A DNA stretch of 64,000 nt from Candidatus Oxydemutator sp. (GCA_965203445.1 OZ241883.1:1728001-1792000); one strand, 5' to 3'; positions 1 to 64,000 are shown, counted from the first letter of the stretch. Made by a program: numbers and translations. Notes: a model not told the origin generated them from the letters alone.

Positions 1-31
1 GTCGTGGGTTCGATCCCCATCGCTCACCCCA
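1..31 (+). tRNA. 3' part of tRNA-His (cut by window edge)
   Basis: GTCGTGGGTTCGATCCCCATCGCTCACCCCA: T-arm, acceptor strand, C discriminator and CCA, as in proteobacterial tRNA-His; anticodon lies outside the window. Confidence 0.7.
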
Positions 32-55
32 CCCACGTTGATACAGGGAGTACGG

Positions 56-751
56 ATGGCTTTGTCGACTGACTTTTTGCCGGGCGGCGGCGCGCCGACC
101 GGGGCCGGCGTCGTCGCGCGCGCGCGCGGGTTTTTCCACGTCTGGCGGCTGGCGCTGGCGGCCGCGATTTTTGCGGGAGCGGCGGCGGCCGCGCCGAACG
201 CGCCGCCGCCGGCGGACTACCAGGCGGCGAAAGGCATGGTCGAGGCGCTGGTGCTCGGGTTGATAGCCGAGGTGCGTACCAACCAGGAACTCTACACCGA
301 CGATGAAGAGTTGTTCGCGTTGATCCGCCGGCGGGTGCTGCCGATGGTGGATACCGCCGCGTTCAGCCGCCTGGCGCTGGGCCGGCATTGGAAAAGCGCC
401 GACGACGGGCAGCGCCGGGCGTTCGCGCGCGCCATGGAGTCGCAGATGGTCAGCAGCTACGGCAAGTCGTTGACGCTGTTGCTCGAGGTGGATCGCGTCC
501 GCTTCCGGCCGCTCGAAGGGCGCGCCGGCGGCAAGTACGAGGTGGTCAAGAGCAGCGTTTCCTTCAAGAGCAACCAGCCGCCGCTGCGCATAGACTACGC
601 CGTGCACAAGGTCGGCGACGGCTGGAGAATTTTCGATCTGGTGATCGACGGCCTGAGCCTGGTGAAGCAGTTTCGCCGGAGTTTCGACCGCGAGATCGAG
701 GAATACGGCTTGGCCGGGCTGATCGAGCGGCTCGGCGCGTCGTCGCGCTGA
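56..751 (+). CDS. mlaC: MlaC/Ttg2D family phospholipid-binding periplasmic protein
   Basis: Signal-like N-terminus; motifs 'SRLALGRHW' and 'WRIFDLVIDGLSLVKQFRRSF'; start uncertain (38 or 56). Confidence 0.8.
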   Translation: MALSTDFLPGGGAPTGAGVVARARGFFHVWRLALAAAIFAGAAAAAPNAPPPADYQAAKGMVEALVLGLIAEVRTNQELYTDDEELFALIRRRVLPMVDTAAFSRLALGRHWKSADDGQRRAFARAMESQMVSSYGKSLTLLLEVDRVRFRPLEGRAGGKYEVVKSSVSFKSNQPPLRIDYAVHKVGDGWRIFDLVIDGLSLVKQFRRSFDREIEEYGLAGLIERLGASSR

Positions 752-2035
<1,284 letters not shown>

Positions 2036-2052
2036 CGGGAAGGGAGGCGCGC

Positions 2053-2712
2053 GTGTCCGGTCGTTTCAGAATCGCGGTGGCGAAGGGGCGTGTGCTGCGC
2101 GACGCGCTGCCGCTGCTTAGGCGCGCCGGCCTGGCGCCCGCCGGCGATCCGTCGCAGGAACGCAAGTTGGTGCTGCCGTGCGCCGGCGGCGCCGACGCCG
2201 AGATCGTCGTCATCCGCGCCGCCGACGTGCCGACCTACGTGGACTACGGCGCCGCCGATTTCGGCGTCGTCGGCAAGGACCTGCTGATGGAACACGGCGG
2301 GCGCGGTTTTTACGAGCTGTGCGATCTGGGCATAGCCGCCTGCCGCATGGTCGTGGCCGGCGCCGCCGGCGGCGCCACGCTGCCGCGCCGCCCGCGCGTC
2401 GCCACCAAGTACGTCGCCACGACGCGCCGCTACTTCGCGCGCGGCGGGCGCCAGGCCGACGTCGTCAAGCTCTACGGCTCGATGGAACTGGCGCCGGTGC
2501 TCGGCCTGTCCGACTTGATCGTCGACCTGGTGGACACCGGCGAGACGCTTGCGAGCAACGGCCTGGTCGAGGTCGAGGAAATCGCGTCGGTCAGCGGACG
2601 CTTGATTGCGAACAAGGCTTCGATGAGAATAAAGGGCGCGGCGATGCGGGAGATGGCCGCGCGTTTCGCGGCGGCGCGCGCAACCGCCGCCGACGCGCGA
2701 ACAGTGCGATGA
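2053..2712 (+). CDS. hisG: ATP phosphoribosyltransferase, short form
   Basis: 'IAVAKGR', 'DVPTYV', 'VATKY', 'LYGSMELAP', 'DLVDTGETL'; GTG start behind GGGAGG. Confidence 0.95.
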   Translation: MSGRFRIAVAKGRVLRDALPLLRRAGLAPAGDPSQERKLVLPCAGGADAEIVVIRAADVPTYVDYGAADFGVVGKDLLMEHGGRGFYELCDLGIAACRMVVAGAAGGATLPRRPRVATKYVATTRRYFARGGRQADVVKLYGSMELAPVLGLSDLIVDLVDTGETLASNGLVEVEEIASVSGRLIANKASMRIKGAAMREMAARFAAARATAADARTVR

Positions 2713-3773
2713 AGTACCAGACCGACGATCTCAAAATCCGCGAAATCAAGGAGCTGATCGCGCCCGAGGAGCTGATCGCCCGATTGCCCGCGAGCGACGC
2801 GGTTTGCGAATGCGTCTATCGTTCGCGCGAGGCGGTGCAGGGCATCCTGCACGGGCGCGATTCGCGCCTGGTCGTCGTCGTCGGGCCGTGCTCGGTGCAC
2901 AACGTGGACGCGGCGCTCGAATACGCGCAGCGGCTGCGCCCGCGCGTCGCCGAGTTCTCCGGCGCGCTGCACGTCATCATGCGCGTTTATTTCGAGAAGC
3001 CGCGCACCACCGTCGGTTGGAAGGGGCTGATCAACGATCCCGATCTCGACGACAGCTTCCACATCAACAAAGGCTTGCGGACGGCGCGCAAACTGCTGCT
3101 CGACCTGAACGGCCACGGCGTGTCGGCGGCGACCGAATACCTCGACCTGATCAGCCCGCAGTACGTCTCCGATCTGATCAGCTGGGGCGCAATCGGCGCG
3201 CGCACGACCGAGAGCCAGTCGCACCGCGAGCTGGCCTCCGGTCTGTCGTGCCCGGTCGGTTTCAAGAACGGTACCGACGGCAACATCCAGATCGCGGTCG
3301 ACGCGCTGCGCTCGGCGTCGCGCCCGCACCACTTTCTGTCGGTCACGAAGCACGGGCGCTCGGCGATCTTCTCGACCGCGGGCAACCGCGACTGCCACGT
3401 CATCCTGCGCGGCGGCAGGCACACCAACTACGACGCCGGCAGCGTCGACGCGGTGGCCGAAAAACTCGCCGACGCCGGGCAGCTGCCGAAGATGATGATA
3501 GATTTCAGCCACGCCAACAGCCTCAAGCAGCACCGGCGCCAGTTGCTCGTCGGCAAGGCCGTCGCCGACCAACTGCGCGCCGGCGAGGAGCGCATCATGG
3601 GCGTGATGATCGAGAGCAATCTGGTGGCCGGGCGCCAGGATCTTAAGCTTGGTGAGCAGCTGGTGTACGGGCAGAGCATCACCGACGCGTGCCTGGGCTG
3701 GGACGATACCGTCGGTCTGCTCGAACAGCTGGCGGAAGGGGTCGAGGCCGGGCGCGCCGCGCGGGGCGCCTGA
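2709..3773 (+). CDS. aroG: Class I DAHP synthase (AroF/G/H type)
   Basis: 'GPCSVH', 'MRVYFEKPRTTVGWKG', 'IGARTTESQ', 'GFKNGTDG', 'YGQSITDAC'; ATGA overlap with hisG; isoenzyme type not certain. Confidence 0.93.
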   Translation: MKYQTDDLKIREIKELIAPEELIARLPASDAVCECVYRSREAVQGILHGRDSRLVVVVGPCSVHNVDAALEYAQRLRPRVAEFSGALHVIMRVYFEKPRTTVGWKGLINDPDLDDSFHINKGLRTARKLLLDLNGHGVSAATEYLDLISPQYVSDLISWGAIGARTTESQSHRELASGLSCPVGFKNGTDGNIQIAVDALRSASRPHHFLSVTKHGRSAIFSTAGNRDCHVILRGGRHTNYDAGSVDAVAEKLADAGQLPKMMIDFSHANSLKQHRRQLLVGKAVADQLRAGEERIMGVMIESNLVAGRQDLKLGEQLVYGQSITDACLGWDDTVGLLEQLAEGVEAGRAARGA

Positions 3774-5101
3774 TGTTGCCGCTGGCGATAACCCGGCTCG
3801 ATAGCCGCGATCCCGCTTTCGACGCCGGCCTCGAGGCTTACGCGCGGCGCCGCGCCCGGGCCGCGGCCGGCGTCGAGACGCGCGTGCGCGAGATTATCGG
3901 GCAGGTGCGCGAACGCGGCGACGCCGCGCTGCTCGAATACGCCGCGCGCTACGACGGCTTCGAGGCGGATGACGCCGCCGAACTGAGGCTGGCCGCGCGC
4001 CGCGTGCGCGCCGCGGCGGCGCGCGTGCCCGCGGAACTCGTGGACGCGCTGGAACACGCGGCGTCTCGCATCCGCGGCTACGCCGAGCGCCAGAAGCTCG
4101 AGGCCTGGTGCTACGAGGACGACGACGGCGCGCGACTGGGGGAGATGGTGACGCCGCTTGCGTCGGTCGGCGTCTATGCGCCGGGCGGCAGTGCCGCGTA
4201 CCCGTCTTCGGTGCTGATGAACGCGATCCCGGCGCGGGTCGCGGGCGTTGCGCGCGTCGTGATGGCGACGCCGGCGCCCGGCGGCGACGTCAACGCCGCG
4301 GTCATGAAGGCCGCCGAGATCGCCGGCGTGTCCGAGATCTACACGGTAGGCGGCGCGCACGCGATCGCGGCCTTGGCGTGGGGCACGCGCACCATCGCGC
4401 CGGTGTCCAAGATCACCGGGCCGGGCAACGTCTGGGTGGCCGAGGCCAAGCGCCAGGTGTTCGGGCGCGTCGGCATAGACTCGATAGCCGGGCCGTCGGA
4501 AATCCTGATCATCTGCGACGGGCGCACGCCGCCCGAATGGATCGCGTGCGACCTGTTCGCGCAGGCCGAGCACGACGAGCAGGCGCGCGCGGCGCTGCTG
4601 TGCCCGGACGCGGAATATATAGAGGAAGTGGCGCGGCGCATGGACGACCTGATCGGCGGCATGGCGCGCGCCGACGTCATCCGCGCGGCGTTGGCGGAAC
4701 ACGGCCTGTTGCTCCGGGTCGGGAGCCTCGACGAGGCGGTGGATCTGGCCAACCGCATCGCGCCCGAGCATCTCGAGCTGTCGGTGGAGGATCCCGAGGC
4801 GCTGCTCGGCGGCGTGCGCAACGCCGGCGCGGTGTTCCTCGGACGCCACACGTCCGAGGTGCTCGGCGATTACTGCGCCGGCCCGAACCACGTGTTGCCG
4901 ACCGGCGGCGGCGCGCGTTTTTTCTCGCCGCTGGGCACGCACGACTTTCAGAAACGCACGAGCCTCGTGCGCTGCACGCCGCGCGCCGCGGTGCGCCTGG
5001 GACACACCGCGCGGCGCCTGGCCGAGGCCGAGGGTCTCGAGGCGCACGCGGCGTCGGCGCGCTGCCGCATCGCCGCGGGCGCCGCGGATACGTCCGGCTG
5101 A
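3773..5101 (+). CDS. hisD: Histidinol dehydrogenase
   Basis: 'PGGSAAYPSSVLM', 'IAGPSEI', 'QAEHD', 'APEHLEL', 'GPNHVLPT'. Confidence 0.97.
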   Translation: MLPLAITRLDSRDPAFDAGLEAYARRRARAAAGVETRVREIIGQVRERGDAALLEYAARYDGFEADDAAELRLAARRVRAAAARVPAELVDALEHAASRIRGYAERQKLEAWCYEDDDGARLGEMVTPLASVGVYAPGGSAAYPSSVLMNAIPARVAGVARVVMATPAPGGDVNAAVMKAAEIAGVSEIYTVGGAHAIAALAWGTRTIAPVSKITGPGNVWVAEAKRQVFGRVGIDSIAGPSEILIICDGRTPPEWIACDLFAQAEHDEQARAALLCPDAEYIEEVARRMDDLIGGMARADVIRAALAEHGLLLRVGSLDEAVDLANRIAPEHLELSVEDPEALLGGVRNAGAVFLGRHTSEVLGDYCAGPNHVLPTGGGARFFSPLGTHDFQKRTSLVRCTPRAAVRLGHTARRLAEAEGLEAHAASARCRIAAGAADTSG

Positions 5102-6177
5102 TGGCGCTCGACTGGATCCGCGCCGACGTGCGCGCCGCCTCGGCGTATGCGGCGCCGTCGTTCACCGGCGCCGTCAAACTCGACGCGATGGAAAGCCCGT
5201 ACGCTCTCGACGACGGCCTGAAGGAACGCTGGCTCAAGGCGCTGGCGGACTGCGACGTCAACCGCTACCCGTCGGGCCAGGCCGCGTTGAAGCGGCGCTT
5301 GGCGGAGCTTACGGGACTGCCGCAAAACTGCGATCTGCTGTTCGGCAACGGTTCCGACGAGTTGCTGCAAATCGTCGCGCTGGCCGCGCGCGGCGAGCGC
5401 CTGTTGTCGCCGTCGCCGGGCTTTTCGATGTACCCGATCATCGCCCGCAACTGCGGTCTCGCGTTCGCCGAGACGGCGCTGTCGCCGCCGGACTTTGCGC
5501 TGCCGCGCGCGGCGATGCTGGCCGCGATTGCGCGCCTGCGTCCGGCGCTGGTGTGGCTCGCCTATCCGAACAACCCGACCGGCAACCTGTGGCGGCGCGA
5601 TACGATAGACGCCGTGATCGAGGCGGCGCCCGGCATCGTGCTGATGGACGAGGCCTACGCGGCGTTCGCGTCGGACTCGTACTGGCCGTCGCTGGGGCGC
5701 CGTGACAATCTGCTGGTGTTGCGCACGTTCTCGAAGATCGGCTTGGCCGGACTGCGCTTCGGCATGTTGGCCGGGCGCGCCGACGTCATCGCCGAGCTGG
5801 ACAAGCTGCGCCTGCCGTACAACGTGAACGCGCTGACCGAGGCGAGCGTCGCTTTTTTTCTGTCGCACATGGAGCATTTCGAGCGCCGCGCCGGCGTCAT
5901 CCGCGCCGAGCGCGAGCGCTTGCGCGAGCGCCTGCGGCGTATTCCCGGCGTCGCCGCGTATCCGAGCGAGGCCAACTTCGTGCTCGTCGGATGCGCGCGA
6001 GCGCGCGCGAGCGCGGACGAGATTTTCCGCGCCCTGCGCGCGCGCGGCATCCTGGTCAGGAATTTTCCCGGCGACGCCGTGCTCGGCGACTGCCTGCGGG
6101 TTACGGTCGGCGCGCCCGCCGAGAACGACGCCTTTGTCGCCGCGTTCGCCGAGCTGGCCGCGGGGGGCCGCGCGTGA
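5101..6177 (+). CDS. hisC: Histidinol-phosphate aminotransferase
   Basis: 'GNGSDE', 'PNNPTG', 'DEAY', 'RTFSKIGLAGLRFG'. Confidence 0.95.
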   Translation: MALDWIRADVRAASAYAAPSFTGAVKLDAMESPYALDDGLKERWLKALADCDVNRYPSGQAALKRRLAELTGLPQNCDLLFGNGSDELLQIVALAARGERLLSPSPGFSMYPIIARNCGLAFAETALSPPDFALPRAAMLAAIARLRPALVWLAYPNNPTGNLWRRDTIDAVIEAAPGIVLMDEAYAAFASDSYWPSLGRRDNLLVLRTFSKIGLAGLRFGMLAGRADVIAELDKLRLPYNVNALTEASVAFFLSHMEHFERRAGVIRAERERLRERLRRIPGVAAYPSEANFVLVGCARARASADEIFRALRARGILVRNFPGDAVLGDCLRVTVGAPAENDAFVAAFAELAAGGRA

Positions 6178-6935
6178 CGACGCTGGCCGAGATCGCGGCC
6201 TTTGCCGACCGCCTGCTGGAAGTGCGCCGCTTCGAGGATTACTGTCCGAACGGCGTGCACGTCGAGGGCCTGCGCCCGGTGCGTCGCGTGCTCTCGGGGG
6301 TGACCGCGTGCCTCGCGCTGATCGAGGAGGCCGTCGCGCGCGACGCCGACGCGCTGCTGGTGCATCACGGCTATTTCTGGCGCAACGAGGCGCCGGCGTT
6401 GACCGGCATGAAGGCGCGCCGCCTGCGCCGTCTGCTCGAGAGCGGCATCGGTGTGCTCGCCTACCATCTGCCGCTCGACGCCCACCCCGAGATCGGCAAC
6501 AACGCGCAGCTGGCGAAACGCCTGGGGTTGCGCGCGACCGGCGCGCTCGACGACGACCGACGCGCGCCGATTGCAATGCGCGGCGAACTGGAATCGCCGT
6601 GCGCCGCCGACGAGTTCGGGCGGCGCATCGCGCGCGCCCTGGCGCGCGAGCCGCTGTGGGTGGACGGCGGCGGCACCGGCGACGTGCGCACCGTCGGCTG
6701 GTGCACCGGCGCCGCCCAGGACTACCTCGAGTACGCGGTGCGCCACGGCCTCGACGCGTTCATCAGCGGCGAGGTCTCCGAGCGCACGACGCACGTCGCG
6801 CGCGAGGAAGGCGTGCACTACTACGCCGCCGGCCACCACGCGACCGAGCGCTACGGCGTCCAGGCGTTGGGCGAACGCATAGCGCGCGAGTTCGCACTCG
6901 AGCACGTCTTCGTCGACGTCGACAACCCCGTCTGA
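6174..6935 (+). CDS. Nif3-like dinuclear metal centre protein (YbgI family)
   Basis: 'DYCPNG', 'LLVHHG', 'YHLPLDAHPEIGNN', 'AGHHATERYG'. Confidence 0.92.
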   Translation: MTTLAEIAAFADRLLEVRRFEDYCPNGVHVEGLRPVRRVLSGVTACLALIEEAVARDADALLVHHGYFWRNEAPALTGMKARRLRRLLESGIGVLAYHLPLDAHPEIGNNAQLAKRLGLRATGALDDDRRAPIAMRGELESPCAADEFGRRIARALAREPLWVDGGGTGDVRTVGWCTGAAQDYLEYAVRHGLDAFISGEVSERTTHVAREEGVHYYAAGHHATERYGVQALGERIAREFALEHVFVDVDNPV

Positions 6936-7026
6936 AGCGTGAACCCCCGGTAGCCGAACCGCCGTTCCCCTCCCGGTCCCAGAGACATCGCCGGTATAGC
7001 CTATCCCTAGCCGTACGGAGCGACTG

Positions 7027-9063
<2,037 letters not shown>

Positions 9064-9088
9064 TCGGGACCTTTATCAGGGTCTTTTG

Positions 9089-9097
9089 TGCTATCCT
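9089..9097 (+). promoter_or_regulatory. Putative extended -10 promoter for tRNA-Val/thrS
   Basis: TGcTATCCT followed by a GC-rich discriminator, 12 nt before the tRNA. Confidence 0.4.
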
Positions 9098-9109
9098 TCG
9101 CGCCGATGA

Positions 9110-9186
9110 AGGCGCGTAGCTCAGTTGGTTAGAGCATCACCTTGACATGGTGGGGGTCGTTGGTTCGAATCCAATCGCGCCTACCA
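9110..9186 (+). tRNA. tRNA-Val(GAC)
   Basis: AGGCGCG/CGCGCCT acceptor stem, anticodon loop TTGACAT, GGTTCGAATCC, encoded CCA. Confidence 0.95.
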
Positions 9187-9217
9187 CCGTTTCCGTCACG
9201 CGCCCGCGACGCCCCGT

Positions 9218-11125
9218 ATGCCAGAGATCACGCTCCCCGACGGCACCCGCAAGGTCTTCGACGGCCCGGTCACGGTCATGCGCGTGGCCGAGGACATAGG
9301 CCCGGGTCTGGCCAAGGCGGCGCTCGCCGGCGAGGTGGCCGGGCGCCTGGTGGACGCCTGCGTCGAGATAGAGCGCGACGCGCCGTTGCGGGTCATCACG
9401 GCGAGGGACGACGAGGGTCTCGAGATCGTGCGCCACTCGTTCGCGCACCTGTTGGGGCACGCGCTCAAGCAGCTGTATCCCGAGGCGCGCATGGCCATCG
9501 GCCCGGTCATCGAAAACGGCTTTTATTACGACGTCGCCTACCGGCGTCCGTTCACCGACGACGACCTGCGGGCTATCGAGCGGCGCATGCGCGAACTGAT
9601 CGAGCAGGACTACGACGTCGTGCGCGAGGTCGTGTCGCGCGAGCAGGCGGTTGCGACTTTCGAGGAGCGCGGCGAGCCGTACAAGGTGCAGCTCGCGCGC
9701 GAGATACCCGACGGCGAGATCATCGCGCTCTACCGCCACCAGGAATACGTGGACATGTGCCGCGGCCCGCACGTGCCGAACACCCGCCACCTGCGCGCGT
9801 TTCGCTTGACCGGGGTCGCCGGCGCCTACTGGCGTGGCGACAGCGGCAACGAGACCTTGCAGCGCATCTACGGCACCGCGTGGGCCGACGACAAGCAACT
9901 GAAGGCCCACTTGAAGCGCCTCGAAGAGGCCGAGAAGCGCGACCACCGCCGCCTCGGCGCGCAGATGGATCTGTTCCACTTCCAGCCCGAGGCCCCGGGC
10001 ATGGTTTTCTGGCACGAGAACGGCTGGACGCTCTACCGCGTGGTCGAGGGCTACATGCGCGCGGCGCTCGCCGGCGCCGGCTACCACGAGGTGCACACGC
10101 CGCAGATGCTCGACCGTACGCTGTGGGAGCGTTCCGGTCACTGGGACAAGTTCGGCGACATGATCTTCTCGACCGAATCGGAGAAGCGCGACTACGCGGT
10201 CAAGCCGATGAACTGTCCGGCGCACGTGCAGATCTACAACCAGGGACTGAAGAGCTACCGCGACCTGCCGTACCGCCTGGCCGAGTTCGGCGTCGTCCAC
10301 CGCAACGAACCGTCGGGCACGCTGCACGGGCTGATGCGGGCGCGCCGCTTCACCCAGGACGACGCGCATATTTTCTGCGACGAGCGGCAGTTGCAGGCCG
10401 AGATCGCAACGCTGATCGAGATGATGTTCCGCGTCTATCGGGATTTCGGCTTCGACGACGTGCTGGTGGCGCTGTCCACGCGCCCGCCGCGACGCGTCGG
10501 CGACGACGCGCTGTGGGACAAGGCCGAGCAGGCGCTCGCCGAGGCGCTGGCCGCGCGCGCACTCGAGTACCGCGTGGACGCGGGCGAAGGCGCGTTCTAC
10601 GGCCCGAAAATTGACTTCACGCTGAAGGACAGCCTCGAGCGCAAGTGGCAGTGCGGCACGATCCAGATAGACTTCTCGATGCCGGAGCGGCTCGGCGCCG
10701 AATACGTCGCCGCCGGCGGTGCGCGCAAGACGCCGGTGATGATCCACCGCGCCATCCTGGGTTCGCTCGAGCGCTTCATCGGCATCCTGATAGAGAACTA
10801 CGGCGGACGCCTGCCGCTGTGGTTGGCGCCGGTGCAGGCCGTGGTCATGAACATCACCGACGCCCAGCGTGATTACGCGGCCGCGGTCGCCGCCGATCTG
10901 GGCGCGCGCGGCTTCCGCGTCCGGGCCGACTTGAGAAATGAGAAGATAAACTATAAAATCCGCGAACACACGCTCGCGCGTGTCCCCTACATGCTGATAG
11001 CAGGCGATGCCGAACGCAACGCCGACACCATTGCGGTGCGCCTGCTGGACGGCAAGGACCTGGGCGCGATGCCGGTCGCCGACGTGGTGGCCGGGTGGAG
11101 CGAGCGCTTGGAAACAAAGACCTGA
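9218..11125 (+). CDS. thrS: Threonine--tRNA ligase
   Basis: TGS start 'ITLPDG', 'DMCRGPH', 'KPMNCP', 'FTQDDAHIF', '[11 protein letters not shown]'. Confidence 0.98.
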
Positions 11126-11154
11126 ACCGCAACCATAAAGCGGGAGGAGACGGC

Positions 11155-11706
11155 ATCAAATTAGTAAAAAGAAACCGTTTGAACGACGAGATTGACGACC
11201 TGAACGTGCGCCTGATAGACGTCGAGGGCGTCAACATGGGCGTCATGAGCGCCAGCGACGCGCGCAAGTTCGCGCTGGAGCGCGAACTCGATCTGGTGGA
11301 GCTGGTGCCGAACGCGACGCCGCCGGTGTGCCGGGTCATGGACTACGGCAAGTTCCGCTTCGAGCAGCGCAAGAAGGCGCAGCAGGCGCGCAAAAAGCAG
11401 AAGCGCACGCAGGTCAAGGAGGTCAAGTTCAGGCCCGGCACCGACACCATGGACTACGAGACCAAGTTGCGCAACCTGGTGCGTTTTCTCCGGGACGGGG
11501 ACAAGACCAAGGTCGTTCTGCGGTTCAGAGGCCGCGAGATGATGCACCGGGAATTGGGAATGCAAATGTTGCACAGGGTTCGCGCCGACTTGGCGGAGCA
11601 CGCCGTCGTCGAGCAGCAACCGAAAAACGAGGGGCGCCAGATCGTGATGGTGATGGCGCCGAAAAGACAGGTGGCGGCGAAGCCCGGGCTTGCCGCGTCG
11701 GAGTGA
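11155..11706 (+). CDS. infC: Translation initiation factor IF-3 (probable ATC start)
   Basis: '[12 protein letters not shown]', 'KEVKFRP', 'FRGRE'; GGAGG at 11143-11147 precedes an in-frame ATC. Confidence 0.95.
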
Positions 11707-11710
11707 CGAT

Positions 11711-11908
11711 ATGCCCAAACAAAAGACCAACCGCGGCGCCGCCAAGCGCTTCAGGAAGACCGCAAGCGGCGCCTATCGCAAGAAGCAGTCGCACGCGCGC
11801 CACATCCTGACGAAGAAGACGCCGAAGCGCAAGCGCGGCCTGCGCGCGCCGGATCTGGTGCACGCCAACGACGTGGCCGCGGTGCGCAAACTGCTGCCGT
11901 ATACCTGA
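11711..11908 (+). CDS. rpmI: 50S ribosomal protein L35
   Basis: '[14 protein letters not shown]', 'HILTKK'; synteny. Confidence 0.97.
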
Positions 11909-11945
11909 ACCTGCGCCTGAACCGACAGCTGCACCGAAGGACGCC

Positions 11946-12308
11946 ATGCCGCGAGCGAAAAACAGCGTCGCCACGCACGCGCGACGCAAGAAGATCCTGA
12001 AGCGGGCGAAAGGCTACCGCGGCGCGCGCAGCAGAGCGTTCCGCGTCGCCAGGCAGGCGGTAATCCGCGCCGGCGAGTACGCCTACCGCGACCGCCGCCG
12101 GCGCAAGCGCGCGTTCCGCAGCCTGTGGATCGTGCGCATCAACGCCGCGGCGCGCGCCTTCGGTCTGTCGTACAGCCGCATGATCGAGGGCCTGGCCAAG
12201 GCCGACGTAGAACTCGACCGCAAAATCCTGGCCGAACTGGCGGTGCACGATCCCGACGCCTTCGGCAAGATCGCCGAGAAAGCCAAGGCCGCGCTGACCG
12301 CCGGCTGA
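11946..12308 (+). CDS. rplT: 50S ribosomal protein L20
   Basis: '[10 protein letters not shown]', 'YAYRDRR', 'LWIVRINAA', 'DRKILAELA'. Confidence 0.98.
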
Positions 12309-12424
12309 TCCGGCCTGCGTCCGGTCGGGTCGCGGTGTCCTCGGGGCTTGCTCTCGTAGCCTGGATTGACGTGTCCTAGGCCGGGGTTTTCGACCTTCCA
12401 CGAGTTGCGACCACGGGCGGCGCC

Positions 12425-13453
12425 ATGCAGGACCTCGCCACCATCGTTGCCGGCGCGCGCACGCGCGTCGAGGCCGCGCAAACGGCCGCCGAACTCGACA
12501 AGATCCGCGTCGAATACCTCGGCAGGAAGGGCGTCGTCACGCTGCGCCTGAAACGGCTCAACTCGCTTCCCCCGCGGGAGCGCCCCGCCGCCGGCAAGGC
12601 CTTGAACGACGCCAAGCGCGAGATTCTGGCCGCGGTCGAACGCCGCCGCGCGGCGCTCGCCGATGACGCCGTAAGGCGGCGCCTCGAGAGCGAGAAATTA
12701 GACGTGACACTGCCCGGTCGCGGCCGCGGCGGCGGTGCGCTGCACCCGATCACGCGTACGCTGCGCCACGTCGAGCAGCTGTTCGCGCGCGCCGGTTTCG
12801 ACGTCGAGGAAGGTCCCGACGTCGAGGACGATTTCCACAACTTCGAGGCGCTGAACGTGCCGCCGCTGCACCCGGCGCGCGCGATGCACGACACCTTTTA
12901 CATTGCCGGCGACGCCGAACGCGGCGCCGAGGGCGGGGGCTACCTGCTGCGCACGCACACCTCGCCGGTGCAGATCAGGGTCATGCGGCGCACGCCGCCG
13001 CCGCTGCGGATGATCGCGCCGGGGCGCGTCTATCGCTGCGATCTCGACGTCACGCACAGCCCGATGTTTCACCAGGTCGAGGGGCTGGCCGTGGACGAGC
13101 ACCTGTCGTTTGCCGACTTGAAGGGCGTCGTCGCCGGTTTTCTACGCGCCTTCTTCGACGAGGACGATCTGCCGATTCGCTTTCGGCCCTCGTATTTCCC
13201 CTTCACCGAGCCTTCGGCCGAGGTGGACATCCACTGGCGCCACGGCGGCGACCGCCACGCGTGGCTTGAGATCATGGGTTGCGGCATGGTGCATCCGAAC
13301 GTGTTGCGCGCAGTCGGCTGCGACGCCGGGCGCTACACCGGCTACGCCTTCGGTCTCGGCGTCGAGCGTCTGGCGATGCTGCGCTACGGCATAGACGACC
13401 TGCGCGTGTTGTTCGACAACGACCTGCGCTTTTGCGAGCAGTTTGCGGACTGA
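12425..13453 (+). CDS. pheS: Phenylalanine--tRNA ligase alpha subunit
   Basis: '[10 protein letters not shown]', 'LRTHTSPVQ', 'FPFTEPS', 'FGLGVERL'. Confidence 0.98.
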
Positions 13454-13463
13454 CGGGGCCGGC

Positions 13464-15869
13464 GTGCGTTGCAACCTCGAGTGGCTGCGGCAGTGGGTGG
13501 CGATCGCGCCAGACGACGCGCGCGCGTTGGGCGAGCGTCTGACGCTGGCCGGCCTCGAAGTGGACGCCGAATACCCGGCGGCGCCGGCGTTGTCGCGCAT
13601 CGTCGCCGCGCGCGTAACCGACGTGGCGCCGCACCCGGACGCCGAACGCCTGCGGCTGTGCCGCGTGGACGCCGGTGGGCGCGGTTCGTTTCAGGTGGTG
13701 TGCGGCGCTCCCGACGTGCGCGTCGGCCTGTGCGCGCCGCTTGCGCTCGAAGGCGCAAACGTCGGCGGCAGGACTATTGCTTTGGCGACGATACGCGGCG
13801 TCGAATCGCACGGAATGCTGTGCTCCGCCGCCGAACTCGGCCTGGGCGACGATGCCGGCGGCCTGCTCGATCTGGGGGACGTGGAACCCGGCGCCGAACT
13901 CGGCGAACGTCTCGGTTCGGACGACGTGATCTACGACCTCGATCTGACGCCGAACCGCGCCGACTGCTGTAGCGTGTTTGGCGTCGCGCGCGAGATCGCG
14001 GCGCTGGACGGCGTCGAACTGTGCGCGCCCGAACAACCGGCGGTCGCCGCCGCCCACGACCTGCAACGCGCGGTTGTGGTCGCCGCCGAAGCCGCCTGTC
14101 CGCGCTATCTGTCGCGCGTCGTAACCGGCCTCGATCCGGCGGCGGTCGCGCCGCTGTGGATGCGCGAACGCCTGCGTCGCTGCGGTATGCGCGGCGTGCA
14201 TCCGGTGGTGGACGTGCTGAACTACGTGATGCTCGAGTGCGGGCAGCCGATGCACGCCTTCGACGGCCGCCGCCTGGCCGGCGATCTTCGGGTGCGTTTC
14301 GCAAAGGACGGCGAGCAACTGCGTCCGATAGGCGGCGGCGAGGCGCTCGCGTTGAACGGCGACGTGCTCGTGATCGGCGACGACCACGGCGCGGTCGCGG
14401 TCGCCGGCATTATCGGCGGCGCCGGGAGCGCGGTGCGCGAGGATACCCGCGACGTTGTGCTCGAATGTGCGTTCTTCGCGCCCGAGGCCGTCGCCGGACG
14501 CGCGCGCGCGCTCGGTCTGCACACCGAGTCGTCGCATCGTTTCGAGCGCGGCGTGGATCCGCGCTTGCAGACGCGCGCGCTGGAGCGTGCGACGCAGTTG
14601 CTGCTCGACGTCGCCGGCGGGAGCGCCGGGCCGGTGCGCGAAGTCAAAAGCGAACGCCACTTGCCGCGCGCCGCCGGGATCATGCTGCGCGCCGAGGCCA
14701 TGGCCGGGCGCCTGGGCGTCGCCGTCGCCGCCGACTTCGTCGCGCGCGCCCTCGTTTGTCTTGGTTGCCGCGTCGAGGGCCTCGGCGCCGGCGATGGCGC
14801 CGGCTGGCGTTGCGTGCCGCCGTCGTGGCGTTTCGATCTGCGCATCGAGGAGGATCTGATCGAGGAGATCGCGCGTCTGTACGGTTACGACAAAATTCCC
14901 GAGCGCATGGGCGCCGCCGTCGCCGGTGCCGGCGCCGGCGACATATTCGCGGGCGAGAACCGCGAGCGCGAGCGCGACCGGCGTCTCGACGACCGCCTGG
15001 TCGAGGCCGGTTATTACGAGGTGGTCACCTATAGTTTTATCTCGCCGAGGGAGGCCGCGCAGTTTTCCGACGAGAGCGCGCCGCGCCTGAGAAACCCGAT
15101 TTCGAGCGAGACGTCGGTCATGCGCACGTCGCTGTGGCCGGGACTGCTGCGGGTGTTGTCCTACAATCTCGACCGGCAACGCGAGCGCGTGCGGATTTTC
15201 GAGCGCGGCCCGGTGTTTTTCGAGCGCGACGGGCGGCCCGGGCAGGCGCAGATGCTGGGCGGGTTGGCGTGCGGCGCGCTGCGCCCGGAGCAATGGGGCG
15301 ACGACGGCCGCGCGTGCGACTTCCACGATGTCAAAGGCGACGTCGAACGCCTGCTGCGCGGCTGTGGCGGCGCTTTGCGTTTCGAGGCCGCCGAGTATCC
15401 GGGCCTGCATCCGGGACGCAGCGCGCGCGTCAGGATAGGAGACGCCGAAGTCGGGCGCGTCGGCCAGCTGTCGCCGCTGCTCGAACAACGCCTGAAGTTG
15501 CCCGCCCCGGTGTTCTTGTTCGCGCTCGAACTCGATCACCTGCCGGAGCGCCCGCCGACGTCGTGCCGGCCTCTGTCGCCGTATCCGGCGGTGCGCCGCG
15601 ACCTGGCGGTGGTCTTCCCGCAAGAAGTTACGGCCGCCTCGGCGGTGCGTTGTATCGAGAGCTTGCGCATCGAGCAACTGGTGAAAATCGTGGTATTTGA
15701 TGTTTTTGCGGGGGGTGATATACAATCGGGCTTCAAAAGCATAACCTTGGGGTTGATTTTTCAGGATTTATTCAGCACTCTTGAAAGCGGCAGCAGCGAT
15801 GCCTGGGTCGGGACTATCGTCGAGGCCCTGGAACGGGAGCTGAACGGGAAACTGAGGACGACCCACTGA
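13464..15869 (+). CDS. pheT: Phenylalanine--tRNA ligase beta subunit
   Basis: 'LTPNRADC', 'GQPMHAFD', 'RFERGVD', '[13 protein letters not shown]'; GTG start inferred. Confidence 0.96.
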
Positions 15870-15880
15870 GAGAACGCCCG

Positions 15881-16228
15881 ATGCCAACAAAAAAGACCAA
15901 GACGGTGACCAAATCGCACTTGATCAATCACCTGTCCGATAAGCTCGGCCTCAACAAGCACGAGTCCAGGGAATTCATGGAGAGTTTCTTCTCGGAAATC
16001 GTCGGCACCCTGGAGGGTGGCGTCAACGTCAAGCTGTCCGGTTTCGGCAATTTTTTGTTGCGCGATAAGGGCGAGCGCCCCGGACGCAATCCCAGGACGA
16101 GGGAGGTGGTGCCGATTCCGGCGCGTCGCGTCGTGGTTTTTCGGCCCGGTCAGAAGCTCAAGAATCGGGTGGCCGGTTGTATCGGGCAAGGAGCCGAGGA
16201 TGACCCGCTTTCCGCTGATACCGGATAA
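15881..16228 (+). CDS. ihfA: Integration host factor subunit alpha
   Basis: 'VKLSGFGNF', 'RPGRNPRT', 'FRPGQKLK'; follows pheT. Confidence 0.95.
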
Positions 16229-16532
16229 GCACTATTTCACGATCGGCGAGGTCAGCGAATGGTGCGGGGTCGAGCGCCACGTGCTGCGCTACTGGGAGAA
16301 AGAGTTTGCGCGCCTGCGCCCGGTGAGAAGGACCAACCGCCGCTGCTATACTCGGGAAAACCTGTCGCTGTTGATACGCATATATACACTGCTGCGGGTG
16401 GACAAATACACGATGGAAGGTGCGAAACAGGTGCTGGCCGACCGCGAGGCCGCGGCCGAGAAGGGCATCCATACCGACCTGGTTCGTGAGATAAGAGGCG
16501 AACTCGAACAGATACTGAACGTTCTCAAGTGA
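16200..16532 (+). CDS. MerR family transcriptional regulator
   Basis: '[13 protein letters not shown]', '[10 protein letters not shown]'; conserved ihfA-merR-tRNA-Pro arrangement. Confidence 0.9.
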
Positions 16533-16537
16533 CTCGT

Positions 16538-16614
16538 CGGGGCGTGGCGCAGTCTGGTAGCGCACCACAATGGGGTTGTGGTGGTCGGAGGTTCAAATCC
16601 TCTCGCCCCGATCA
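16538..16614 (+). tRNA. tRNA-Pro(GGG)
   Basis: CGGGGCG/CGCCCCG acceptor, CCACA-ATGGGGT-TGTGG anticodon arm, GGTTCAAATCC; 3' end reads ATCA rather than ACCA. Confidence 0.93.
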
Positions 16615-16682
16615 TTTTGTCGCCGGCCGTTCGATCTTTGTCGCGGCCTTTTTGAATAGTGGCGGCGGCGACGCCGTTTGTT

Positions 16683-17189
16683 ATGCGTTGGTTCGGGCGC
16701 TTTGCCGTGTTCTTTGATTCCCCCGTGGGTGTGCTCGAAATCCAGGCCGACAAAGCCGGCCTGCGGCGTATTTCGTTTTGTTCGCGCCGCACGCCGTCGT
16801 CCGCAAGCGCGCCAGGCTCATTAGTCGCGCCGTCGCCGATGGAGAAACGCATAGCGCGGCAACTGCAACGCTACTTCGACGATCCCGCCCGGCGCATCGA
16901 ATGCCCGCTGCACCTGGCCGCCGCCACCCCCTTTCAGCGGCGCGTATGGAAAGTCATCGCCGCCACCCGCCGCGGCCAGACGCTGACCTACGGCGGCATC
17001 GCCGAACGCCTGAACACCCATCCCCGCGCCGTCGGCGGCGCCTGCCGCGCCAACCCGGTTCCGATAGTCGTCCCGTGCCATCGCGTCATCTCCAAGTCGG
17101 GCGAGTTGCGCGGCTACACCGGGCCTACGAAGGGTAAGGGATTGAAGGTCAAAGCCTGGCTGTTGCGCCACGAAGGGGCGCTGGAGTAA
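16683..17189 (+). CDS. ogt: Methylated-DNA--protein-cysteine methyltransferase
   Basis: 'TPFQRRVW', 'RAVGGAC', active-site 'PCHRVI'; start 16659 or 16683. Confidence 0.9.
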   Translation: MRWFGRFAVFFDSPVGVLEIQADKAGLRRISFCSRRTPSSASAPGSLVAPSPMEKRIARQLQRYFDDPARRIECPLHLAAATPFQRRVWKVIAATRRGQTLTYGGIAERLNTHPRAVGGACRANPVPIVVPCHRVISKSGELRGYTGPTKGKGLKVKAWLLRHEGALE

Positions 17190-17198
17190 CCTTTGCCC

Positions 17199-19901
17199 AT
17201 GCCTCCCAAGTCCTCCAAGTCTGGCAAGCCTCGCAAGTCTGGCAAAGCCGCGCGAAATTATCGCCACAAGGAAGAAGCTCTGATGCGTCCCGAGAGCGGC
17301 GCGCAGGACGTCTTTCCGTCCGCCAGGAGAAGGCCGCCCAGGACCTGGCGCTACGATTCCTCGCTGGCGCCGGAGTTGGCCTGGGACGAGGACGAGGCGC
17401 GCGGCGAGGGGGAACGCCTGATCGAGGAGATCATCGCCGGCGACGACCTGGATCAGGCGAAGCAGGCGGCGGAAAAACTCAAAAACCTGTCCCGGCACTT
17501 TCTGAACTGGGCCGGCAAGGCCGAGCGTGGCGGTTTTGCGGTGCCGACGCTGCCGCTGTTCGTCCACGAGCGCCTGTCCACCGAAGCCGTGCTGGAAACG
17601 CTGAAACGCCGCCACCGCAAGCGCGGCCAGACTTTGGAACTGTTCGGCGAGAGCGACAAGAGCATCGGCGAGAAAATCCGCGGCGCCTACGAACACGTCA
17701 ACGGTTGGCAGAATCGCCTGATCCTCGGCGACTCGTTGCAGGTGATGAACTCGTTGCTGGAGTACGAGGGCTTGGGCGGGCAGGTGCAGATGGTCTATAT
17801 GGACCCGCCTTACGGCGTCAAGTTCGGCGGCAACTTTCAGCCGTTTGTGCGCAAGCGCGACGTCAAGGACGGCGACGACGATTCGCTGAGCCGCGAACCG
17901 GAAATGGTGCGCGCCTACCGCGACACCTGGGAGTTGGGCATCCACTCGTGGCTGACCTATATGCGCGACCGCCTGCTGCTGGCGCGCGAAATGCTGACCG
18001 ATTCGGGTTCCTGCTTCGTGCAGATTTCCGATGAGAACGTGCACTTGGTGCGGTGCGTGATGGACGAGGTGTTTGGGAGGGAGAATTTTGTAAGTGAGAT
18101 TTACTTCGCTACGACAAGCGGATTCGCTACTGAAAAAATCAGCCGTGTAGGTGATTATCTGGTTTGGTACGCCAAGGATAGCAAAAGAATGAAATACCGC
18201 TCTTTATTTGTGGCCAAAAACAACACTGAGCGCGGGGATAATACATACCGTTATTTGGAACTTCAGTCTGGCTCAAGGCGTTCTATGACGAAAGCAGAGC
18301 GGGAAGGTATGGTTTCTCTTCCAGATGACAGCAGGGTTTTTGCCTGCGGTGATACTCAATCACAAGGTGCTTCCTCGCAGGATTGCCCTTTTGAATTTGA
18401 AGGGCAAATTTTTCGTCCACAACCGAATAATCATTGGAAAGCGCATTATCTGAGAGGCATGGAAGCTCTCAAAAAAAGCAATCGTCTTGTCATTGTTGGA
18501 AACCAGCTGTGGTATATCCGCTACGCGGATGACTATCCGGTGCGAAAAATCACCAACTCCTGGATGGACACGGGTCTTTCCTTTGCTATGGATAAAAAAT
18601 ACGTTGTCCAAACCGCCGAGAAAGTTATCCAACGCTGCATGTTGATGACCACCGACCCCGGCGATCTGGTTTTAGACCCCACCTGCGGCAGCGGTACCAC
18701 CGCCTATGTCGCCGAACAATGGGGCCGCCGCTGGATCACTACCGATGTCTCTCGTGTGCCCTTGGCCCTTGTCCGCCAACGCCTGCTCACCGCCACCTAT
18801 CCCTACTATCAGTTGAAAGACGAGCAGCGCGGCCCGGCCGGTGGCTTCGTTTATCAGCGCAAGCAGAACAAAAAAGGCGAGGAAGTCGGCGGCATCGTGC
18901 CGCATATCACGCTGAAATCCATCGCCAATAACGAACCGCCGGCCGAGGAAGTGCTGGTGGACAAACCCGAAACCGAAAGCAGCGTCATCCGCATCACCGG
19001 CCCGTTCTGCGTCGAGGCCGTACTGCCCACGCCGCTGTCGCCCGAGGCCGAACTGCCGCAAGTAAAAGAACCTGTCCCGCCACCGGACAACGAGGACAAC
19101 CACATCGAGCGCATGATCGAAGTGCTGCGCCTGTCACCAGTGCTGAGACTGCAAGGCAACCAGGAATTCCGCCTGGACAAGGTGCGTCCGCCCGCCAAGT
19201 CCTTAAGCCTGCATGCCGAAGCCGAGCACGTCGCTCCCGGGACGGACGACGGCGAGGCCGTCGCGATCGTCTTCGGCCCCGCCAACGGCCCCGTCAGCGA
19301 ACGCGCCGTGATCGAGGCTGGCAAGGAGGCGCACGCAAAGAATTACCAAATGCTGCTGGTCATCGCCTTTGCGATAGAACCCGAAGCCCGCGAAACCGTG
19401 CAGCACGGCGAGGCGACCCTTGGCTTGCCTGCGGTCTATGTCCAGGCCAGTACCGATCTGGTGATGTCGGACCTGCTGAAGAATACCCGCTCAAGCCAGA
19501 TCTTCGCCGTCGTCGGCCTGCCCGATGTCAAACTGGAAAAAGCGCCCGAGAAAGCCGAGGACGGCGGCGACCTGTGGCAGGTAACCCTGCGCGGCCTGGA
19601 CGTGTTCGACCCGGCCACGATGGAACACAACGCCCTGCAAGGCGACGATGTGCCATGCTGGATGCTGGACACCGACTACGACGGCCAGAGCTTTCGCGCC
19701 GGCCAGGTATTCTTCCCGCGCACCTCGGCCTGGGACAAAATCCGCCACGCCGTGCAAGCGGACTTCGACGAATCCGTCTGGGAACGCCTGCGCGGCGCCG
19801 TCAGCGCCCCGTTCGCCGCCGGCGACCAGATCGCCGTAAAAGTCATAGACGACCGAGGCAACGAACTGATGGTAGTCAAAAAAACCGGAGACCCAAAATG
19901 A
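17199..19901 (+). CDS. Type III-like RM DNA amino-methyltransferase (Mod, beta class)
   Basis: 'RLILGDSL', catalytic 'DPPY', later SAM-binding 'LDPTCGSGTT', C-terminal 'IAVKVIDDRGNE'; paired with Res at 25397. Confidence 0.9.
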   Translation: MPPKSSKSGKPRKSGKAARNYRHKEEALMRPESGAQDVFPSARRRPPRTWRYDSSLAPELAWDEDEARGEGERLIEEIIAGDDLDQAKQAAEKLKNLSRHFLNWAGKAERGGFAVPTLPLFVHERLSTEAVLETLKRRHRKRGQTLELFGESDKSIGEKIRGAYEHVNGWQNRLILGDSLQVMNSLLEYEGLGGQVQMVYMDPPYGVKFGGNFQPFVRKRDVKDGDDDSLSREPEMVRAYRDTWELGIHSWLTYMRDRLLLAREMLTDSGSCFVQISDENVHLVRCVMDEVFGRENFVSEIYFATTSGFATEKISRVGDYLVWYAKDSKRMKYRSLFVAKNNTERGDNTYRYLELQSGSRRSMTKAEREGMVSLPDDSRVFACGDTQSQGASSQDCPFEFEGQIFRPQPNNHWKAHYLRGMEALKKSNRLVIVGNQLWYIRYADDYPVRKITNSWMDTGLSFAMDKKYVVQTAEKVIQRCMLMTTDPGDLVLDPTCGSGTTAYVAEQWGRRWITTDVSRVPLALVRQRLLTATYPYYQLKDEQRGPAGGFVYQRKQNKKGEEVGGIVPHITLKSIANNEPPAEEVLVDKPETESSVIRITGPFCVEAVLPTPLSPEAELPQVKEPVPPPDNEDNHIERMIEVLRLSPVLRLQGNQEFRLDKVRPPAKSLSLHAEAEHVAPGTDDGEAVAIVFGPANGPVSERAVIEAGKEAHAKNYQMLLVIAFAIEPEARETVQHGEATLGLPAVYVQASTDLVMSDLLKNTRSSQIFAVVGLPDVKLEKAPEKAEDGGDLWQVTLRGLDVFDPATMEHNALQGDDVPCWMLDTDYDGQSFRAGQVFFPRTSAWDKIRHAVQADFDESVWERLRGAVSAPFAAGDQIAVKVIDDRGNELMVVKKTGDPK

Positions 19902-21400
19902 AACTCACCGTAAAAAACTTCGGCCCCATAGCCGAAGCAAAAAATATAGAAGTAAGCCCCATGACAATTTTCGTAGGGCCGAGCAATACGGGCAAGTCAT
20001 ATCTGGCAATGCTGATTTATTCAATTTATATGGTGCTTGCAAAAGCAAAAGAAGACTATCGCATGGCAAGATATAGTATGCGCTACATGGAGGGTAATTA
20101 TAAAGACATAAAAGATATATTTAATAAGTTAACGCAATCACAAAGCACCGCGTTGGGAGAAATAGATAAGTATTTCGATAAGTGGGTAGAAGATATCTGT
20201 TCTGAATGGCGGAAACAATTTATTTATTGTTTGGGAGAAGAAGGGAGAAATATAATCGAGACTACGGAAGTGGATAAAAGGTTTTCCGTGAGAATATCCG
20301 ACTTTGAAAACCAGCTTATTTTAGATTTGACGTATCCGGAGAAGAGCAAGCTGACCAACCAAAAGAAAAAGGATATATATCAATCGTTAAAAAAAATACT
20401 CTTATCGCAGAAACAGAAAAAACAAAGATACGGAAGAGTAGTTGACCACAATGAGAGAATGTACTTTCATTTGTTAGATGAATGTATTGAGACGTTATTC
20501 CATCATTTTCATACCGCTTTATCTAATAATGAAGAAAACAGGTTATCGATTCCGCATTACTTGCCTGCCATCCGAGGTGGGATTATTCAAAGTCACCGCA
20601 CTCTGGTTAGTGCACTTATTGAGCGGGCGCCTATGGCCGGACTTAGCAGGCTCTCGCCTATTCCTCTTTTTAGTGGTGTTCTTTCTGATTTTATGCAAAA
20701 ACTGATAAATATTAGAGGCGATAGGACAGGTGTAATGTTAAGAAGACGTATAATACGTCGGAAACGTCCACTACGTCGTCCCCACCGTCCTCCCGTAGAA
20801 GAAATAAAAAGAATTAGTGGGGATATAGAAAACCGAATCTTGTCCGGAGAAATATATATTCAAGAATCGGAAGTAGGGTATCCCGATTTCCGCTACAGGT
20901 TTAAGAGCAACGGCGAAGAACATGATTTGCCATTGATGAGCGCCTCGTCATCGGTTTCAGAATTGGCCCCGATTGTGCTATTTATCCGTCATTATTTGGA
21001 TACCAGTGACTTGTTTATCGTGGAGGAGCCGGAAGCCCATCTGCATCCGGCCGCCCAGCGGAATATTTCCGATATTCTCGCGCGATTAGTCGCGGATGGC
21101 GATGTCAATATTTTGATCACCACGCATAGTGACATTATCGTGGAACAGGTCAGCAATTTTGTCTATGCCGCGGAGATAGCCGGTAGTAAAAAAACCGAGC
21201 TCTCCAAACTTACCAAACTCAAAGAAGAAAAGTGCTCCGTTTATTTGTTTGCCGGATCCAGAGCGGGGAAAACAAGGGTCAAAAAAGTTCCGTTTGATAA
21301 GGAATATGGCTTTTTGACCAAAGATCACCTGGATGTTTCCTCTGCGCTTTACAACGAAACCATCAGGCTCATGAAACAGAGAGATAAGGCCAGTGGTTAA
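19898..21400 (+). CDS. ABC-type (AAA_15/AAA_21-like) ATPase
   Basis: 'VKNFGPI', Walker A 'GPSNTGKS', 'SASSSVSE', Walker B/D-loop 'VEEPEAHLHP', 'ITTHS'; AT-rich. Confidence 0.88.
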   Translation: MKLTVKNFGPIAEAKNIEVSPMTIFVGPSNTGKSYLAMLIYSIYMVLAKAKEDYRMARYSMRYMEGNYKDIKDIFNKLTQSQSTALGEIDKYFDKWVEDICSEWRKQFIYCLGEEGRNIIETTEVDKRFSVRISDFENQLILDLTYPEKSKLTNQKKKDIYQSLKKILLSQKQKKQRYGRVVDHNERMYFHLLDECIETLFHHFHTALSNNEENRLSIPHYLPAIRGGIIQSHRTLVSALIERAPMAGLSRLSPIPLFSGVLSDFMQKLINIRGDRTGVMLRRRIIRRKRPLRRPHRPPVEEIKRISGDIENRILSGEIYIQESEVGYPDFRYRFKSNGEEHDLPLMSASSSVSELAPIVLFIRHYLDTSDLFIVEEPEAHLHPAAQRNISDILARLVADGDVNILITTHSDIIVEQVSNFVYAAEIAGSKKTELSKLTKLKEEKCSVYLFAGSRAGKTRVKKVPFDKEYGFLTKDHLDVSSALYNETIRLMKQRDKASG

Positions 21401-21887
21401 GCCGAAACCAACGAGTCAACCGGAACCAGGACTCAAAAGTATCTTCGATGATAAATACAAAAAATGCCGGATTCCTGAACGTTCAGAATATGGATTGGGA
21501 AGTATGATAAATCCCACCGTTTATTCGGTGGATAAGCTTTTTGAAGAGCCGCCTGAAAGAGGCGGAAAGCATTGTGATGAATTCGTATTCTGTGCTTTGA
21601 GCCAAAACGAGGCTGGCTTGTACCTGGTAGAGAGAAAAACCAATAGCCAGGATATAACAGCAGTAAAAAAACAGCTGCAAGGCGGAGCGGATTTTATCCG
21701 GGATTTCATGAAGGACGATCCGTCAACCGACAATCAGCCGTTCGATTATATGCCCGTGTGGGTTTCCAAAGGAATAAAACCTGGGCTGCGTTCGATGTTG
21801 AGAGACCCTGAAAATTCAATTTCATTGAAAGGAAAAGACGAGCTCATTGAACATTGTAAAATTGGAAAGAACCTGCCCCTAATGTAA
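21393..21887 (+). CDS. Hypothetical protein, possible PD-(D/E)xK nuclease fold
   Basis: Overlaps the ATPase stop; 'KHCDEFVF...YLVERK...KKQL' fits a D...ExK...QL pattern. Confidence 0.55.
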   Translation: MVKPKPTSQPEPGLKSIFDDKYKKCRIPERSEYGLGSMINPTVYSVDKLFEEPPERGGKHCDEFVFCALSQNEAGLYLVERKTNSQDITAVKKQLQGGADFIRDFMKDDPSTDNQPFDYMPVWVSKGIKPGLRSMLRDPENSISLKGKDELIEHCKIGKNLPLM

Positions 21888-21889
21888 CG

Positions 21890-23551
21890 GTGGCAACGAT
21901 GAAAATCACCAGGGTAGTTATCCGCAACTTCAAGCGTTTCGGCGACGAAACTTTTGACCTTGACGATCACATTGTCGTCACCGGGCCGAACAATTCGGGC
22001 AAGACCACGTTGCTGCAAGCGATTGCGACCTGGCACTTGGCGTTGTCGCGCTGGCGCGAACTGAATGACTATCAGCGTCACGGCGGCGCCTATACCAAGG
22101 CGCCTATCGCCCGGCAGGCATTTTATTCCGTTCCGTTGCGCGCCTTTGATTTGTTGTGGCACAAACGGGGCGCGGAAGAGAAAGTTGAAATAGCAGTAAC
22201 TTGTGACAATACCCGCGTGCCCGTTGAAATCATCAGCGACAGCAGCGAGCAGGTGTACGTTCGCCCAACCTCGGACGTGTCGCCGGAGTGTCTTGTGGAC
22301 CCCGATAATTTTCCCGCTCCGGCTTTTGTTCCGGCCATGTCCGGTCTGGGCACCGAGGAACCCGTGTATCAGAGGCCGAAGATCAATCAGTTGTTGGGGC
22401 AGGGCAAGCCCGGCGACGTGCTGCGCAACCTGCTGGTCGAGGTTCATCATGACCGGAGCGCGTGGGAACGGCTGACAAAAGCCGTCAAAACAATTTTCGA
22501 TTACGACCTTTTGCCGCCGAATACCGATGGCCCGAATATTATTTTGGAATACCGGCACGCAGCACGGTCTGGCCCGACGTACGATATTGCCAGTGCCGGC
22601 AGCGGATTTCTGCAGGTGCTGATGTTGTTGACCTTTCTGAATTTCCGGCAGGGAACGGTGCTTCTGCTGGATGAGCCTGATGCCCACCTGCACGTAATTC
22701 TGCAAGACGGTATTTACCATGAACTGAAAACTACCGCACGAAAGAACAATTCGCAGTTGATCATCGCCACTCATTCGGAGGTCGTTATCAACGCCGTCGA
22801 ACCGAGAGAATTATACGCGCTGCTGGATACTCCGAAAAAACTGGCGAGCGACGAGGAAAGGGCGACGCTGATTCGCTCTCTTTCGTTGTTGTCCAACCTG
22901 GATATTGTGCAGGCGCGTGAAAAGGGAAGTGTGTTGTACGTCGAGGGCCACACCGACCTGGCATTGTTGCGCGCGTGGGCGCATATTCTGGAGCATCGGA
23001 CGGCGGGTTACCTGAGGCAGCCGTTCTGGAAACCCGCCGTGTTTGAAACGAGGCACAAAGGCAAGGGGATAAAGGCGGATGATCACTTCGAGTCTTTGCT
23101 GCTTGCGCAAGAGGAAGCGTGCGGCGTGCAAGTCATAGACCGCGACGCCAAGGAGAACATCCCCCCTATGAAGACGGCTTTCGACGACAGGTTTCTGAGA
23201 CTGTGCTGGAACCGCTATGAAATCGAAAGCTACCTTGTGCACCCCGACGTCCTTGCCCGTTTCGTTGCCGAGGCCGTCGGGCCGGAAGCGGAACTGGCAG
23301 ATGGCGACGCGATGAAAGAAGTCATGCGCGCGGAGTTGCCCGGCCGGGTTGTGGACGATCCGATGGGCGATCACGATGTTCTCAAACAGAGCAAGGCGCG
23401 CGTCGTCTTGTCCAAGATTCTTCACGAGGCTGGATTGCAGAATTTCCCCTATACTCGCTACGCGGAAATCGCCGCCGTCATGCGCGCGGATGAAATCCAC
23501 CCCGAAATAATCGAAAAATTAGACGCCATCGCCGACCACCTGAACCTGTAA
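21890..23551 (+). CDS. ABC ATPase fused to TOPRIM domain (OLD-family-like nuclease)
   Basis: 'IRNFKRF', 'GPNNSGKT', 'LLDEPDAHLH', 'IATHS', then TOPRIM-like 'YVEGHTD', 'IDRD', 'YEIESYL'. Confidence 0.8.
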   Translation: MATMKITRVVIRNFKRFGDETFDLDDHIVVTGPNNSGKTTLLQAIATWHLALSRWRELNDYQRHGGAYTKAPIARQAFYSVPLRAFDLLWHKRGAEEKVEIAVTCDNTRVPVEIISDSSEQVYVRPTSDVSPECLVDPDNFPAPAFVPAMSGLGTEEPVYQRPKINQLLGQGKPGDVLRNLLVEVHHDRSAWERLTKAVKTIFDYDLLPPNTDGPNIILEYRHAARSGPTYDIASAGSGFLQVLMLLTFLNFRQGTVLLLDEPDAHLHVILQDGIYHELKTTARKNNSQLIIATHSEVVINAVEPRELYALLDTPKKLASDEERATLIRSLSLLSNLDIVQAREKGSVLYVEGHTDLALLRAWAHILEHRTAGYLRQPFWKPAVFETRHKGKGIKADDHFESLLLAQEEACGVQVIDRDAKENIPPMKTAFDDRFLRLCWNRYEIESYLVHPDVLARFVAEAVGPEAELADGDAMKEVMRAELPGRVVDDPMGDHDVLKQSKARVVLSKILHEAGLQNFPYTRYAEIAAVMRADEIHPEIIEKLDAIADHLNL

Positions 23552-23595
23552 TGTCCGCCTCAAGTTACTGTATAACTTCCTATAAAATAGCAGCC

Positions 23596-24771
23596 ATGAA
23601 AATCGAACGTCTCCATCTGAAGAACTTCCGCGCCCTGCATGACGTGGAATTGAAGGACGTCCCGCCGTTTGCGGTGTTCGTCGGTGAAAACGGCAGCGGC
23701 AAATCCACGCTGTTTCGGGTCTTCGGTTTCCTGAAGGACGCCTTGGTGAACAATCTGAAGACCGCCGTGCAAAGGATGGGCGGCTACAAGGAGGTGGCGA
23801 CCCGGGGCCACACGGATGAGCCCATCGTGATTGAAATTCAGTTTCGGGCGGCGACTGTCGCCAGGGGGCGGCTTGTTACGTATCGTTTGGAGATTACTGC
23901 CCGGGACGGCGCTCCCATCGTGAAACGGGAGATCTTGTGTTACAAGCGAGGGAAATATGGTTCACCTTTTCACTTTTTGGATTTCAAGGAGGGAGAGGGC
24001 TATGCCATCAGCAACGAGGAGGACTTCGACAAGTCAGACGAAGAATTGACCAAGGATTTTCAAAAACTGGATTCTCCCCATATGCTTGCCATCAAGGGGT
24101 TGGGGCAGTTTCAGCGCTTCAAGGCGGCCAATGCTTTTCGCCATTTTATCGAGAACTGGCACGTGTCCGATTTTCATATCGCCGCGGCCCGCCAGCGCTC
24201 GGAAGCGGGAATGGAGGAACATCTTTCCGAATCCGGTGATAACCTGCCCCTGGTCGCTCAGCATTTGTACCAGAATGATCCCCCGACGTTCGACGCTATC
24301 ATAGAAAAATTCAGGGAGAGAATTCCCGGCATGTCCGGGGTGGACGTGGCGGTAACGCCTGACGGATATGTACTGCTGCGCTTTGCGGACGGCTCCTTCA
24401 AGGATCCTTTCATTGCCCGCCACGTCTCGGACGGCACGATCAAGATGTTTGCCTACCTGGTGTTGTTGCATGATCCGAGGCCGCACCCGTTTCTGTGCAT
24501 TGAAGAACCGGAGAACCAGCTGTATCCGCGTCTGCTCGGCACCTTGGTCGAGGAACTGCGTGATTACGCCATGCGGGGCGGGCAGGTTTTCGTCTCCACT
24601 CATTCGCCCGATGTGTTGAACCACGTAGAGCCCGAGGAAGCGTTTTTGTTAAAGAAAAAGCAGGGCAAGACCGCGATCCATTTGCTCGCCGACAATCGGC
24701 AAATCAAGGGGTTGTTCGATGCAGGCGATCAATTGGGCTGGTTGTGGAATCAGGACCTGCTGGAAATCTAG
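23596..24771 (+). CDS. ABC-type (AAA_21-like) ATPase
   Basis: 'LKNFRAL', 'GENGSGKS', 'SDGT', 'IEEPENQLYP', 'STHSP'. Confidence 0.88.
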   Translation: MKIERLHLKNFRALHDVELKDVPPFAVFVGENGSGKSTLFRVFGFLKDALVNNLKTAVQRMGGYKEVATRGHTDEPIVIEIQFRAATVARGRLVTYRLEITARDGAPIVKREILCYKRGKYGSPFHFLDFKEGEGYAISNEEDFDKSDEELTKDFQKLDSPHMLAIKGLGQFQRFKAANAFRHFIENWHVSDFHIAAARQRSEAGMEEHLSESGDNLPLVAQHLYQNDPPTFDAIIEKFRERIPGMSGVDVAVTPDGYVLLRFADGSFKDPFIARHVSDGTIKMFAYLVLLHDPRPHPFLCIEEPENQLYPRLLGTLVEELRDYAMRGGQVFVSTHSPDVLNHVEPEEAFLLKKKQGKTAIHLLADNRQIKGLFDAGDQLGWLWNQDLLEI

Positions 24772-24784
24772 TAGCAGACAAGCA

Positions 24785-25390
24785 ATGCATGTCGCACAGA
24801 TAAATCTCGTCTTCCTGCTGGAAGAGGATTCTGCCAAGCATTTGTTGGAAACATTGCTGCCTCAGATAGTAGGCGAGTTCCCCGCTGTACATTGCAGATG
24901 CATCCCGCATCAAGGCAAAAACCACCTGCAACAGTCTATTCCCCGCAAGCTCAAGACTTGGAATCAACCCAATACCTTCTTTGTCATCCTGCACGATCAA
25001 GATAGCCGTGATTGTCGGGAACTCAAGCAGGAATTGCAGGAGATATGCGCGAGACAAAGCAAACATACGCCTTTGATTCGCATCGTCTGCCGGGAATTGG
25101 AAGCGTGGTATTTCGGCGATCTCGATGCGGTCGAGAAAGCATTTCCGAAGTTTGAGGCGGCGCAGTACCGAAACAAGAAAAAATATAGGAATCCTGACGA
25201 TATTGATCGTCCAGGCAAGGAACTGAAACGTATTGGTATTGATAAAGGCTTCCACTTCCAAAAGGGAGACGCGGCGAAGAAGGTTCCTCGATACATGGAC
25301 ATAAAAAATAATTCTTCAAAAAGTTTTCAGCACTTGGTGACCGGCGTGCAAAAGTTGGTCCGGCAAAACATACAATCACAACAAGGATAG
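24785..25390 (+). CDS. DUF4276-like (TOPRIM-related) protein
   Basis: 'LVFLLEEDS', 'HQGK', 'LHDQD', 'ELEAWYFGD', 'NSSKSF' pattern; directly after the ATPase. Confidence 0.7.
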   Translation: MHVAQINLVFLLEEDSAKHLLETLLPQIVGEFPAVHCRCIPHQGKNHLQQSIPRKLKTWNQPNTFFVILHDQDSRDCRELKQELQEICARQSKHTPLIRIVCRELEAWYFGDLDAVEKAFPKFEAAQYRNKKKYRNPDDIDRPGKELKRIGIDKGFHFQKGDAAKKVPRYMDIKNNSSKSFQHLVTGVQKLVRQNIQSQQG

Positions 25391-25396
25391 TCCGCG

Positions 25397-28300
25397 ATGC
25401 TCGCTCCCGCAGTTCAGGCCCCTGTCATCAATTCTCCCTATGAGGAGCCGGGGGCGCATTGGAAAATCCATGAGCATGAGCCGGCGGAGAAAATCGTTGG
25501 GCGGCGCAAGCCGACCTATGTGTATCTGCCGCCCGGCGCGCGCACCGACGGCGAGAACGAGCGCGAGGTCGGCCATGAGATCGAAGAACTGCAACTGGTG
25601 TCGCAGGTGCGCGAGCGGCTTGCCGAATGGCGCCCGCTGGCGTTGCGCGGCGGCGGCGGCGTCAGCCGGGTGACGATGGAACTGCTGAATTACTGGCGCC
25701 GTCGCGGGCGTGCGCAGCCGTTGTTTTTTGCGCAACTGGAAGCCGCCGAGACGATCATCTTTGTGAGCGAGGCGCGCGCCGATCTGTTGCAGGGGATCGT
25801 CGTGCCGCCGGATGAGCCGGGGGCGGAGAAGCAAAGGCAGGGTTGCACCGCCTTTCGCAGGTTGTGCTGCCGGATGGCGACCGGCGCCGGCAAGACCACC
25901 GTGATGGCGATGCTGGCGGCGTGGAGCATACTGAACAAAGTCCACAACAGGCAGGACAGGCGCTTTTCCGACGCCGTGCTGGTGGTTTGCCCGAACGTTA
26001 CCATCCGCGACCGCCTGGCCGAGCTCGATCCGAGGAAGGGCGAGGCCAGCATTTACCGCACCCGCGACCTGGTGCCGCCGGCGCTGATGCCGCGCTTGGC
26101 GCAGGGACGGATTCTGACGACGAACTGGCACGTGTTCGAGCCGCACGGCACCCAGTCCGGCAGCAAGGTGGTCAAGGCCGGGCAGCGCGTCGTGATGCGC
26201 GAGACCGTGTTGATCGGCGACAGGACTATGACCGCGCGTGGCAAGCGCTACATGACCGAGAACGATCTTAGAAAAAAGAGCGCGCTGGGACTGTTGCGCA
26301 TTCTGTCGGAGGAGAAAGACAAGGGCGGCAATCTGAGGAAGGCCGAAATCGAGGCGGAAAAATACCTCGAGTCCGACGCCGCGCTCGTGCGCCGCGTGCT
26401 GGAAGGAGAATTGGGAACGCGGCGCAACGTCATGGTGTTCAACGACGAGGCCCACCACGCCTACCGCCTGCGCGACGGCAATGACAACGGCAATGACAAC
26501 GGCAATGGCAACGGCGACGGCAACGAGGAGGACGGTCTTATCGGCGACGACGAGGCGGCGGAGCACTATTACAAGGAGGCCACGGTGTGGGTCGAGGGAC
26601 TGGATCGGGTGCACAAGTCGCGCGGTATCAATTTTTGCGTGGACTTCTCGGCGACGCCGTATTTTCTGGGCAAGGCGGGCGCCAACACCAATCGCATTTT
26701 CCCGTGGACGGTCAGCAGTTTCGATTTGCAGGACGCAATCGAGGCCGGGCTGGTCAAGATTCCGCAGTTGGCGGTGCGCGATTCTTCCGGCGCCAGCGTT
26801 CCGGGCTACTTCAACATCTGGAAATGGATACTGCCGCAACTGACGCCGTCCGAGCGCGGCGGCAGAAAGAGCGGCGCCAAGCCGGAGGCGATACTCAAAT
26901 ACGCGCACACGCCGATTGCGATGATGGGCGGCATGTGGGAGGCGTTGCGCCGCGAACTGGCCGAGTCCGACGACCCGCGCCCGCCGGTGTTCATCATCGT
27001 CTGCAAGACTCGGAAACTGGCGAAAATCGTCTATGAGTGGCTGGCCGAGGATCGCCCGCCGACCACCGCCATTCCGCGCGCGAGTCTGCCCTCGCTGCGC
27101 AACGACGACGAGCACCGGAACACCATCTGCGTGTATTCGGACGTGCAGAAGGAAATCGAGAGCGGCAACGCCAAGAGCGACGAAACCCGCTGGATGCGTC
27201 ACGTGCTCGACACTATCGGCAGGATGGACTGGCCGCGCGACAGTCAGCGCCGGGCGCAATATCCCGACGGCTTCGAGGAGCTGGCGCGCAAGTTGGGCCG
27301 CGAGAAGCACCCGCCGGGGCGCGACGTGCGCTGCATCGTCAGCGTCGGGATGCTGACCGAGGGTTGGGATTGCAACACCGTGACGCACATCATCGGTCTG
27401 CGCCCGTTCATGTCGCAACTGCTGTGCGAGCAGGTGGTCGGGCGCGGCTTGCGGCGCGCATCCTACGAGGTCGGTGCGGACGGGCTGATGCGCGAGGAAA
27501 TCGCCACCGTGCTCGGCGTGCCGCTGTCCGCCTTTACCGTGAAGGCCGCCGGCGGCACCAAAGTGGAAGAAGCAAAACGCTGGCACGTGCACGCGGTACC
27601 GCAAAAAGAACAATACAAGATCCGTTTCCCGCGCGTCGAAGGCTACCGCCAGAGCGTGCGCGGGCGCATCGTTTGCGACGTGGATGAAGTCCCGCCGCTG
27701 CGGATAAACATCGAAAAAATCCCGTCGGAAGTAGAGATGAAGCCTGGATTGGCACCCAATATCGGTCGTCCTTCCCTGCACGGCCCGGGCGCGCTCAACA
27801 GGGCGGATCTCGAGGAATTTCGCGGGCAGGCGCGCTTGCAGCAGAGGATCTGCGAGATGACCGCCGCGCTGGCGAAGGACTATTCCGACGACGCACAATG
27901 TCGGTTGCCGCCGGGAGTTCTGTTTTCCCAGTTGTATCGGATCGTGCGCGAATACTTCGACAAGAAGGTTATCGCGGCACCTCCCGCAGACCGGCGAGAC
28001 GCGTTCCTGGCCCCGTATTATGGGCACATCATCGAACGTCTGTTGCAAGGAATCCGCCCCGACGAGGCCGCGGGCGAGGCGCCCGAACTGCCGCGCTATG
28101 AGCGTATGCGCGGCGACGGTTCTACGGCGGAGGTGGACTTCAGCACCCGCCGCGAACCATACCCGGTGCACAAAAGCCACGTCAATGCCGTGGTGCCGGA
28201 TACCGAAAGACTCGAGCAGTTGGCCGCATGGCACCTGGACAAACACCCGCGCGTGTTCTCGTTCGCCAAGAACGAGGGGCTGGGCTTCGGCATTCCGTAC

Positions 28301-28531
28301 CTGCACAACGGCGAGTCTCACGATTATCTGCCCGACTTCCTGGTGCGGCTGCAAGACGAGGATCGCTATCTGATTCTCGAGACCAAGGGCTACGACGAGC
28401 TGAAAGAAATCAAACGCACCGCCGCCGAGCGCTGGGTCGCCGCGGTCAACGCCGACGGCGGACGCGGACATTGGCAATACGCGATGGTATCCGAGGCCTC
28501 GGAAATCAACGGCCTGCTGGAACGGTTGTAG
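25397..28531 (+). CDS. Type III-like restriction subunit (SF2 helicase + C-terminal PD-(D/E)xK nuclease)
   Basis: 'INSPYEEP', 'MATGAGKT', 'NDEAHH', 'SATP', 'MLTEGWD', 'QVVGRGLRR', 'YLPDFLV...LETKG'. Confidence 0.92.
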   Translation: MLAPAVQAPVINSPYEEPGAHWKIHEHEPAEKIVGRRKPTYVYLPPGARTDGENEREVGHEIEELQLVSQVRERLAEWRPLALRGGGGVSRVTMELLNYWRRRGRAQPLFFAQLEAAETIIFVSEARADLLQGIVVPPDEPGAEKQRQGCTAFRRLCCRMATGAGKTTVMAMLAAWSILNKVHNRQDRRFSDAVLVVCPNVTIRDRLAELDPRKGEASIYRTRDLVPPALMPRLAQGRILTTNWHVFEPHGTQSGSKVVKAGQRVVMRETVLIGDRTMTARGKRYMTENDLRKKSALGLLRILSEEKDKGGNLRKAEIEAEKYLESDAALVRRVLEGELGTRRNVMVFNDEAHHAYRLRDGNDNGNDNGNGNGDGNEEDGLIGDDEAAEHYYKEATVWVEGLDRVHKSRGINFCVDFSATPYFLGKAGANTNRIFPWTVSSFDLQDAIEAGLVKIPQLAVRDSSGASVPGYFNIWKWILPQLTPSERGGRKSGAKPEAILKYAHTPIAMMGGMWEALRRELAESDDPRPPVFIIVCKTRKLAKIVYEWLAEDRPPTTAIPRASLPSLRNDDEHRNTICVYSDVQKEIESGNAKSDETRWMRHVLDTIGRMDWPRDSQRRAQYPDGFEELARKLGREKHPPGRDVRCIVSVGMLTEGWDCNTVTHIIGLRPFMSQLLCEQVVGRGLRRASYEVGADGLMREEIATVLGVPLSAFTVKAAGGTKVEEAKRWHVHAVPQKEQYKIRFPRVEGYRQSVRGRIVCDVDEVPPLRINIEKIPSEVEMKPGLAPNIGRPSLHGPGALNRADLEEFRGQARLQQRICEMTAALAKDYSDDAQCRLPPGVLFSQLYRIVREYFDKKVIAAPPADRRDAFLAPYYGHIIERLLQGIRPDEAAGEAPELPRYERMRGDGSTAEVDFSTRREPYPVHKSHVNAVVPDTERLEQLAAWHLDKHPRVFSFAKNEGLGFGIPYLHNGESHDYLPDFLVRLQDEDRYLILETKGYDELKEIKRTAAERWVAAVNADGGRGHWQYAMVSEASEINGLLERL
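26474..26526 (+). repeat. In-frame low-complexity repeat in res (DGNDNGNDNGNGNGDGN)
   Basis: GGCAATGACAAC repeated, followed by GGCAAT/GGCAAC units. Confidence 0.6.
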
Positions 28532-28676
28532 TTGTTCCGCGGCGCGCTCGCAGGCGCGCCCGCAGGCCCACCCGCGTCCGCGATCCGGCACAACTTTCCC
28601 GCGCCGTCGCTGCTTGAAAACTTCTTTGGCATCCGCATATTCATAAGGATAGCCGGAGATTCTCATGCGCGGTGAC
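28472..28676 (+). repeat. Direct repeat, left copy: res 3' end + sigma32 promoter + first 4 codons of clpB
   Basis: Aligns by eye with 59709-59901; scattered substitutions and a 12-bp internal duplication. Confidence 0.93.
28613..28640 (+). promoter_or_regulatory. Sigma32-type promoter (duplicate copy)
   Basis: CTTGAAA-N13-CCGCATAT, identical to the clpB promoter copy. Confidence 0.7.
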
Positions 28677-28707
28677 GATCTGCTGATTATCGTGTATGAT
28701 TCATCGC

Positions 28708-29093
28708 ATGGTACGATTGAGCGACGAACAATGAGAACGCATACGCAAACATTTCCCAGAAGAGAACATCGCGCCAAGCCGGGCCGGTCGTAAGCCGGTG
28801 CCGACGAGAAAAGTTCTCGAAGGCGTCCTGTGGATCCTCGACACGGGGCGCAATGGAAGATGCTGCTGCAATGTTATCCGAATTACAAAACAGTGCACCG
28901 CCGTTTTCGACGATGGTGCACGGACAACACCTTGCGCGATCTGTTGGTGGATTTGGCCAATGACTTGCGCAAGGAAGGGGTTGTGGATGAGAGGGAGTGT
29001 TTTATAGACGGTATGTTTTCCGCGGCCAAGGAGGGTGGCGCGGGGATAGGCAGGACGGGGCGTGGAAAAGGCCTCAGAATCATGGCCATTATA
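28708..29093 (+). pseudogene. IS5-family transposase remnant
   Basis: 'MVRLSDEQ*ERI...GRKP...VLEGVLWILDTG' frameshift 'AQWKML...YKTVHRRFRRW...CFIDG...GRGKG'; internal stop, frameshift, truncated. Confidence 0.85.
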
Positions 29094-29171
29094 ATGCCCC
29101 TAATTTTCCTTTGCATTAACTCAAACTCAGGATTAATCAAATGATCGGTATTACTTGCGTGTTAGCCGTGT

Positions 29172-32100
29172 GTGCTGATGCGTCAAAATAATGAATCTCT
29201 GACGTGGCGGTTGTGCGAGCAACCACATGGCGCAGAACCTGATCCTGTAAGTGGTTCTTCGTTATTGTCCTTCCTACTGCGAGCGCTTGGTTGCAAAACT
29301 GGCGCTCCTGATTTTGACAACTGGCTCGTTCAGTCAACTGGCCGCTGTCGGCCTGTTTCAGTTGTTATTCTCCTGACAGTAGTATTGCTCAGCATGCCGG
29401 CTGCGGTCGTTGCGCAGGGCACTGGCGGCGTGTGTGATCGCACCGAGCAGGTGAAGCGTGCAATAGTGCAGGCAGCGGAAGTGGCGGAATGCAGTTTGGT
29501 TACGGCGGAGCAGTTGGAGATGATTACTTCGCTGGATATCAGCAGCCGTAGCATAAGCCGATTGCGGGTGGGTGACTTTGCAGGGTTGGATGAGTTGGCA
29601 TCACTGCGCTTGGACGGGAACCGTCTGACTGGCCTGGAGCCGAGGATATTTGCCGGTTTAGTCGCTTTGGAGCGTCTGTATATGAGTTCCAACCATTTGG
29701 TCACGTTGGAGAATGGTGCGTTCTCGGGGTTGACGAGTTTGCGGATGTTGACGTTGAGCGACAATCGAATCAGCAGCGCGGGAGATGTATTTGCGAATAC
29801 CAGCCTGAGCGCGTTGACGGTGTTGGATATGTCGGGGAATCGGTTGGAGAGATTGGGTGAAGGAGCATTTTCTGGTTTGGGGCAGCTGAAAGAATTGCGT
29901 TTGGGGAGTAATTGGATAAATAGAATGGAAAGTGGTGCTTTTTCGGGGTTGGGCAATTTGGGTAGATTGGTTCTGCAAGGGAATCGTTTGCGGGACCTGC
30001 CTGCGGATATATTTTCGGGATTAGATTTAGGCATGTTGGATTTGTCCGGCAATCCGATGGATCCATTCGTGTTGGAGTTGCGCCTGGAGGCTTGGGAGGA
30101 AGGAGTGCGTGCGCGCATAAGGGAAGGGGCGCCTGCGGCGATAAAGGCATCCTGGTCTGCGTCGGGCGGTTCGAGCGAGATGGGTCAGGTAGAGGTGGCG
30201 GCGGGCGCGTTGGCGAGCGGGGTATTCGGTTTGGAGCGTGCGCACGTGGAGCCTGCGATGATAAGGCTGCATGATGCTCAGCAGTTGCTTCCGTCCGCGT
30301 CCTACCGTGGTATTCGTATATCGGCGACGGGCATCGTGACGTTGAGATGGCGTGGGCCTCGGTTTGTTGGGGGAGTGGAGGATCAGATATACACGGTGGG
30401 TGTGGAAGTATCGTCAAAGTTGCCGGCGGCGGTAAGCGGTACGCGTCCGTTGCGCTACAGTTTGTCTGGAGATTCCCCGCTGCCGTCGGATTTGGCGTTC
30501 GACCCGTTGACGCGGGTATTGTCGGGGACTCCGACGCGGGTGCAGGGGGGTGTGTATCGCTACACGGTGGAGGACGCGGTGGGTCGCAGGGCTACGACGG
30601 AGATCGGCATTCGCGTGCGCGGTGAGGTATGTGCCCGCACGCGAGCGGTTCATGAGGAGATAGCGCGCAGGGCGGGTCATTCGGACTGCGACTACGTCAA
30701 AGAAAACGATCTTGCGCGTATAGAGACGCTGATCATAAGCGACCGTGGATTGAGCGAGTTGCAGCTTGGTGATTTCGGGGGTTTGAGCGGCTTGAGGTCT
30801 TTGCGTATGGAGGGGAACGGTTTGAGGCGGTTGAGACATGGGATATTTTCGGATCTGGTTCGCTTGGAGCGTCTGTATATGAGTTCGAACCATCTGGTGA
30901 CGTTGGATAGCAGAGTGTTTTCGGGATTGGTCAGTTTGCGCATGTTGACGTTGAGCGGCAACTGGATAAGCGACGTTGGCGAACTGTTCAAGAACACGAG
31001 TTTGAGCGCGCTGACGGCGTTGGATTTGTCGAGGAATCGTTTGGGTGGATTGGGCGACGGAGCATTTTCGGGCTTGCGGCGTTTGGAGACGTTGCAGTTG
31101 GCAGGCAACCAAATAAGCACGCTGGATAGCGGAGCATTTTCGGGATTGGATAGTTTGCGCACGCTGACGTTGTCTGGAAATGGGTTGACGAGGTTGCCCG
31201 CCGAGATATTTGTCGGCATGGAGTTGACGGGCGGTCTGGACTTGTCAGGCAATCCGGTGGACCCATTCGTGTTGGAGTTGCGCTTGGAGGCTTGGGAGGA
31301 AGGAGTGCGTGCGCGCATAAAGGAAGGGGCGCCTGCGGCGATAAAGGCATCCTGGTCTGCGTCGGGCGGTTCGAGCGAGATGGGTCAGGTAGAGGTGGCG
31401 GCGGGCGCGTTGGCGAGCGGGGTATTCGGTTTGGAGCGTGCGCACGTGGAGCCTGCGATGATAAGGCTGCATGACGTTCAGCAGTTGCTTCCGGCCGCGT
31501 CCTACCGTGGTATTCGTATATCGGCGACGGGCATCGTGACGTTGAGGTGGCGTGGGCCTCGGTTTGTTGGGGGAGTGGAGGATCAGATATACACGGTGGG
31601 TGTGGGAACGTCGTCAAAGTTGCCGGCGGCGGTAAGCGGTACGCGTCCGTTGCGCTACAGTTTGTCTGGAGATTCCCCGCTGCCGTCGGATTTGGCGTTC
31701 AACCCGTTGACGCGGGTATTGTCGGGGACTCCGACGCGGGTGCAGGGGGGTGTGTATCGCTACACGGTGGAGGACGCGGTGGGTCGCAGGGCTACGACGG
31801 AGATCGGCATTCGCGTGCGCGGTGAGGTATGTGCCCGGACGCGAGCGGTTCATGAGGAGATAGCGCGCAGGGCGGGTCATTCGGACTGTGACTACGTCAA
31901 AGAAAACGATCTTGCGCGTATAGAGACGCTGATCATAAGCGACCGTGGATTGAGCGAGTTGCAGCTTGGTGATTTCGGGGGTTTGAGCGGCTTGAGGTCT
32001 TTGCGTATGGAGGGGAACGGTTTGAGGCGGTTGAGACCTGGGATATTTTCGGATCTGGTTCGCTTGGAGCGTCTGTATATGAGTTCGAACCATCTGGTGA

Positions 32101-35100
32101 CGTTGGAGAGCAGAGTGTTTTCGGGATTGACGAGTTTGCGCATGTTGACGTTGAGCGACAACTGGATAAGCGACGTGGGCGAACTGTTCAAGAACACGAG
32201 TTTGAGCGCGCTGACGGCGTTGGATTTGTCGAGGAATCGTTTGGGTGGATTGGGCGACGGAGCATTTTCGGGCTTGCGGCGTTTGGAGACGTTGCAGTTG
32301 GCAGGCAACCAAATAAGCACGCTGGATAGCGGAGCATTTTCGGGATTGGATAGTTTGCGCACGCTGACGTTGTCTGGAAATGGGTTGACGAGGTTGCCCG
32401 CCGAGATATTTGTCGGCATGGAGTTGACGGGCGGTCTGGACTTGTCAGGCAATCCGGTGGACCCATTCGTGTTGGAGTTGCGCCTGGAGGCTTGGGAGGA
32501 AGGAGTGCGTGCGCGCATAAAGGAAGGGGCGCCTGCGGCGATAAAGGCATCCTGGTCTGCGTCGGGCGGTTCGAGCGAGATGGGTCAGGTAGAGGTGGCG
32601 GCGGGCGCGTTGGCGAGCGGGGTATTCGGTTTGGAGCGTGCGCACGTGGAGCCTGCGATGATAAGGCTGCATGATGTTCAGCAGTTGCTTCCGGCCGCGT
32701 CCTACCGTGGTATTCGTATATCGGCGACGGGCATCGTGACGTTGAGGTGGCGTGGGCCTCGGTTTGTTGGGGGAGTGGAGGATCAGATATACACGGTGGG
32801 TGTGGGAACGTCGTCAAAGTTGCCGGCGGCGGTAAGCGGTACGCGTCCGTTGCGCTACAGTTTGTCTGGAGATTCCCCGCTGCCGTCGGATTTGGCGTTC
32901 AACCCGTTGACGCGGGTATTGTCGGGGACTCCGACGCGGGTGCAGGGGGGTGTGTATCGCTACACGGTGGAGGACGCGGTGGGTCGCAGGGCTACGACGG
33001 AGATCGGCATTCGCGTGCGCGGTGAGGTATGTGCCCGCACGCGAGCGGTTCATGAGGAGATAGCGCGCAGGGCGGGTCATTCGGACTGTGACTACGTCAA
33101 AGAAAACGATCTTGCGCGTATAGAGACGCTGATCATAAGCGACCGTGGATTGAGCGAGTTGCAGCCTGGTGATTTCGGGGGTTTGAGCGGCTTGCGGTCT
33201 TTGCGTATGGAGGGGAACGGTTTGAGAGGGTTGGAACCTGAGATATTTTCGGATCTGGTTCGCTTGGAGCGTCTGTATATGAGTTCGAACCATCTGGTGA
33301 CGTTGGATAGCAGAGTGTTTTCGGGGTTGGTCAGTTTGCGCATGTTGACGTTGAGCGGCAACTGGATAAGCGACGTGGGCGAACTGTTCGAGAACACGAG
33401 TTTGAGCGCGCTGACGGCGTTGGACGTGTCGAGGAATCGCTTGAGTGGATTGGGCAACGGAGCATTTTCGGGCTTGCGGCGTTTGGAGACGTTGCAGTTG
33501 GCAGGCAACCAAATAAGCACGCTGGGTAGCGGAGCATTTTCGGGATTGGATAGTTTGCGCACGCTGACGTTGTCTGGGAATGGGTTGACGGGGTTGCCCG
33601 CCGAGATATTTTCCGGCATGGAGTTGACGGGCGGTCTGGACTTGTCCGGCAATCCGATGGATCCATTCGTGTTGGAGTTGCGCCTGGAGGCTTGGGAGGA
33701 AGGAGTGCGTGCGCGCATAAAGGAAGGGGTGCCTGCGGCGATAAAGGCTTTCTGGTCTGCGTCGGGCGGTTCGAGCGAGATGGGTCAGGTAGAGGTGGCG
33801 GCGGGCGCGTTGGCGAGCGGGGTATTCGGTTTGGAGCGTGCGCACGTGGAGCCTGCGATGATAAGGCTGCATGACGTTCAGCAGTTGCTTCCGGCCGCGT
33901 CCTACCGTGGTATTCGTATATCGGCGACGGGCATCGTGACGTTGAGGTGGCGTGGGCCTCGGTTTGTTGGGGGAGTGGAGGATCAGATATACACGGTGGG
34001 TGCGGGAACGTCGTCAAAGTTGCCGGCGGCGGTAAGCGGTACGCGTCCGTTGCGCTACAGTTTATCTGGAGATTCCCCGCTGCCGTCGGATTTGGTGTTC
34101 AACCCGTTGACGCGGGTATTGTCGGGGACTCCGACGCGGGTGCAGGGGGGTGTGTATCGCTACACGGTGGAGGACGCGGTGGGTCGCAGGGCTACGACGG
34201 AGATCGGCATTCGCGTGCGCGGTGAGGTATGTGCCCGCACGCGGGCGGTTCATGAGGAGATAGCGCGCAGGGCGGGTCATTCGGACTGTGACTACGTCAA
34301 AGAGGACGATCTTGCGCGTATAGAGACGCTGATCATAAGCGACCGTGGATTGAGCGAGTTGCAGCTTGGTGATTTCGAGGGTTTGAGCGGCTTGCGGTCT
34401 TTGCGTATGGAGGGGAACGGTTTGAGAGGGTTGGAACCTGAGATATTTTCGGATCTGGTTCGCTTGGAGCGTCTGTATATGAGTTCGAACCATCTGGTGA
34501 CGTTGGATAGCAGAGTGTTTTCGGGGTTGGTCAGTTTGCGCATGTTGACGTTGAGCGGCAACTGGATAAGCGACGTGGGCGAACTGTTCGAGAACACGAG
34601 TTTGAGCGCGCTGACGGCGTTGGACGTGTCGAGGAATCGCTTGAGTGGATTGGGCAACGGAGCATTTTCGGGATTGCGGCGTTTGGAGACATTGCGTTTG
34701 GGCGGCAATCGGATAAGGGTCTTGGGGAACGGAGTGTTTTCGGGATTGAAAGATCTGGATAAATTGCATTTGAGCGGCAACCAACTGAATGGTTTGGGTA
34801 ATACGTTTATGAATACGAGTCTGAGCGCGTTGAGGGTTTTGGACTTGTCGGGCAATCAGTTGGAGATGTTGAACGCCGGAGTATTTTCAGGGGTTGCGAG
34901 ATTGGAGGAATTGAATCTTGGCGACAACAAGATATACGACTTGGCAAGCGGTGCGTTTTCGGGGATGAGAAGTCTGACAAAATTATTGCTGCAAAGGAAT
35001 GAATTGGGGGAATTGCCCAGGGACATATTTACGGGTTTGGAATTAAAGCATACGCTGGATTTGTCCGGGAACTCTGACGGTCCATTTGTTTTGCATGCGA

Positions 35101-38100
35101 GTTTGGAGTTGGAGGAAGGAGGAGCGCGCGTGCATATCGAGGAAGGAGCTCCCGTCAGAATAGAAGTAACGTGGACTTCATCGGAGGATGCAAGTAGAAC
35201 GAGAGTGGTCTCGGTAAGCGCGGGCACGACGGTAAGCGAAGTACTGCGCATGGTCGGTACGCAGTCGGTGACGATCACGCTGCACGCCGCCCGGTTGGGG
35301 CGCGTTTTCGGTCGTATAGAGGGATTGGTCGTGGAGGCGACGGACAGCGCGGTGTTGTCGCCCCGCCCCCCTCCTCCATTGCCGCCGATGGACGCCGGTA
35401 TATGTGATCGCACGCGCCAAGTTTATGAGGCGATAGCGGACAAGGTGGGCGTGGATAGCTGCGCTGATGTCACGACCGGACACCTGGTGATGATAGAAGC
35501 CTTGGACATAGACGGAAGAGGCGCGACGGAAGTGCGTGCGGGTGACTTTGCGGGCTTGAGCGGTCTGCGTCGTTTGTATTTGGGGGATAACAGGTTGAGG
35601 AGTCTGCCTTCCGGCGTGTTGTCGGAATTGGGCAATTTGGAGGAGTTGCATATAGACGGCAACAAGTTGGGCGATCTGCCGTCGGGGATATTCGGGGGTT
35701 TGGGCAGTTTGCGTGAATTGTCGTTGAGCGGCAACGAATTGCAGAGATTGGAAGCAGGCGTGTTCGAGGGATTGAATGCGCTGGGCAGTCTGTATTTGGA
35801 CAACAACGAGTTAAGCGGTTTGCAGTCTGATACGTTTGTCGGCTTGTCGCGTTTGAGCAGCCTGCGTCTGCACGACAACCGTTTGGAGGGTCTGCCGGCG
35901 GATATATTTCAGGGATTGAAATTGTCGAATAGTTTGACGCTGCACGGGAACGGGAACGATCCTGTTGAGTTTTGGGTGTATCCGGAGTTGTCATCGGAAG
36001 GTGATCGAGCGCGCGCGCATATAGCGGAAGGGGCGTTTCTCGGGATGTTGGTGGATTGGGAATCATCGGGTGGATACGTGGATAGAGGGGAGGTGGAGTT
36101 GTCGGCGGGAACGAGTGCAAGCGAGTTGTTCGGCATGGCGCGTCCGACGACGGTGACGGTGGAGTTGTCGTCGGTCGAGATAGACGGCTTGCCGCGGATG
36201 GAGAGAACGGACGACGCGACGGGGCCGTATAGCGGATTTCGGGTGGCGACGACGGACAGCAGGAAGGTTTTGCGTTGGAACGGTCCGTTGCTTGCGCGCG
36301 AGGTGAAAGATCAGTTGTATACGGAGGGCGTGGGGATAGCTCCGTTGGAGTTGCCGTCTGCGGATGGCGGCGATCTTCCGTTGGAATATAGCTTGTCCGG
36401 CGAATTGCCGGAGGGATTGAAATTCAGCACGTTGACGCGGACGTTGACGGGTACGCCGACGAAGGTGCATAGGGAGAGTAGCTACGTATGGAGGGTGGCG
36501 GATGCGTCGGGTCGTGTGCACCAGAGCGGATTCAAAATCAAGGTGCAGTCAGAGGTGTGCAGGAGGACGCTGGAGGTTCGTGATGCGATAGTGGATGCGT
36601 TTATGGGCGTGCGAGTATGCGATTACGTGAAGGCGGAGCATTTGGCCTCGATCACGGTGCTGGACATCAGCAGCCAGGGAATAGTCCGGTTGAAGGAAGG
36701 CGACTTTGGGGGCTTGAGCGGTCTGCGCCGTTTGCATTTGGGTGGTAACGAATTGAATAGCCTGCCATCCGGCGTGTTTTCGGAATTGGTCAGTTTGGAG
36801 GAGTTGCACATAGATGGCAACAAGTTGGGCGGTCTGCCGTCGGGTATATTCGAGGGCCTGGTCGGCTTGCGCGAATTGTCGTTGAGCGGCAACGAGTTGA
36901 GCGATTTGAGTACGGATACGTTTGTCGGTTTGTCTCGTTTGAGCAGTCTGCGTCTGCACGACAACCGTTTGGGGGGTCTGCTGCACGACAACCGTTTGGC
37001 GGATCTGCCGGAGGGTATATTCCTGGGATTGGAATTGACGGATAGTTTGACGTTGCATGGGAACGGTAACGATTATTTTAAGTTTCAGGTACGTCCGGAG
37101 TTGTCTTCGGAAGGTGATCGAGTGCGCGCGCATATAGCGCAAGGGGCGTTTCTCGGGATGTTGGTGAATTGGGAATCATCCGGCGGATACGTGGATAGAG
37201 GAGAGGCGGAGTTGTCTGCGGGGGCGAGTGCGAGCGAGTGGTTCGGTATGGCGCGTCCGACGACGGTGACGGTGGAGTTGTTGTCGGTCAAGATTGACGG
37301 CTTGCCGTTGTCGGAGAGAACGGACGACGCGACGGGGCCGTATAGCGGATTTGAGGTGACGGCGACGGGCCGCGAGAATTTGCGTTGGAACGGCCCGTTG
37401 CTTATGCGCGAGGTGGGGGATCAGTCGTATACGGAAGAGGTGGGGATAGATCCGTTGGAGTTGCCGTCGGCGGATGGCGGCGATGCTCCGCTGGCATACA
37501 GCCTGTCCGGTGAATTGCCGGAGGGATTGAAATTCAGCACGTTGACGCGGACGTTGACGGGTACGCCGACGGAGGTGCATAGGGAGAGCAACTACGTATG
37601 GAAGGTAGCGGATGCGTCGGGTCGTGAGGACAGGAGGGAGTTCACGATCAAGGTGCGGTCGGAGGTGTGCGCGAGGACGCCGCAGGTTCGAGACGCGATA
37701 ATGGAAGCGTTGATGGGCGTTATTCCCGTATGCGACTACGTGAAGGCGGAGCATTTGGCCTCGATCACGGTGCTGGACATCAGCAGCAAGAGGATAGCCC
37801 GGTTGGAGGAAGGCGACTTTGCGGGTTTGAGCGGTCTGCGCCGTTTGCATTTGGGCGGTAACGAATTGAATAGCCTGCCATCCGGCGTGTTTTCGGAATT
37901 GGTCAGTTTGGAGGAGTTGCATTTGGACGGCAACGAGTTGGGCGGTCTGCCGTCGGGGATATTCGGGGGTCTGGTCGGCTTGCGCGAATTGTCGTTGAGC
38001 GGCAACGAATTGCAGGAATTGGAAGCAGGCGTGTTCGGGGGATTGAATGCGCTGGGCAGCCTGTATTTGGACAACAACGAGTTAAGCGGTTTGCGGTCTG

Positions 38101-41100
38101 ATACGTTTGTCGGCTTGTCGCGTTTGAGCAGTCTGCGTCTGCACGACAACCGTTTGGCGGGTCTGCCGGAGGGTATATTCCTGGGATTGGAATTGACGGA
38201 TAGTTTGACGCTGCACGGCAACACGAGCGAACCGATTGTGTTTTTGGTGTCTCCGGGGTTGTCTGCGGAAGGTGATCGAGCGCGAGCGAATATAGCGCAA
38301 GGAGCGTTTCTGGGGATGTTGGTGAATTGGGTGTCTTCGGGTGGATATGTGGATGGAGGCGAGGTGGAGTTGTCTGCGGGAACGAGTGCGAGCGAGTCGT
38401 TTGGTATGGCGCGTCCGACGACGGTGACGGTGGAGTTGTTGTCGGTCAAGGTTGACGGCTTGCCGTTGTCGGAGAGAACGGACGACGCGACGGGGCCGTA
38501 TAGCGGATTTCGGGTGGCGACGACGGGCAGTGCGAGTTTGCGTTGGAACGGCCCGTTGCTTATGCGCGAGGTGGAGGATCAGTCGTATACGCAGGGCATG
38601 GAGATCCGTCCGTTGGAGTTGCCATCTGGGGTTGGCGGCGATGTTCCGCTGGGATACAGCCTGTCCGGTGAATTGCCGGAGGGATTGAAATTCAGCACGC
38701 TGACACGGACGTTGACGGGTACGCCGACGGAGGTGCATAGGGAGAGCAACTACGTATGGAAGGTAGCGGATGCGTCGGGTCGTGAGGACAGGAGGGAGTT
38801 CACGATCAAGGTGCGGTCGGAGGTGTGCGCGAGGACGCCGCAGGTTCGAGACGCGATAGTGGAGGAGTTGACGGTTCTGGTTCCGGGGACACGGGTATGC
38901 GACTACGTGAAGGCGGAGCATTTGGCCTCGATCACGGTACTGGACATCAGCAGCAAGAGGATAGCCCAGTTGGAGGAAGGCGACTTTGCGGGTTTGAGCG
39001 GTCTGCGCCGTTTGCATTTGGGTGGTAACGAATTGAATAGCCTGCCATCCGGCGTGTTTTCGGAATTGGTCAGTTTGGAGGAGTTGCATTTGGACGGCAA
39101 CGAGTTGGGCGGTCTGCCGTCGGGGATATTCGGGGGTCTGGGCAGCTTGCGCGAATTGTCGTTGAGCGGCAATAAATTGCGGGGATTGGAAGCAGGCGTG
39201 TTCGGGGGATTGAATGCGCTGGGCAGCCTGTATTTGGACAACAACGAGTTAAGCGGTTTGCGGTCTGATACGTTTGTCGGCTTGTCGCGTTTGAGCAGTC
39301 TGCGTCTGCACGACAACCGTTTGGCGGGTCTGCCGGAGGGTATATTCCTGGGATTGGAATTGACGGACAGTTTGACGCTGCACGGCAACACGAGCGAACC
39401 GATTGTGTTTTTGGTGTCTCCGGGGTTGTCTGCGGAAGGTGATCGAGCGCGAGCGAATATAGCGCAAGGAGCGTTTCTGGGGATGTTGGTGAATTGGGCA
39501 TCTTCGGGCGGATATGTGGATGGAGGCGAGGTGGAGTTGTCTGCGGGAACGAGTGCGAGCGAGTCGTTCGGTATGGCGCGTCCGACGACGGTGACGGTGG
39601 AGTTGTTGTCGGTCAAGATTGACGGCTTGCCGTTGTCGGAGAGAACGGACGACGCGACGGGGCCGTATAGCGGATTTCGGGTGGCGACGACGCGCAGCGT
39701 GAGTTTGCGTTGGAACGGCCCGTTGCTTGCGCGCGAGGTGGAGGATCAGTCGTATATGGAAGGGGTGGAGATACGTCCATTGGAGTTGCCGTCGGCGGAT
39801 GGCGGCGATGTTCCGCTGGGATACAGCCTGTCCGGTGAATTGCCGGAGGGATTGAAATTCAGCACGTTGACGCGGACGTTGACGGGGACGCCGACGGAGG
39901 TGCAAAGGGAAAGCGACTACATATGGGAGGTGGTGGATGCGTCGGGTCGCAGGCACGGGAGCGCATTCACAATCAAGGTGCGGTCGGAGGTGTGCACGAG
40001 GACGCCGCAGGTTCGTGACGCGATAGTGGAGGCGTTGACGGTTCTGGTTCCGGGGACACGGGTATGCGACTACGTGAAGGCGGAGCAGTTGGCATTGATC
40101 GCCGCGTTGGACATCAGCAGCCAGAGTATAGTCCGATTGCAGCAAGGCGACTTTGCGGGCTTGAGCAGTTTGCAATCCCTGAACTTGAGCGGAAATCAGT
40201 TGACCCGGATCAGGCTAGGCATATTCGCGGGTTTGGCCGACCTCCGTGAGCTGGATTTGTCTTCCAACGAAATAGGACGTTTGGAAGAAGATGCGTTTTC
40301 TGGTTTGGGGAACCTGCGCAAGCTGCTTCTGGACAACAATCGGATAAGCGGTATGGCGAGCATGGTGTTTGCCGATTTGTCCAATATGACGACACTGTCG
40401 TTGCGCGGCAACCGTTTGTCGTCGTTGCCGGAAAATGTATTCGTCGGGCTGAGCTTGAAGGATTTGCTGGATTTGTCGAGCAATCCCGGCAGTCCGCTTA
40501 AGTTGTCGGTGCGTGTGGAATCTTCGAACAACGGTCGTGCCCGTGCGCGTATAAGGGAGGGCGCGCCGTTGACCATAGAAGTTTTGTGGTTGTCATCCGG
40601 GGATTCGAGCGTGCCTGGTGCGGCTTATATCAGAGATGGCACGATCGCAAGCGAGGTGTTCGGGATGCCCCATCCCAGAGAATCCATGACCATCACGTTG
40701 ATCGACGCCAAGTCGGCTGACGTCGTTGAGCAGCTTGACGATGCAGAGGGTTCCTATAGGGGCTTCCGGCTTGCTACGACTGGAAGCGTGACGCTACCCT
40801 GCACTGATCTGTGGTTCGATCAAGCGGTGTCACCGCAGGTTTTTCTGCGGGGCGTAGCCGTCGGCGATCCCGGATTCAGGTTGCCGGCGGCGAGAAGTTG
40901 CCGACCGCCGCTGACTTATACGCTGTCGCCGAAATTGCCGATGGGTTTGACGTTCAGTTCGGCCACGCGTGTGATTTCAGGTATTCCGAGCGAGGTGTGG
41001 CCGGCGGCGACCTACACGCTGACGGCGATGGACGCGGATGGCGACGAGGCGACGCTGCAATTCAGCCTTGTCGTGAAAGCGAACGACTACGACAAGGACA

Positions 41101-44100
41101 ACGACGGCCTTATCGAGGTGGTCAATCTGGCGCAGCTGAATGCGATACGCTGGGATCTGGACGGCGACGGCAGCAGTCCGACCGACGCGAGTGCATACGC
41201 CGAGGCGTTCCCGGGCGCGGCGGCAGGGATGGGTTGTCCGGCCGTGGATGGCTGTGTCGGCTATGAGTTGGGTGAGGACGACGCAAGCGCGGTGTCGCTG
41301 ACGTTCAACACGGGGGATCCGAGCACCCGAACGGACGACGAGTATTACAACGGCGGCGCGGGTTGGGAACCGATAGGCAATGCGAGTAATTCCTACTCCG
41401 GCGTTTTTCAGGGCAACGGGCACGTCATTTCGGACTTGTCCATCCATCGGGCAGGCCGCTTTATCGGCTTGTTCGGCCGTTTGGGTTCCGCGGGCAGGTT
41501 GGTTGACGTGGGATTGGCGAACGTGGATGTCAGAGGGCAATTCTATGTAGGCAGTCTGGTCGGGTACAGCAGAGGAACGATAAGCAACAGTTCCGCGACG
41601 GGCACGGTTTCCGGGACGGACGGCGGGTTCAGCATAGGAGGTCTTGTAGGTATAAACGACGGCGCGATAGACAAAAGCTATGCGAAAGGAGCGGTCTTTG
41701 CGAATGATGGCGATGGTGCCATAGGGGGCTTCGCAGGAGGCAACCTCGGAACGATAAGTGAAAGTTATGCAACGGGCGTAGTCAGCGGCGGGGACGGATC
41801 CGTTGGCGGGTTTGTGGGAAGCAACCGCGGGATGATAACCGATTGCCATGCGACGGGCGCGGTCAGCGGGGACGAATCCGTTGGCGGTTTTGTGGGAAGC
41901 AACGACCGTGACCATACAATAATCGGCAGCTACGCGGCGGGCGCGGTCATCAGAAGCAATTTTGGGGGCGGTTTCGTCGGCCAGAATAAAGGGGCCATAA
42001 GTGCAAGTTATGCAGTGGGCGCAGTCACGGGAAATCTTGCGGGCGGTTTTGTCGGCTACGATGAAGGAATCATAGGCGCAAGTTATGCAGTGGGCGCAGT
42101 CACGGGAAATCTTGCGGGCGGTTTCGTCGGCTACAGCAAAGGGACGATAACCGCGGGTTACGCGACAGGCGCGGTTATGGGGGAGAATTTGGCAGGAGGT
42201 TTTGTAGGACATAACGCGGGAACGTTAATCGCGAACTATGTGGCGGGCGCAGTCATTGGACATAGGAAAGGTGGTTTTACCGGGATTGACAGTGGGATGG
42301 TAACCGACGGTTATTGGGATACTGACGTTTCGGGTCTTGACAGAAGTGCCGACTATGGCCCGGATACGGGCGCCATTGGCAAAACTATCATCGCGTTGCA
42401 GACACCGACCACCTACACCGGCATTTACGCCAGTTGGAACGTGGACGTGGACGGCAGCACCGCGACCGGCGTCGGTGGCAGGGACGACCCGTGGGATTTC
42501 GGCGACTCAACGCAGTATCCGGTATTGCAATACGGTGGTTTGGACGTTGATCTGCAACGGCGCCTGCTGCCGCTGACGGCGAGATTGCGGGTAGCGTCGG
42601 TGCCGGCGCGTGGCGACACTTACCGCGCCGGCGAGACGATTCGGATGCGTGCTGCGTATGGTCGGGATGACGTCAGGGTGCCCGCCGACGCGGTGTTGAG
42701 AGTAGTCATCGGTGGCAGGACGGTCAGCGCGACGGTGGTTGCGGTCGCCGGCAGCACCAGTGCGACGGACTTTGTGTACGTGGTATCCGAGGCGGACGAG
42801 GACGTGGACGGCATCAGCGTGTCGTCGAGCTCACTGCTCGGTTCCTTCTACGCGACGGGCCGTGGCAGCACGAGCGGCGTGTCGCACGGCGTGTTGTCGG
42901 CGCAATCGGGGCACAAGGTGCATGGCGGAGATTGGGTGCCGACGTTTGGCGAGGAGACGCTATCGGCGCAGAGTTACGTAGTGGGCGAGCGCGTTACGCT
43001 GACGTTGCCCGCGGCGACGAGCGGCGACGGGGTGTTGACGTATGCGTTGAGTCCGGCGCCGCCTGGTGGTTTGCGATTGAGCACGTCGTCGCGCGTCCTG
43101 ACGGGCGTGCCGTTGGACGTGACGTTGACGACGACGTACACCTGGACTGCGACCGATACGGATGGCGACAAGGCGGAGTTGTCATTCACGATAGCGGTGA
43201 GGTCGGGCGTGTGCGACCGCACTCCGCAGGTTCGAGACGAGATCATGGAGCAAGCGGGCGTATCGGACTGCGCGCTGGTCACGATGGAACATCTGTCCTC
43301 GATAACGACGCTGAATCTGATGAGTCAGAATATCAGCGCGTTGAAGGCGGGTGACTTCGACGATTTGGTCAATCTATCCTATCTGGGTCTGATGAAGAAC
43401 CAGTTGGAGGTCTTGCCGGCCGGTCTGTTTTCGGAATTGCGGAGTTTGGGGACGCTGCATCTGTATTGGAACCGATTGACGAGTCTTTCGACGGGGACGT
43501 TCGTCGGTTTGAGCAATCTGGTGGAGCTGAATCTGGAAGAGACTCATTTGTCGAGCATAGCCGCGGGAACGTTTTCCGGTCTGAGTAGATTAGAGTCTCT
43601 GGATATCGGCAACAATAGATTGTCGGAATTGCCGGCCGGTTTGTTTTCGGAATTGCGGAGTTTGAGGAAGTTGCTTCTGTATTCGAACCGATTGACGAGT
43701 CTCTCGACGGGGACGTTCGCTGGTTTGAGCAATCTGGCGGAACTGAATGTGCAAGGCAATCGTTTGTCGAGCATAGCCGCGGGGACGTTTTCCGGCTTGA
43801 GCAGCTTGAAGTTTCTGGATATGAAACACAATCCTTTGCCGAGTATAGCTACGGGGACGTTTTCCGGCTTGAGCAGTTTGGAGGTTCTGAAGATAGGCAA
43901 CACTTATAGATTGTCGGAATTGCCGGCCGGTTTGTTTTCGGATTTGACGGAGTTGCAGGTACTGAATTTATGGCACAACCGTTTTACAAGCCTCCCGTCG
44001 GACACGTTTGCAGGTTTGGTCAATTTGAGTCACTTGCGTATAAACCACAACCGATTGGCCAGCCTTGAATCGGGTCTGTTTTCCGGTTTGAAGAGCTTGA

Positions 44101-47100
44101 CGTCTTTGCGCGTGAACAACAACCGCTTGACGAAGTTGCCAGCGGGGATATTCGACGGTTTGAATCTGACGAGGGTGTTGCATCTGTATCAAAACACGAG
44201 TCGTCCGGTGGTGATGGAAGTGTATCCTGAGTTGTCAGGGTCTGGTTTCCGCGTGCGAATAGACGAGGGCGCACCGCGTGCGATGCGCGTGAATTGGGCG
44301 TTGTCGGGCGGTGTGAGCAGCACGGGCGTGGCGATGATAGCGGCGGGTGCGCGGGTGAGCAGCGTGACGCAGGTATCGGCCACGCCTCGTGAAGTGGTGA
44401 TCACGTTGAGCGACCCGGCGCTTGCGGGCGTGTCCGAGGCGACGGACGAAGACCGCCCTGGGAGCCGTTATGCTGGCTTTCGCTTGTCGGTGGCGTCGGT
44501 GCCGAGCGTGGCGATAGCGGGGACGTTGCCGATGTTTTACGAGGGAGTGCCGGCGCAGAGTTACCTGCGGGGCGAGGCGATAAGCGAATTGCAGTTGCCG
44601 AGGGCGCGCGGAGGTCGTGCCCCGTTGCGCTATAGCCTGTCGCCGTCCACGCCGGAGGGCTTGGTGTTCAGCACGGCGACGCTGATCATTTCGGGGACGC
44701 CGATGGAGGTGCGGAGTGCGACGACCTACACGCTGACGGTGGTGGACGCGGATAGCAAGGAAGCGACGCTGCGCTTCAGCATTGCCGTGGCGGATGACTA
44801 CGACAAGGACGGCGATGGTCTTATAGAAGTATATAGTCTGTCGCAGTTGAACGCGATACGCTGGGATCTGGACGGCAACGGCAGTCCGACGACTAACGCG
44901 AGCGCCTACGCCGAGGCATTCCCAGGCGCGACGGCAGGAATGGGTTGTCCGACTGCGGGCGGTTGCATAGGCTACGAGTTGGGTGAGAGCAGCGCAAGCG
45001 CGGTGTCGCTGACGTTCAACACGGGGGATCCGAGCACCCGCACGGACGACGAGTATTACAACGATGGCGCGGGTTGGGAGCCGATAGGCGGTGGCGTGAG
45101 TAATTCCTACTCCGGCGTTTTCCGAGGCAACGGGCACGTCATCTCGGACTTGTTCATCAATCGAACAAACGGCTATATCGGCTTGTTCGGCTATTTGGGT
45201 TCTGCGGGCAAATTGGAGGACGTGGGATTGGCGAACGTGGACGTCAGGGGACGACAGCAGGTAGGCAGTTTGGTCGGGTACAGTGGAGGGACGATAACCG
45301 CTAGCTTCGCGGCGGGAGCGGTCAGCGGGAGCGAGAGGTGGGATGTAGGCGGTCTCGTGGGGTACAATTCTGGAGAGATAATCGCCAGCTCCGCGACGGG
45401 CGCGGTCAACGGGAGAGGGAATAGTGTAGGCGGCCTTGTGGGGTACAATTCTGGAGAGATAATCGCCAGCTCCGCGACGGGCGCGGTCAACGGGAGAGGG
45501 AATAGTGTAGGCGGCCTTGTGGGGCGCAATTATGGAGAGATAAGCGCCAGCTCCGCGATGGGCGCGGTCAGCGGGACACTTCATGTAGGTGGCCTCGTGG
45601 GGTACAATCTTCGAGAGATAACCACCAGCTTCGCGATGGGTGTGGTCAGCGGAACATCTTATGTAGGCGGCCTTGTGGGGAGCAATGCTGGAGAGATAAG
45701 CGCCAGCTACGCGACGGGCGCGGTTAGCGGGGGATGGTTTTATGCAGGTGGCCTCGTGGGGGGAAATTATGGAGAGATAAGTGCCAGCTCCGCGACGGGT
45801 GCAGTCAGCGGGGAATGGTTTGTAGGTGGCCTCGTGGGGGGAAATTATGGAGAGATAAGCGCCAGCTACGCGACGGGCGTGGTCAGCGGGACAAAGTATG
45901 CAGGTGGCCTCGTGGGGGGAAATTATGGAGAGATAAGCGCCAGCTACGCGACGGGCGTGGTCAGCGGGACAAAGTATGCAGGTGGCCTCGTGGGGCGCAA
46001 TTATAATTCTGGAGAGATAAGCGCCAGCTCCGCGACGGGCGCGGTCAGCGGGACACCTGATGTAGGTGGCCTCGTGGGGGTCAATTATGGAGATATAACC
46101 GCCAGCTATGCGATGGGCGCGGTCAACGGGGAGGTCTTTGTAGGCGGCCTCGTGGGGGGCAATTATGGAGAGGGAGATATAACCGCCAGCTATGCGACGG
46201 GCGTGGTCAGCGGGATATCTTATGTAGGCGGCCTCGTGGGGTTCAATGGTGAAGAGATAACCGCCAGCTATGCGACGGGCGTGGTCAGCGGGATATCTTA
46301 TGTAGGCGGCCTCGTGGGGTACAATTATGGAGAGGGAGATATAACCGCCAGCTATGCGATGGGCGCGGTCAGCGAGAGGAGGAGGGATGTAGGCGGCCTC
46401 GTGGGGGTCAACTGGGTCAACTATGGAGATATAACCGCCAGCTACTGGGATACCGACGCCTCTGGTCTCAACAGTAGTGCCGGTGGTATGGGCAAAACCA
46501 CGATCGCATTGCAGACACCGACCACCTACACCGGCATTTATGCCAGTTGGAACGTGAACGTGGACGGCAGCACCGCGACCGGCGTCGGTGGCAGGGACGA
46601 CCCGTGGCATTTCGGCAACTCGATGCAGTATCCGGTACTGCAATACGGCGGTTTGGACGTTGATCTGCAACGGCGCCTGCTGCCGCTGACGGCGAGGTTG
46701 CGGGTAGTGTCGGTGCCGGCGCATGGCGACACCTACCGCGCCGGCGAGACGATCCGGATGCGTGCTTCGTATGGTCGGGATGACGTCAGGGTGCCCGCCG
46801 ACGCGGTATTAAGAATAGCCATCGGCAACAGCACGGTCAGCGCGACGGTGGTTGCGGTCGCCGGCAGCACCAGTGCGACGGACTTTGTGTACGTAGTGTC
46901 CGAGGGGGACGAGGACGGGGACGGCATCAGCGTATCGTCGAACTCACTGCTCGGTTCTTTCTACACGACGGGCCGTGGCAGCACGAGCGGCGTGTCGCAC
47001 GGCGTGTTGTCGGCGCAACCAAGCCACAAGGTACGTGGGAGGCCGGAGGTGTGCGGCCGCACTCCGCAGGTTCGAGACGAGATCATGGAGCAAGCGGGCG

Positions 47101-50100
47101 TATCGAACTGTGCGCTGGTCACGATGGAACATCTGTCCTCGATAACAACGCTGAATCTGATGAGTCAGAGTATCAGCACGTTGAAGGCGGGTGATTTCGA
47201 CGATTTGGTCAATCTATCCTATCTGGGTCTGATGAAGAACCAGTTGACGGTTTTGCCGGACGGTCTGTTTTCGGAATTGCAGAGTTTGCGGACGTTGCAC
47301 CTGTATTGGAACCGATTGACGAGTCTCTCGACGGGGACGTTCGCTGGTTTGAGCAATCTGGTGGAACTGAATCTGGAAGAGACTCATTTGTCGAGCATAG
47401 CCGCGGGAACGTTTTCCGGTCTGAGTAGATTAGAGTCTCTGGATATTAGCAACAATAGATTGTTGGAACTGCCGACCGGTTTGTTTTCGGAATTGAGCAA
47501 TCTGGTGGAACTGAATATGAGAAGCAATCGTTTGTCGAGTATAGCTGCGGGGACGTTTTCCAGCTTGAGCAGTTTGGAGTCTCTGGATATAAGAAGCAAT
47601 CGTTTGTCGAGCATAGCTGCGGGGACGTTTTCCAGCTTGAGCAGCTTGGAGTCTCTGGATATAAGAAGCAATCCTTTGCCGAGTATAGCTACGGGGACGT
47701 TCTCCGGCTTGAGCAGTTTGGAGGTTCTGAAGATAGGCAACACTCATAGGTTGTCGGAATTGCCGGCTGGTTTGTTTTCGGATTTGACGGAGTTGCGGGT
47801 ACTGAATTTATGGCATAACCGTTTTACAAGCCTTCCGTCGGACACGTTTGCAGGTTTGGTCAATTTGAGTCGCATAAGTCTGAATCACAACCGTTTGGCT
47901 AGTCTGGAATCGGATTTGTTTTCCGGTTTGAGGAGTCTGACGAGTATGCGCCTGGACAACAACCGCCTGACGAAGTTGCCAGCGGGGATATTTGACGGTT
48001 TGAATATGGCGGGGTTGCATCTGTCCCGCAACACGAGTCGTCCGGTGATGATGGAAGTGTATCCGGAGTTGTCAGGGTCTGGTTTCCGCGTGCGGATAGA
48101 CGAGGGAGCGCCGCGTGCGATGCGCGTGAATTGGGCATTGTCGGGCGGTATGAGCAGCACGGGCATGGCGATGATAGCGGCGGGTGCGCGGGTGAGCAGC
48201 GTGACGCAGGTATCGGCGGCGCCTCGTGAGGTGGTGATCACGTTGAGCGGCCCGGTACTTGCGGGCGTGTCCGAGGCGACGGACGAAGACCGCCTTGCAG
48301 GCCATTATGATGGTTTTCGCTTGTCGGTGGCGTCGACGCCGAGCGTGGCGATAGCGGGGACGTCGCCGATGTTTTACGAGGGAGTGCCGGCGCAGGGTTA
48401 CCTGCGGGGCGAGGCAATAAGCGAATTGCAGTTGCCGAGGGCGCGCGGCGGTCGTGCCCCGTTGCGCTACGGCCTGTCGCCGCCAATGCCGGAGGGTTTG
48501 GTGTTCAGCACGGCGACGCTGATCATTTCGGGGACGCCGATGGAGGTGCAGAGTGCGACGACCTACACGCTGACGGCGGTGGATGCGGATAGCAAGGAGG
48601 CAACGCTGCAATTCAGCATTGCCGTGACGGTGAATGACTACGACAAGGACAACGATGGGCTTATCGAGGTGAGCAATCTGGCGCAGCTGAATGCGATACG
48701 CTGGGATCTGGACGGCGACGGCAGCAGCCCGACTGACGCAAGCGCCTACACGGCAGCATTCCCAGGTGCGACGACAGGAATGGGTTGTCCGACCGCGGGC
48801 GGTTGCATAGGTTACGAGTTGGGTGAGAGCAGCGCAAGCGCAGTGTCGCTGACGTTCAACACGGGCGATCCGAGCACCCGCACGGACGATGAGTATTACA
48901 ACGGCGGCGCAGGTTGGGAACCGATAGGCAGTGGCGCGAGTAATTCCTACTCCGGCGTTTTCCGAGGCAACGGGCACGTCATCTCGGACTTGTTCATCAA
49001 TCGCTCAAGCGACTATGTCGGCTTGTTCGGCTATTTGAGTTCTGCGGGCAAGTTGGAGGATGTGGGGTTGGCGAACGTGGGCGTCAGAGGGCGTAGCATT
49101 GTAGGTAGCATGGTGGGCCACAGCAGAGGAACGATAAGCGGCAGTTTCGCGACGGGCACGGTCATCGGAAGGTCTATTGTGGGTGGTTTCGTGGGGGTCA
49201 ACTATAGTGGGATAAGCGGGGATGGTACGATAAGCGGGAATGGTACGATAAGCGAAAGTTATTCGATGGGTTCAGTCCGTTCTATGGGCGGTGGTTCTAT
49301 AGGCGGCCTCGTGGGGGACAATTCTGGAGAGATAACTGCCAGCTATGCGATGGGAGCGGTTAGAGGAAGTAGCGTTTATGCATATAGAGGTGTTGTAGGC
49401 GGCCTCGTGGGGTACAATGGTGGAAAGATAACCGCCAGCTACGCGACGGGGGCGGTCAACGGAGGAGTACATTCTATTATGGGCGGCCTCGTGGGGTACG
49501 ATCCTATTATGGGTGGCCTCGTGGGGTACAATAGTGGAGATATAACTGCCAGCTACGCGACGGGAGTGGCCAGAGAAAGTTCTGGTATATATAGAGATTA
49601 TAGAGATATTATAGGTGGCCTCGTGGGGCGCAATCCCCCTTCTGGAGAGATAACCGCCAGCTACTGGGATACCGACACTTCTGGTCTCGACGGCAGTGCT
49701 GTCGGCATAGGCAAAACCACCATCGCATTGCAAACACCGACCACCTACATTGGCATTTATGCCGACTGGAACGTGAACGTGGACGGCAGCACCGCGACCG
49801 GCGTAGGTGGCAGGGACGCCCCGTGGGATTTCGGCAACTCGATGCAGTATCCGGTATTGCAATACGGTGGTTTGGACGTTGATCTGCAACGGCGCCTGCT
49901 GCCGCTGACGGCGAGGTTGCGGGTGGTGTCGGTGCCGGCGCATGGCGACACTTACCGCGCCGGCGAGACGATCCGGATGCGTGCTTCGTATGGTCGGGAT
50001 GACGTCAGGGTGCCCGCCGACGCGGTATTAAGAATAGCCATCGGCAACAGCACGGTCAGCGCGACGGTGGTTGCGGCTGCCGGCAGCACCGGCGCGACGG

Positions 50101-53100
50101 ACTTTGTGTACGTAGTGTCCGAGGGAGATAAGGACACGGACGGCATCAGCGTGTCGTCGAACTCACTGCTTGGTTCTTTCTATGCGACGGGCCGTGGCAG
50201 CGCGAGCGGCGTGTCGCACGGCGTGTTGTCGGCGCAGCCGGGCCACAAGGTGCGCGGGAGGCCGGAAGTGTGCGGTCGCACTCGACAGGTTCGAGACGAG
50301 ATCATGGAGCAGGCGGGCGTATCGAACTGCGCGCTGGTCACGATGGAACATCTGTCCTCGATAACGACGCTGAATCTGATGAGTCAGAGTATCAGCGCGT
50401 TGAAGGACGGCGACTTCGACGATTTGGTCAATCTATCCTATCTGGGTCTGATGAAGAACCAGTTGGAGATCTTGCCGGCCGGTTTGTTTTCGGAATTGCA
50501 GAGTTTGGGGACGTTGCTTCTGTATTGGAACCGATTGACGACTCTTTCGACGGGGACGTTCGTTGGCTTGAGCAATCTGACGGAACTGAATCTGAGAGAT
50601 AACCATTTGTCGAGCGTAGCCGCGGCAGCGTTTTCCGATCTGAGCGACTTGGAGTCTCTGGATATTAGCTACAATCATTTGTCAGAATTGCCGGAAGGTT
50701 TGTTTGCAGGTTTGGTTCATTTGCGTCACTTGCACATGAACAACAACCGCCTGACGGAGTTGCCTGTGGGTATATTTGACGGTTTGAATTTGGAGACGTT
50801 GCATCTGTACCGCAACGCGAGTCGTCCGGTGGTGATGGACATGTATCCGGAGTTGTCAGGGTCTGGTTTCCGCGTGCGAATAGACGAGGGAGCGCCGCGT
50901 GCGATCCGCGTGAATTGGGCATTGTCGGGCAGTATGAGCACGGGCATGGCGATGATAGCGGCGGGTGCGCGTGTGAGCAGCGTGACGCAGGTATCGGGCG
51001 CGCCTCGTGAGGGAGTGATCACGTTGAGCGATCCGGTGCTTGCGGGCGTGTCCGAGGCGACGGACGAAGACAGTCTTGCAGGCCGTTATTCCGGCTTTCG
51101 CTTGTCGGTGGCGTTGTCGGCGCCGAGCGTGACGATAACGGGGACGTCGCCGATGTTTTACGAGGAGGTACCCGCGCAGAGTTACCTATGGGGTGAGGCG
51201 ATAAGCGAGCTGCGGTTGCCGAGGGCGCGAGGCGGTCGTGCACCGTTGCGCTACAGTCTGTCGCCGACAATGCCGGCGGATTTGTCGTTCAGTACGGCGA
51301 CGCTGATCATATCGGGGACGCCGATGGAGGTGCAGAGTGCGACGACCTACACGCTGACGGCGGTGGACGCGGATAGTAAGGAAGCGACGCTGCAATTCAG
51401 CATTGTCGTGGCGGATGACTACGACAAGGACGGCGATGGTCTTATCGAGGTGTATAGTCTGGCGCAGTTGAACGCGATACGCTGGGATCTGGACGGCGAC
51501 GGCAGCAGTCCGACTAACGTGAGCGCCTACGCCGAGGCGTTCCCAGGCGCGGCGACAGGGATGGGTTGTCCGACCGCAGGCGGTTGCATTGGCTACGAGT
51601 TGGGTGAGAGCAGTGCAAGCGCGGTGTCACTGACGTTCAACACGGGGGATCTAAGCACCCGCACGGACGACGAGTATTACAACGGCGGCGCGGGCTGGGA
51701 GCCGATAGGCGGTGGTGCGGGGATTTCCTACGCTTTGGATCAGTTCTGGTACTACCATGGTGGTTCCAGGCTTACTAGAGGTGTGGACCCGATAGACGGT
51801 GGCTTGGGGGATTCCTACTCTGGCGTTTTCCGGGGCAACGGACATGTCATCTCGGACTTGTTCATCAATCGATCAGAAGGCAACGATGTTGGCTTGTTCG
51901 GTCATTTGAGCTCTGAGGGCCAATTGGAGGACGTGGGATTGGCGAACGTGGACATCATGGGGCGGTCCCATGCAGGCAGTTTGGTGGGTTACAACAGAGG
52001 GACGATCAGTGGCAGTTTTGCGACGGGAACGGTTGCTGGAAGTTGGGGCAATTCCATAGGGGGCTTAGTGGGAAGCAACGTTGACGGTACGATAGACAAG
52101 AGCTACTGGGTGGGTTCAGTCGCTGATTGGGGTATGGTGAATCCTTACTCCATAGGAGGCTTAGTGGGGAACAACGTTCGTGGCACGATAGGCGAGAGTT
52201 ATTCGATGGGTTCAGTTGGCAGGGTGACGTATGGTCACTATATAGGCGGTTTCGCAGGGAGAAACTATCTAGGCATGATAAGCAAGAGTTATTCGATGAG
52301 TTTAGTCAGGGCGGACAGTCGCAGCGTAGGCGGCTTTGTGGGAGGCAACATTGGCGGTTCGATAAGCGGGAGCTATGCAACGGGTTCAGTTATCAGAGAA
52401 GGGTTGAGGGCAGGTGGGCCGAGGAGGGATAGCTTTTATGGTGGTTTTGTGGGGAATAACTATGACGGTGGAATGATAAGCGCAAGTTACGCGACGGGTG
52501 CAGTTAGGGGAGCGTATCAAAACGTCGGTGGTTTCGTGGGGTACAACAATTACGGTACAATACGCAGCAGCTATGCGGTGGGCGCCGTCAGCGGTAACAA
52601 TAATGTGGGTGGTTTTTTGGGATGGGGCATCAATGAAGGGATATGGGATATCGACCCCTATACGAGGTCGTTTATATGGGCACCTTCCACAGGGATAACC
52701 GCCAGCTACTGGGATACCGACGCCTCTGGCCTCAACAGCAGTGCCGGCGGCATAGGCAAAACCACGATCGCACTACAGACACCAACCACCTACACTGGTA
52801 TTTATGCCAGTTGGAACGCGGACGTGGACGGCAGCACCGCGACTGGCGTCGGTGGCAGGGACGACCCGTGGGATTTCGGCGACTCAACGCAGTATCCGGT
52901 ATTGCAATACGGCGGTCTGGACGTTGACTTGCAACGGCGCCTGCTGCCGCTGACGGCGAGATTGCGGGTAGCGTCGGTGCCGGCTCGTGGCGACACCTAC
53001 CGCGCCGGCGAGACGATCCGGATGCGTGCTTCGTATGGTCGGGATGACGTCAGGGCACCGGCCGACGCGGTGTTGAGAGTAGTCATCGGTGGCAATGTGG

Positions 53101-56100
53101 TTGCCGCGACGGTAGTTGCGGCTGCTGGCAGCACCAGTGCGACGGACTTTGTGTATGTGGTGTCCGAGAGGGACGAGGACACGGACGGCGTCAGCGTGTC
53201 ATCGAACTCGTTGCTTGGTTCTTTCTATGCGACGGGTCGTGGCAGCACGAGCGGCGTGTCGCACGGCGTGTTGTCGGCGCAATCGGGCCACAAAGTGCGT
53301 GGGAGACCGGAGGTGTGCAGCCGCACTCGACAGGTTCGAGACGAGATCATGGAGCAAGCGGGCGTATCGGACTGCGCGCTGGTCACGATGGAACATCTGT
53401 CCTCGATAACGACGCTGAATCTGATGAGTCAGGGCATCGGCGCGTTGAAGACGGGCGATTTCGACGGTTTGGTCAATCTATCTTATCTGGGTCTGATGAA
53501 GAACCAGTTGACGGCCTTGCCGGATGGTTTGTTTTCGGATTTGAGCAATCTGGTGGAATTGAATATGAGAGGCAATCGTTTGTCGAGCATAGCTGCGGGG
53601 ACGTTTTCCAGCTTGAACAGTCTGGAGTCTCTGGATATAAGAAGCAATCGTTTGTCGAGCATAGCTGCGGGGACGTTTTCCAGCTTGAGCAGTTTGGAGT
53701 CTCTGGATATAAGAAGCAATCCTTTGCCGAGTATAGCTACGGGGACGTTCTCCGGCTTGAGCAGTTTGGAGGTTCTGAAGATAGGCAACACTCATAGGTT
53801 GTCGGAATTGCCGGCCGGTTTGTTTTCGGATTTGACGGAGTTGCGGGTACTGAATTTATGGCACAACCGTTTTACAAGCCTTCCGTCGGATACGTTTGCA
53901 GGTTTGGTCAATTTGAGTCGCATAAGTCTGAATCACAACCGTTTGGCTAGTCTGGAATCGGATTTGTTTTCCGGTTTGAGGAGTCTGACGAGCTTGCGCC
54001 TGGACAACAACCGCCTGACGAAGTTGCCAGCGGGTATATTTGACGGTTTGAATATGGCGGGGTTGCATCTGTCCCGCAACACGAGTCGTCCGTTGATGAT
54101 GGAAGTGTATCCGGAGTTGTCAGGGTCTGGTTTCCGCGTGCGGATAGACGAGGGAGCGCCACGTGCGATGCGCGTAAATTGGGCATTGTCGGGCGGTATG
54201 AGCACGGGCGTGTCGGTGATAGCGTCGGGTGCGCGGGTAAGCAGCGTGACGCAGGTATCGGCAGCGCCTCGTGAGGTGGTGATCACGTTGAGCGGCCCGG
54301 TACTTGCGGGCGTGTCCGAGGCGACGGACGAAGACCGCCTTGCAGGCCATTATGATGGTTTTCGCTTGTCGGTGGCGTCGACGCCGAGCGTGACGATAGC
54401 AGGGACGTCGCCGATGTTTTACGAGGGAGTGCCGGCGCAGAGTTATCCGCGGGGCGAGGCGATAAGCGAATTGCGGTTGCCGAGGGCGCGCGGCGGTCGT
54501 GCACCGTTGCGCCACAGCCTGTCGCCGTCAACGCCGGAGGGTTTGGTGTTCAGCACGGCGACACTGATCGTTTCGGGGACGCCGGCGGAATTGCAGAGTG
54601 CGACGACCTACACGCTGACGGCGGCGGATGCGGATGGTAAGGAAGCGACGCTGCAATTCAGCATTGCCGTGACGATGAATGACTACGACAAGGACAACGA
54701 TGGTCTTATCGAGGTGGGCAATTTAGCGCAGCTGAACGCGATACGCTGGGATCTGGACGGCGACGGCAGCAGTCCGACTAACGCGAGCGCCTATGCGGCG
54801 GCATTTCCAGGCGCGACGGCAGGGATGGGTTGTCCGACTGCGGACGGCTGCATAGGCTACGAGTTGGGTGAGAGCAGTGCAAGTGTGGTGTCGCTGACGT
54901 TCAACACGGGGGATCCGAGCACCCGAACGGACGACGAGTATTACAACGGCGGTGCAGGTTGGGAACCGATAGGCAATGGCGCGAGTAATTCCTACTCTGG
55001 CGCTTTCCGAGGCAACGGGCACGTCATCTCGAACTTGTTCATCAATCGAACAAGCAATTATATCGGCTTGTTCGGCTATTTGAGTTCTGCGGGCAAGTTG
55101 GAGGATGTGGGATTGGCGAACGTGGACGTCAGGGGACGACAGCAGGTAGGCAGTTTGGTCGGGTACAGTGGAGGGACGATAACCGCCAGCTACGCGACGG
55201 GCGTGGTCAGCGGGACATCTTATGTAGGCGGCCTTGTGGGGAGCAATTCTGGAGAGATAGCCGTCAGCTACGCGACGGGCATGGTAAGTGGCACTGGATG
55301 GCATACAGGCGGCCTCGTGGGAACCAACTACAGTGGCGTGAGATCTAACGACGGTGGAACGATAACCGCCAGCTCCGCGACGGGCGCGGTCAGCGGAACA
55401 TATGATGTAGGCGGCCTCGTGGGATCCAACGGCGATGGAACGATAACCGTCAGCTACGCGACGGGCGCGGTTCGCGGGCGTATGTGGGTAGGTGGCCTCG
55501 TGGGGAGCAGTGGCCTATATGGAAATGGAAAGATAATCGCCAGTTACGCGACGGGCGTGGTCAGCGGGAGGGGGAGTGTAGGCGGCCTTGCGGGGAGCAA
55601 TTCTGGAGAAATAACCGCCAGCTACGCGACGGGCGCGGTCAACGGGAGAGGGAATAGTGTAGGCGGCCTTGTGGGGGACAACCATGGAGAGATAGCCGCC
55701 AGTTACGCGACGGGCGCGGTCAGCGGGACATGGAATGTAGGCGGTCTCGTGGGAAACAACGACGGAAAGATAACCTCCAGCTACGCGATGGGCGCAGTCA
55801 GCGGGAGCGGGACATATAAATATAATGTAGGTGGCTTTGTGGGGCTCAATGGTGGTAGAGGGACGGTAACCTCCAGCTACGCGACGGGCGCAGTTAGCGG
55901 GACAAAGTATGTAGGCGGCTTTGTGGGGGGCAATGCTGGAGAGATAACCGCCAGCTACGCGACGGGCGCGGTCAGCGGGACACTTTATGTAGGTGGCCTT
56001 GTGGGGTACGGTTATAATTCTGGAGAGATAACTGCCAGTTACGCGACGAGTGTGGTCAGCGGGACATGGATTGTAGGCGGTCTCGTGGGGAGCAGCTTGG

Positions 56101-58646
56101 GAACGATAACCGCCAGCTACTGGGATACCGACCTCTCTGGTCTCAACAGTAGTGCCGGCGGCCTGGGCAAAACCACGATCGCATTGCAGACACCGACCAC
56201 CTACACCGGCATTTACGCCGACTGGAATGTGGACGTGGACGGCAGCACCGCGACCGGCGTAGGTGGCAGGGACACCCCGTGGGATTTCGGCAGCCCAACG
56301 CAATATCCGGTACTGCAATACGGCGGTCTGGACGTTGACTTGCAACGGCGCCTGCTGCCGCTGACGGCGAGGTTGCGGGTAGTGTCTGTGCCGTCGCATG
56401 GCGACACCTACCGCGCTGGCGAGACGATCCGGGTGCGTGCTTCGTATGGTCGAGATGACGTCAGGGCGCCTGCCAGCGCGGTGCTGAGGATAGTCATTGG
56501 CCGCAGGGCGGTAAGCGCGAGGGCGGTTGTGGTCGCCGGCAGCACCAGCGCGACGGACTTTGTGTATACAGTGTCAACGGTGGACGCGGACACGGACGGC
56601 ATCAGCGTGTCACCGAACTCACTGCTTGGTTCTTTCTATGCGGCGGGTCGTGGCAGAACGAGCGGCGTGTCACACGGTGTGCTGTCGGCGCAACCGGGGC
56701 ACAAAGTGCGTGGCGTGAGAAGATACTCCAGTTTGCAATTGCCGCCGCCGACGCCGAGTGTGACGATAGCGCGCATAGAATCGTCTGTCAGGACGACGAT
56801 AGACCACGACCAGGATAACGACGGCCTGATAGACGTTGATACGCTGTCGGAGTTGAACGCGATTCGTTGGGATCTGGACGGTGACGGCGTCGCCGACACC
56901 ACGGCCACGGCCGCCGCCTACGCCGAGGCCTTCCCCGCAGCCGTCGCGGGCATGGGCTGTCCCGCTTCGGGTTGCATCGGTTACGAGTTGGTCGCCGCTC
57001 TCGATTTCGACACCGACAAAGACCGCGTAGTCGAGGCTACCGACGCCGGCGGCGCCTACTGGAACGCTGGCGCCGGCTGGTTGCCCATCGGTGCATTCAA
57101 CGCGGTGTTCGACGGCAACGGTCATACAATAGCGAACCTGTATATCAACCGCGGCACGGACGAGACTGGTTTGTTCGGCGACAATATGGGCACTATAGAG
57201 GGCGTGGGTCTCGTGGCCGCGAAAGTAACGGGCGGCGTTCGCACCGGTGCTCTGGCGGGCAAAAACCGCGGCACGATCCGCGCGAGTTACGTGACGGGCA
57301 AGGTGACGGGCGAGGGCGGTTTGCTCGGTAGTGCCTACGGCGGCGCCGGCGGCTTGGTGGGGAGCAACGAAGGGGGGACGATCATAGCGAGTTATGCGCT
57401 GGCGGAAGTCGGTGGCATAAGGATCGCCGCCGGTGGCTTGGTGGGCCGCAACAATCACGAGATCATAGCGAGTTACGCATTGGGGTGGGCGCGTAGTACG
57501 GCGACGCTGTCTTCCGCCGGCGGTTTGGTGGGCAGTGACGCGAGTGCTCTACGCAGCGGTCGGGCGCGCGTGACGTCGAGTTACTGGGACGTCGAGACGA
57601 GCCGGTTGTCGGAAAGCGGCAGCGGCAGCAGCAAGACGACGGCGCAGTTGCAGACGCCCACGGGTTATACGGGCATATACTCCACCTGGAACGTGGACGT
57701 GGACAACGCCGACGGCGGCGGTTACGGCTATGCGGGCGCGTTGGCGAGCGGCGGCGACGATCCGTGGGATTTCGGCACGTCGTCGGAGTATCCGGTGCTG
57801 AAGTATGACGGCTTCGACGTGGAACGCCAGCGCCGTCTGTTGCTGCCGGGGGTGACGGTGCAGGCACGCGCGTATTTGCAGGGGGCGTATGACGCCGCCG
57901 CCAATGCGATGAAGACTACGTATTTGCAGTATCTGCCGTCGGGGCAACCGTACGGAGTGTCGCCGTGGCGCCATGCGACGACGGCGACGGTTCCGCACGT
58001 ATCGGGCGACTTCGGCTTGTCCGCGGTGACTTCGACGGTGGTGGATTGGGTGCTGATCGAATTGAGAGCGACACCGAAGGGTGCGTCTGCATCTTCTGCG
58101 ACGTCGTCGCTGGCGATTGGCAGACAGGCGGCGTTGCTGTTGCGCGACGGCGTCATAGCAGGCATGGACGCGCGCGCGACGACGGCGGTGGATGCGCTGC
58201 ACGGAGGTTTTGTGCACTTCCCGGTGGCAGTGAACGCCGCGGTCGAAGATATATACGTGCTGATTCACCACCGCAACCACCTGTCGGTGATGTCGCCGCT
58301 GCCCGCCGGCAGTTGCGAGGGCGCCGATTATTGCGTTGACTTCACGAGCGCGCAATCGCATCAGAACGGTCAACGTGCGCTGTCGAGCGATGCGTATGCA
58401 ATGTATGCCGGCGACGTGAACCGCGACGGCGTCATCACCACCGCGGATGGTTTGCGTATTACCGCGGCGACACCGGTGGTCATTGGTGCCGCGCATTACG
58501 GCGCCGCCGATGCGGCGGGCGGCTACGTCATTGATCTGGATTTGGACTTCGACGGCGAGGTTATGCAAGACGACGCTCTGTTCATCACGAACCATGGCGC
58601 CGTTCCGGTGTCCGCTTGCGACGTTTGCCTCCCGCCCTTGGAGTAG
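29172..58646 (+). CDS. Giant (9,824 aa) repetitive surface/secreted protein: LRR blocks, putative Ig domains, GLUG-type beta-helices, dockerin-like C-terminus
   Basis: Uninterrupted 29.5 kb ORF; LxxLxLxxNxL repeats; 'LPxxLxF...LSGTP' Ig-like units; 'VGGLVG' repeats; 'DYDKDxDGLIEV' Ca-binding loops; signal-like hydrophobic stretch at aa ~64-82; exact start uncertain. Confidence 0.9.
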   Translation: MLMRQNNESLTWRLCEQPHGAEPDPVSGSSLLSFLLRALGCKTGAPDFDNWLVQSTGRCRPVSVVILLTVVLLSMPAAVVAQGTGGVCDRTEQVKRAIVQAAEVAECSLVTAEQLEMITSLDISSRSISRLRVGDFAGLDELASLRLDGNRLTGLEPRIFAGLVALERLYMSSNHLVTLENGAFSGLTSLRMLTLSDNRISSAGDVFANTSLSALTVLDMSGNRLERLGEGAFSGLGQLKELRLGSNWINRMESGAFSGLGNLGRLVLQGNRLRDLPADIFSGLDLGMLDLSGNPMDPFVLELRLEAWEEGVRARIREGAPAAIKASWSASGGSSEMGQVEVAAGALASGVFGLERAHVEPAMIRLHDAQQLLPSASYRGIRISATGIVTLRWRGPRFVGGVEDQIYTVGVEVSSKLPAAVSGTRPLRYSLSGDSPLPSDLAFDPLTRVLSGTPTRVQGGVYRYTVEDAVGRRATTEIGIRVRGEVCARTRAVHEEIARRAGHSDCDYVKENDLARIETLIISDRGLSELQLGDFGGLSGLRSLRMEGNGLRRLRHGIFSDLVRLERLYMSSNHLVTLDSRVFSGLVSLRMLTLSGNWISDVGELFKNTSLSALTALDLSRNRLGGLGDGAFSGLRRLETLQLAGNQISTLDSGAFSGLDSLRTLTLSGNGLTRLPAEIFVGMELTGGLDLSGNPVDPFVLELRLEAWEEGVRARIKEGAPAAIKASWSASGGSSEMGQVEVAAGALASGVFGLERAHVEPAMIRLHDVQQLLPAASYRGIRISATGIVTLRWRGPRFVGGVEDQIYTVGVGTSSKLPAAVSGTRPLRYSLSGDSPLPSDLAFNPLTRVLSGTPTRVQGGVYRYTVEDAVGRRATTEIGIRVRGEVCARTRAVHEEIARRAGHSDCDYVKENDLARIETLIISDRGLSELQLGDFGGLSGLRSLRMEGNGLRRLRPGIFSDLVRLERLYMSSNHLVTLESRVFSGLTSLRMLTLSDNWISDVGELFKNTSLSALTALDLSRNRLGGLGDGAFSGLRRLETLQLAGNQISTLDSGAFSGLDSLRTLTLSGNGLTRLPAEIFVGMELTGGLDLSGNPVDPFVLELRLEAWEEGVRARIKEGAPAAIKASWSASGGSSEMGQVEVAAGALASGVFGLERAHVEPAMIRLHDVQQLLPAASYRGIRISATGIVTLRWRGPRFVGGVEDQIYTVGVGTSSKLPAAVSGTRPLRYSLSGDSPLPSDLAFNPLTRVLSGTPTRVQGGVYRYTVEDAVGRRATTEIGIRVRGEVCARTRAVHEEIARRAGHSDCDYVKENDLARIETLIISDRGLSELQPGDFGGLSGLRSLRMEGNGLRGLEPEIFSDLVRLERLYMSSNHLVTLDSRVFSGLVSLRMLTLSGNWISDVGELFENTSLSALTALDVSRNRLSGLGNGAFSGLRRLETLQLAGNQISTLGSGAFSGLDSLRTLTLSGNGLTGLPAEIFSGMELTGGLDLSGNPMDPFVLELRLEAWEEGVRARIKEGVPAAIKAFWSASGGSSEMGQVEVAAGALASGVFGLERAHVEPAMIRLHDVQQLLPAASYRGIRISATGIVTLRWRGPRFVGGVEDQIYTVGAGTSSKLPAAVSGTRPLRYSLSGDSPLPSDLVFNPLTRVLSGTPTRVQGGVYRYTVEDAVGRRATTEIGIRVRGEVCARTRAVHEEIARRAGHSDCDYVKEDDLARIETLIISDRGLSELQLGDFEGLSGLRSLRMEGNGLRGLEPEIFSDLVRLERLYMSSNHLVTLDSRVFSGLVSLRMLTLSGNWISDVGELFENTSLSALTALDVSRNRLSGLGNGAFSGLRRLETLRLGGNRIRVLGNGVFSGLKDLDKLHLSGNQLNGLGNTFMNTSLSALRVLDLSGNQLEMLNAGVFSGVARLEELNLGDNKIYDLASGAFSGMRSLTKLLLQRNELGELPRDIFTGLELKHTLDLSGNSDGPFVLHASLELEEGGARVHIEEGAPVRIEVTWTSSEDASRTRVVSVSAGTTVSEVLRMVGTQSVTITLHAARLGRVFGRIEGLVVEATDSAVLSPRPPPPLPPMDAGICDRTRQVYEAIADKVGVDSCADVTTGHLVMIEALDIDGRGATEVRAGDFAGLSGLRRLYLGDNRLRSLPSGVLSELGNLEELHIDGNKLGDLPSGIFGGLGSLRELSLSGNELQRLEAGVFEGLNALGSLYLDNNELSGLQSDTFVGLSRLSSLRLHDNRLEGLPADIFQGLKLSNSLTLHGNGNDPVEFWVYPELSSEGDRARAHIAEGAFLGMLVDWESSGGYVDRGEVELSAGTSASELFGMARPTTVTVELSSVEIDGLPRMERTDDATGPYSGFRVATTDSRKVLRWNGPLLAREVKDQLYTEGVGIAPLELPSADGGDLPLEYSLSGELPEGLKFSTLTRTLTGTPTKVHRESSYVWRVADASGRVHQSGFKIKVQSEVCRRTLEVRDAIVDAFMGVRVCDYVKAEHLASITVLDISSQGIVRLKEGDFGGLSGLRRLHLGGNELNSLPSGVFSELVSLEELHIDGNKLGGLPSGIFEGLVGLRELSLSGNELSDLSTDTFVGLSRLSSLRLHDNRLGGLLHDNRLADLPEGIFLGLELTDSLTLHGNGNDYFKFQVRPELSSEGDRVRAHIAQGAFLGMLVNWESSGGYVDRGEAELSAGASASEWFGMARPTTVTVELLSVKIDGLPLSERTDDATGPYSGFEVTATGRENLRWNGPLLMREVGDQSYTEEVGIDPLELPSADGGDAPLAYSLSGELPEGLKFSTLTRTLTGTPTEVHRESNYVWKVADASGREDRREFTIKVRSEVCARTPQVRDAIMEALMGVIPVCDYVKAEHLASITVLDISSKRIARLEEGDFAGLSGLRRLHLGGNELNSLPSGVFSELVSLEELHLDGNELGGLPSGIFGGLVGLRELSLSGNELQELEAGVFGGLNALGSLYLDNNELSGLRSDTFVGLSRLSSLRLHDNRLAGLPEGIFLGLELTDSLTLHGNTSEPIVFLVSPGLSAEGDRARANIAQGAFLGMLVNWVSSGGYVDGGEVELSAGTSASESFGMARPTTVTVELLSVKVDGLPLSERTDDATGPYSGFRVATTGSASLRWNGPLLMREVEDQSYTQGMEIRPLELPSGVGGDVPLGYSLSGELPEGLKFSTLTRTLTGTPTEVHRESNYVWKVADASGREDRREFTIKVRSEVCARTPQVRDAIVEELTVLVPGTRVCDYVKAEHLASITVLDISSKRIAQLEEGDFAGLSGLRRLHLGGNELNSLPSGVFSELVSLEELHLDGNELGGLPSGIFGGLGSLRELSLSGNKLRGLEAGVFGGLNALGSLYLDNNELSGLRSDTFVGLSRLSSLRLHDNRLAGLPEGIFLGLELTDSLTLHGNTSEPIVFLVSPGLSAEGDRARANIAQGAFLGMLVNWASSGGYVDGGEVELSAGTSASESFGMARPTTVTVELLSVKIDGLPLSERTDDATGPYSGFRVATTRSVSLRWNGPLLAREVEDQSYMEGVEIRPLELPSADGGDVPLGYSLSGELPEGLKFSTLTRTLTGTPTEVQRESDYIWEVVDASGRRHGSAFTIKVRSEVCTRTPQVRDAIVEALTVLVPGTRVCDYVKAEQLALIAALDISSQSIVRLQQGDFAGLSSLQSLNLSGNQLTRIRLGIFAGLADLRELDLSSNEIGRLEEDAFSGLGNLRKLLLDNNRISGMASMVFADLSNMTTLSLRGNRLSSLPENVFVGLSLKDLLDLSSNPGSPLKLSVRVESSNNGRARARIREGAPLTIEVLWLSSGDSSVPGAAYIRDGTIASEVFGMPHPRESMTITLIDAKSADVVEQLDDAEGSYRGFRLATTGSVTLPCTDLWFDQAVSPQVFLRGVAVGDPGFRLPAARSCRPPLTYTLSPKLPMGLTFSSATRVISGIPSEVWPAATYTLTAMDADGDEATLQFSLVVKANDYDKDNDGLIEVVNLAQLNAIRWDLDGDGSSPTDASAYAEAFPGAAAGMGCPAVDGCVGYELGEDDASAVSLTFNTGDPSTRTDDEYYNGGAGWEPIGNASNSYSGVFQGNGHVISDLSIHRAGRFIGLFGRLGSAGRLVDVGLANVDVRGQFYVGSLVGYSRGTISNSSATGTVSGTDGGFSIGGLVGINDGAIDKSYAKGAVFANDGDGAIGGFAGGNLGTISESYATGVVSGGDGSVGGFVGSNRGMITDCHATGAVSGDESVGGFVGSNDRDHTIIGSYAAGAVIRSNFGGGFVGQNKGAISASYAVGAVTGNLAGGFVGYDEGIIGASYAVGAVTGNLAGGFVGYSKGTITAGYATGAVMGENLAGGFVGHNAGTLIANYVAGAVIGHRKGGFTGIDSGMVTDGYWDTDVSGLDRSADYGPDTGAIGKTIIALQTPTTYTGIYASWNVDVDGSTATGVGGRDDPWDFGDSTQYPVLQYGGLDVDLQRRLLPLTARLRVASVPARGDTYRAGETIRMRAAYGRDDVRVPADAVLRVVIGGRTVSATVVAVAGSTSATDFVYVVSEADEDVDGISVSSSSLLGSFYATGRGSTSGVSHGVLSAQSGHKVHGGDWVPTFGEETLSAQSYVVGERVTLTLPAATSGDGVLTYALSPAPPGGLRLSTSSRVLTGVPLDVTLTTTYTWTATDTDGDKAELSFTIAVRSGVCDRTPQVRDEIMEQAGVSDCALVTMEHLSSITTLNLMSQNISALKAGDFDDLVNLSYLGLMKNQLEVLPAGLFSELRSLGTLHLYWNRLTSLSTGTFVGLSNLVELNLEETHLSSIAAGTFSGLSRLESLDIGNNRLSELPAGLFSELRSLRKLLLYSNRLTSLSTGTFAGLSNLAELNVQGNRLSSIAAGTFSGLSSLKFLDMKHNPLPSIATGTFSGLSSLEVLKIGNTYRLSELPAGLFSDLTELQVLNLWHNRFTSLPSDTFAGLVNLSHLRINHNRLASLESGLFSGLKSLTSLRVNNNRLTKLPAGIFDGLNLTRVLHLYQNTSRPVVMEVYPELSGSGFRVRIDEGAPRAMRVNWALSGGVSSTGVAMIAAGARVSSVTQVSATPREVVITLSDPALAGVSEATDEDRPGSRYAGFRLSVASVPSVAIAGTLPMFYEGVPAQSYLRGEAISELQLPRARGGRAPLRYSLSPSTPEGLVFSTATLIISGTPMEVRSATTYTLTVVDADSKEATLRFSIAVADDYDKDGDGLIEVYSLSQLNAIRWDLDGNGSPTTNASAYAEAFPGATAGMGCPTAGGCIGYELGESSASAVSLTFNTGDPSTRTDDEYYNDGAGWEPIGGGVSNSYSGVFRGNGHVISDLFINRTNGYIGLFGYLGSAGKLEDVGLANVDVRGRQQVGSLVGYSGGTITASFAAGAVSGSERWDVGGLVGYNSGEIIASSATGAVNGRGNSVGGLVGYNSGEIIASSATGAVNGRGNSVGGLVGRNYGEISASSAMGAVSGTLHVGGLVGYNLREITTSFAMGVVSGTSYVGGLVGSNAGEISASYATGAVSGGWFYAGGLVGGNYGEISASSATGAVSGEWFVGGLVGGNYGEISASYATGVVSGTKYAGGLVGGNYGEISASYATGVVSGTKYAGGLVGRNYNSGEISASSATGAVSGTPDVGGLVGVNYGDITASYAMGAVNGEVFVGGLVGGNYGEGDITASYATGVVSGISYVGGLVGFNGEEITASYATGVVSGISYVGGLVGYNYGEGDITASYAMGAVSERRRDVGGLVGVNWVNYGDITASYWDTDASGLNSSAGGMGKTTIALQTPTTYTGIYASWNVNVDGSTATGVGGRDDPWHFGNSMQYPVLQYGGLDVDLQRRLLPLTARLRVVSVPAHGDTYRAGETIRMRASYGRDDVRVPADAVLRIAIGNSTVSATVVAVAGSTSATDFVYVVSEGDEDGDGISVSSNSLLGSFYTTGRGSTSGVSHGVLSAQPSHKVRGRPEVCGRTPQVRDEIMEQAGVSNCALVTMEHLSSITTLNLMSQSISTLKAGDFDDLVNLSYLGLMKNQLTVLPDGLFSELQSLRTLHLYWNRLTSLSTGTFAGLSNLVELNLEETHLSSIAAGTFSGLSRLESLDISNNRLLELPTGLFSELSNLVELNMRSNRLSSIAAGTFSSLSSLESLDIRSNRLSSIAAGTFSSLSSLESLDIRSNPLPSIATGTFSGLSSLEVLKIGNTHRLSELPAGLFSDLTELRVLNLWHNRFTSLPSDTFAGLVNLSRISLNHNRLASLESDLFSGLRSLTSMRLDNNRLTKLPAGIFDGLNMAGLHLSRNTSRPVMMEVYPELSGSGFRVRIDEGAPRAMRVNWALSGGMSSTGMAMIAAGARVSSVTQVSAAPREVVITLSGPVLAGVSEATDEDRLAGHYDGFRLSVASTPSVAIAGTSPMFYEGVPAQGYLRGEAISELQLPRARGGRAPLRYGLSPPMPEGLVFSTATLIISGTPMEVQSATTYTLTAVDADSKEATLQFSIAVTVNDYDKDNDGLIEVSNLAQLNAIRWDLDGDGSSPTDASAYTAAFPGATTGMGCPTAGGCIGYELGESSASAVSLTFNTGDPSTRTDDEYYNGGAGWEPIGSGASNSYSGVFRGNGHVISDLFINRSSDYVGLFGYLSSAGKLEDVGLANVGVRGRSIVGSMVGHSRGTISGSFATGTVIGRSIVGGFVGVNYSGISGDGTISGNGTISESYSMGSVRSMGGGSIGGLVGDNSGEITASYAMGAVRGSSVYAYRGVVGGLVGYNGGKITASYATGAVNGGVHSIMGGLVGYDPIMGGLVGYNSGDITASYATGVARESSGIYRDYRDIIGGLVGRNPPSGEITASYWDTDTSGLDGSAVGIGKTTIALQTPTTYIGIYADWNVNVDGSTATGVGGRDAPWDFGNSMQYPVLQYGGLDVDLQRRLLPLTARLRVVSVPAHGDTYRAGETIRMRASYGRDDVRVPADAVLRIAIGNSTVSATVVAAAGSTGATDFVYVVSEGDKDTDGISVSSNSLLGSFYATGRGSASGVSHGVLSAQPGHKVRGRPEVCGRTRQVRDEIMEQAGVSNCALVTMEHLSSITTLNLMSQSISALKDGDFDDLVNLSYLGLMKNQLEILPAGLFSELQSLGTLLLYWNRLTTLSTGTFVGLSNLTELNLRDNHLSSVAAAAFSDLSDLESLDISYNHLSELPEGLFAGLVHLRHLHMNNNRLTELPVGIFDGLNLETLHLYRNASRPVVMDMYPELSGSGFRVRIDEGAPRAIRVNWALSGSMSTGMAMIAAGARVSSVTQVSGAPREGVITLSDPVLAGVSEATDEDSLAGRYSGFRLSVALSAPSVTITGTSPMFYEEVPAQSYLWGEAISELRLPRARGGRAPLRYSLSPTMPADLSFSTATLIISGTPMEVQSATTYTLTAVDADSKEATLQFSIVVADDYDKDGDGLIEVYSLAQLNAIRWDLDGDGSSPTNVSAYAEAFPGAATGMGCPTAGGCIGYELGESSASAVSLTFNTGDLSTRTDDEYYNGGAGWEPIGGGAGISYALDQFWYYHGGSRLTRGVDPIDGGLGDSYSGVFRGNGHVISDLFINRSEGNDVGLFGHLSSEGQLEDVGLANVDIMGRSHAGSLVGYNRGTISGSFATGTVAGSWGNSIGGLVGSNVDGTIDKSYWVGSVADWGMVNPYSIGGLVGNNVRGTIGESYSMGSVGRVTYGHYIGGFAGRNYLGMISKSYSMSLVRADSRSVGGFVGGNIGGSISGSYATGSVIREGLRAGGPRRDSFYGGFVGNNYDGGMISASYATGAVRGAYQNVGGFVGYNNYGTIRSSYAVGAVSGNNNVGGFLGWGINEGIWDIDPYTRSFIWAPSTGITASYWDTDASGLNSSAGGIGKTTIALQTPTTYTGIYASWNADVDGSTATGVGGRDDPWDFGDSTQYPVLQYGGLDVDLQRRLLPLTARLRVASVPARGDTYRAGETIRMRASYGRDDVRAPADAVLRVVIGGNVVAATVVAAAGSTSATDFVYVVSERDEDTDGVSVSSNSLLGSFYATGRGSTSGVSHGVLSAQSGHKVRGRPEVCSRTRQVRDEIMEQAGVSDCALVTMEHLSSITTLNLMSQGIGALKTGDFDGLVNLSYLGLMKNQLTALPDGLFSDLSNLVELNMRGNRLSSIAAGTFSSLNSLESLDIRSNRLSSIAAGTFSSLSSLESLDIRSNPLPSIATGTFSGLSSLEVLKIGNTHRLSELPAGLFSDLTELRVLNLWHNRFTSLPSDTFAGLVNLSRISLNHNRLASLESDLFSGLRSLTSLRLDNNRLTKLPAGIFDGLNMAGLHLSRNTSRPLMMEVYPELSGSGFRVRIDEGAPRAMRVNWALSGGMSTGVSVIASGARVSSVTQVSAAPREVVITLSGPVLAGVSEATDEDRLAGHYDGFRLSVASTPSVTIAGTSPMFYEGVPAQSYPRGEAISELRLPRARGGRAPLRHSLSPSTPEGLVFSTATLIVSGTPAELQSATTYTLTAADADGKEATLQFSIAVTMNDYDKDNDGLIEVGNLAQLNAIRWDLDGDGSSPTNASAYAAAFPGATAGMGCPTADGCIGYELGESSASVVSLTFNTGDPSTRTDDEYYNGGAGWEPIGNGASNSYSGAFRGNGHVISNLFINRTSNYIGLFGYLSSAGKLEDVGLANVDVRGRQQVGSLVGYSGGTITASYATGVVSGTSYVGGLVGSNSGEIAVSYATGMVSGTGWHTGGLVGTNYSGVRSNDGGTITASSATGAVSGTYDVGGLVGSNGDGTITVSYATGAVRGRMWVGGLVGSSGLYGNGKIIASYATGVVSGRGSVGGLAGSNSGEITASYATGAVNGRGNSVGGLVGDNHGEIAASYATGAVSGTWNVGGLVGNNDGKITSSYAMGAVSGSGTYKYNVGGFVGLNGGRGTVTSSYATGAVSGTKYVGGFVGGNAGEITASYATGAVSGTLYVGGLVGYGYNSGEITASYATSVVSGTWIVGGLVGSSLGTITASYWDTDLSGLNSSAGGLGKTTIALQTPTTYTGIYADWNVDVDGSTATGVGGRDTPWDFGSPTQYPVLQYGGLDVDLQRRLLPLTARLRVVSVPSHGDTYRAGETIRVRASYGRDDVRAPASAVLRIVIGRRAVSARAVVVAGSTSATDFVYTVSTVDADTDGISVSPNSLLGSFYAAGRGRTSGVSHGVLSAQPGHKVRGVRRYSSLQLPPPTPSVTIARIESSVRTTIDHDQDNDGLIDVDTLSELNAIRWDLDGDGVADTTATAAAYAEAFPAAVAGMGCPASGCIGYELVAALDFDTDKDRVVEATDAGGAYWNAGAGWLPIGAFNAVFDGNGHTIANLYINRGTDETGLFGDNMGTIEGVGLVAAKVTGGVRTGALAGKNRGTIRASYVTGKVTGEGGLLGSAYGGAGGLVGSNEGGTIIASYALAEVGGIRIAAGGLVGRNNHEIIASYALGWARSTATLSSAGGLVGSDASALRSGRARVTSSYWDVETSRLSESGSGSSKTTAQLQTPTGYTGIYSTWNVDVDNADGGGYGYAGALASGGDDPWDFGTSSEYPVLKYDGFDVERQRRLLLPGVTVQARAYLQGAYDAAANAMKTTYLQYLPSGQPYGVSPWRHATTATVPHVSGDFGLSAVTSTVVDWVLIELRATPKGASASSATSSLAIGRQAALLLRDGVIAGMDARATTAVDALHGGFVHFPVAVNAAVEDIYVLIHHRNHLSVMSPLPAGSCEGADYCVDFTSAQSHQNGQRALSSDAYAMYAGDVNRDGVITTADGLRITAATPVVIGAAHYGAADAAGGYVIDLDLDFDGEVMQDDALFITNHGAVPVSACDVCLPPLE
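30041..34690 (+). repeat. Near-identical 1200-bp tandem repeat, ~3.9 copies (400-aa LRR + beta-domain + Ig unit)
   Basis: GGTGAGGTATGTGCCCG recurs at 30621, 31821, 33021, 34221. Confidence 0.95.
35397..40170 (+). repeat. Second tandem family, ~1.11-1.17 kb units, ~4 copies
   Basis: LRR caps at ~35400, 36555, 37665, 38823, 39990; 'ERTDDATGPYSGF' occurs four times. Confidence 0.9.
41085..57850 (+). repeat. Third family: six GLUG-type units, the first five separated by Ig-like and LRR segments (spacing 2.1-3.8 kb)
   Basis: D(Y/H)DxDxDGLI motif at 41085, 44796, 48636, 51417, 54681, 56802; each unit ends in 'LQTPTxYxGIY...PWxFG...YPVL'. Confidence 0.9.
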
Positions 58647-58852
58647 CCCGTCAATCGTTTATTGTTGCAATACTGGAGCAGACCTCGTGGGCAGGTCATT
58701 GTGTATTTGACTTTGCATTCAGCCGTGTCTATTGATAATGGCTGCTATGGTGTTAACAGAGGGTAAAGGCTGAGCGCGCCTCGCTTGCGAGATTCGTTCA
58801 TAACGGCAAGGCGCTTATTACTAGTCTGGTTCGACTTCGGCAGACCTCCGGT

Positions 58853-59698
58853 TGACCTATCCCCCATAATCAGGGCCACGCCACGTGAGAGATTTTCCTA
58901 CAGAGTCTCTACCGCTGGAAGTCGAAGTATGGGGGAATGGATGTAAGCGAAGCGAGACGCTTGAGGCAGTTGGAGATAGAGAACGCCAAGCTGAAAGCAC
59001 CTGCTGGCGTAGACAACAAGGCGTTGCAGGAGTTGGTATCAAAAAAGTGGTGACGCCCGGGCGCGCGCCGCGGCAGCGCGGAGCACTTGGTGCGCCGCGA
59101 CGTGGCGGGCGTGCGTCGGGCGGCACGTCGCTTGATGGGCTTGGTGGGCTTGGTGGGATTGAACCGTTCGGTGGCGCAGTATCGGCGTCGCCGGCGAGGA
59201 GACGAGAAATTACGACGCCGCCTGATGGAGTTGGCGCGGAAGTATCCGCGCTACGGGTATCTGACGCTGCACGCGCTGCTGCGTGCCGAGGGGCTGATGG
59301 TGAACCGCAAGCGCACCTATCGCCTGTATTGCGAGCCAGGCATGCAGGTGCGCCGACAGCGGCGCAAGAAGCTGTCGCGCCCGCGCGTGGCGATGCCGGT
59401 GCCCGGCGTCGCGAACCAGCGCTGGTCTATGGACTTCGTATCGGATCAGTTGGTCTGCGGGCGCCGCTTTCGCATTCGGGGCGTCATAGACGACTACTCG
59501 CGCGAGTGCGTCGGTCAGATAGTGGACACTTCGATAGGTGGCGAGCGCGTGGTTCGTTTCCTGGATGTTCTTGGTCAGAAGCGCGCGCTGCCCGAGACGC
59601 TGGTGTGCGACAACGGCAGCAAGTTCACCAGCAAAGCGATGGGTCTATAGTCGAGAAGCAGCGGTGTGGAGTTGCATTTCATCCAACCCGGCAAGCCG
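58853..59698 (+). mobile_element. Degenerate IS3-family (IS407-group-like) element
   Basis: Terminal TGACCTATCCCCCATAATCAGGGCCAC; orfA remnant 'YGGMDVSEARRLRQLE'; AAAAAAG slip site at 59041; orfB 'YPRYGY...WSMDF...IDDYSREC...DNGSKF' with stop, cut at 'IQPGKP'. Confidence 0.88.
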
Positions 59699-59708
59699 GC
59701 ATGGGCGC

Positions 59709-59901
59709 TGGCAATACGCGGTGGTATCCGAGGCCTCGGAAATCAACGGCCTGCTGGAACGGCTGTAGTTGTTCCGCGGCGCGCCCGCAGGCCCGCCCGC
59801 AGCTGCGATCCGGCACAACTTTCCCGCGTCTCCGCCGCTTGAAAACTTCTTTGGCATCCGCATATTCATAAGGATAGCCGGAGATTTCCATGCGTGGTGA
59901 C
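59709..59901 (+). repeat. Direct repeat, right copy: orphan res 3' end + clpB promoter/start
   Basis: Encodes 'WQYAVVSEASEINGLLERL*', matching the Res C-terminus 'WQYAMVSEASEINGLLERL*'. Confidence 0.93.
59838..59865 (+). promoter_or_regulatory. Sigma32 (RpoH) heat-shock promoter of clpB
   Basis: CTTGAAA-N13-CCGCATAT (consensus CTTGAAA...CCCCATnT), 24 nt before the clpB ATG. Confidence 0.8.
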
Positions 59902-62466
59902 AAACTGACCAATCGTTTTCAGGCGGCGCTTCAGGAAGCGCAGTCGGACGCGCTTGCGCGCGATCACCAGTTCATCGAACCGCTGCATCTGCTGAAGGCG
60001 ATGACGGATGAGCGCGACGGCACCGTGTTGCGGCTGTTGCAACTGTGCGGCGCGGATACCGCGGCCCTGGCGCAGCGCCTGGAACGCGAGATCGCGCGCC
60101 TGGCGCGGGTCGAGGGCGCACCCGGCGAGGTGCATTTGTCGAAGGAACTGGCGCGCCTGCTGAACGTTTGCGAGAAGCTTGCCGGCGAGCGCGGCGACGC
60201 CTACGTCGCGTCCGAACTGTTCCCGTTGGCGCTGGTCAAGAGCGACGACCGTGCCGGCGTGATTCTGCGCGAGGCCGGCGTCGCCGAGGCCGCGCTTGCG
60301 GCCGCGCTCGACAATCTGCGCGGCGGCGATGCGGTGACCGACGCCGGCGCCGAGGAGCAGCGCCAGGCGCTCGAGCGCTACACCGTGGACATGACCGCGC
60401 TGGCGGCGCGGGGCAAGCTCGATCCGGTCATCGGGCGCGACGACGAGATCCGGCGCGTGGTGCAGGTGCTGCAACGCCGGACCAAGAACAACCCGGTGTT
60501 GATCGGCGAGCCGGGCGTCGGCAAGACCGCGATTGCCGAGGGGCTTGCGCAGCGCATCGTCAACCGCGAGGTGCCGGAGGGACTGGCGCACAAACGCCTG
60601 TTGAATCTCGATATGGGGCTGCTGATCGCCGGCGCCAAGTACCGCGGCGAGTTCGAGGAGCGCCTGAAGGCGGTGCTGCACGAACTGAAGAAAGAAGCCG
60701 GGCGGGTCATCCTGTTCATAGACGAGATCCATACGATGGTCGGCGCCGGCAAGAGCGAGGGTTCGATGGACGCCGGCAACATGTTGAAGCCGGCGCTTGC
60801 GCGCGGCGAACTGCACTGCCTCGGCGCGACGACGCTGAACGAATATCGTCTCTACGTCGAGAAGGACGCGGCGCTCGAACGCCGCTTCCAGAAGGTGCTG
60901 ATCGAGCAGCCGGGCCTGGAGGACACCGTGGCCATCCTGCGCGGCCTGAAGGAACGCTACGAGGTCCACCACGGCGTCGAGATCACCGACCCGGCGATCA
61001 TCGCCGCGACCCGCTTGTCGCATCGCTACATCAGCGACCGCCAGCTGCCGGACAAGGCGATAGATCTGATTGACGAGGCGGCTTCGCGCATTCGCATGGA
61101 GATAGACTCGAAGCCGGAGAAGATGGATCGTCTCGAGCGCCGCCTGATCCAGCTGAAGATCGAGCGCGAGGCCTTGAAGAAGGAAAGCGACGAGGCGTCG
61201 CGCAAGCGTCTCGACGATCTCGACGCCGAGATCACAACGCTCGAGCGTGAATACGCCGACCTCGAGGAAATCTGGAAGGGCGAGAAGGCGGCGATGCAGT
61301 CGGCGACGCACACCAAGGAAGAACTCGAAAAGGCGCGCATCGAGTTCGAGGCGGCGCGCCGCGACGGCGACCTCGGGCGCATGTCCGAGTTGCAGTACGG
61401 GCGCATTCCCGAGCTCGAGAAACGCCTGGCCGAGGCGCCGTCCGCCGCCGACGAGGGCAACGCCAACGCCGGCCTGTTGCGCAGTCGCGTGACCGACAAT
61501 GAAGTCGCCGAGGTCGTATCGCGCTGGACCGGAATTCCGGTCAGCCGCATGTTGCAGGGCGAGAGGGAAAAACTGCTGGTCATGGAGCGCGAGATCGGGC
61601 GCCGCGTGATCTCGCAGCGCGAGGCGATACGCGCCGTGTCCGAGGCGATACGCCGCGCGCGCGCGGGCCTGGCCGACCCCGACCGCCCGAACGGATCCTT
61701 CCTGTTCCTGGGCCCTACCGGCGTCGGCAAGACCGAACTGTGCAAGGCGCTGGCGGCCTTTTTGTTCGACGGCGAGCAGGCCGTCGTGCGCGTCGACATG
61801 TCGGAGTTCATGGAGAAGCATTCGGTCGCGCGCCTGATCGGGGCGCCGCCGGGCTACGTCGGTTACGAGCAGGGCGGTTACCTGACCGAGGCCGTGCGGC
61901 GCAAGCCGTATTGCGTGATCCTGCTGGACGAGATCGAGAAGGCCCACCCGGAAGTGTTCAACGTGCTGTTGCAGGTGCTGGACGACGGGCGCCTGACCGA
62001 CGGCCACGGGCGCACCGTGGATTTCAGAAACACCGTCGTCGTGATGACCTCGAACCTGGGCAGCGACCTGATCCAGCGGATGGCCGGCGCCGGCTACGAC
62101 GAGATCAGGGCCGCGGTCATGGAGATCGTGCGCGGCCATTTTCGCCCCGAGTTCTTAAACCGCGTGGACGAGACGCTGGTGTTCCACGCGCTTACCGAGG
62201 AAGACATCGGGCGCATCTGTTCGATACAGATCGCGCGCCTCGCGCGGCGCGTCGAGGAGCACGGATTTGCGCTGCAAGTCGGCGACGAGGCCGCCGCGTG
62301 GCTCGCGCGCCTCGGCTACGATCCGGTGTACGGTGCAAGGCCGCTGAAGCGCGTGATACGCAACGAACTCGAGAACCCGCTGTCGGAGGGCATGTTGCGC
62401 GGTGATTTCGATCCGGGCCGGACGATCACGGCGCGCCTGCAAGGGGAGCGGCTGGCGTTGGCGTAG
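59890..62466 (+). CDS. clpB: ATP-dependent chaperone ClpB
   Basis: 'LDPVIGRD', 'GEPGVGKT', coiled-coil middle domain, 'GPTGVGKT', 'GAPPGYVGY', 'YGARPLKR'. Confidence 0.98.
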
Positions 62467-62509
62467 GCGCGTTGCCTCGGGCTGGCGCCGCCGCTTGATT
62501 TTTTACCGG

Positions 62510-62529
62510 GTCCCCGCGGTCGCGGGGAC
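62510..62529. terminator. GC-rich palindrome between convergent genes (terminator or REP-like)
   Basis: GTCCCCGCG-GT-CGCGGGGAC, 43 nt after the clpB stop; no clear U-tract. Confidence 0.4.
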
Positions 62530-62610
62530 GACCGGCCGCAGGGGCGGGCCGCGTCCCGCTGCCGCCCGCCAGACGAGTGCGCTTTCGCTCACGGCCCGCT
62601 CACGGCCCGC

Positions 62611-63144
62611 TTACGGCGTCGGTTGCAGGATGTTGTGGTAGGACATGAATACGACCTGCTCCGGCAACTGCGACAGGTTGCGCCACAACTTCGGCTGCGC
62701 GCGACGGCCCGCCGGCGTCGGCATATCGGCGATCATGCGTCCGACGGTGCTTTCGCTTGGACAGGGCAGGTAGTAGCGCTCGCAGAAATCGGCCAGCAGC
62801 GAGTGGATTCTGCTCCTGCCTAGATAGGGGTGGGTCGTTTTCAGGTGGTGGATATGGGCGACAACTTCCCGCGGCCACGGAAACTCCCGCCGCTTGCTCT
62901 TTGGCGTGGTTTTTTTCGGTGTCAATTCCTGGATGCGTCTGCCGGGCGGCTGCCGCAGTTTCGCCTTCCAGCGGTAGAGCGTGCGCTGGCTGACGTTGAA
63001 TTGCTCCTGGGTCGCGCGCAGTCCGTATTGCTGCCAGAAGTGCAGGATGTAGATGCGTCGCTGGGCGATCTCATCGCTATCCGGCCACTGGTAGGCGTAG
63101 ATAGTGGCCAAGTCGGGTATCAGGGATGCACTCGATTGTCTCAT
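62611..63144 (-). pseudogene. HTH-containing N-terminal part of an IS481-like transposase, no DDE core
   Basis: 'FNVSQRTLYRWK', 'HPYLGRSRI', 'PSESTVGRMI'; ORF ends before any integrase-core motif. Confidence 0.55.
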
Positions 63145-64000
63145 GGCGATACGGATTCCAACTGACCTTCCCCCTGAATTAGGGCCACAGCTGCCGACTT
63201 ATCCACGTGTTGAGGGAGGATTTGCCAAGAAACTCCGTATTGATCTTTCACCCAGCCACATTGCTCTGCTTCCGGCACCGCCGAAAGTTTATCCCGGTAA
63301 TAGTCTATTTCTTTTTGGTCTTTACAGTTAATCATCAATGAAATCGCTTCATTGAAAGTGAAGTCATGCATGCGCGTGCTTCCGTCCATCGCTGCAAACC
63401 ACTGATCTTCCAGCTTACAGTCGGTGAACATAATAGAGCCTTCTTTATTCGGTTCCGAGTCAGCAGGATAACGACTGATAGCACCGCGCCTGGTGTTCTT
63501 GAAAACAGAGAGATAAAACCCCGTTGCCTCCTCGGCTTTGTCGCACGTGTCCGTTACAAAAAGGAAGGAAGGAATGATACGCGGACGATCTTCTCCTTCT
63601 GGATCAGTATAAATGAACTGCCACGAAAATCCGTATTTGTCTTGAATCCAGCCATAGCGTTCACTAAATGGGTATGTATCCAGGGACATGAGTATTTTGC
63701 CACCTTCAGATAACTTATCCCAAATCTCATCAATCCGCTTCCGAGCATCCTTGTCATATTTTGGATCAAAATTAACCATGAATGAGATGGATGGATTTGG
63801 CTTAGAGTGTGGCCCCGCACTAATTGCCCGAAACTCATAGCCCATAAGTTCAAAGCTGACAATATCGCAATCGCCTGATGGCGTGTCTTTGATTTGGGAG
63901 GTGAAAGTTCTCTTGGAATCCGGAAATAGAGAAGTGTAAAATTCGGCAGCTTCAACCGCTTCTTTGTCGAACCATAAGTTTGGGGTGATTTTTTGAGTCA
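63141..64000 (-). CDS. VOC/PhnB-like two-domain protein; start at the window edge, C-terminus apparently truncated
   Basis: 'TQKITPNLWFDKEAVEAAEFY', 'YGWIQDKYGFSWQ', 'FNEAISL', 'EQCGWVKDQYGVSWQILP'; frame implies an ATG beginning at 64001; AT-rich. Confidence 0.85.
   Translation of the reverse strand, partial: TQKITPNLWFDKEAVEAAEFYTSLFPDSKRTFTSQIKDTPSGDCDIVSFELMGYEFRAISAGPHSKPNPSISFMVNFDPKYDKDARKRIDEIWDKLSEGGKILMSLDTYPFSERYGWIQDKYGFSWQFIYTDPEGEDRPRIIPSFLFVTDTCDKAEEATGFYLSVFKNTRRGAISRYPADSEPNKEGSIMFTDCKLEDQWFAAMDGSTRMHDFTFNEAISLMINCKDQKEIDYYRDKLSAVPEAEQCGWVKDQYGVSWQILPQHVDKSAAVALIQGEGQLESVSP
63163..63188. mobile_element. Isolated IS3/IS407-like terminal inverted repeat
   Basis: TGACCTTCCCCCTGAATTAGGGCCAC aligns with 58853-58879 (1 gap, 3 mismatches). 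Confidence 0.65.

Follow-up and report, generated by a model that had tools for sequence, protein, structure and literature searches.

In cellulosomes, anchoring relies on an X-module-dockerin that binds a type II cohesin (as set out in the available part of PMC5141474), and the gene logic of the bacterial relatives considered here is the same. In Vibrio, a GlyGly-CTERM, rhombosortase and a type II secretion system (T2SS) are reported, in the accessible text of PMC6219818, to suffice for the surface display of VesB. Studies of sponge symbionts have counted domains, and the available portion of PMC11706023 gives no account of 10,000-aa arrays of capped leucine-rich repeats (LRRs) or of dockerin-based display. 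The literature covered, outside subscription papers and supplements, held no description of such a protein type or system.

Here we consider a window of 64,000 nt from Candidatus Oxydemutator sp. (GCA_965203445.1 OZ241883.1:1728001-1792000), a bacterium likely associated with sponges, whose genome, hereafter G000, is one contig of 2.38 Mb and 100% complete. The window encodes a 9,824-aa repeat protein that we think is likely an exported fibre, clipped to the cell surface via a predicted X-module-dockerin (XDoc) on a cohesin-like scaffold, and one of about 25 interchangeable, probably adhesive fibres. Given that the predicted XDoc C-terminus is common to 24 other G000 proteins, the window protein likely belongs to a modular coat of the cell surface, as one of its plug-in fibres.

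Reading frame, repeats and caps

The gene is a single open frame whose sole stop lies at its 3' end (Table 1); the single 9,824-aa frame of the preliminary description is thus confirmed, in a complete single-contig genome, and its view of a giant repeat protein, which is probably exported, is supported. By eye, no clear ribosome-binding site precedes the candidate starts. The GC3 of 0.69 is the lowest in the gene's family (housekeeping genes, 0.82-0.93). Short-read contigs of runs X1 and X2 and of metagenome X3 cover 30 of 30 bins of window 40500-59500, and none of these contigs spans that whole interval. X1 and X2 come from the same sample, which may be the source, and X3 is an independent sponge metagenome, whose listed contig pieces differ by ~2-5% from the window; with a close strain present in X3, the suggested link to sponges also stands. 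Contig support covers the 3' 19 kb only, and the copy number of the first repeat family, in the 5' half, is that of the assembly. No stretch of at least 200 bp elsewhere in G000 is more than 77% identical to the giant gene.

Table 1. Features of the giant gene and its upstream flank, in window coordinates
Position	Strand	Feature	Basis
28678..29089		IS4/5-family remnant, present in many copies, close to the gene on its upstream side (context only)	Repeat search
29172..58646	+	ORF of 9,824 aa, start codon uncertain	Frame translation
29343..29414	+	Signal-peptide-like segment, aa 58-81: basic, hydrophobic, AVVA followed by Q	Inferred from sequence
29433..35402	+	Family A, five units, caps at aa 88, 487, 887, 1287, 1687	Pfam, patterns, self-comparison
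35403..41084	+	Family B, five units, caps at aa 2078, 2463, 2833, 3219, 3608	Pfam, patterns, self-comparison
41085..42555	+	GLUG module 1: DxDxDG opener, two-Cys segment, 9 GLUG-type motifs	Pfam, patterns
43212..56800	+	Family C, four units, caps at aa 4681, 5961, 7034, 8049	Pfam, patterns, self-comparison
56802..57828	+	GLUG module 6	Pfam, patterns
57852..58643	+	Predicted C-terminal X-module plus dockerin (XDoc-like), common to 24 further G000 proteins	AF2 model, Foldseek, profile
57852..57884	+	First beta-strand of X-module, equivalent to relatives' C-terminal V(K/R)VFLEG tag and absent from their standalone catchers	Sequence
58413..58574	+	Pair of canonical Ca-binding loops of dockerin type, aa 9748-9759 and 9790-9801	Sequence

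A ~200-bp repeat, 86-88% identical, lies on both flanks of the giant gene (window:28472-28675 and 59709-59907), and window:58900-59700 is 90% identical to G000:1981654-1982452, next to which lies a further IS remnant copy; this may be what is left of a mobilisation event. Directly upstream, after a tRNA at 16538, is a low-GC island (window:17193-28531) with a DNA methylase, three AAA_15/AAA_21 ATPases, a DUF4276 protein and a ResIII-like protein, which looks like a type III restriction and defence cluster. Rfam matches in the window are two tRNAs only.

The protein carries 20 repeat solenoids, 14 LRR blocks and six GLUG solenoids, and Pfam LRR_8, He_PIG and Glug all score far above cut-off. 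The architecture proposed in the preliminary description (14 LRR blocks opened by two-Cys caps, 24-aa repeats, interleaved beta-rich and Ig domains, six GLUG solenoids opened by DxDxDG, and three successive repeat families) is borne out in each respect. The cap pattern C-x-RT...C-x-x-V occurs exactly 14 times, with 28 of 28 cap cysteines kept. LRRs number 90 by a strict pattern and ~119 by a relaxed one, and their spacing is 24 residues in 81 of the 91 intervals measured. Ig-like domains are marked by 14 He_PIG-type motif ends, and each of the six GLUG blocks (5-15 motifs apiece) is opened by a D-x-D-x-D-G-L-I segment.

DNA self-comparison separates three unit families: A (caps aa 88-1687, spanning aa 88-2077), B (caps 2078-3608, spanning 2078-3971) and C (caps 4681-8049, from aa 4681 onwards). 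A family A unit consists of the two-Cys cap, 8-11 LRRs and an unnamed beta domain, the first four units closing with He_PIG, and a family B unit of a cap, 6-7 LRRs, a beta domain and He_PIG. Family C units are longer, with a cap, 7-13 LRRs, a beta domain, He_PIG, a GLUG module (starting at 44796, 48636, 51417 and 54681) and a further unnamed beta domain. Pfam has no family for the inter-LRR or post-GLUG beta domains, and a single-sequence search of a GLUG module against solved chains gave no match.

Given that adjacent units are up to 99% identical in DNA (aa 487/887, 99%; 887/1287, 97%; 2833/3219, 95%), the gene grew via three rounds of tandem duplication. The 14 LRR blocks are three duplicated families, not 14 specificities. 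The earlier idea of ~20 separate binding solenoids, if taken to mean distinct specificities, is not supported, as units are 95-99% identical in DNA; such near-identical units argue for length or avidity over many specificities.

The LRRs belong to the 24-residue 'typical' class, and their best solved matches are animal ectodomains (IGFALS 7wrq, LRIG1, LGR4 and TLR3), with E down to 1e-58. To this extent the earlier assignment to animal-type LRRs with Cys caps holds; the caps themselves do not fit it, as they have two cysteines, versus four in LRRNT. No cysteine follows an LRR block, and Pfam finds no LRRNT, LRRCT or Internalin_N in the window protein or its caps. Among the 60 solved matches shown for the cap profile, internalin H alone has its best stretch reaching the cap (a weak match, positions 11-46, E 0.021), designed LRR proteins align weakly to the cap in secondary stretches, and the best stretches of the animal chains begin at the first LRR, after the cap. 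The cap may be an internalin-like helical cap with a closing disulfide.

The capped LRR module was recovered in at least 38 further database proteins, several of them with T9SS-like C-termini by eye, and in 3 of 301 genomes of a class-wide sample, a patchy distribution. Given these database proteins and their tails, this is a shared bacterial module, and the capped-LRR unit is bacterial and apparently internalin-like, more than a mere animal receptor copied into a bacterium. Of 18 same-family genomes, 11 have LRR_8, and two of these (G016 and G008) encode LRR proteins of several thousand residues, so that the architecture is unusual and not unique.

Within G000, LRRs are confined to the giant gene and one 1,554-aa paralogue. 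That paralogue (L035, G000:C1:156892-161556, minus strand), the only other capped-LRR protein of the genome, is by eye an enzyme-bearing cargo with an HExxHxxGxxH metalloprotease-like domain, cap-LRR, Calx-like domains and XDoc. Peptidase-like proteins of three other genomes (L016, L017 and L019, in G015, G005 and G017) have an internal tag followed by a capped-LRR block, as though the LRR module had been appended behind a former C-terminal tag. In another family of the class, G109:C5:384844-422248 encodes proteins of 5,100 and 6,081 aa with many of the same LRR caps.

The C-terminal module and its split counterpart

A feature that the preliminary description did not mention provides the clue to display, and makes the protein one of a 25-gene family. 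For the last 264 aa (aa 9561-9824), the predicted fold is that of an X-module followed by a dockerin, as in cellulosomes. The AF2 model has a pLDDT of 91.7, and its top 10 Foldseek matches are all type II XDoc chains of cellulosome scaffoldins (next E 0.19). VIA-align gives Z 8.5-9.1 and rmsd 3.8-4.4 over ~150 aligned residues (next fold, Z 4.0); these figures, like those for the cohesin-like domain below, are re-alignments of Foldseek's own list. A profile of the module has dockerins as its best PDB matches, and Pfam Dockerin_1 reaches 17 bits on the window protein, below its cut-off of 22.9. The X-module, for which Pfam has no family, has a conserved DW...HRNH core, and none of the XDoc, catcher and cohesin-like domains tested is represented by an NCBIfam model.

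In G000, 25 ORFs carry the XDoc module, 24 of them at the C-terminus. They make up 18.4% of the genome, or 21.4% with four giant proteins of the GlyGly type, both slight overestimates as they come from stop-to-stop frames; a symbiont with a small genome thus devotes about a fifth of its DNA to giant surface proteins. In a quick tree, the thirteen G000 modules sampled group together as a single clade (SH-aLRT 100). Twenty of the 25 modules, those of the window protein and 19 paralogues, have two canonical Ca loops, and the five that have lost the second loop are a derived type.

Several other G000 loci are worth recording. L036 (G000:C1:893360-895423, plus strand) has its XDoc at the N-terminus, after a signal-like segment and before ~360 aa that match no Pfam family. 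At G000:C1:1339579-1340763 (minus strand) lies an XDoc copy that is truncated and has an internal deletion, and at G000:C1:319503-330950 (minus strand) a 3,815-aa GLUG protein that ends without an anchor; both are possibly decayed or rearranged members of the family. Poly-G/poly-C runs of 13-27 nt lie near the 5' ends of family genes that start at G000:C1:569222, 617928, 780952, 2320364 and 2324710, where they may allow phase variation; no such run of at least 8 nt is present in or near the giant gene.

Bacteroidota and related phyla widely carry the module in its fused form (604 matches, of which the best 79 loci were kept). The pattern of its first strand is present in 62 of 69 scorable loci, and by eye the other seven have a variant strand. 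In the same family as G000, the module occurs in 15 of 18 genomes, versus 0 of 22 genomes of other families in the order. The relatives' modules are standalone proteins of ~270-350 aa, here called catchers, with a signal-like segment in the place of strand 1. Of the 78 informative top homologues (with one row left unscored and another truncated), none has that strand, whereas 18 of 30 weaker, mostly fused homologues do.

Long ORFs end with the missing strand in 29 of the 30 loci read, where it lies 3-15 residues short of the stop. An exact pattern of tag plus stop has 95 matches in one relative (G004) and 5-26 in each of nine other genomes of the family (10 of 18 in total); its TRR ending admits TGG, so that a few of the matches counted do not end in a stop (one such match was seen in each of G016 and G004), and it misses the longer-tailed tags of genus g1, seen on reading loci. 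The count is 0 in G000 and 0 in the 22 other-family genomes, with control patterns at 0-1, and outside the family it is at control level (0-2 matches in 299 genomes of a class-wide sample). With 0 of 10,033 G000 frames ending in the tag, G000 is of the fused form, not the split tag/catcher form of its family. The quick tree does not tell which of the two states is ancestral in the family.

The fused form in G000 identifies the 13-14-residue tails of relatives as the first strand of XDoc. At the level of sequence, tag and catcher are shown to be complementary, and in related bacteria the plug appears to be divided between a short tag and a catcher made as its own protein, to which the tag would bind. 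The 95-tag genome, G004, has one catcher match and one scaffold match. In G016, a 6,840-aa capped-LRR giant ends in the tag and is, judging by its primary structure, the split counterpart of the window protein. At G004:C3:513720-514220, four tag-plus-stop motifs with 156-bp spacing may be orphan gene tails or cassettes.

Cohesin-like domains and export machinery

Of 33 catcher matches in the relatives, 28 lie no more than 3.5 kb upstream of a conserved domain of about 200-220 aa, and by eye the clusters of the remaining five contain either a low-scoring copy of that domain or GlyGly-type proteins. The domain heads proteins that end in GlyGly-CTERM or in the tag. Its predicted fold is that of a cohesin: the model (pLDDT 81.4) has cohesins in all listed Foldseek rows, and on re-alignment they fill rows 1-48 (at best Z 13.0, with rmsd 2.6 and 142 aligned). 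The CLIPPER/DUF11 fold, considered for this scaffold domain from the available part of a preprint (10.1101/2025.04.25.650565), was rejected (Z 7.9 versus 13.0 for cohesins). The predicted cohesin domain is found in 14 of 18 relatives, and its adjacency to catcher genes includes the genus of G000 itself. Proteins of the Bacteroidota type have up to four copies of the cohesin-like domain, often with T9SS tails, or have it fused to XDoc. One chain of another relative (L170:4514-6466, in G011) combines a cohesin-like domain with an XDoc containing a strand-1-like segment, and sits between a catcher and a GlyGly protein; it is possibly a re-fused adaptor.

In G000, neither Pfam Cohesin nor the relatives' cohesin profiles gave any match. 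Candidates are the N-terminal domains (G000:1595137-1595724 and G000:1622274-1623038) of two adjacent genes, G000:1594987 (9,047 aa, ending in XDoc) and G000:1622100 (1,761 aa, ending in GlyGly-CTERM), which lie at 1594987-1627385 and follow each other as catcher and scaffold do in relatives. The two domains are weakly alike (E 3e-4), and HHalign was not significant for either. For one of them an Atlas search gave a weak cohesin lead (0.90, low recognition); the Atlas search with the 1622100 domain was uninformative (recognition 1595). Searches for homologues returned nothing usable: one covered lengths of 936-2981 only, and one matched only the Calx-like repeat that follows the domain. Just downstream of the candidate scaffold locus, G000:C1:1632448-1635513 holds tandem near-identical ORFs of ~260-280 aa with short internal repeats.

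The machinery for a GlyGly-anchored scaffold is present. In G000, a rhombosortase gene follows immediately on a type II secretion cluster, and ~600-750 C-terminal residues of its four GlyGly-type proteins are homologous to same-genus cohesin scaffolds (E 1e-34 to 1e-95). For a type I system, HlyD (TIGR01843) is below cut-off in G000. The window protein's own C-terminus has no GlyGly-CTERM (Gly-rich motif, hydrophobic helix and basic tail).

In the scenario that we favour, the N-terminal signal would direct Sec export, and the protein would cross the outer membrane via the type II system, whose genes are present. The dockerin would fold beside the X-module in a Ca-dependent manner, and the XDoc would dock on a cohesin, a fold predicted in relatives and represented by candidates in G000. 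The scaffold may be held at the surface by rhombosortase processing of its GlyGly-CTERM, as is established for Vibrio VesB. The LRR and GLUG solenoids may then bind host or matrix ligands at high avidity, with the Ig-like spacers adding reach.

A more specific model is possible, and we offer it tentatively as something we lean slightly against. Here, G000 would have an enzyme-free, two-tier cohesin-dockerin coat (an 'adhesosome') of a Gram-negative sponge symbiont. Twenty XDoc proteins with both Ca loops intact, the window protein among them, would dock on the N-terminal cohesin-like domain of the 9,047-aa adaptor, whose divergent XDoc would dock on the GlyGly-CTERM scaffold. G000 would then represent the unsplit state of the relatives' tag/catcher system, in which one catcher may serve up to ~95 cargo genes.

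Alternative readings and comparison with known systems

We rate the surface-fibre reading as likely and no higher because no cohesin was detected in G000, which is the main gap. The rmsd of the XDoc match is high and the structure behind it is a prediction, a chain of ~1 MDa would have to pass through a type II system, and the IS remnant lies ~80 bp upstream of a gene whose start codon is uncertain. The protein may instead be secreted and released, with the XDoc tail serving as a folding or type II export signal, or as a self-associating matrix module, with no cohesin partner left. This would agree with the failure of every profile to find a cohesin in G000 and with the loss of the second Ca loop in a fifth of the modules. 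We regard it as rather unlikely, given that the window protein and its 19 paralogues keep both canonical loops, that catcher and cohesin genes adjoin in relatives (same genus included), and that G000 retains a tandem of an XDoc gene and a GlyGly gene.

It is also conceivable that the protein is a host-modulating mimic of animal LRR receptors, with ~20 independent specificities and LRRs acquired from an animal. The animal ectodomains among the repeats' best matches, the close strain in the sponge metagenome and the enrichment of LRR proteins in sponge symbionts (stated in the available part of PMC11706023) all point that way. We consider it improbable, as the cap differs from LRRNT and gives its better alignment with internalin, bacterial proteins share this capped module, and many units are near-identical; for the binding step, mimicry and the surface fibre are compatible. 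Very improbable, in our opinion, is a silent, decaying or partly mis-assembled repeat expansion, unexpressed and without current function. The low GC3, the IS remnant beside the start, the repeats on both flanks and the unclear ribosome-binding site favour such decay, but a 29.5-kb frame without a stop, the retention of all cap cysteines and the presence of the region in an independent strain (X3) speak against it; the units also differ among themselves, which would not be expected of a simple assembly duplication.

If the surface-fibre reading is true, plug and socket would explain how the protein is held on a Gram-negative cell without a type I, autotransporter or lipoprotein anchor, and the cellulosome principle would have been carried from Gram-positive cellulose degraders to symbiont adhesion. 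The fused and split forms offer a natural tag/catcher pair, and a short list of domains (264-aa XDoc, cohesin of about 200-220 aa, and tag peptide) makes the surface assembly of sponge symbionts testable in E. coli, without culturing the symbiont.

From the perspective of known systems, the protein shares LRR content and sponge habitat with the eukaryote-like proteins of sponge symbionts covered by the available part of PMC11706023. Like the animal typical-LRR ectodomains (IGFALS, LRIG1, LGR4/5 and TLR3), it has a 24-residue repeat with an F-x-x-L convex side; unlike them, it lacks a four-Cys LRRNT or LRRCT and a membrane segment, and alignments begin after the cap. With GLUG proteins (Pfam PF07581) it has in common its six GLUG solenoids, which here are interleaved with capped LRR blocks; GLUG giants of 12,000-16,000 aa occur in 9 of 18 same-family genomes.

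Comparison with characterised adhesin families, as had been proposed, placed the protein in none of the internalin, RTX or autotransporter families. For a type I-secreted RTX adhesin, we found no RTX family, a signal-like N-terminus and no HlyD above cut-off. For an autotransporter or invasin, the C-terminus is predicted to fold as XDoc, and there is no barrel family at either end. Internalin LRRs have 22 residues. Like Listeria internalins (cap-LRR-Ig; InlH, 1h6u), the window protein has a short N-cap right before the LRRs, aligning weakly with theirs, and a beta domain right after the last LRR, but it differs in its 24-residue repeats, two-Cys cap, 14 blocks per chain and lack of an LPXTG or GW anchor; NCBIfam InlA (NF033189) reaches 39 bits against a cut-off of 1600, and the predicted XDoc occupies the C-terminus. 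As for GlyGly-CTERM/rhombosortase/T2SS display (Vibrio cholerae VesB), G000 has the machinery and four GlyGly-type proteins, whereas the window protein has no such tail of its own and its attachment would be indirect.

The cellulosome proper is set aside, given that Pfam finds no catalytic family in the window protein (this protein alone was searched). Compared with the cellulosome XDoc/type II cohesin pair (Clostridium thermocellum CipA-SdbA; PDB 2b59, 5g5d, 4u3s), the differences are a Gram-negative host, a GlyGly-CTERM anchor, cargo of repeat solenoids rather than glycoside hydrolases, a larger X-module with its DW...HRNH core, a plug split into tag and catcher in relatives, and a G000 partner represented by candidates. 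Like that pair, the window protein has a predicted C-terminal X-module plus two-loop dockerin, and in relatives the likeness extends to a predicted cohesin-fold partner on a surface-anchored scaffold and to adaptor-like proteins with both parts.
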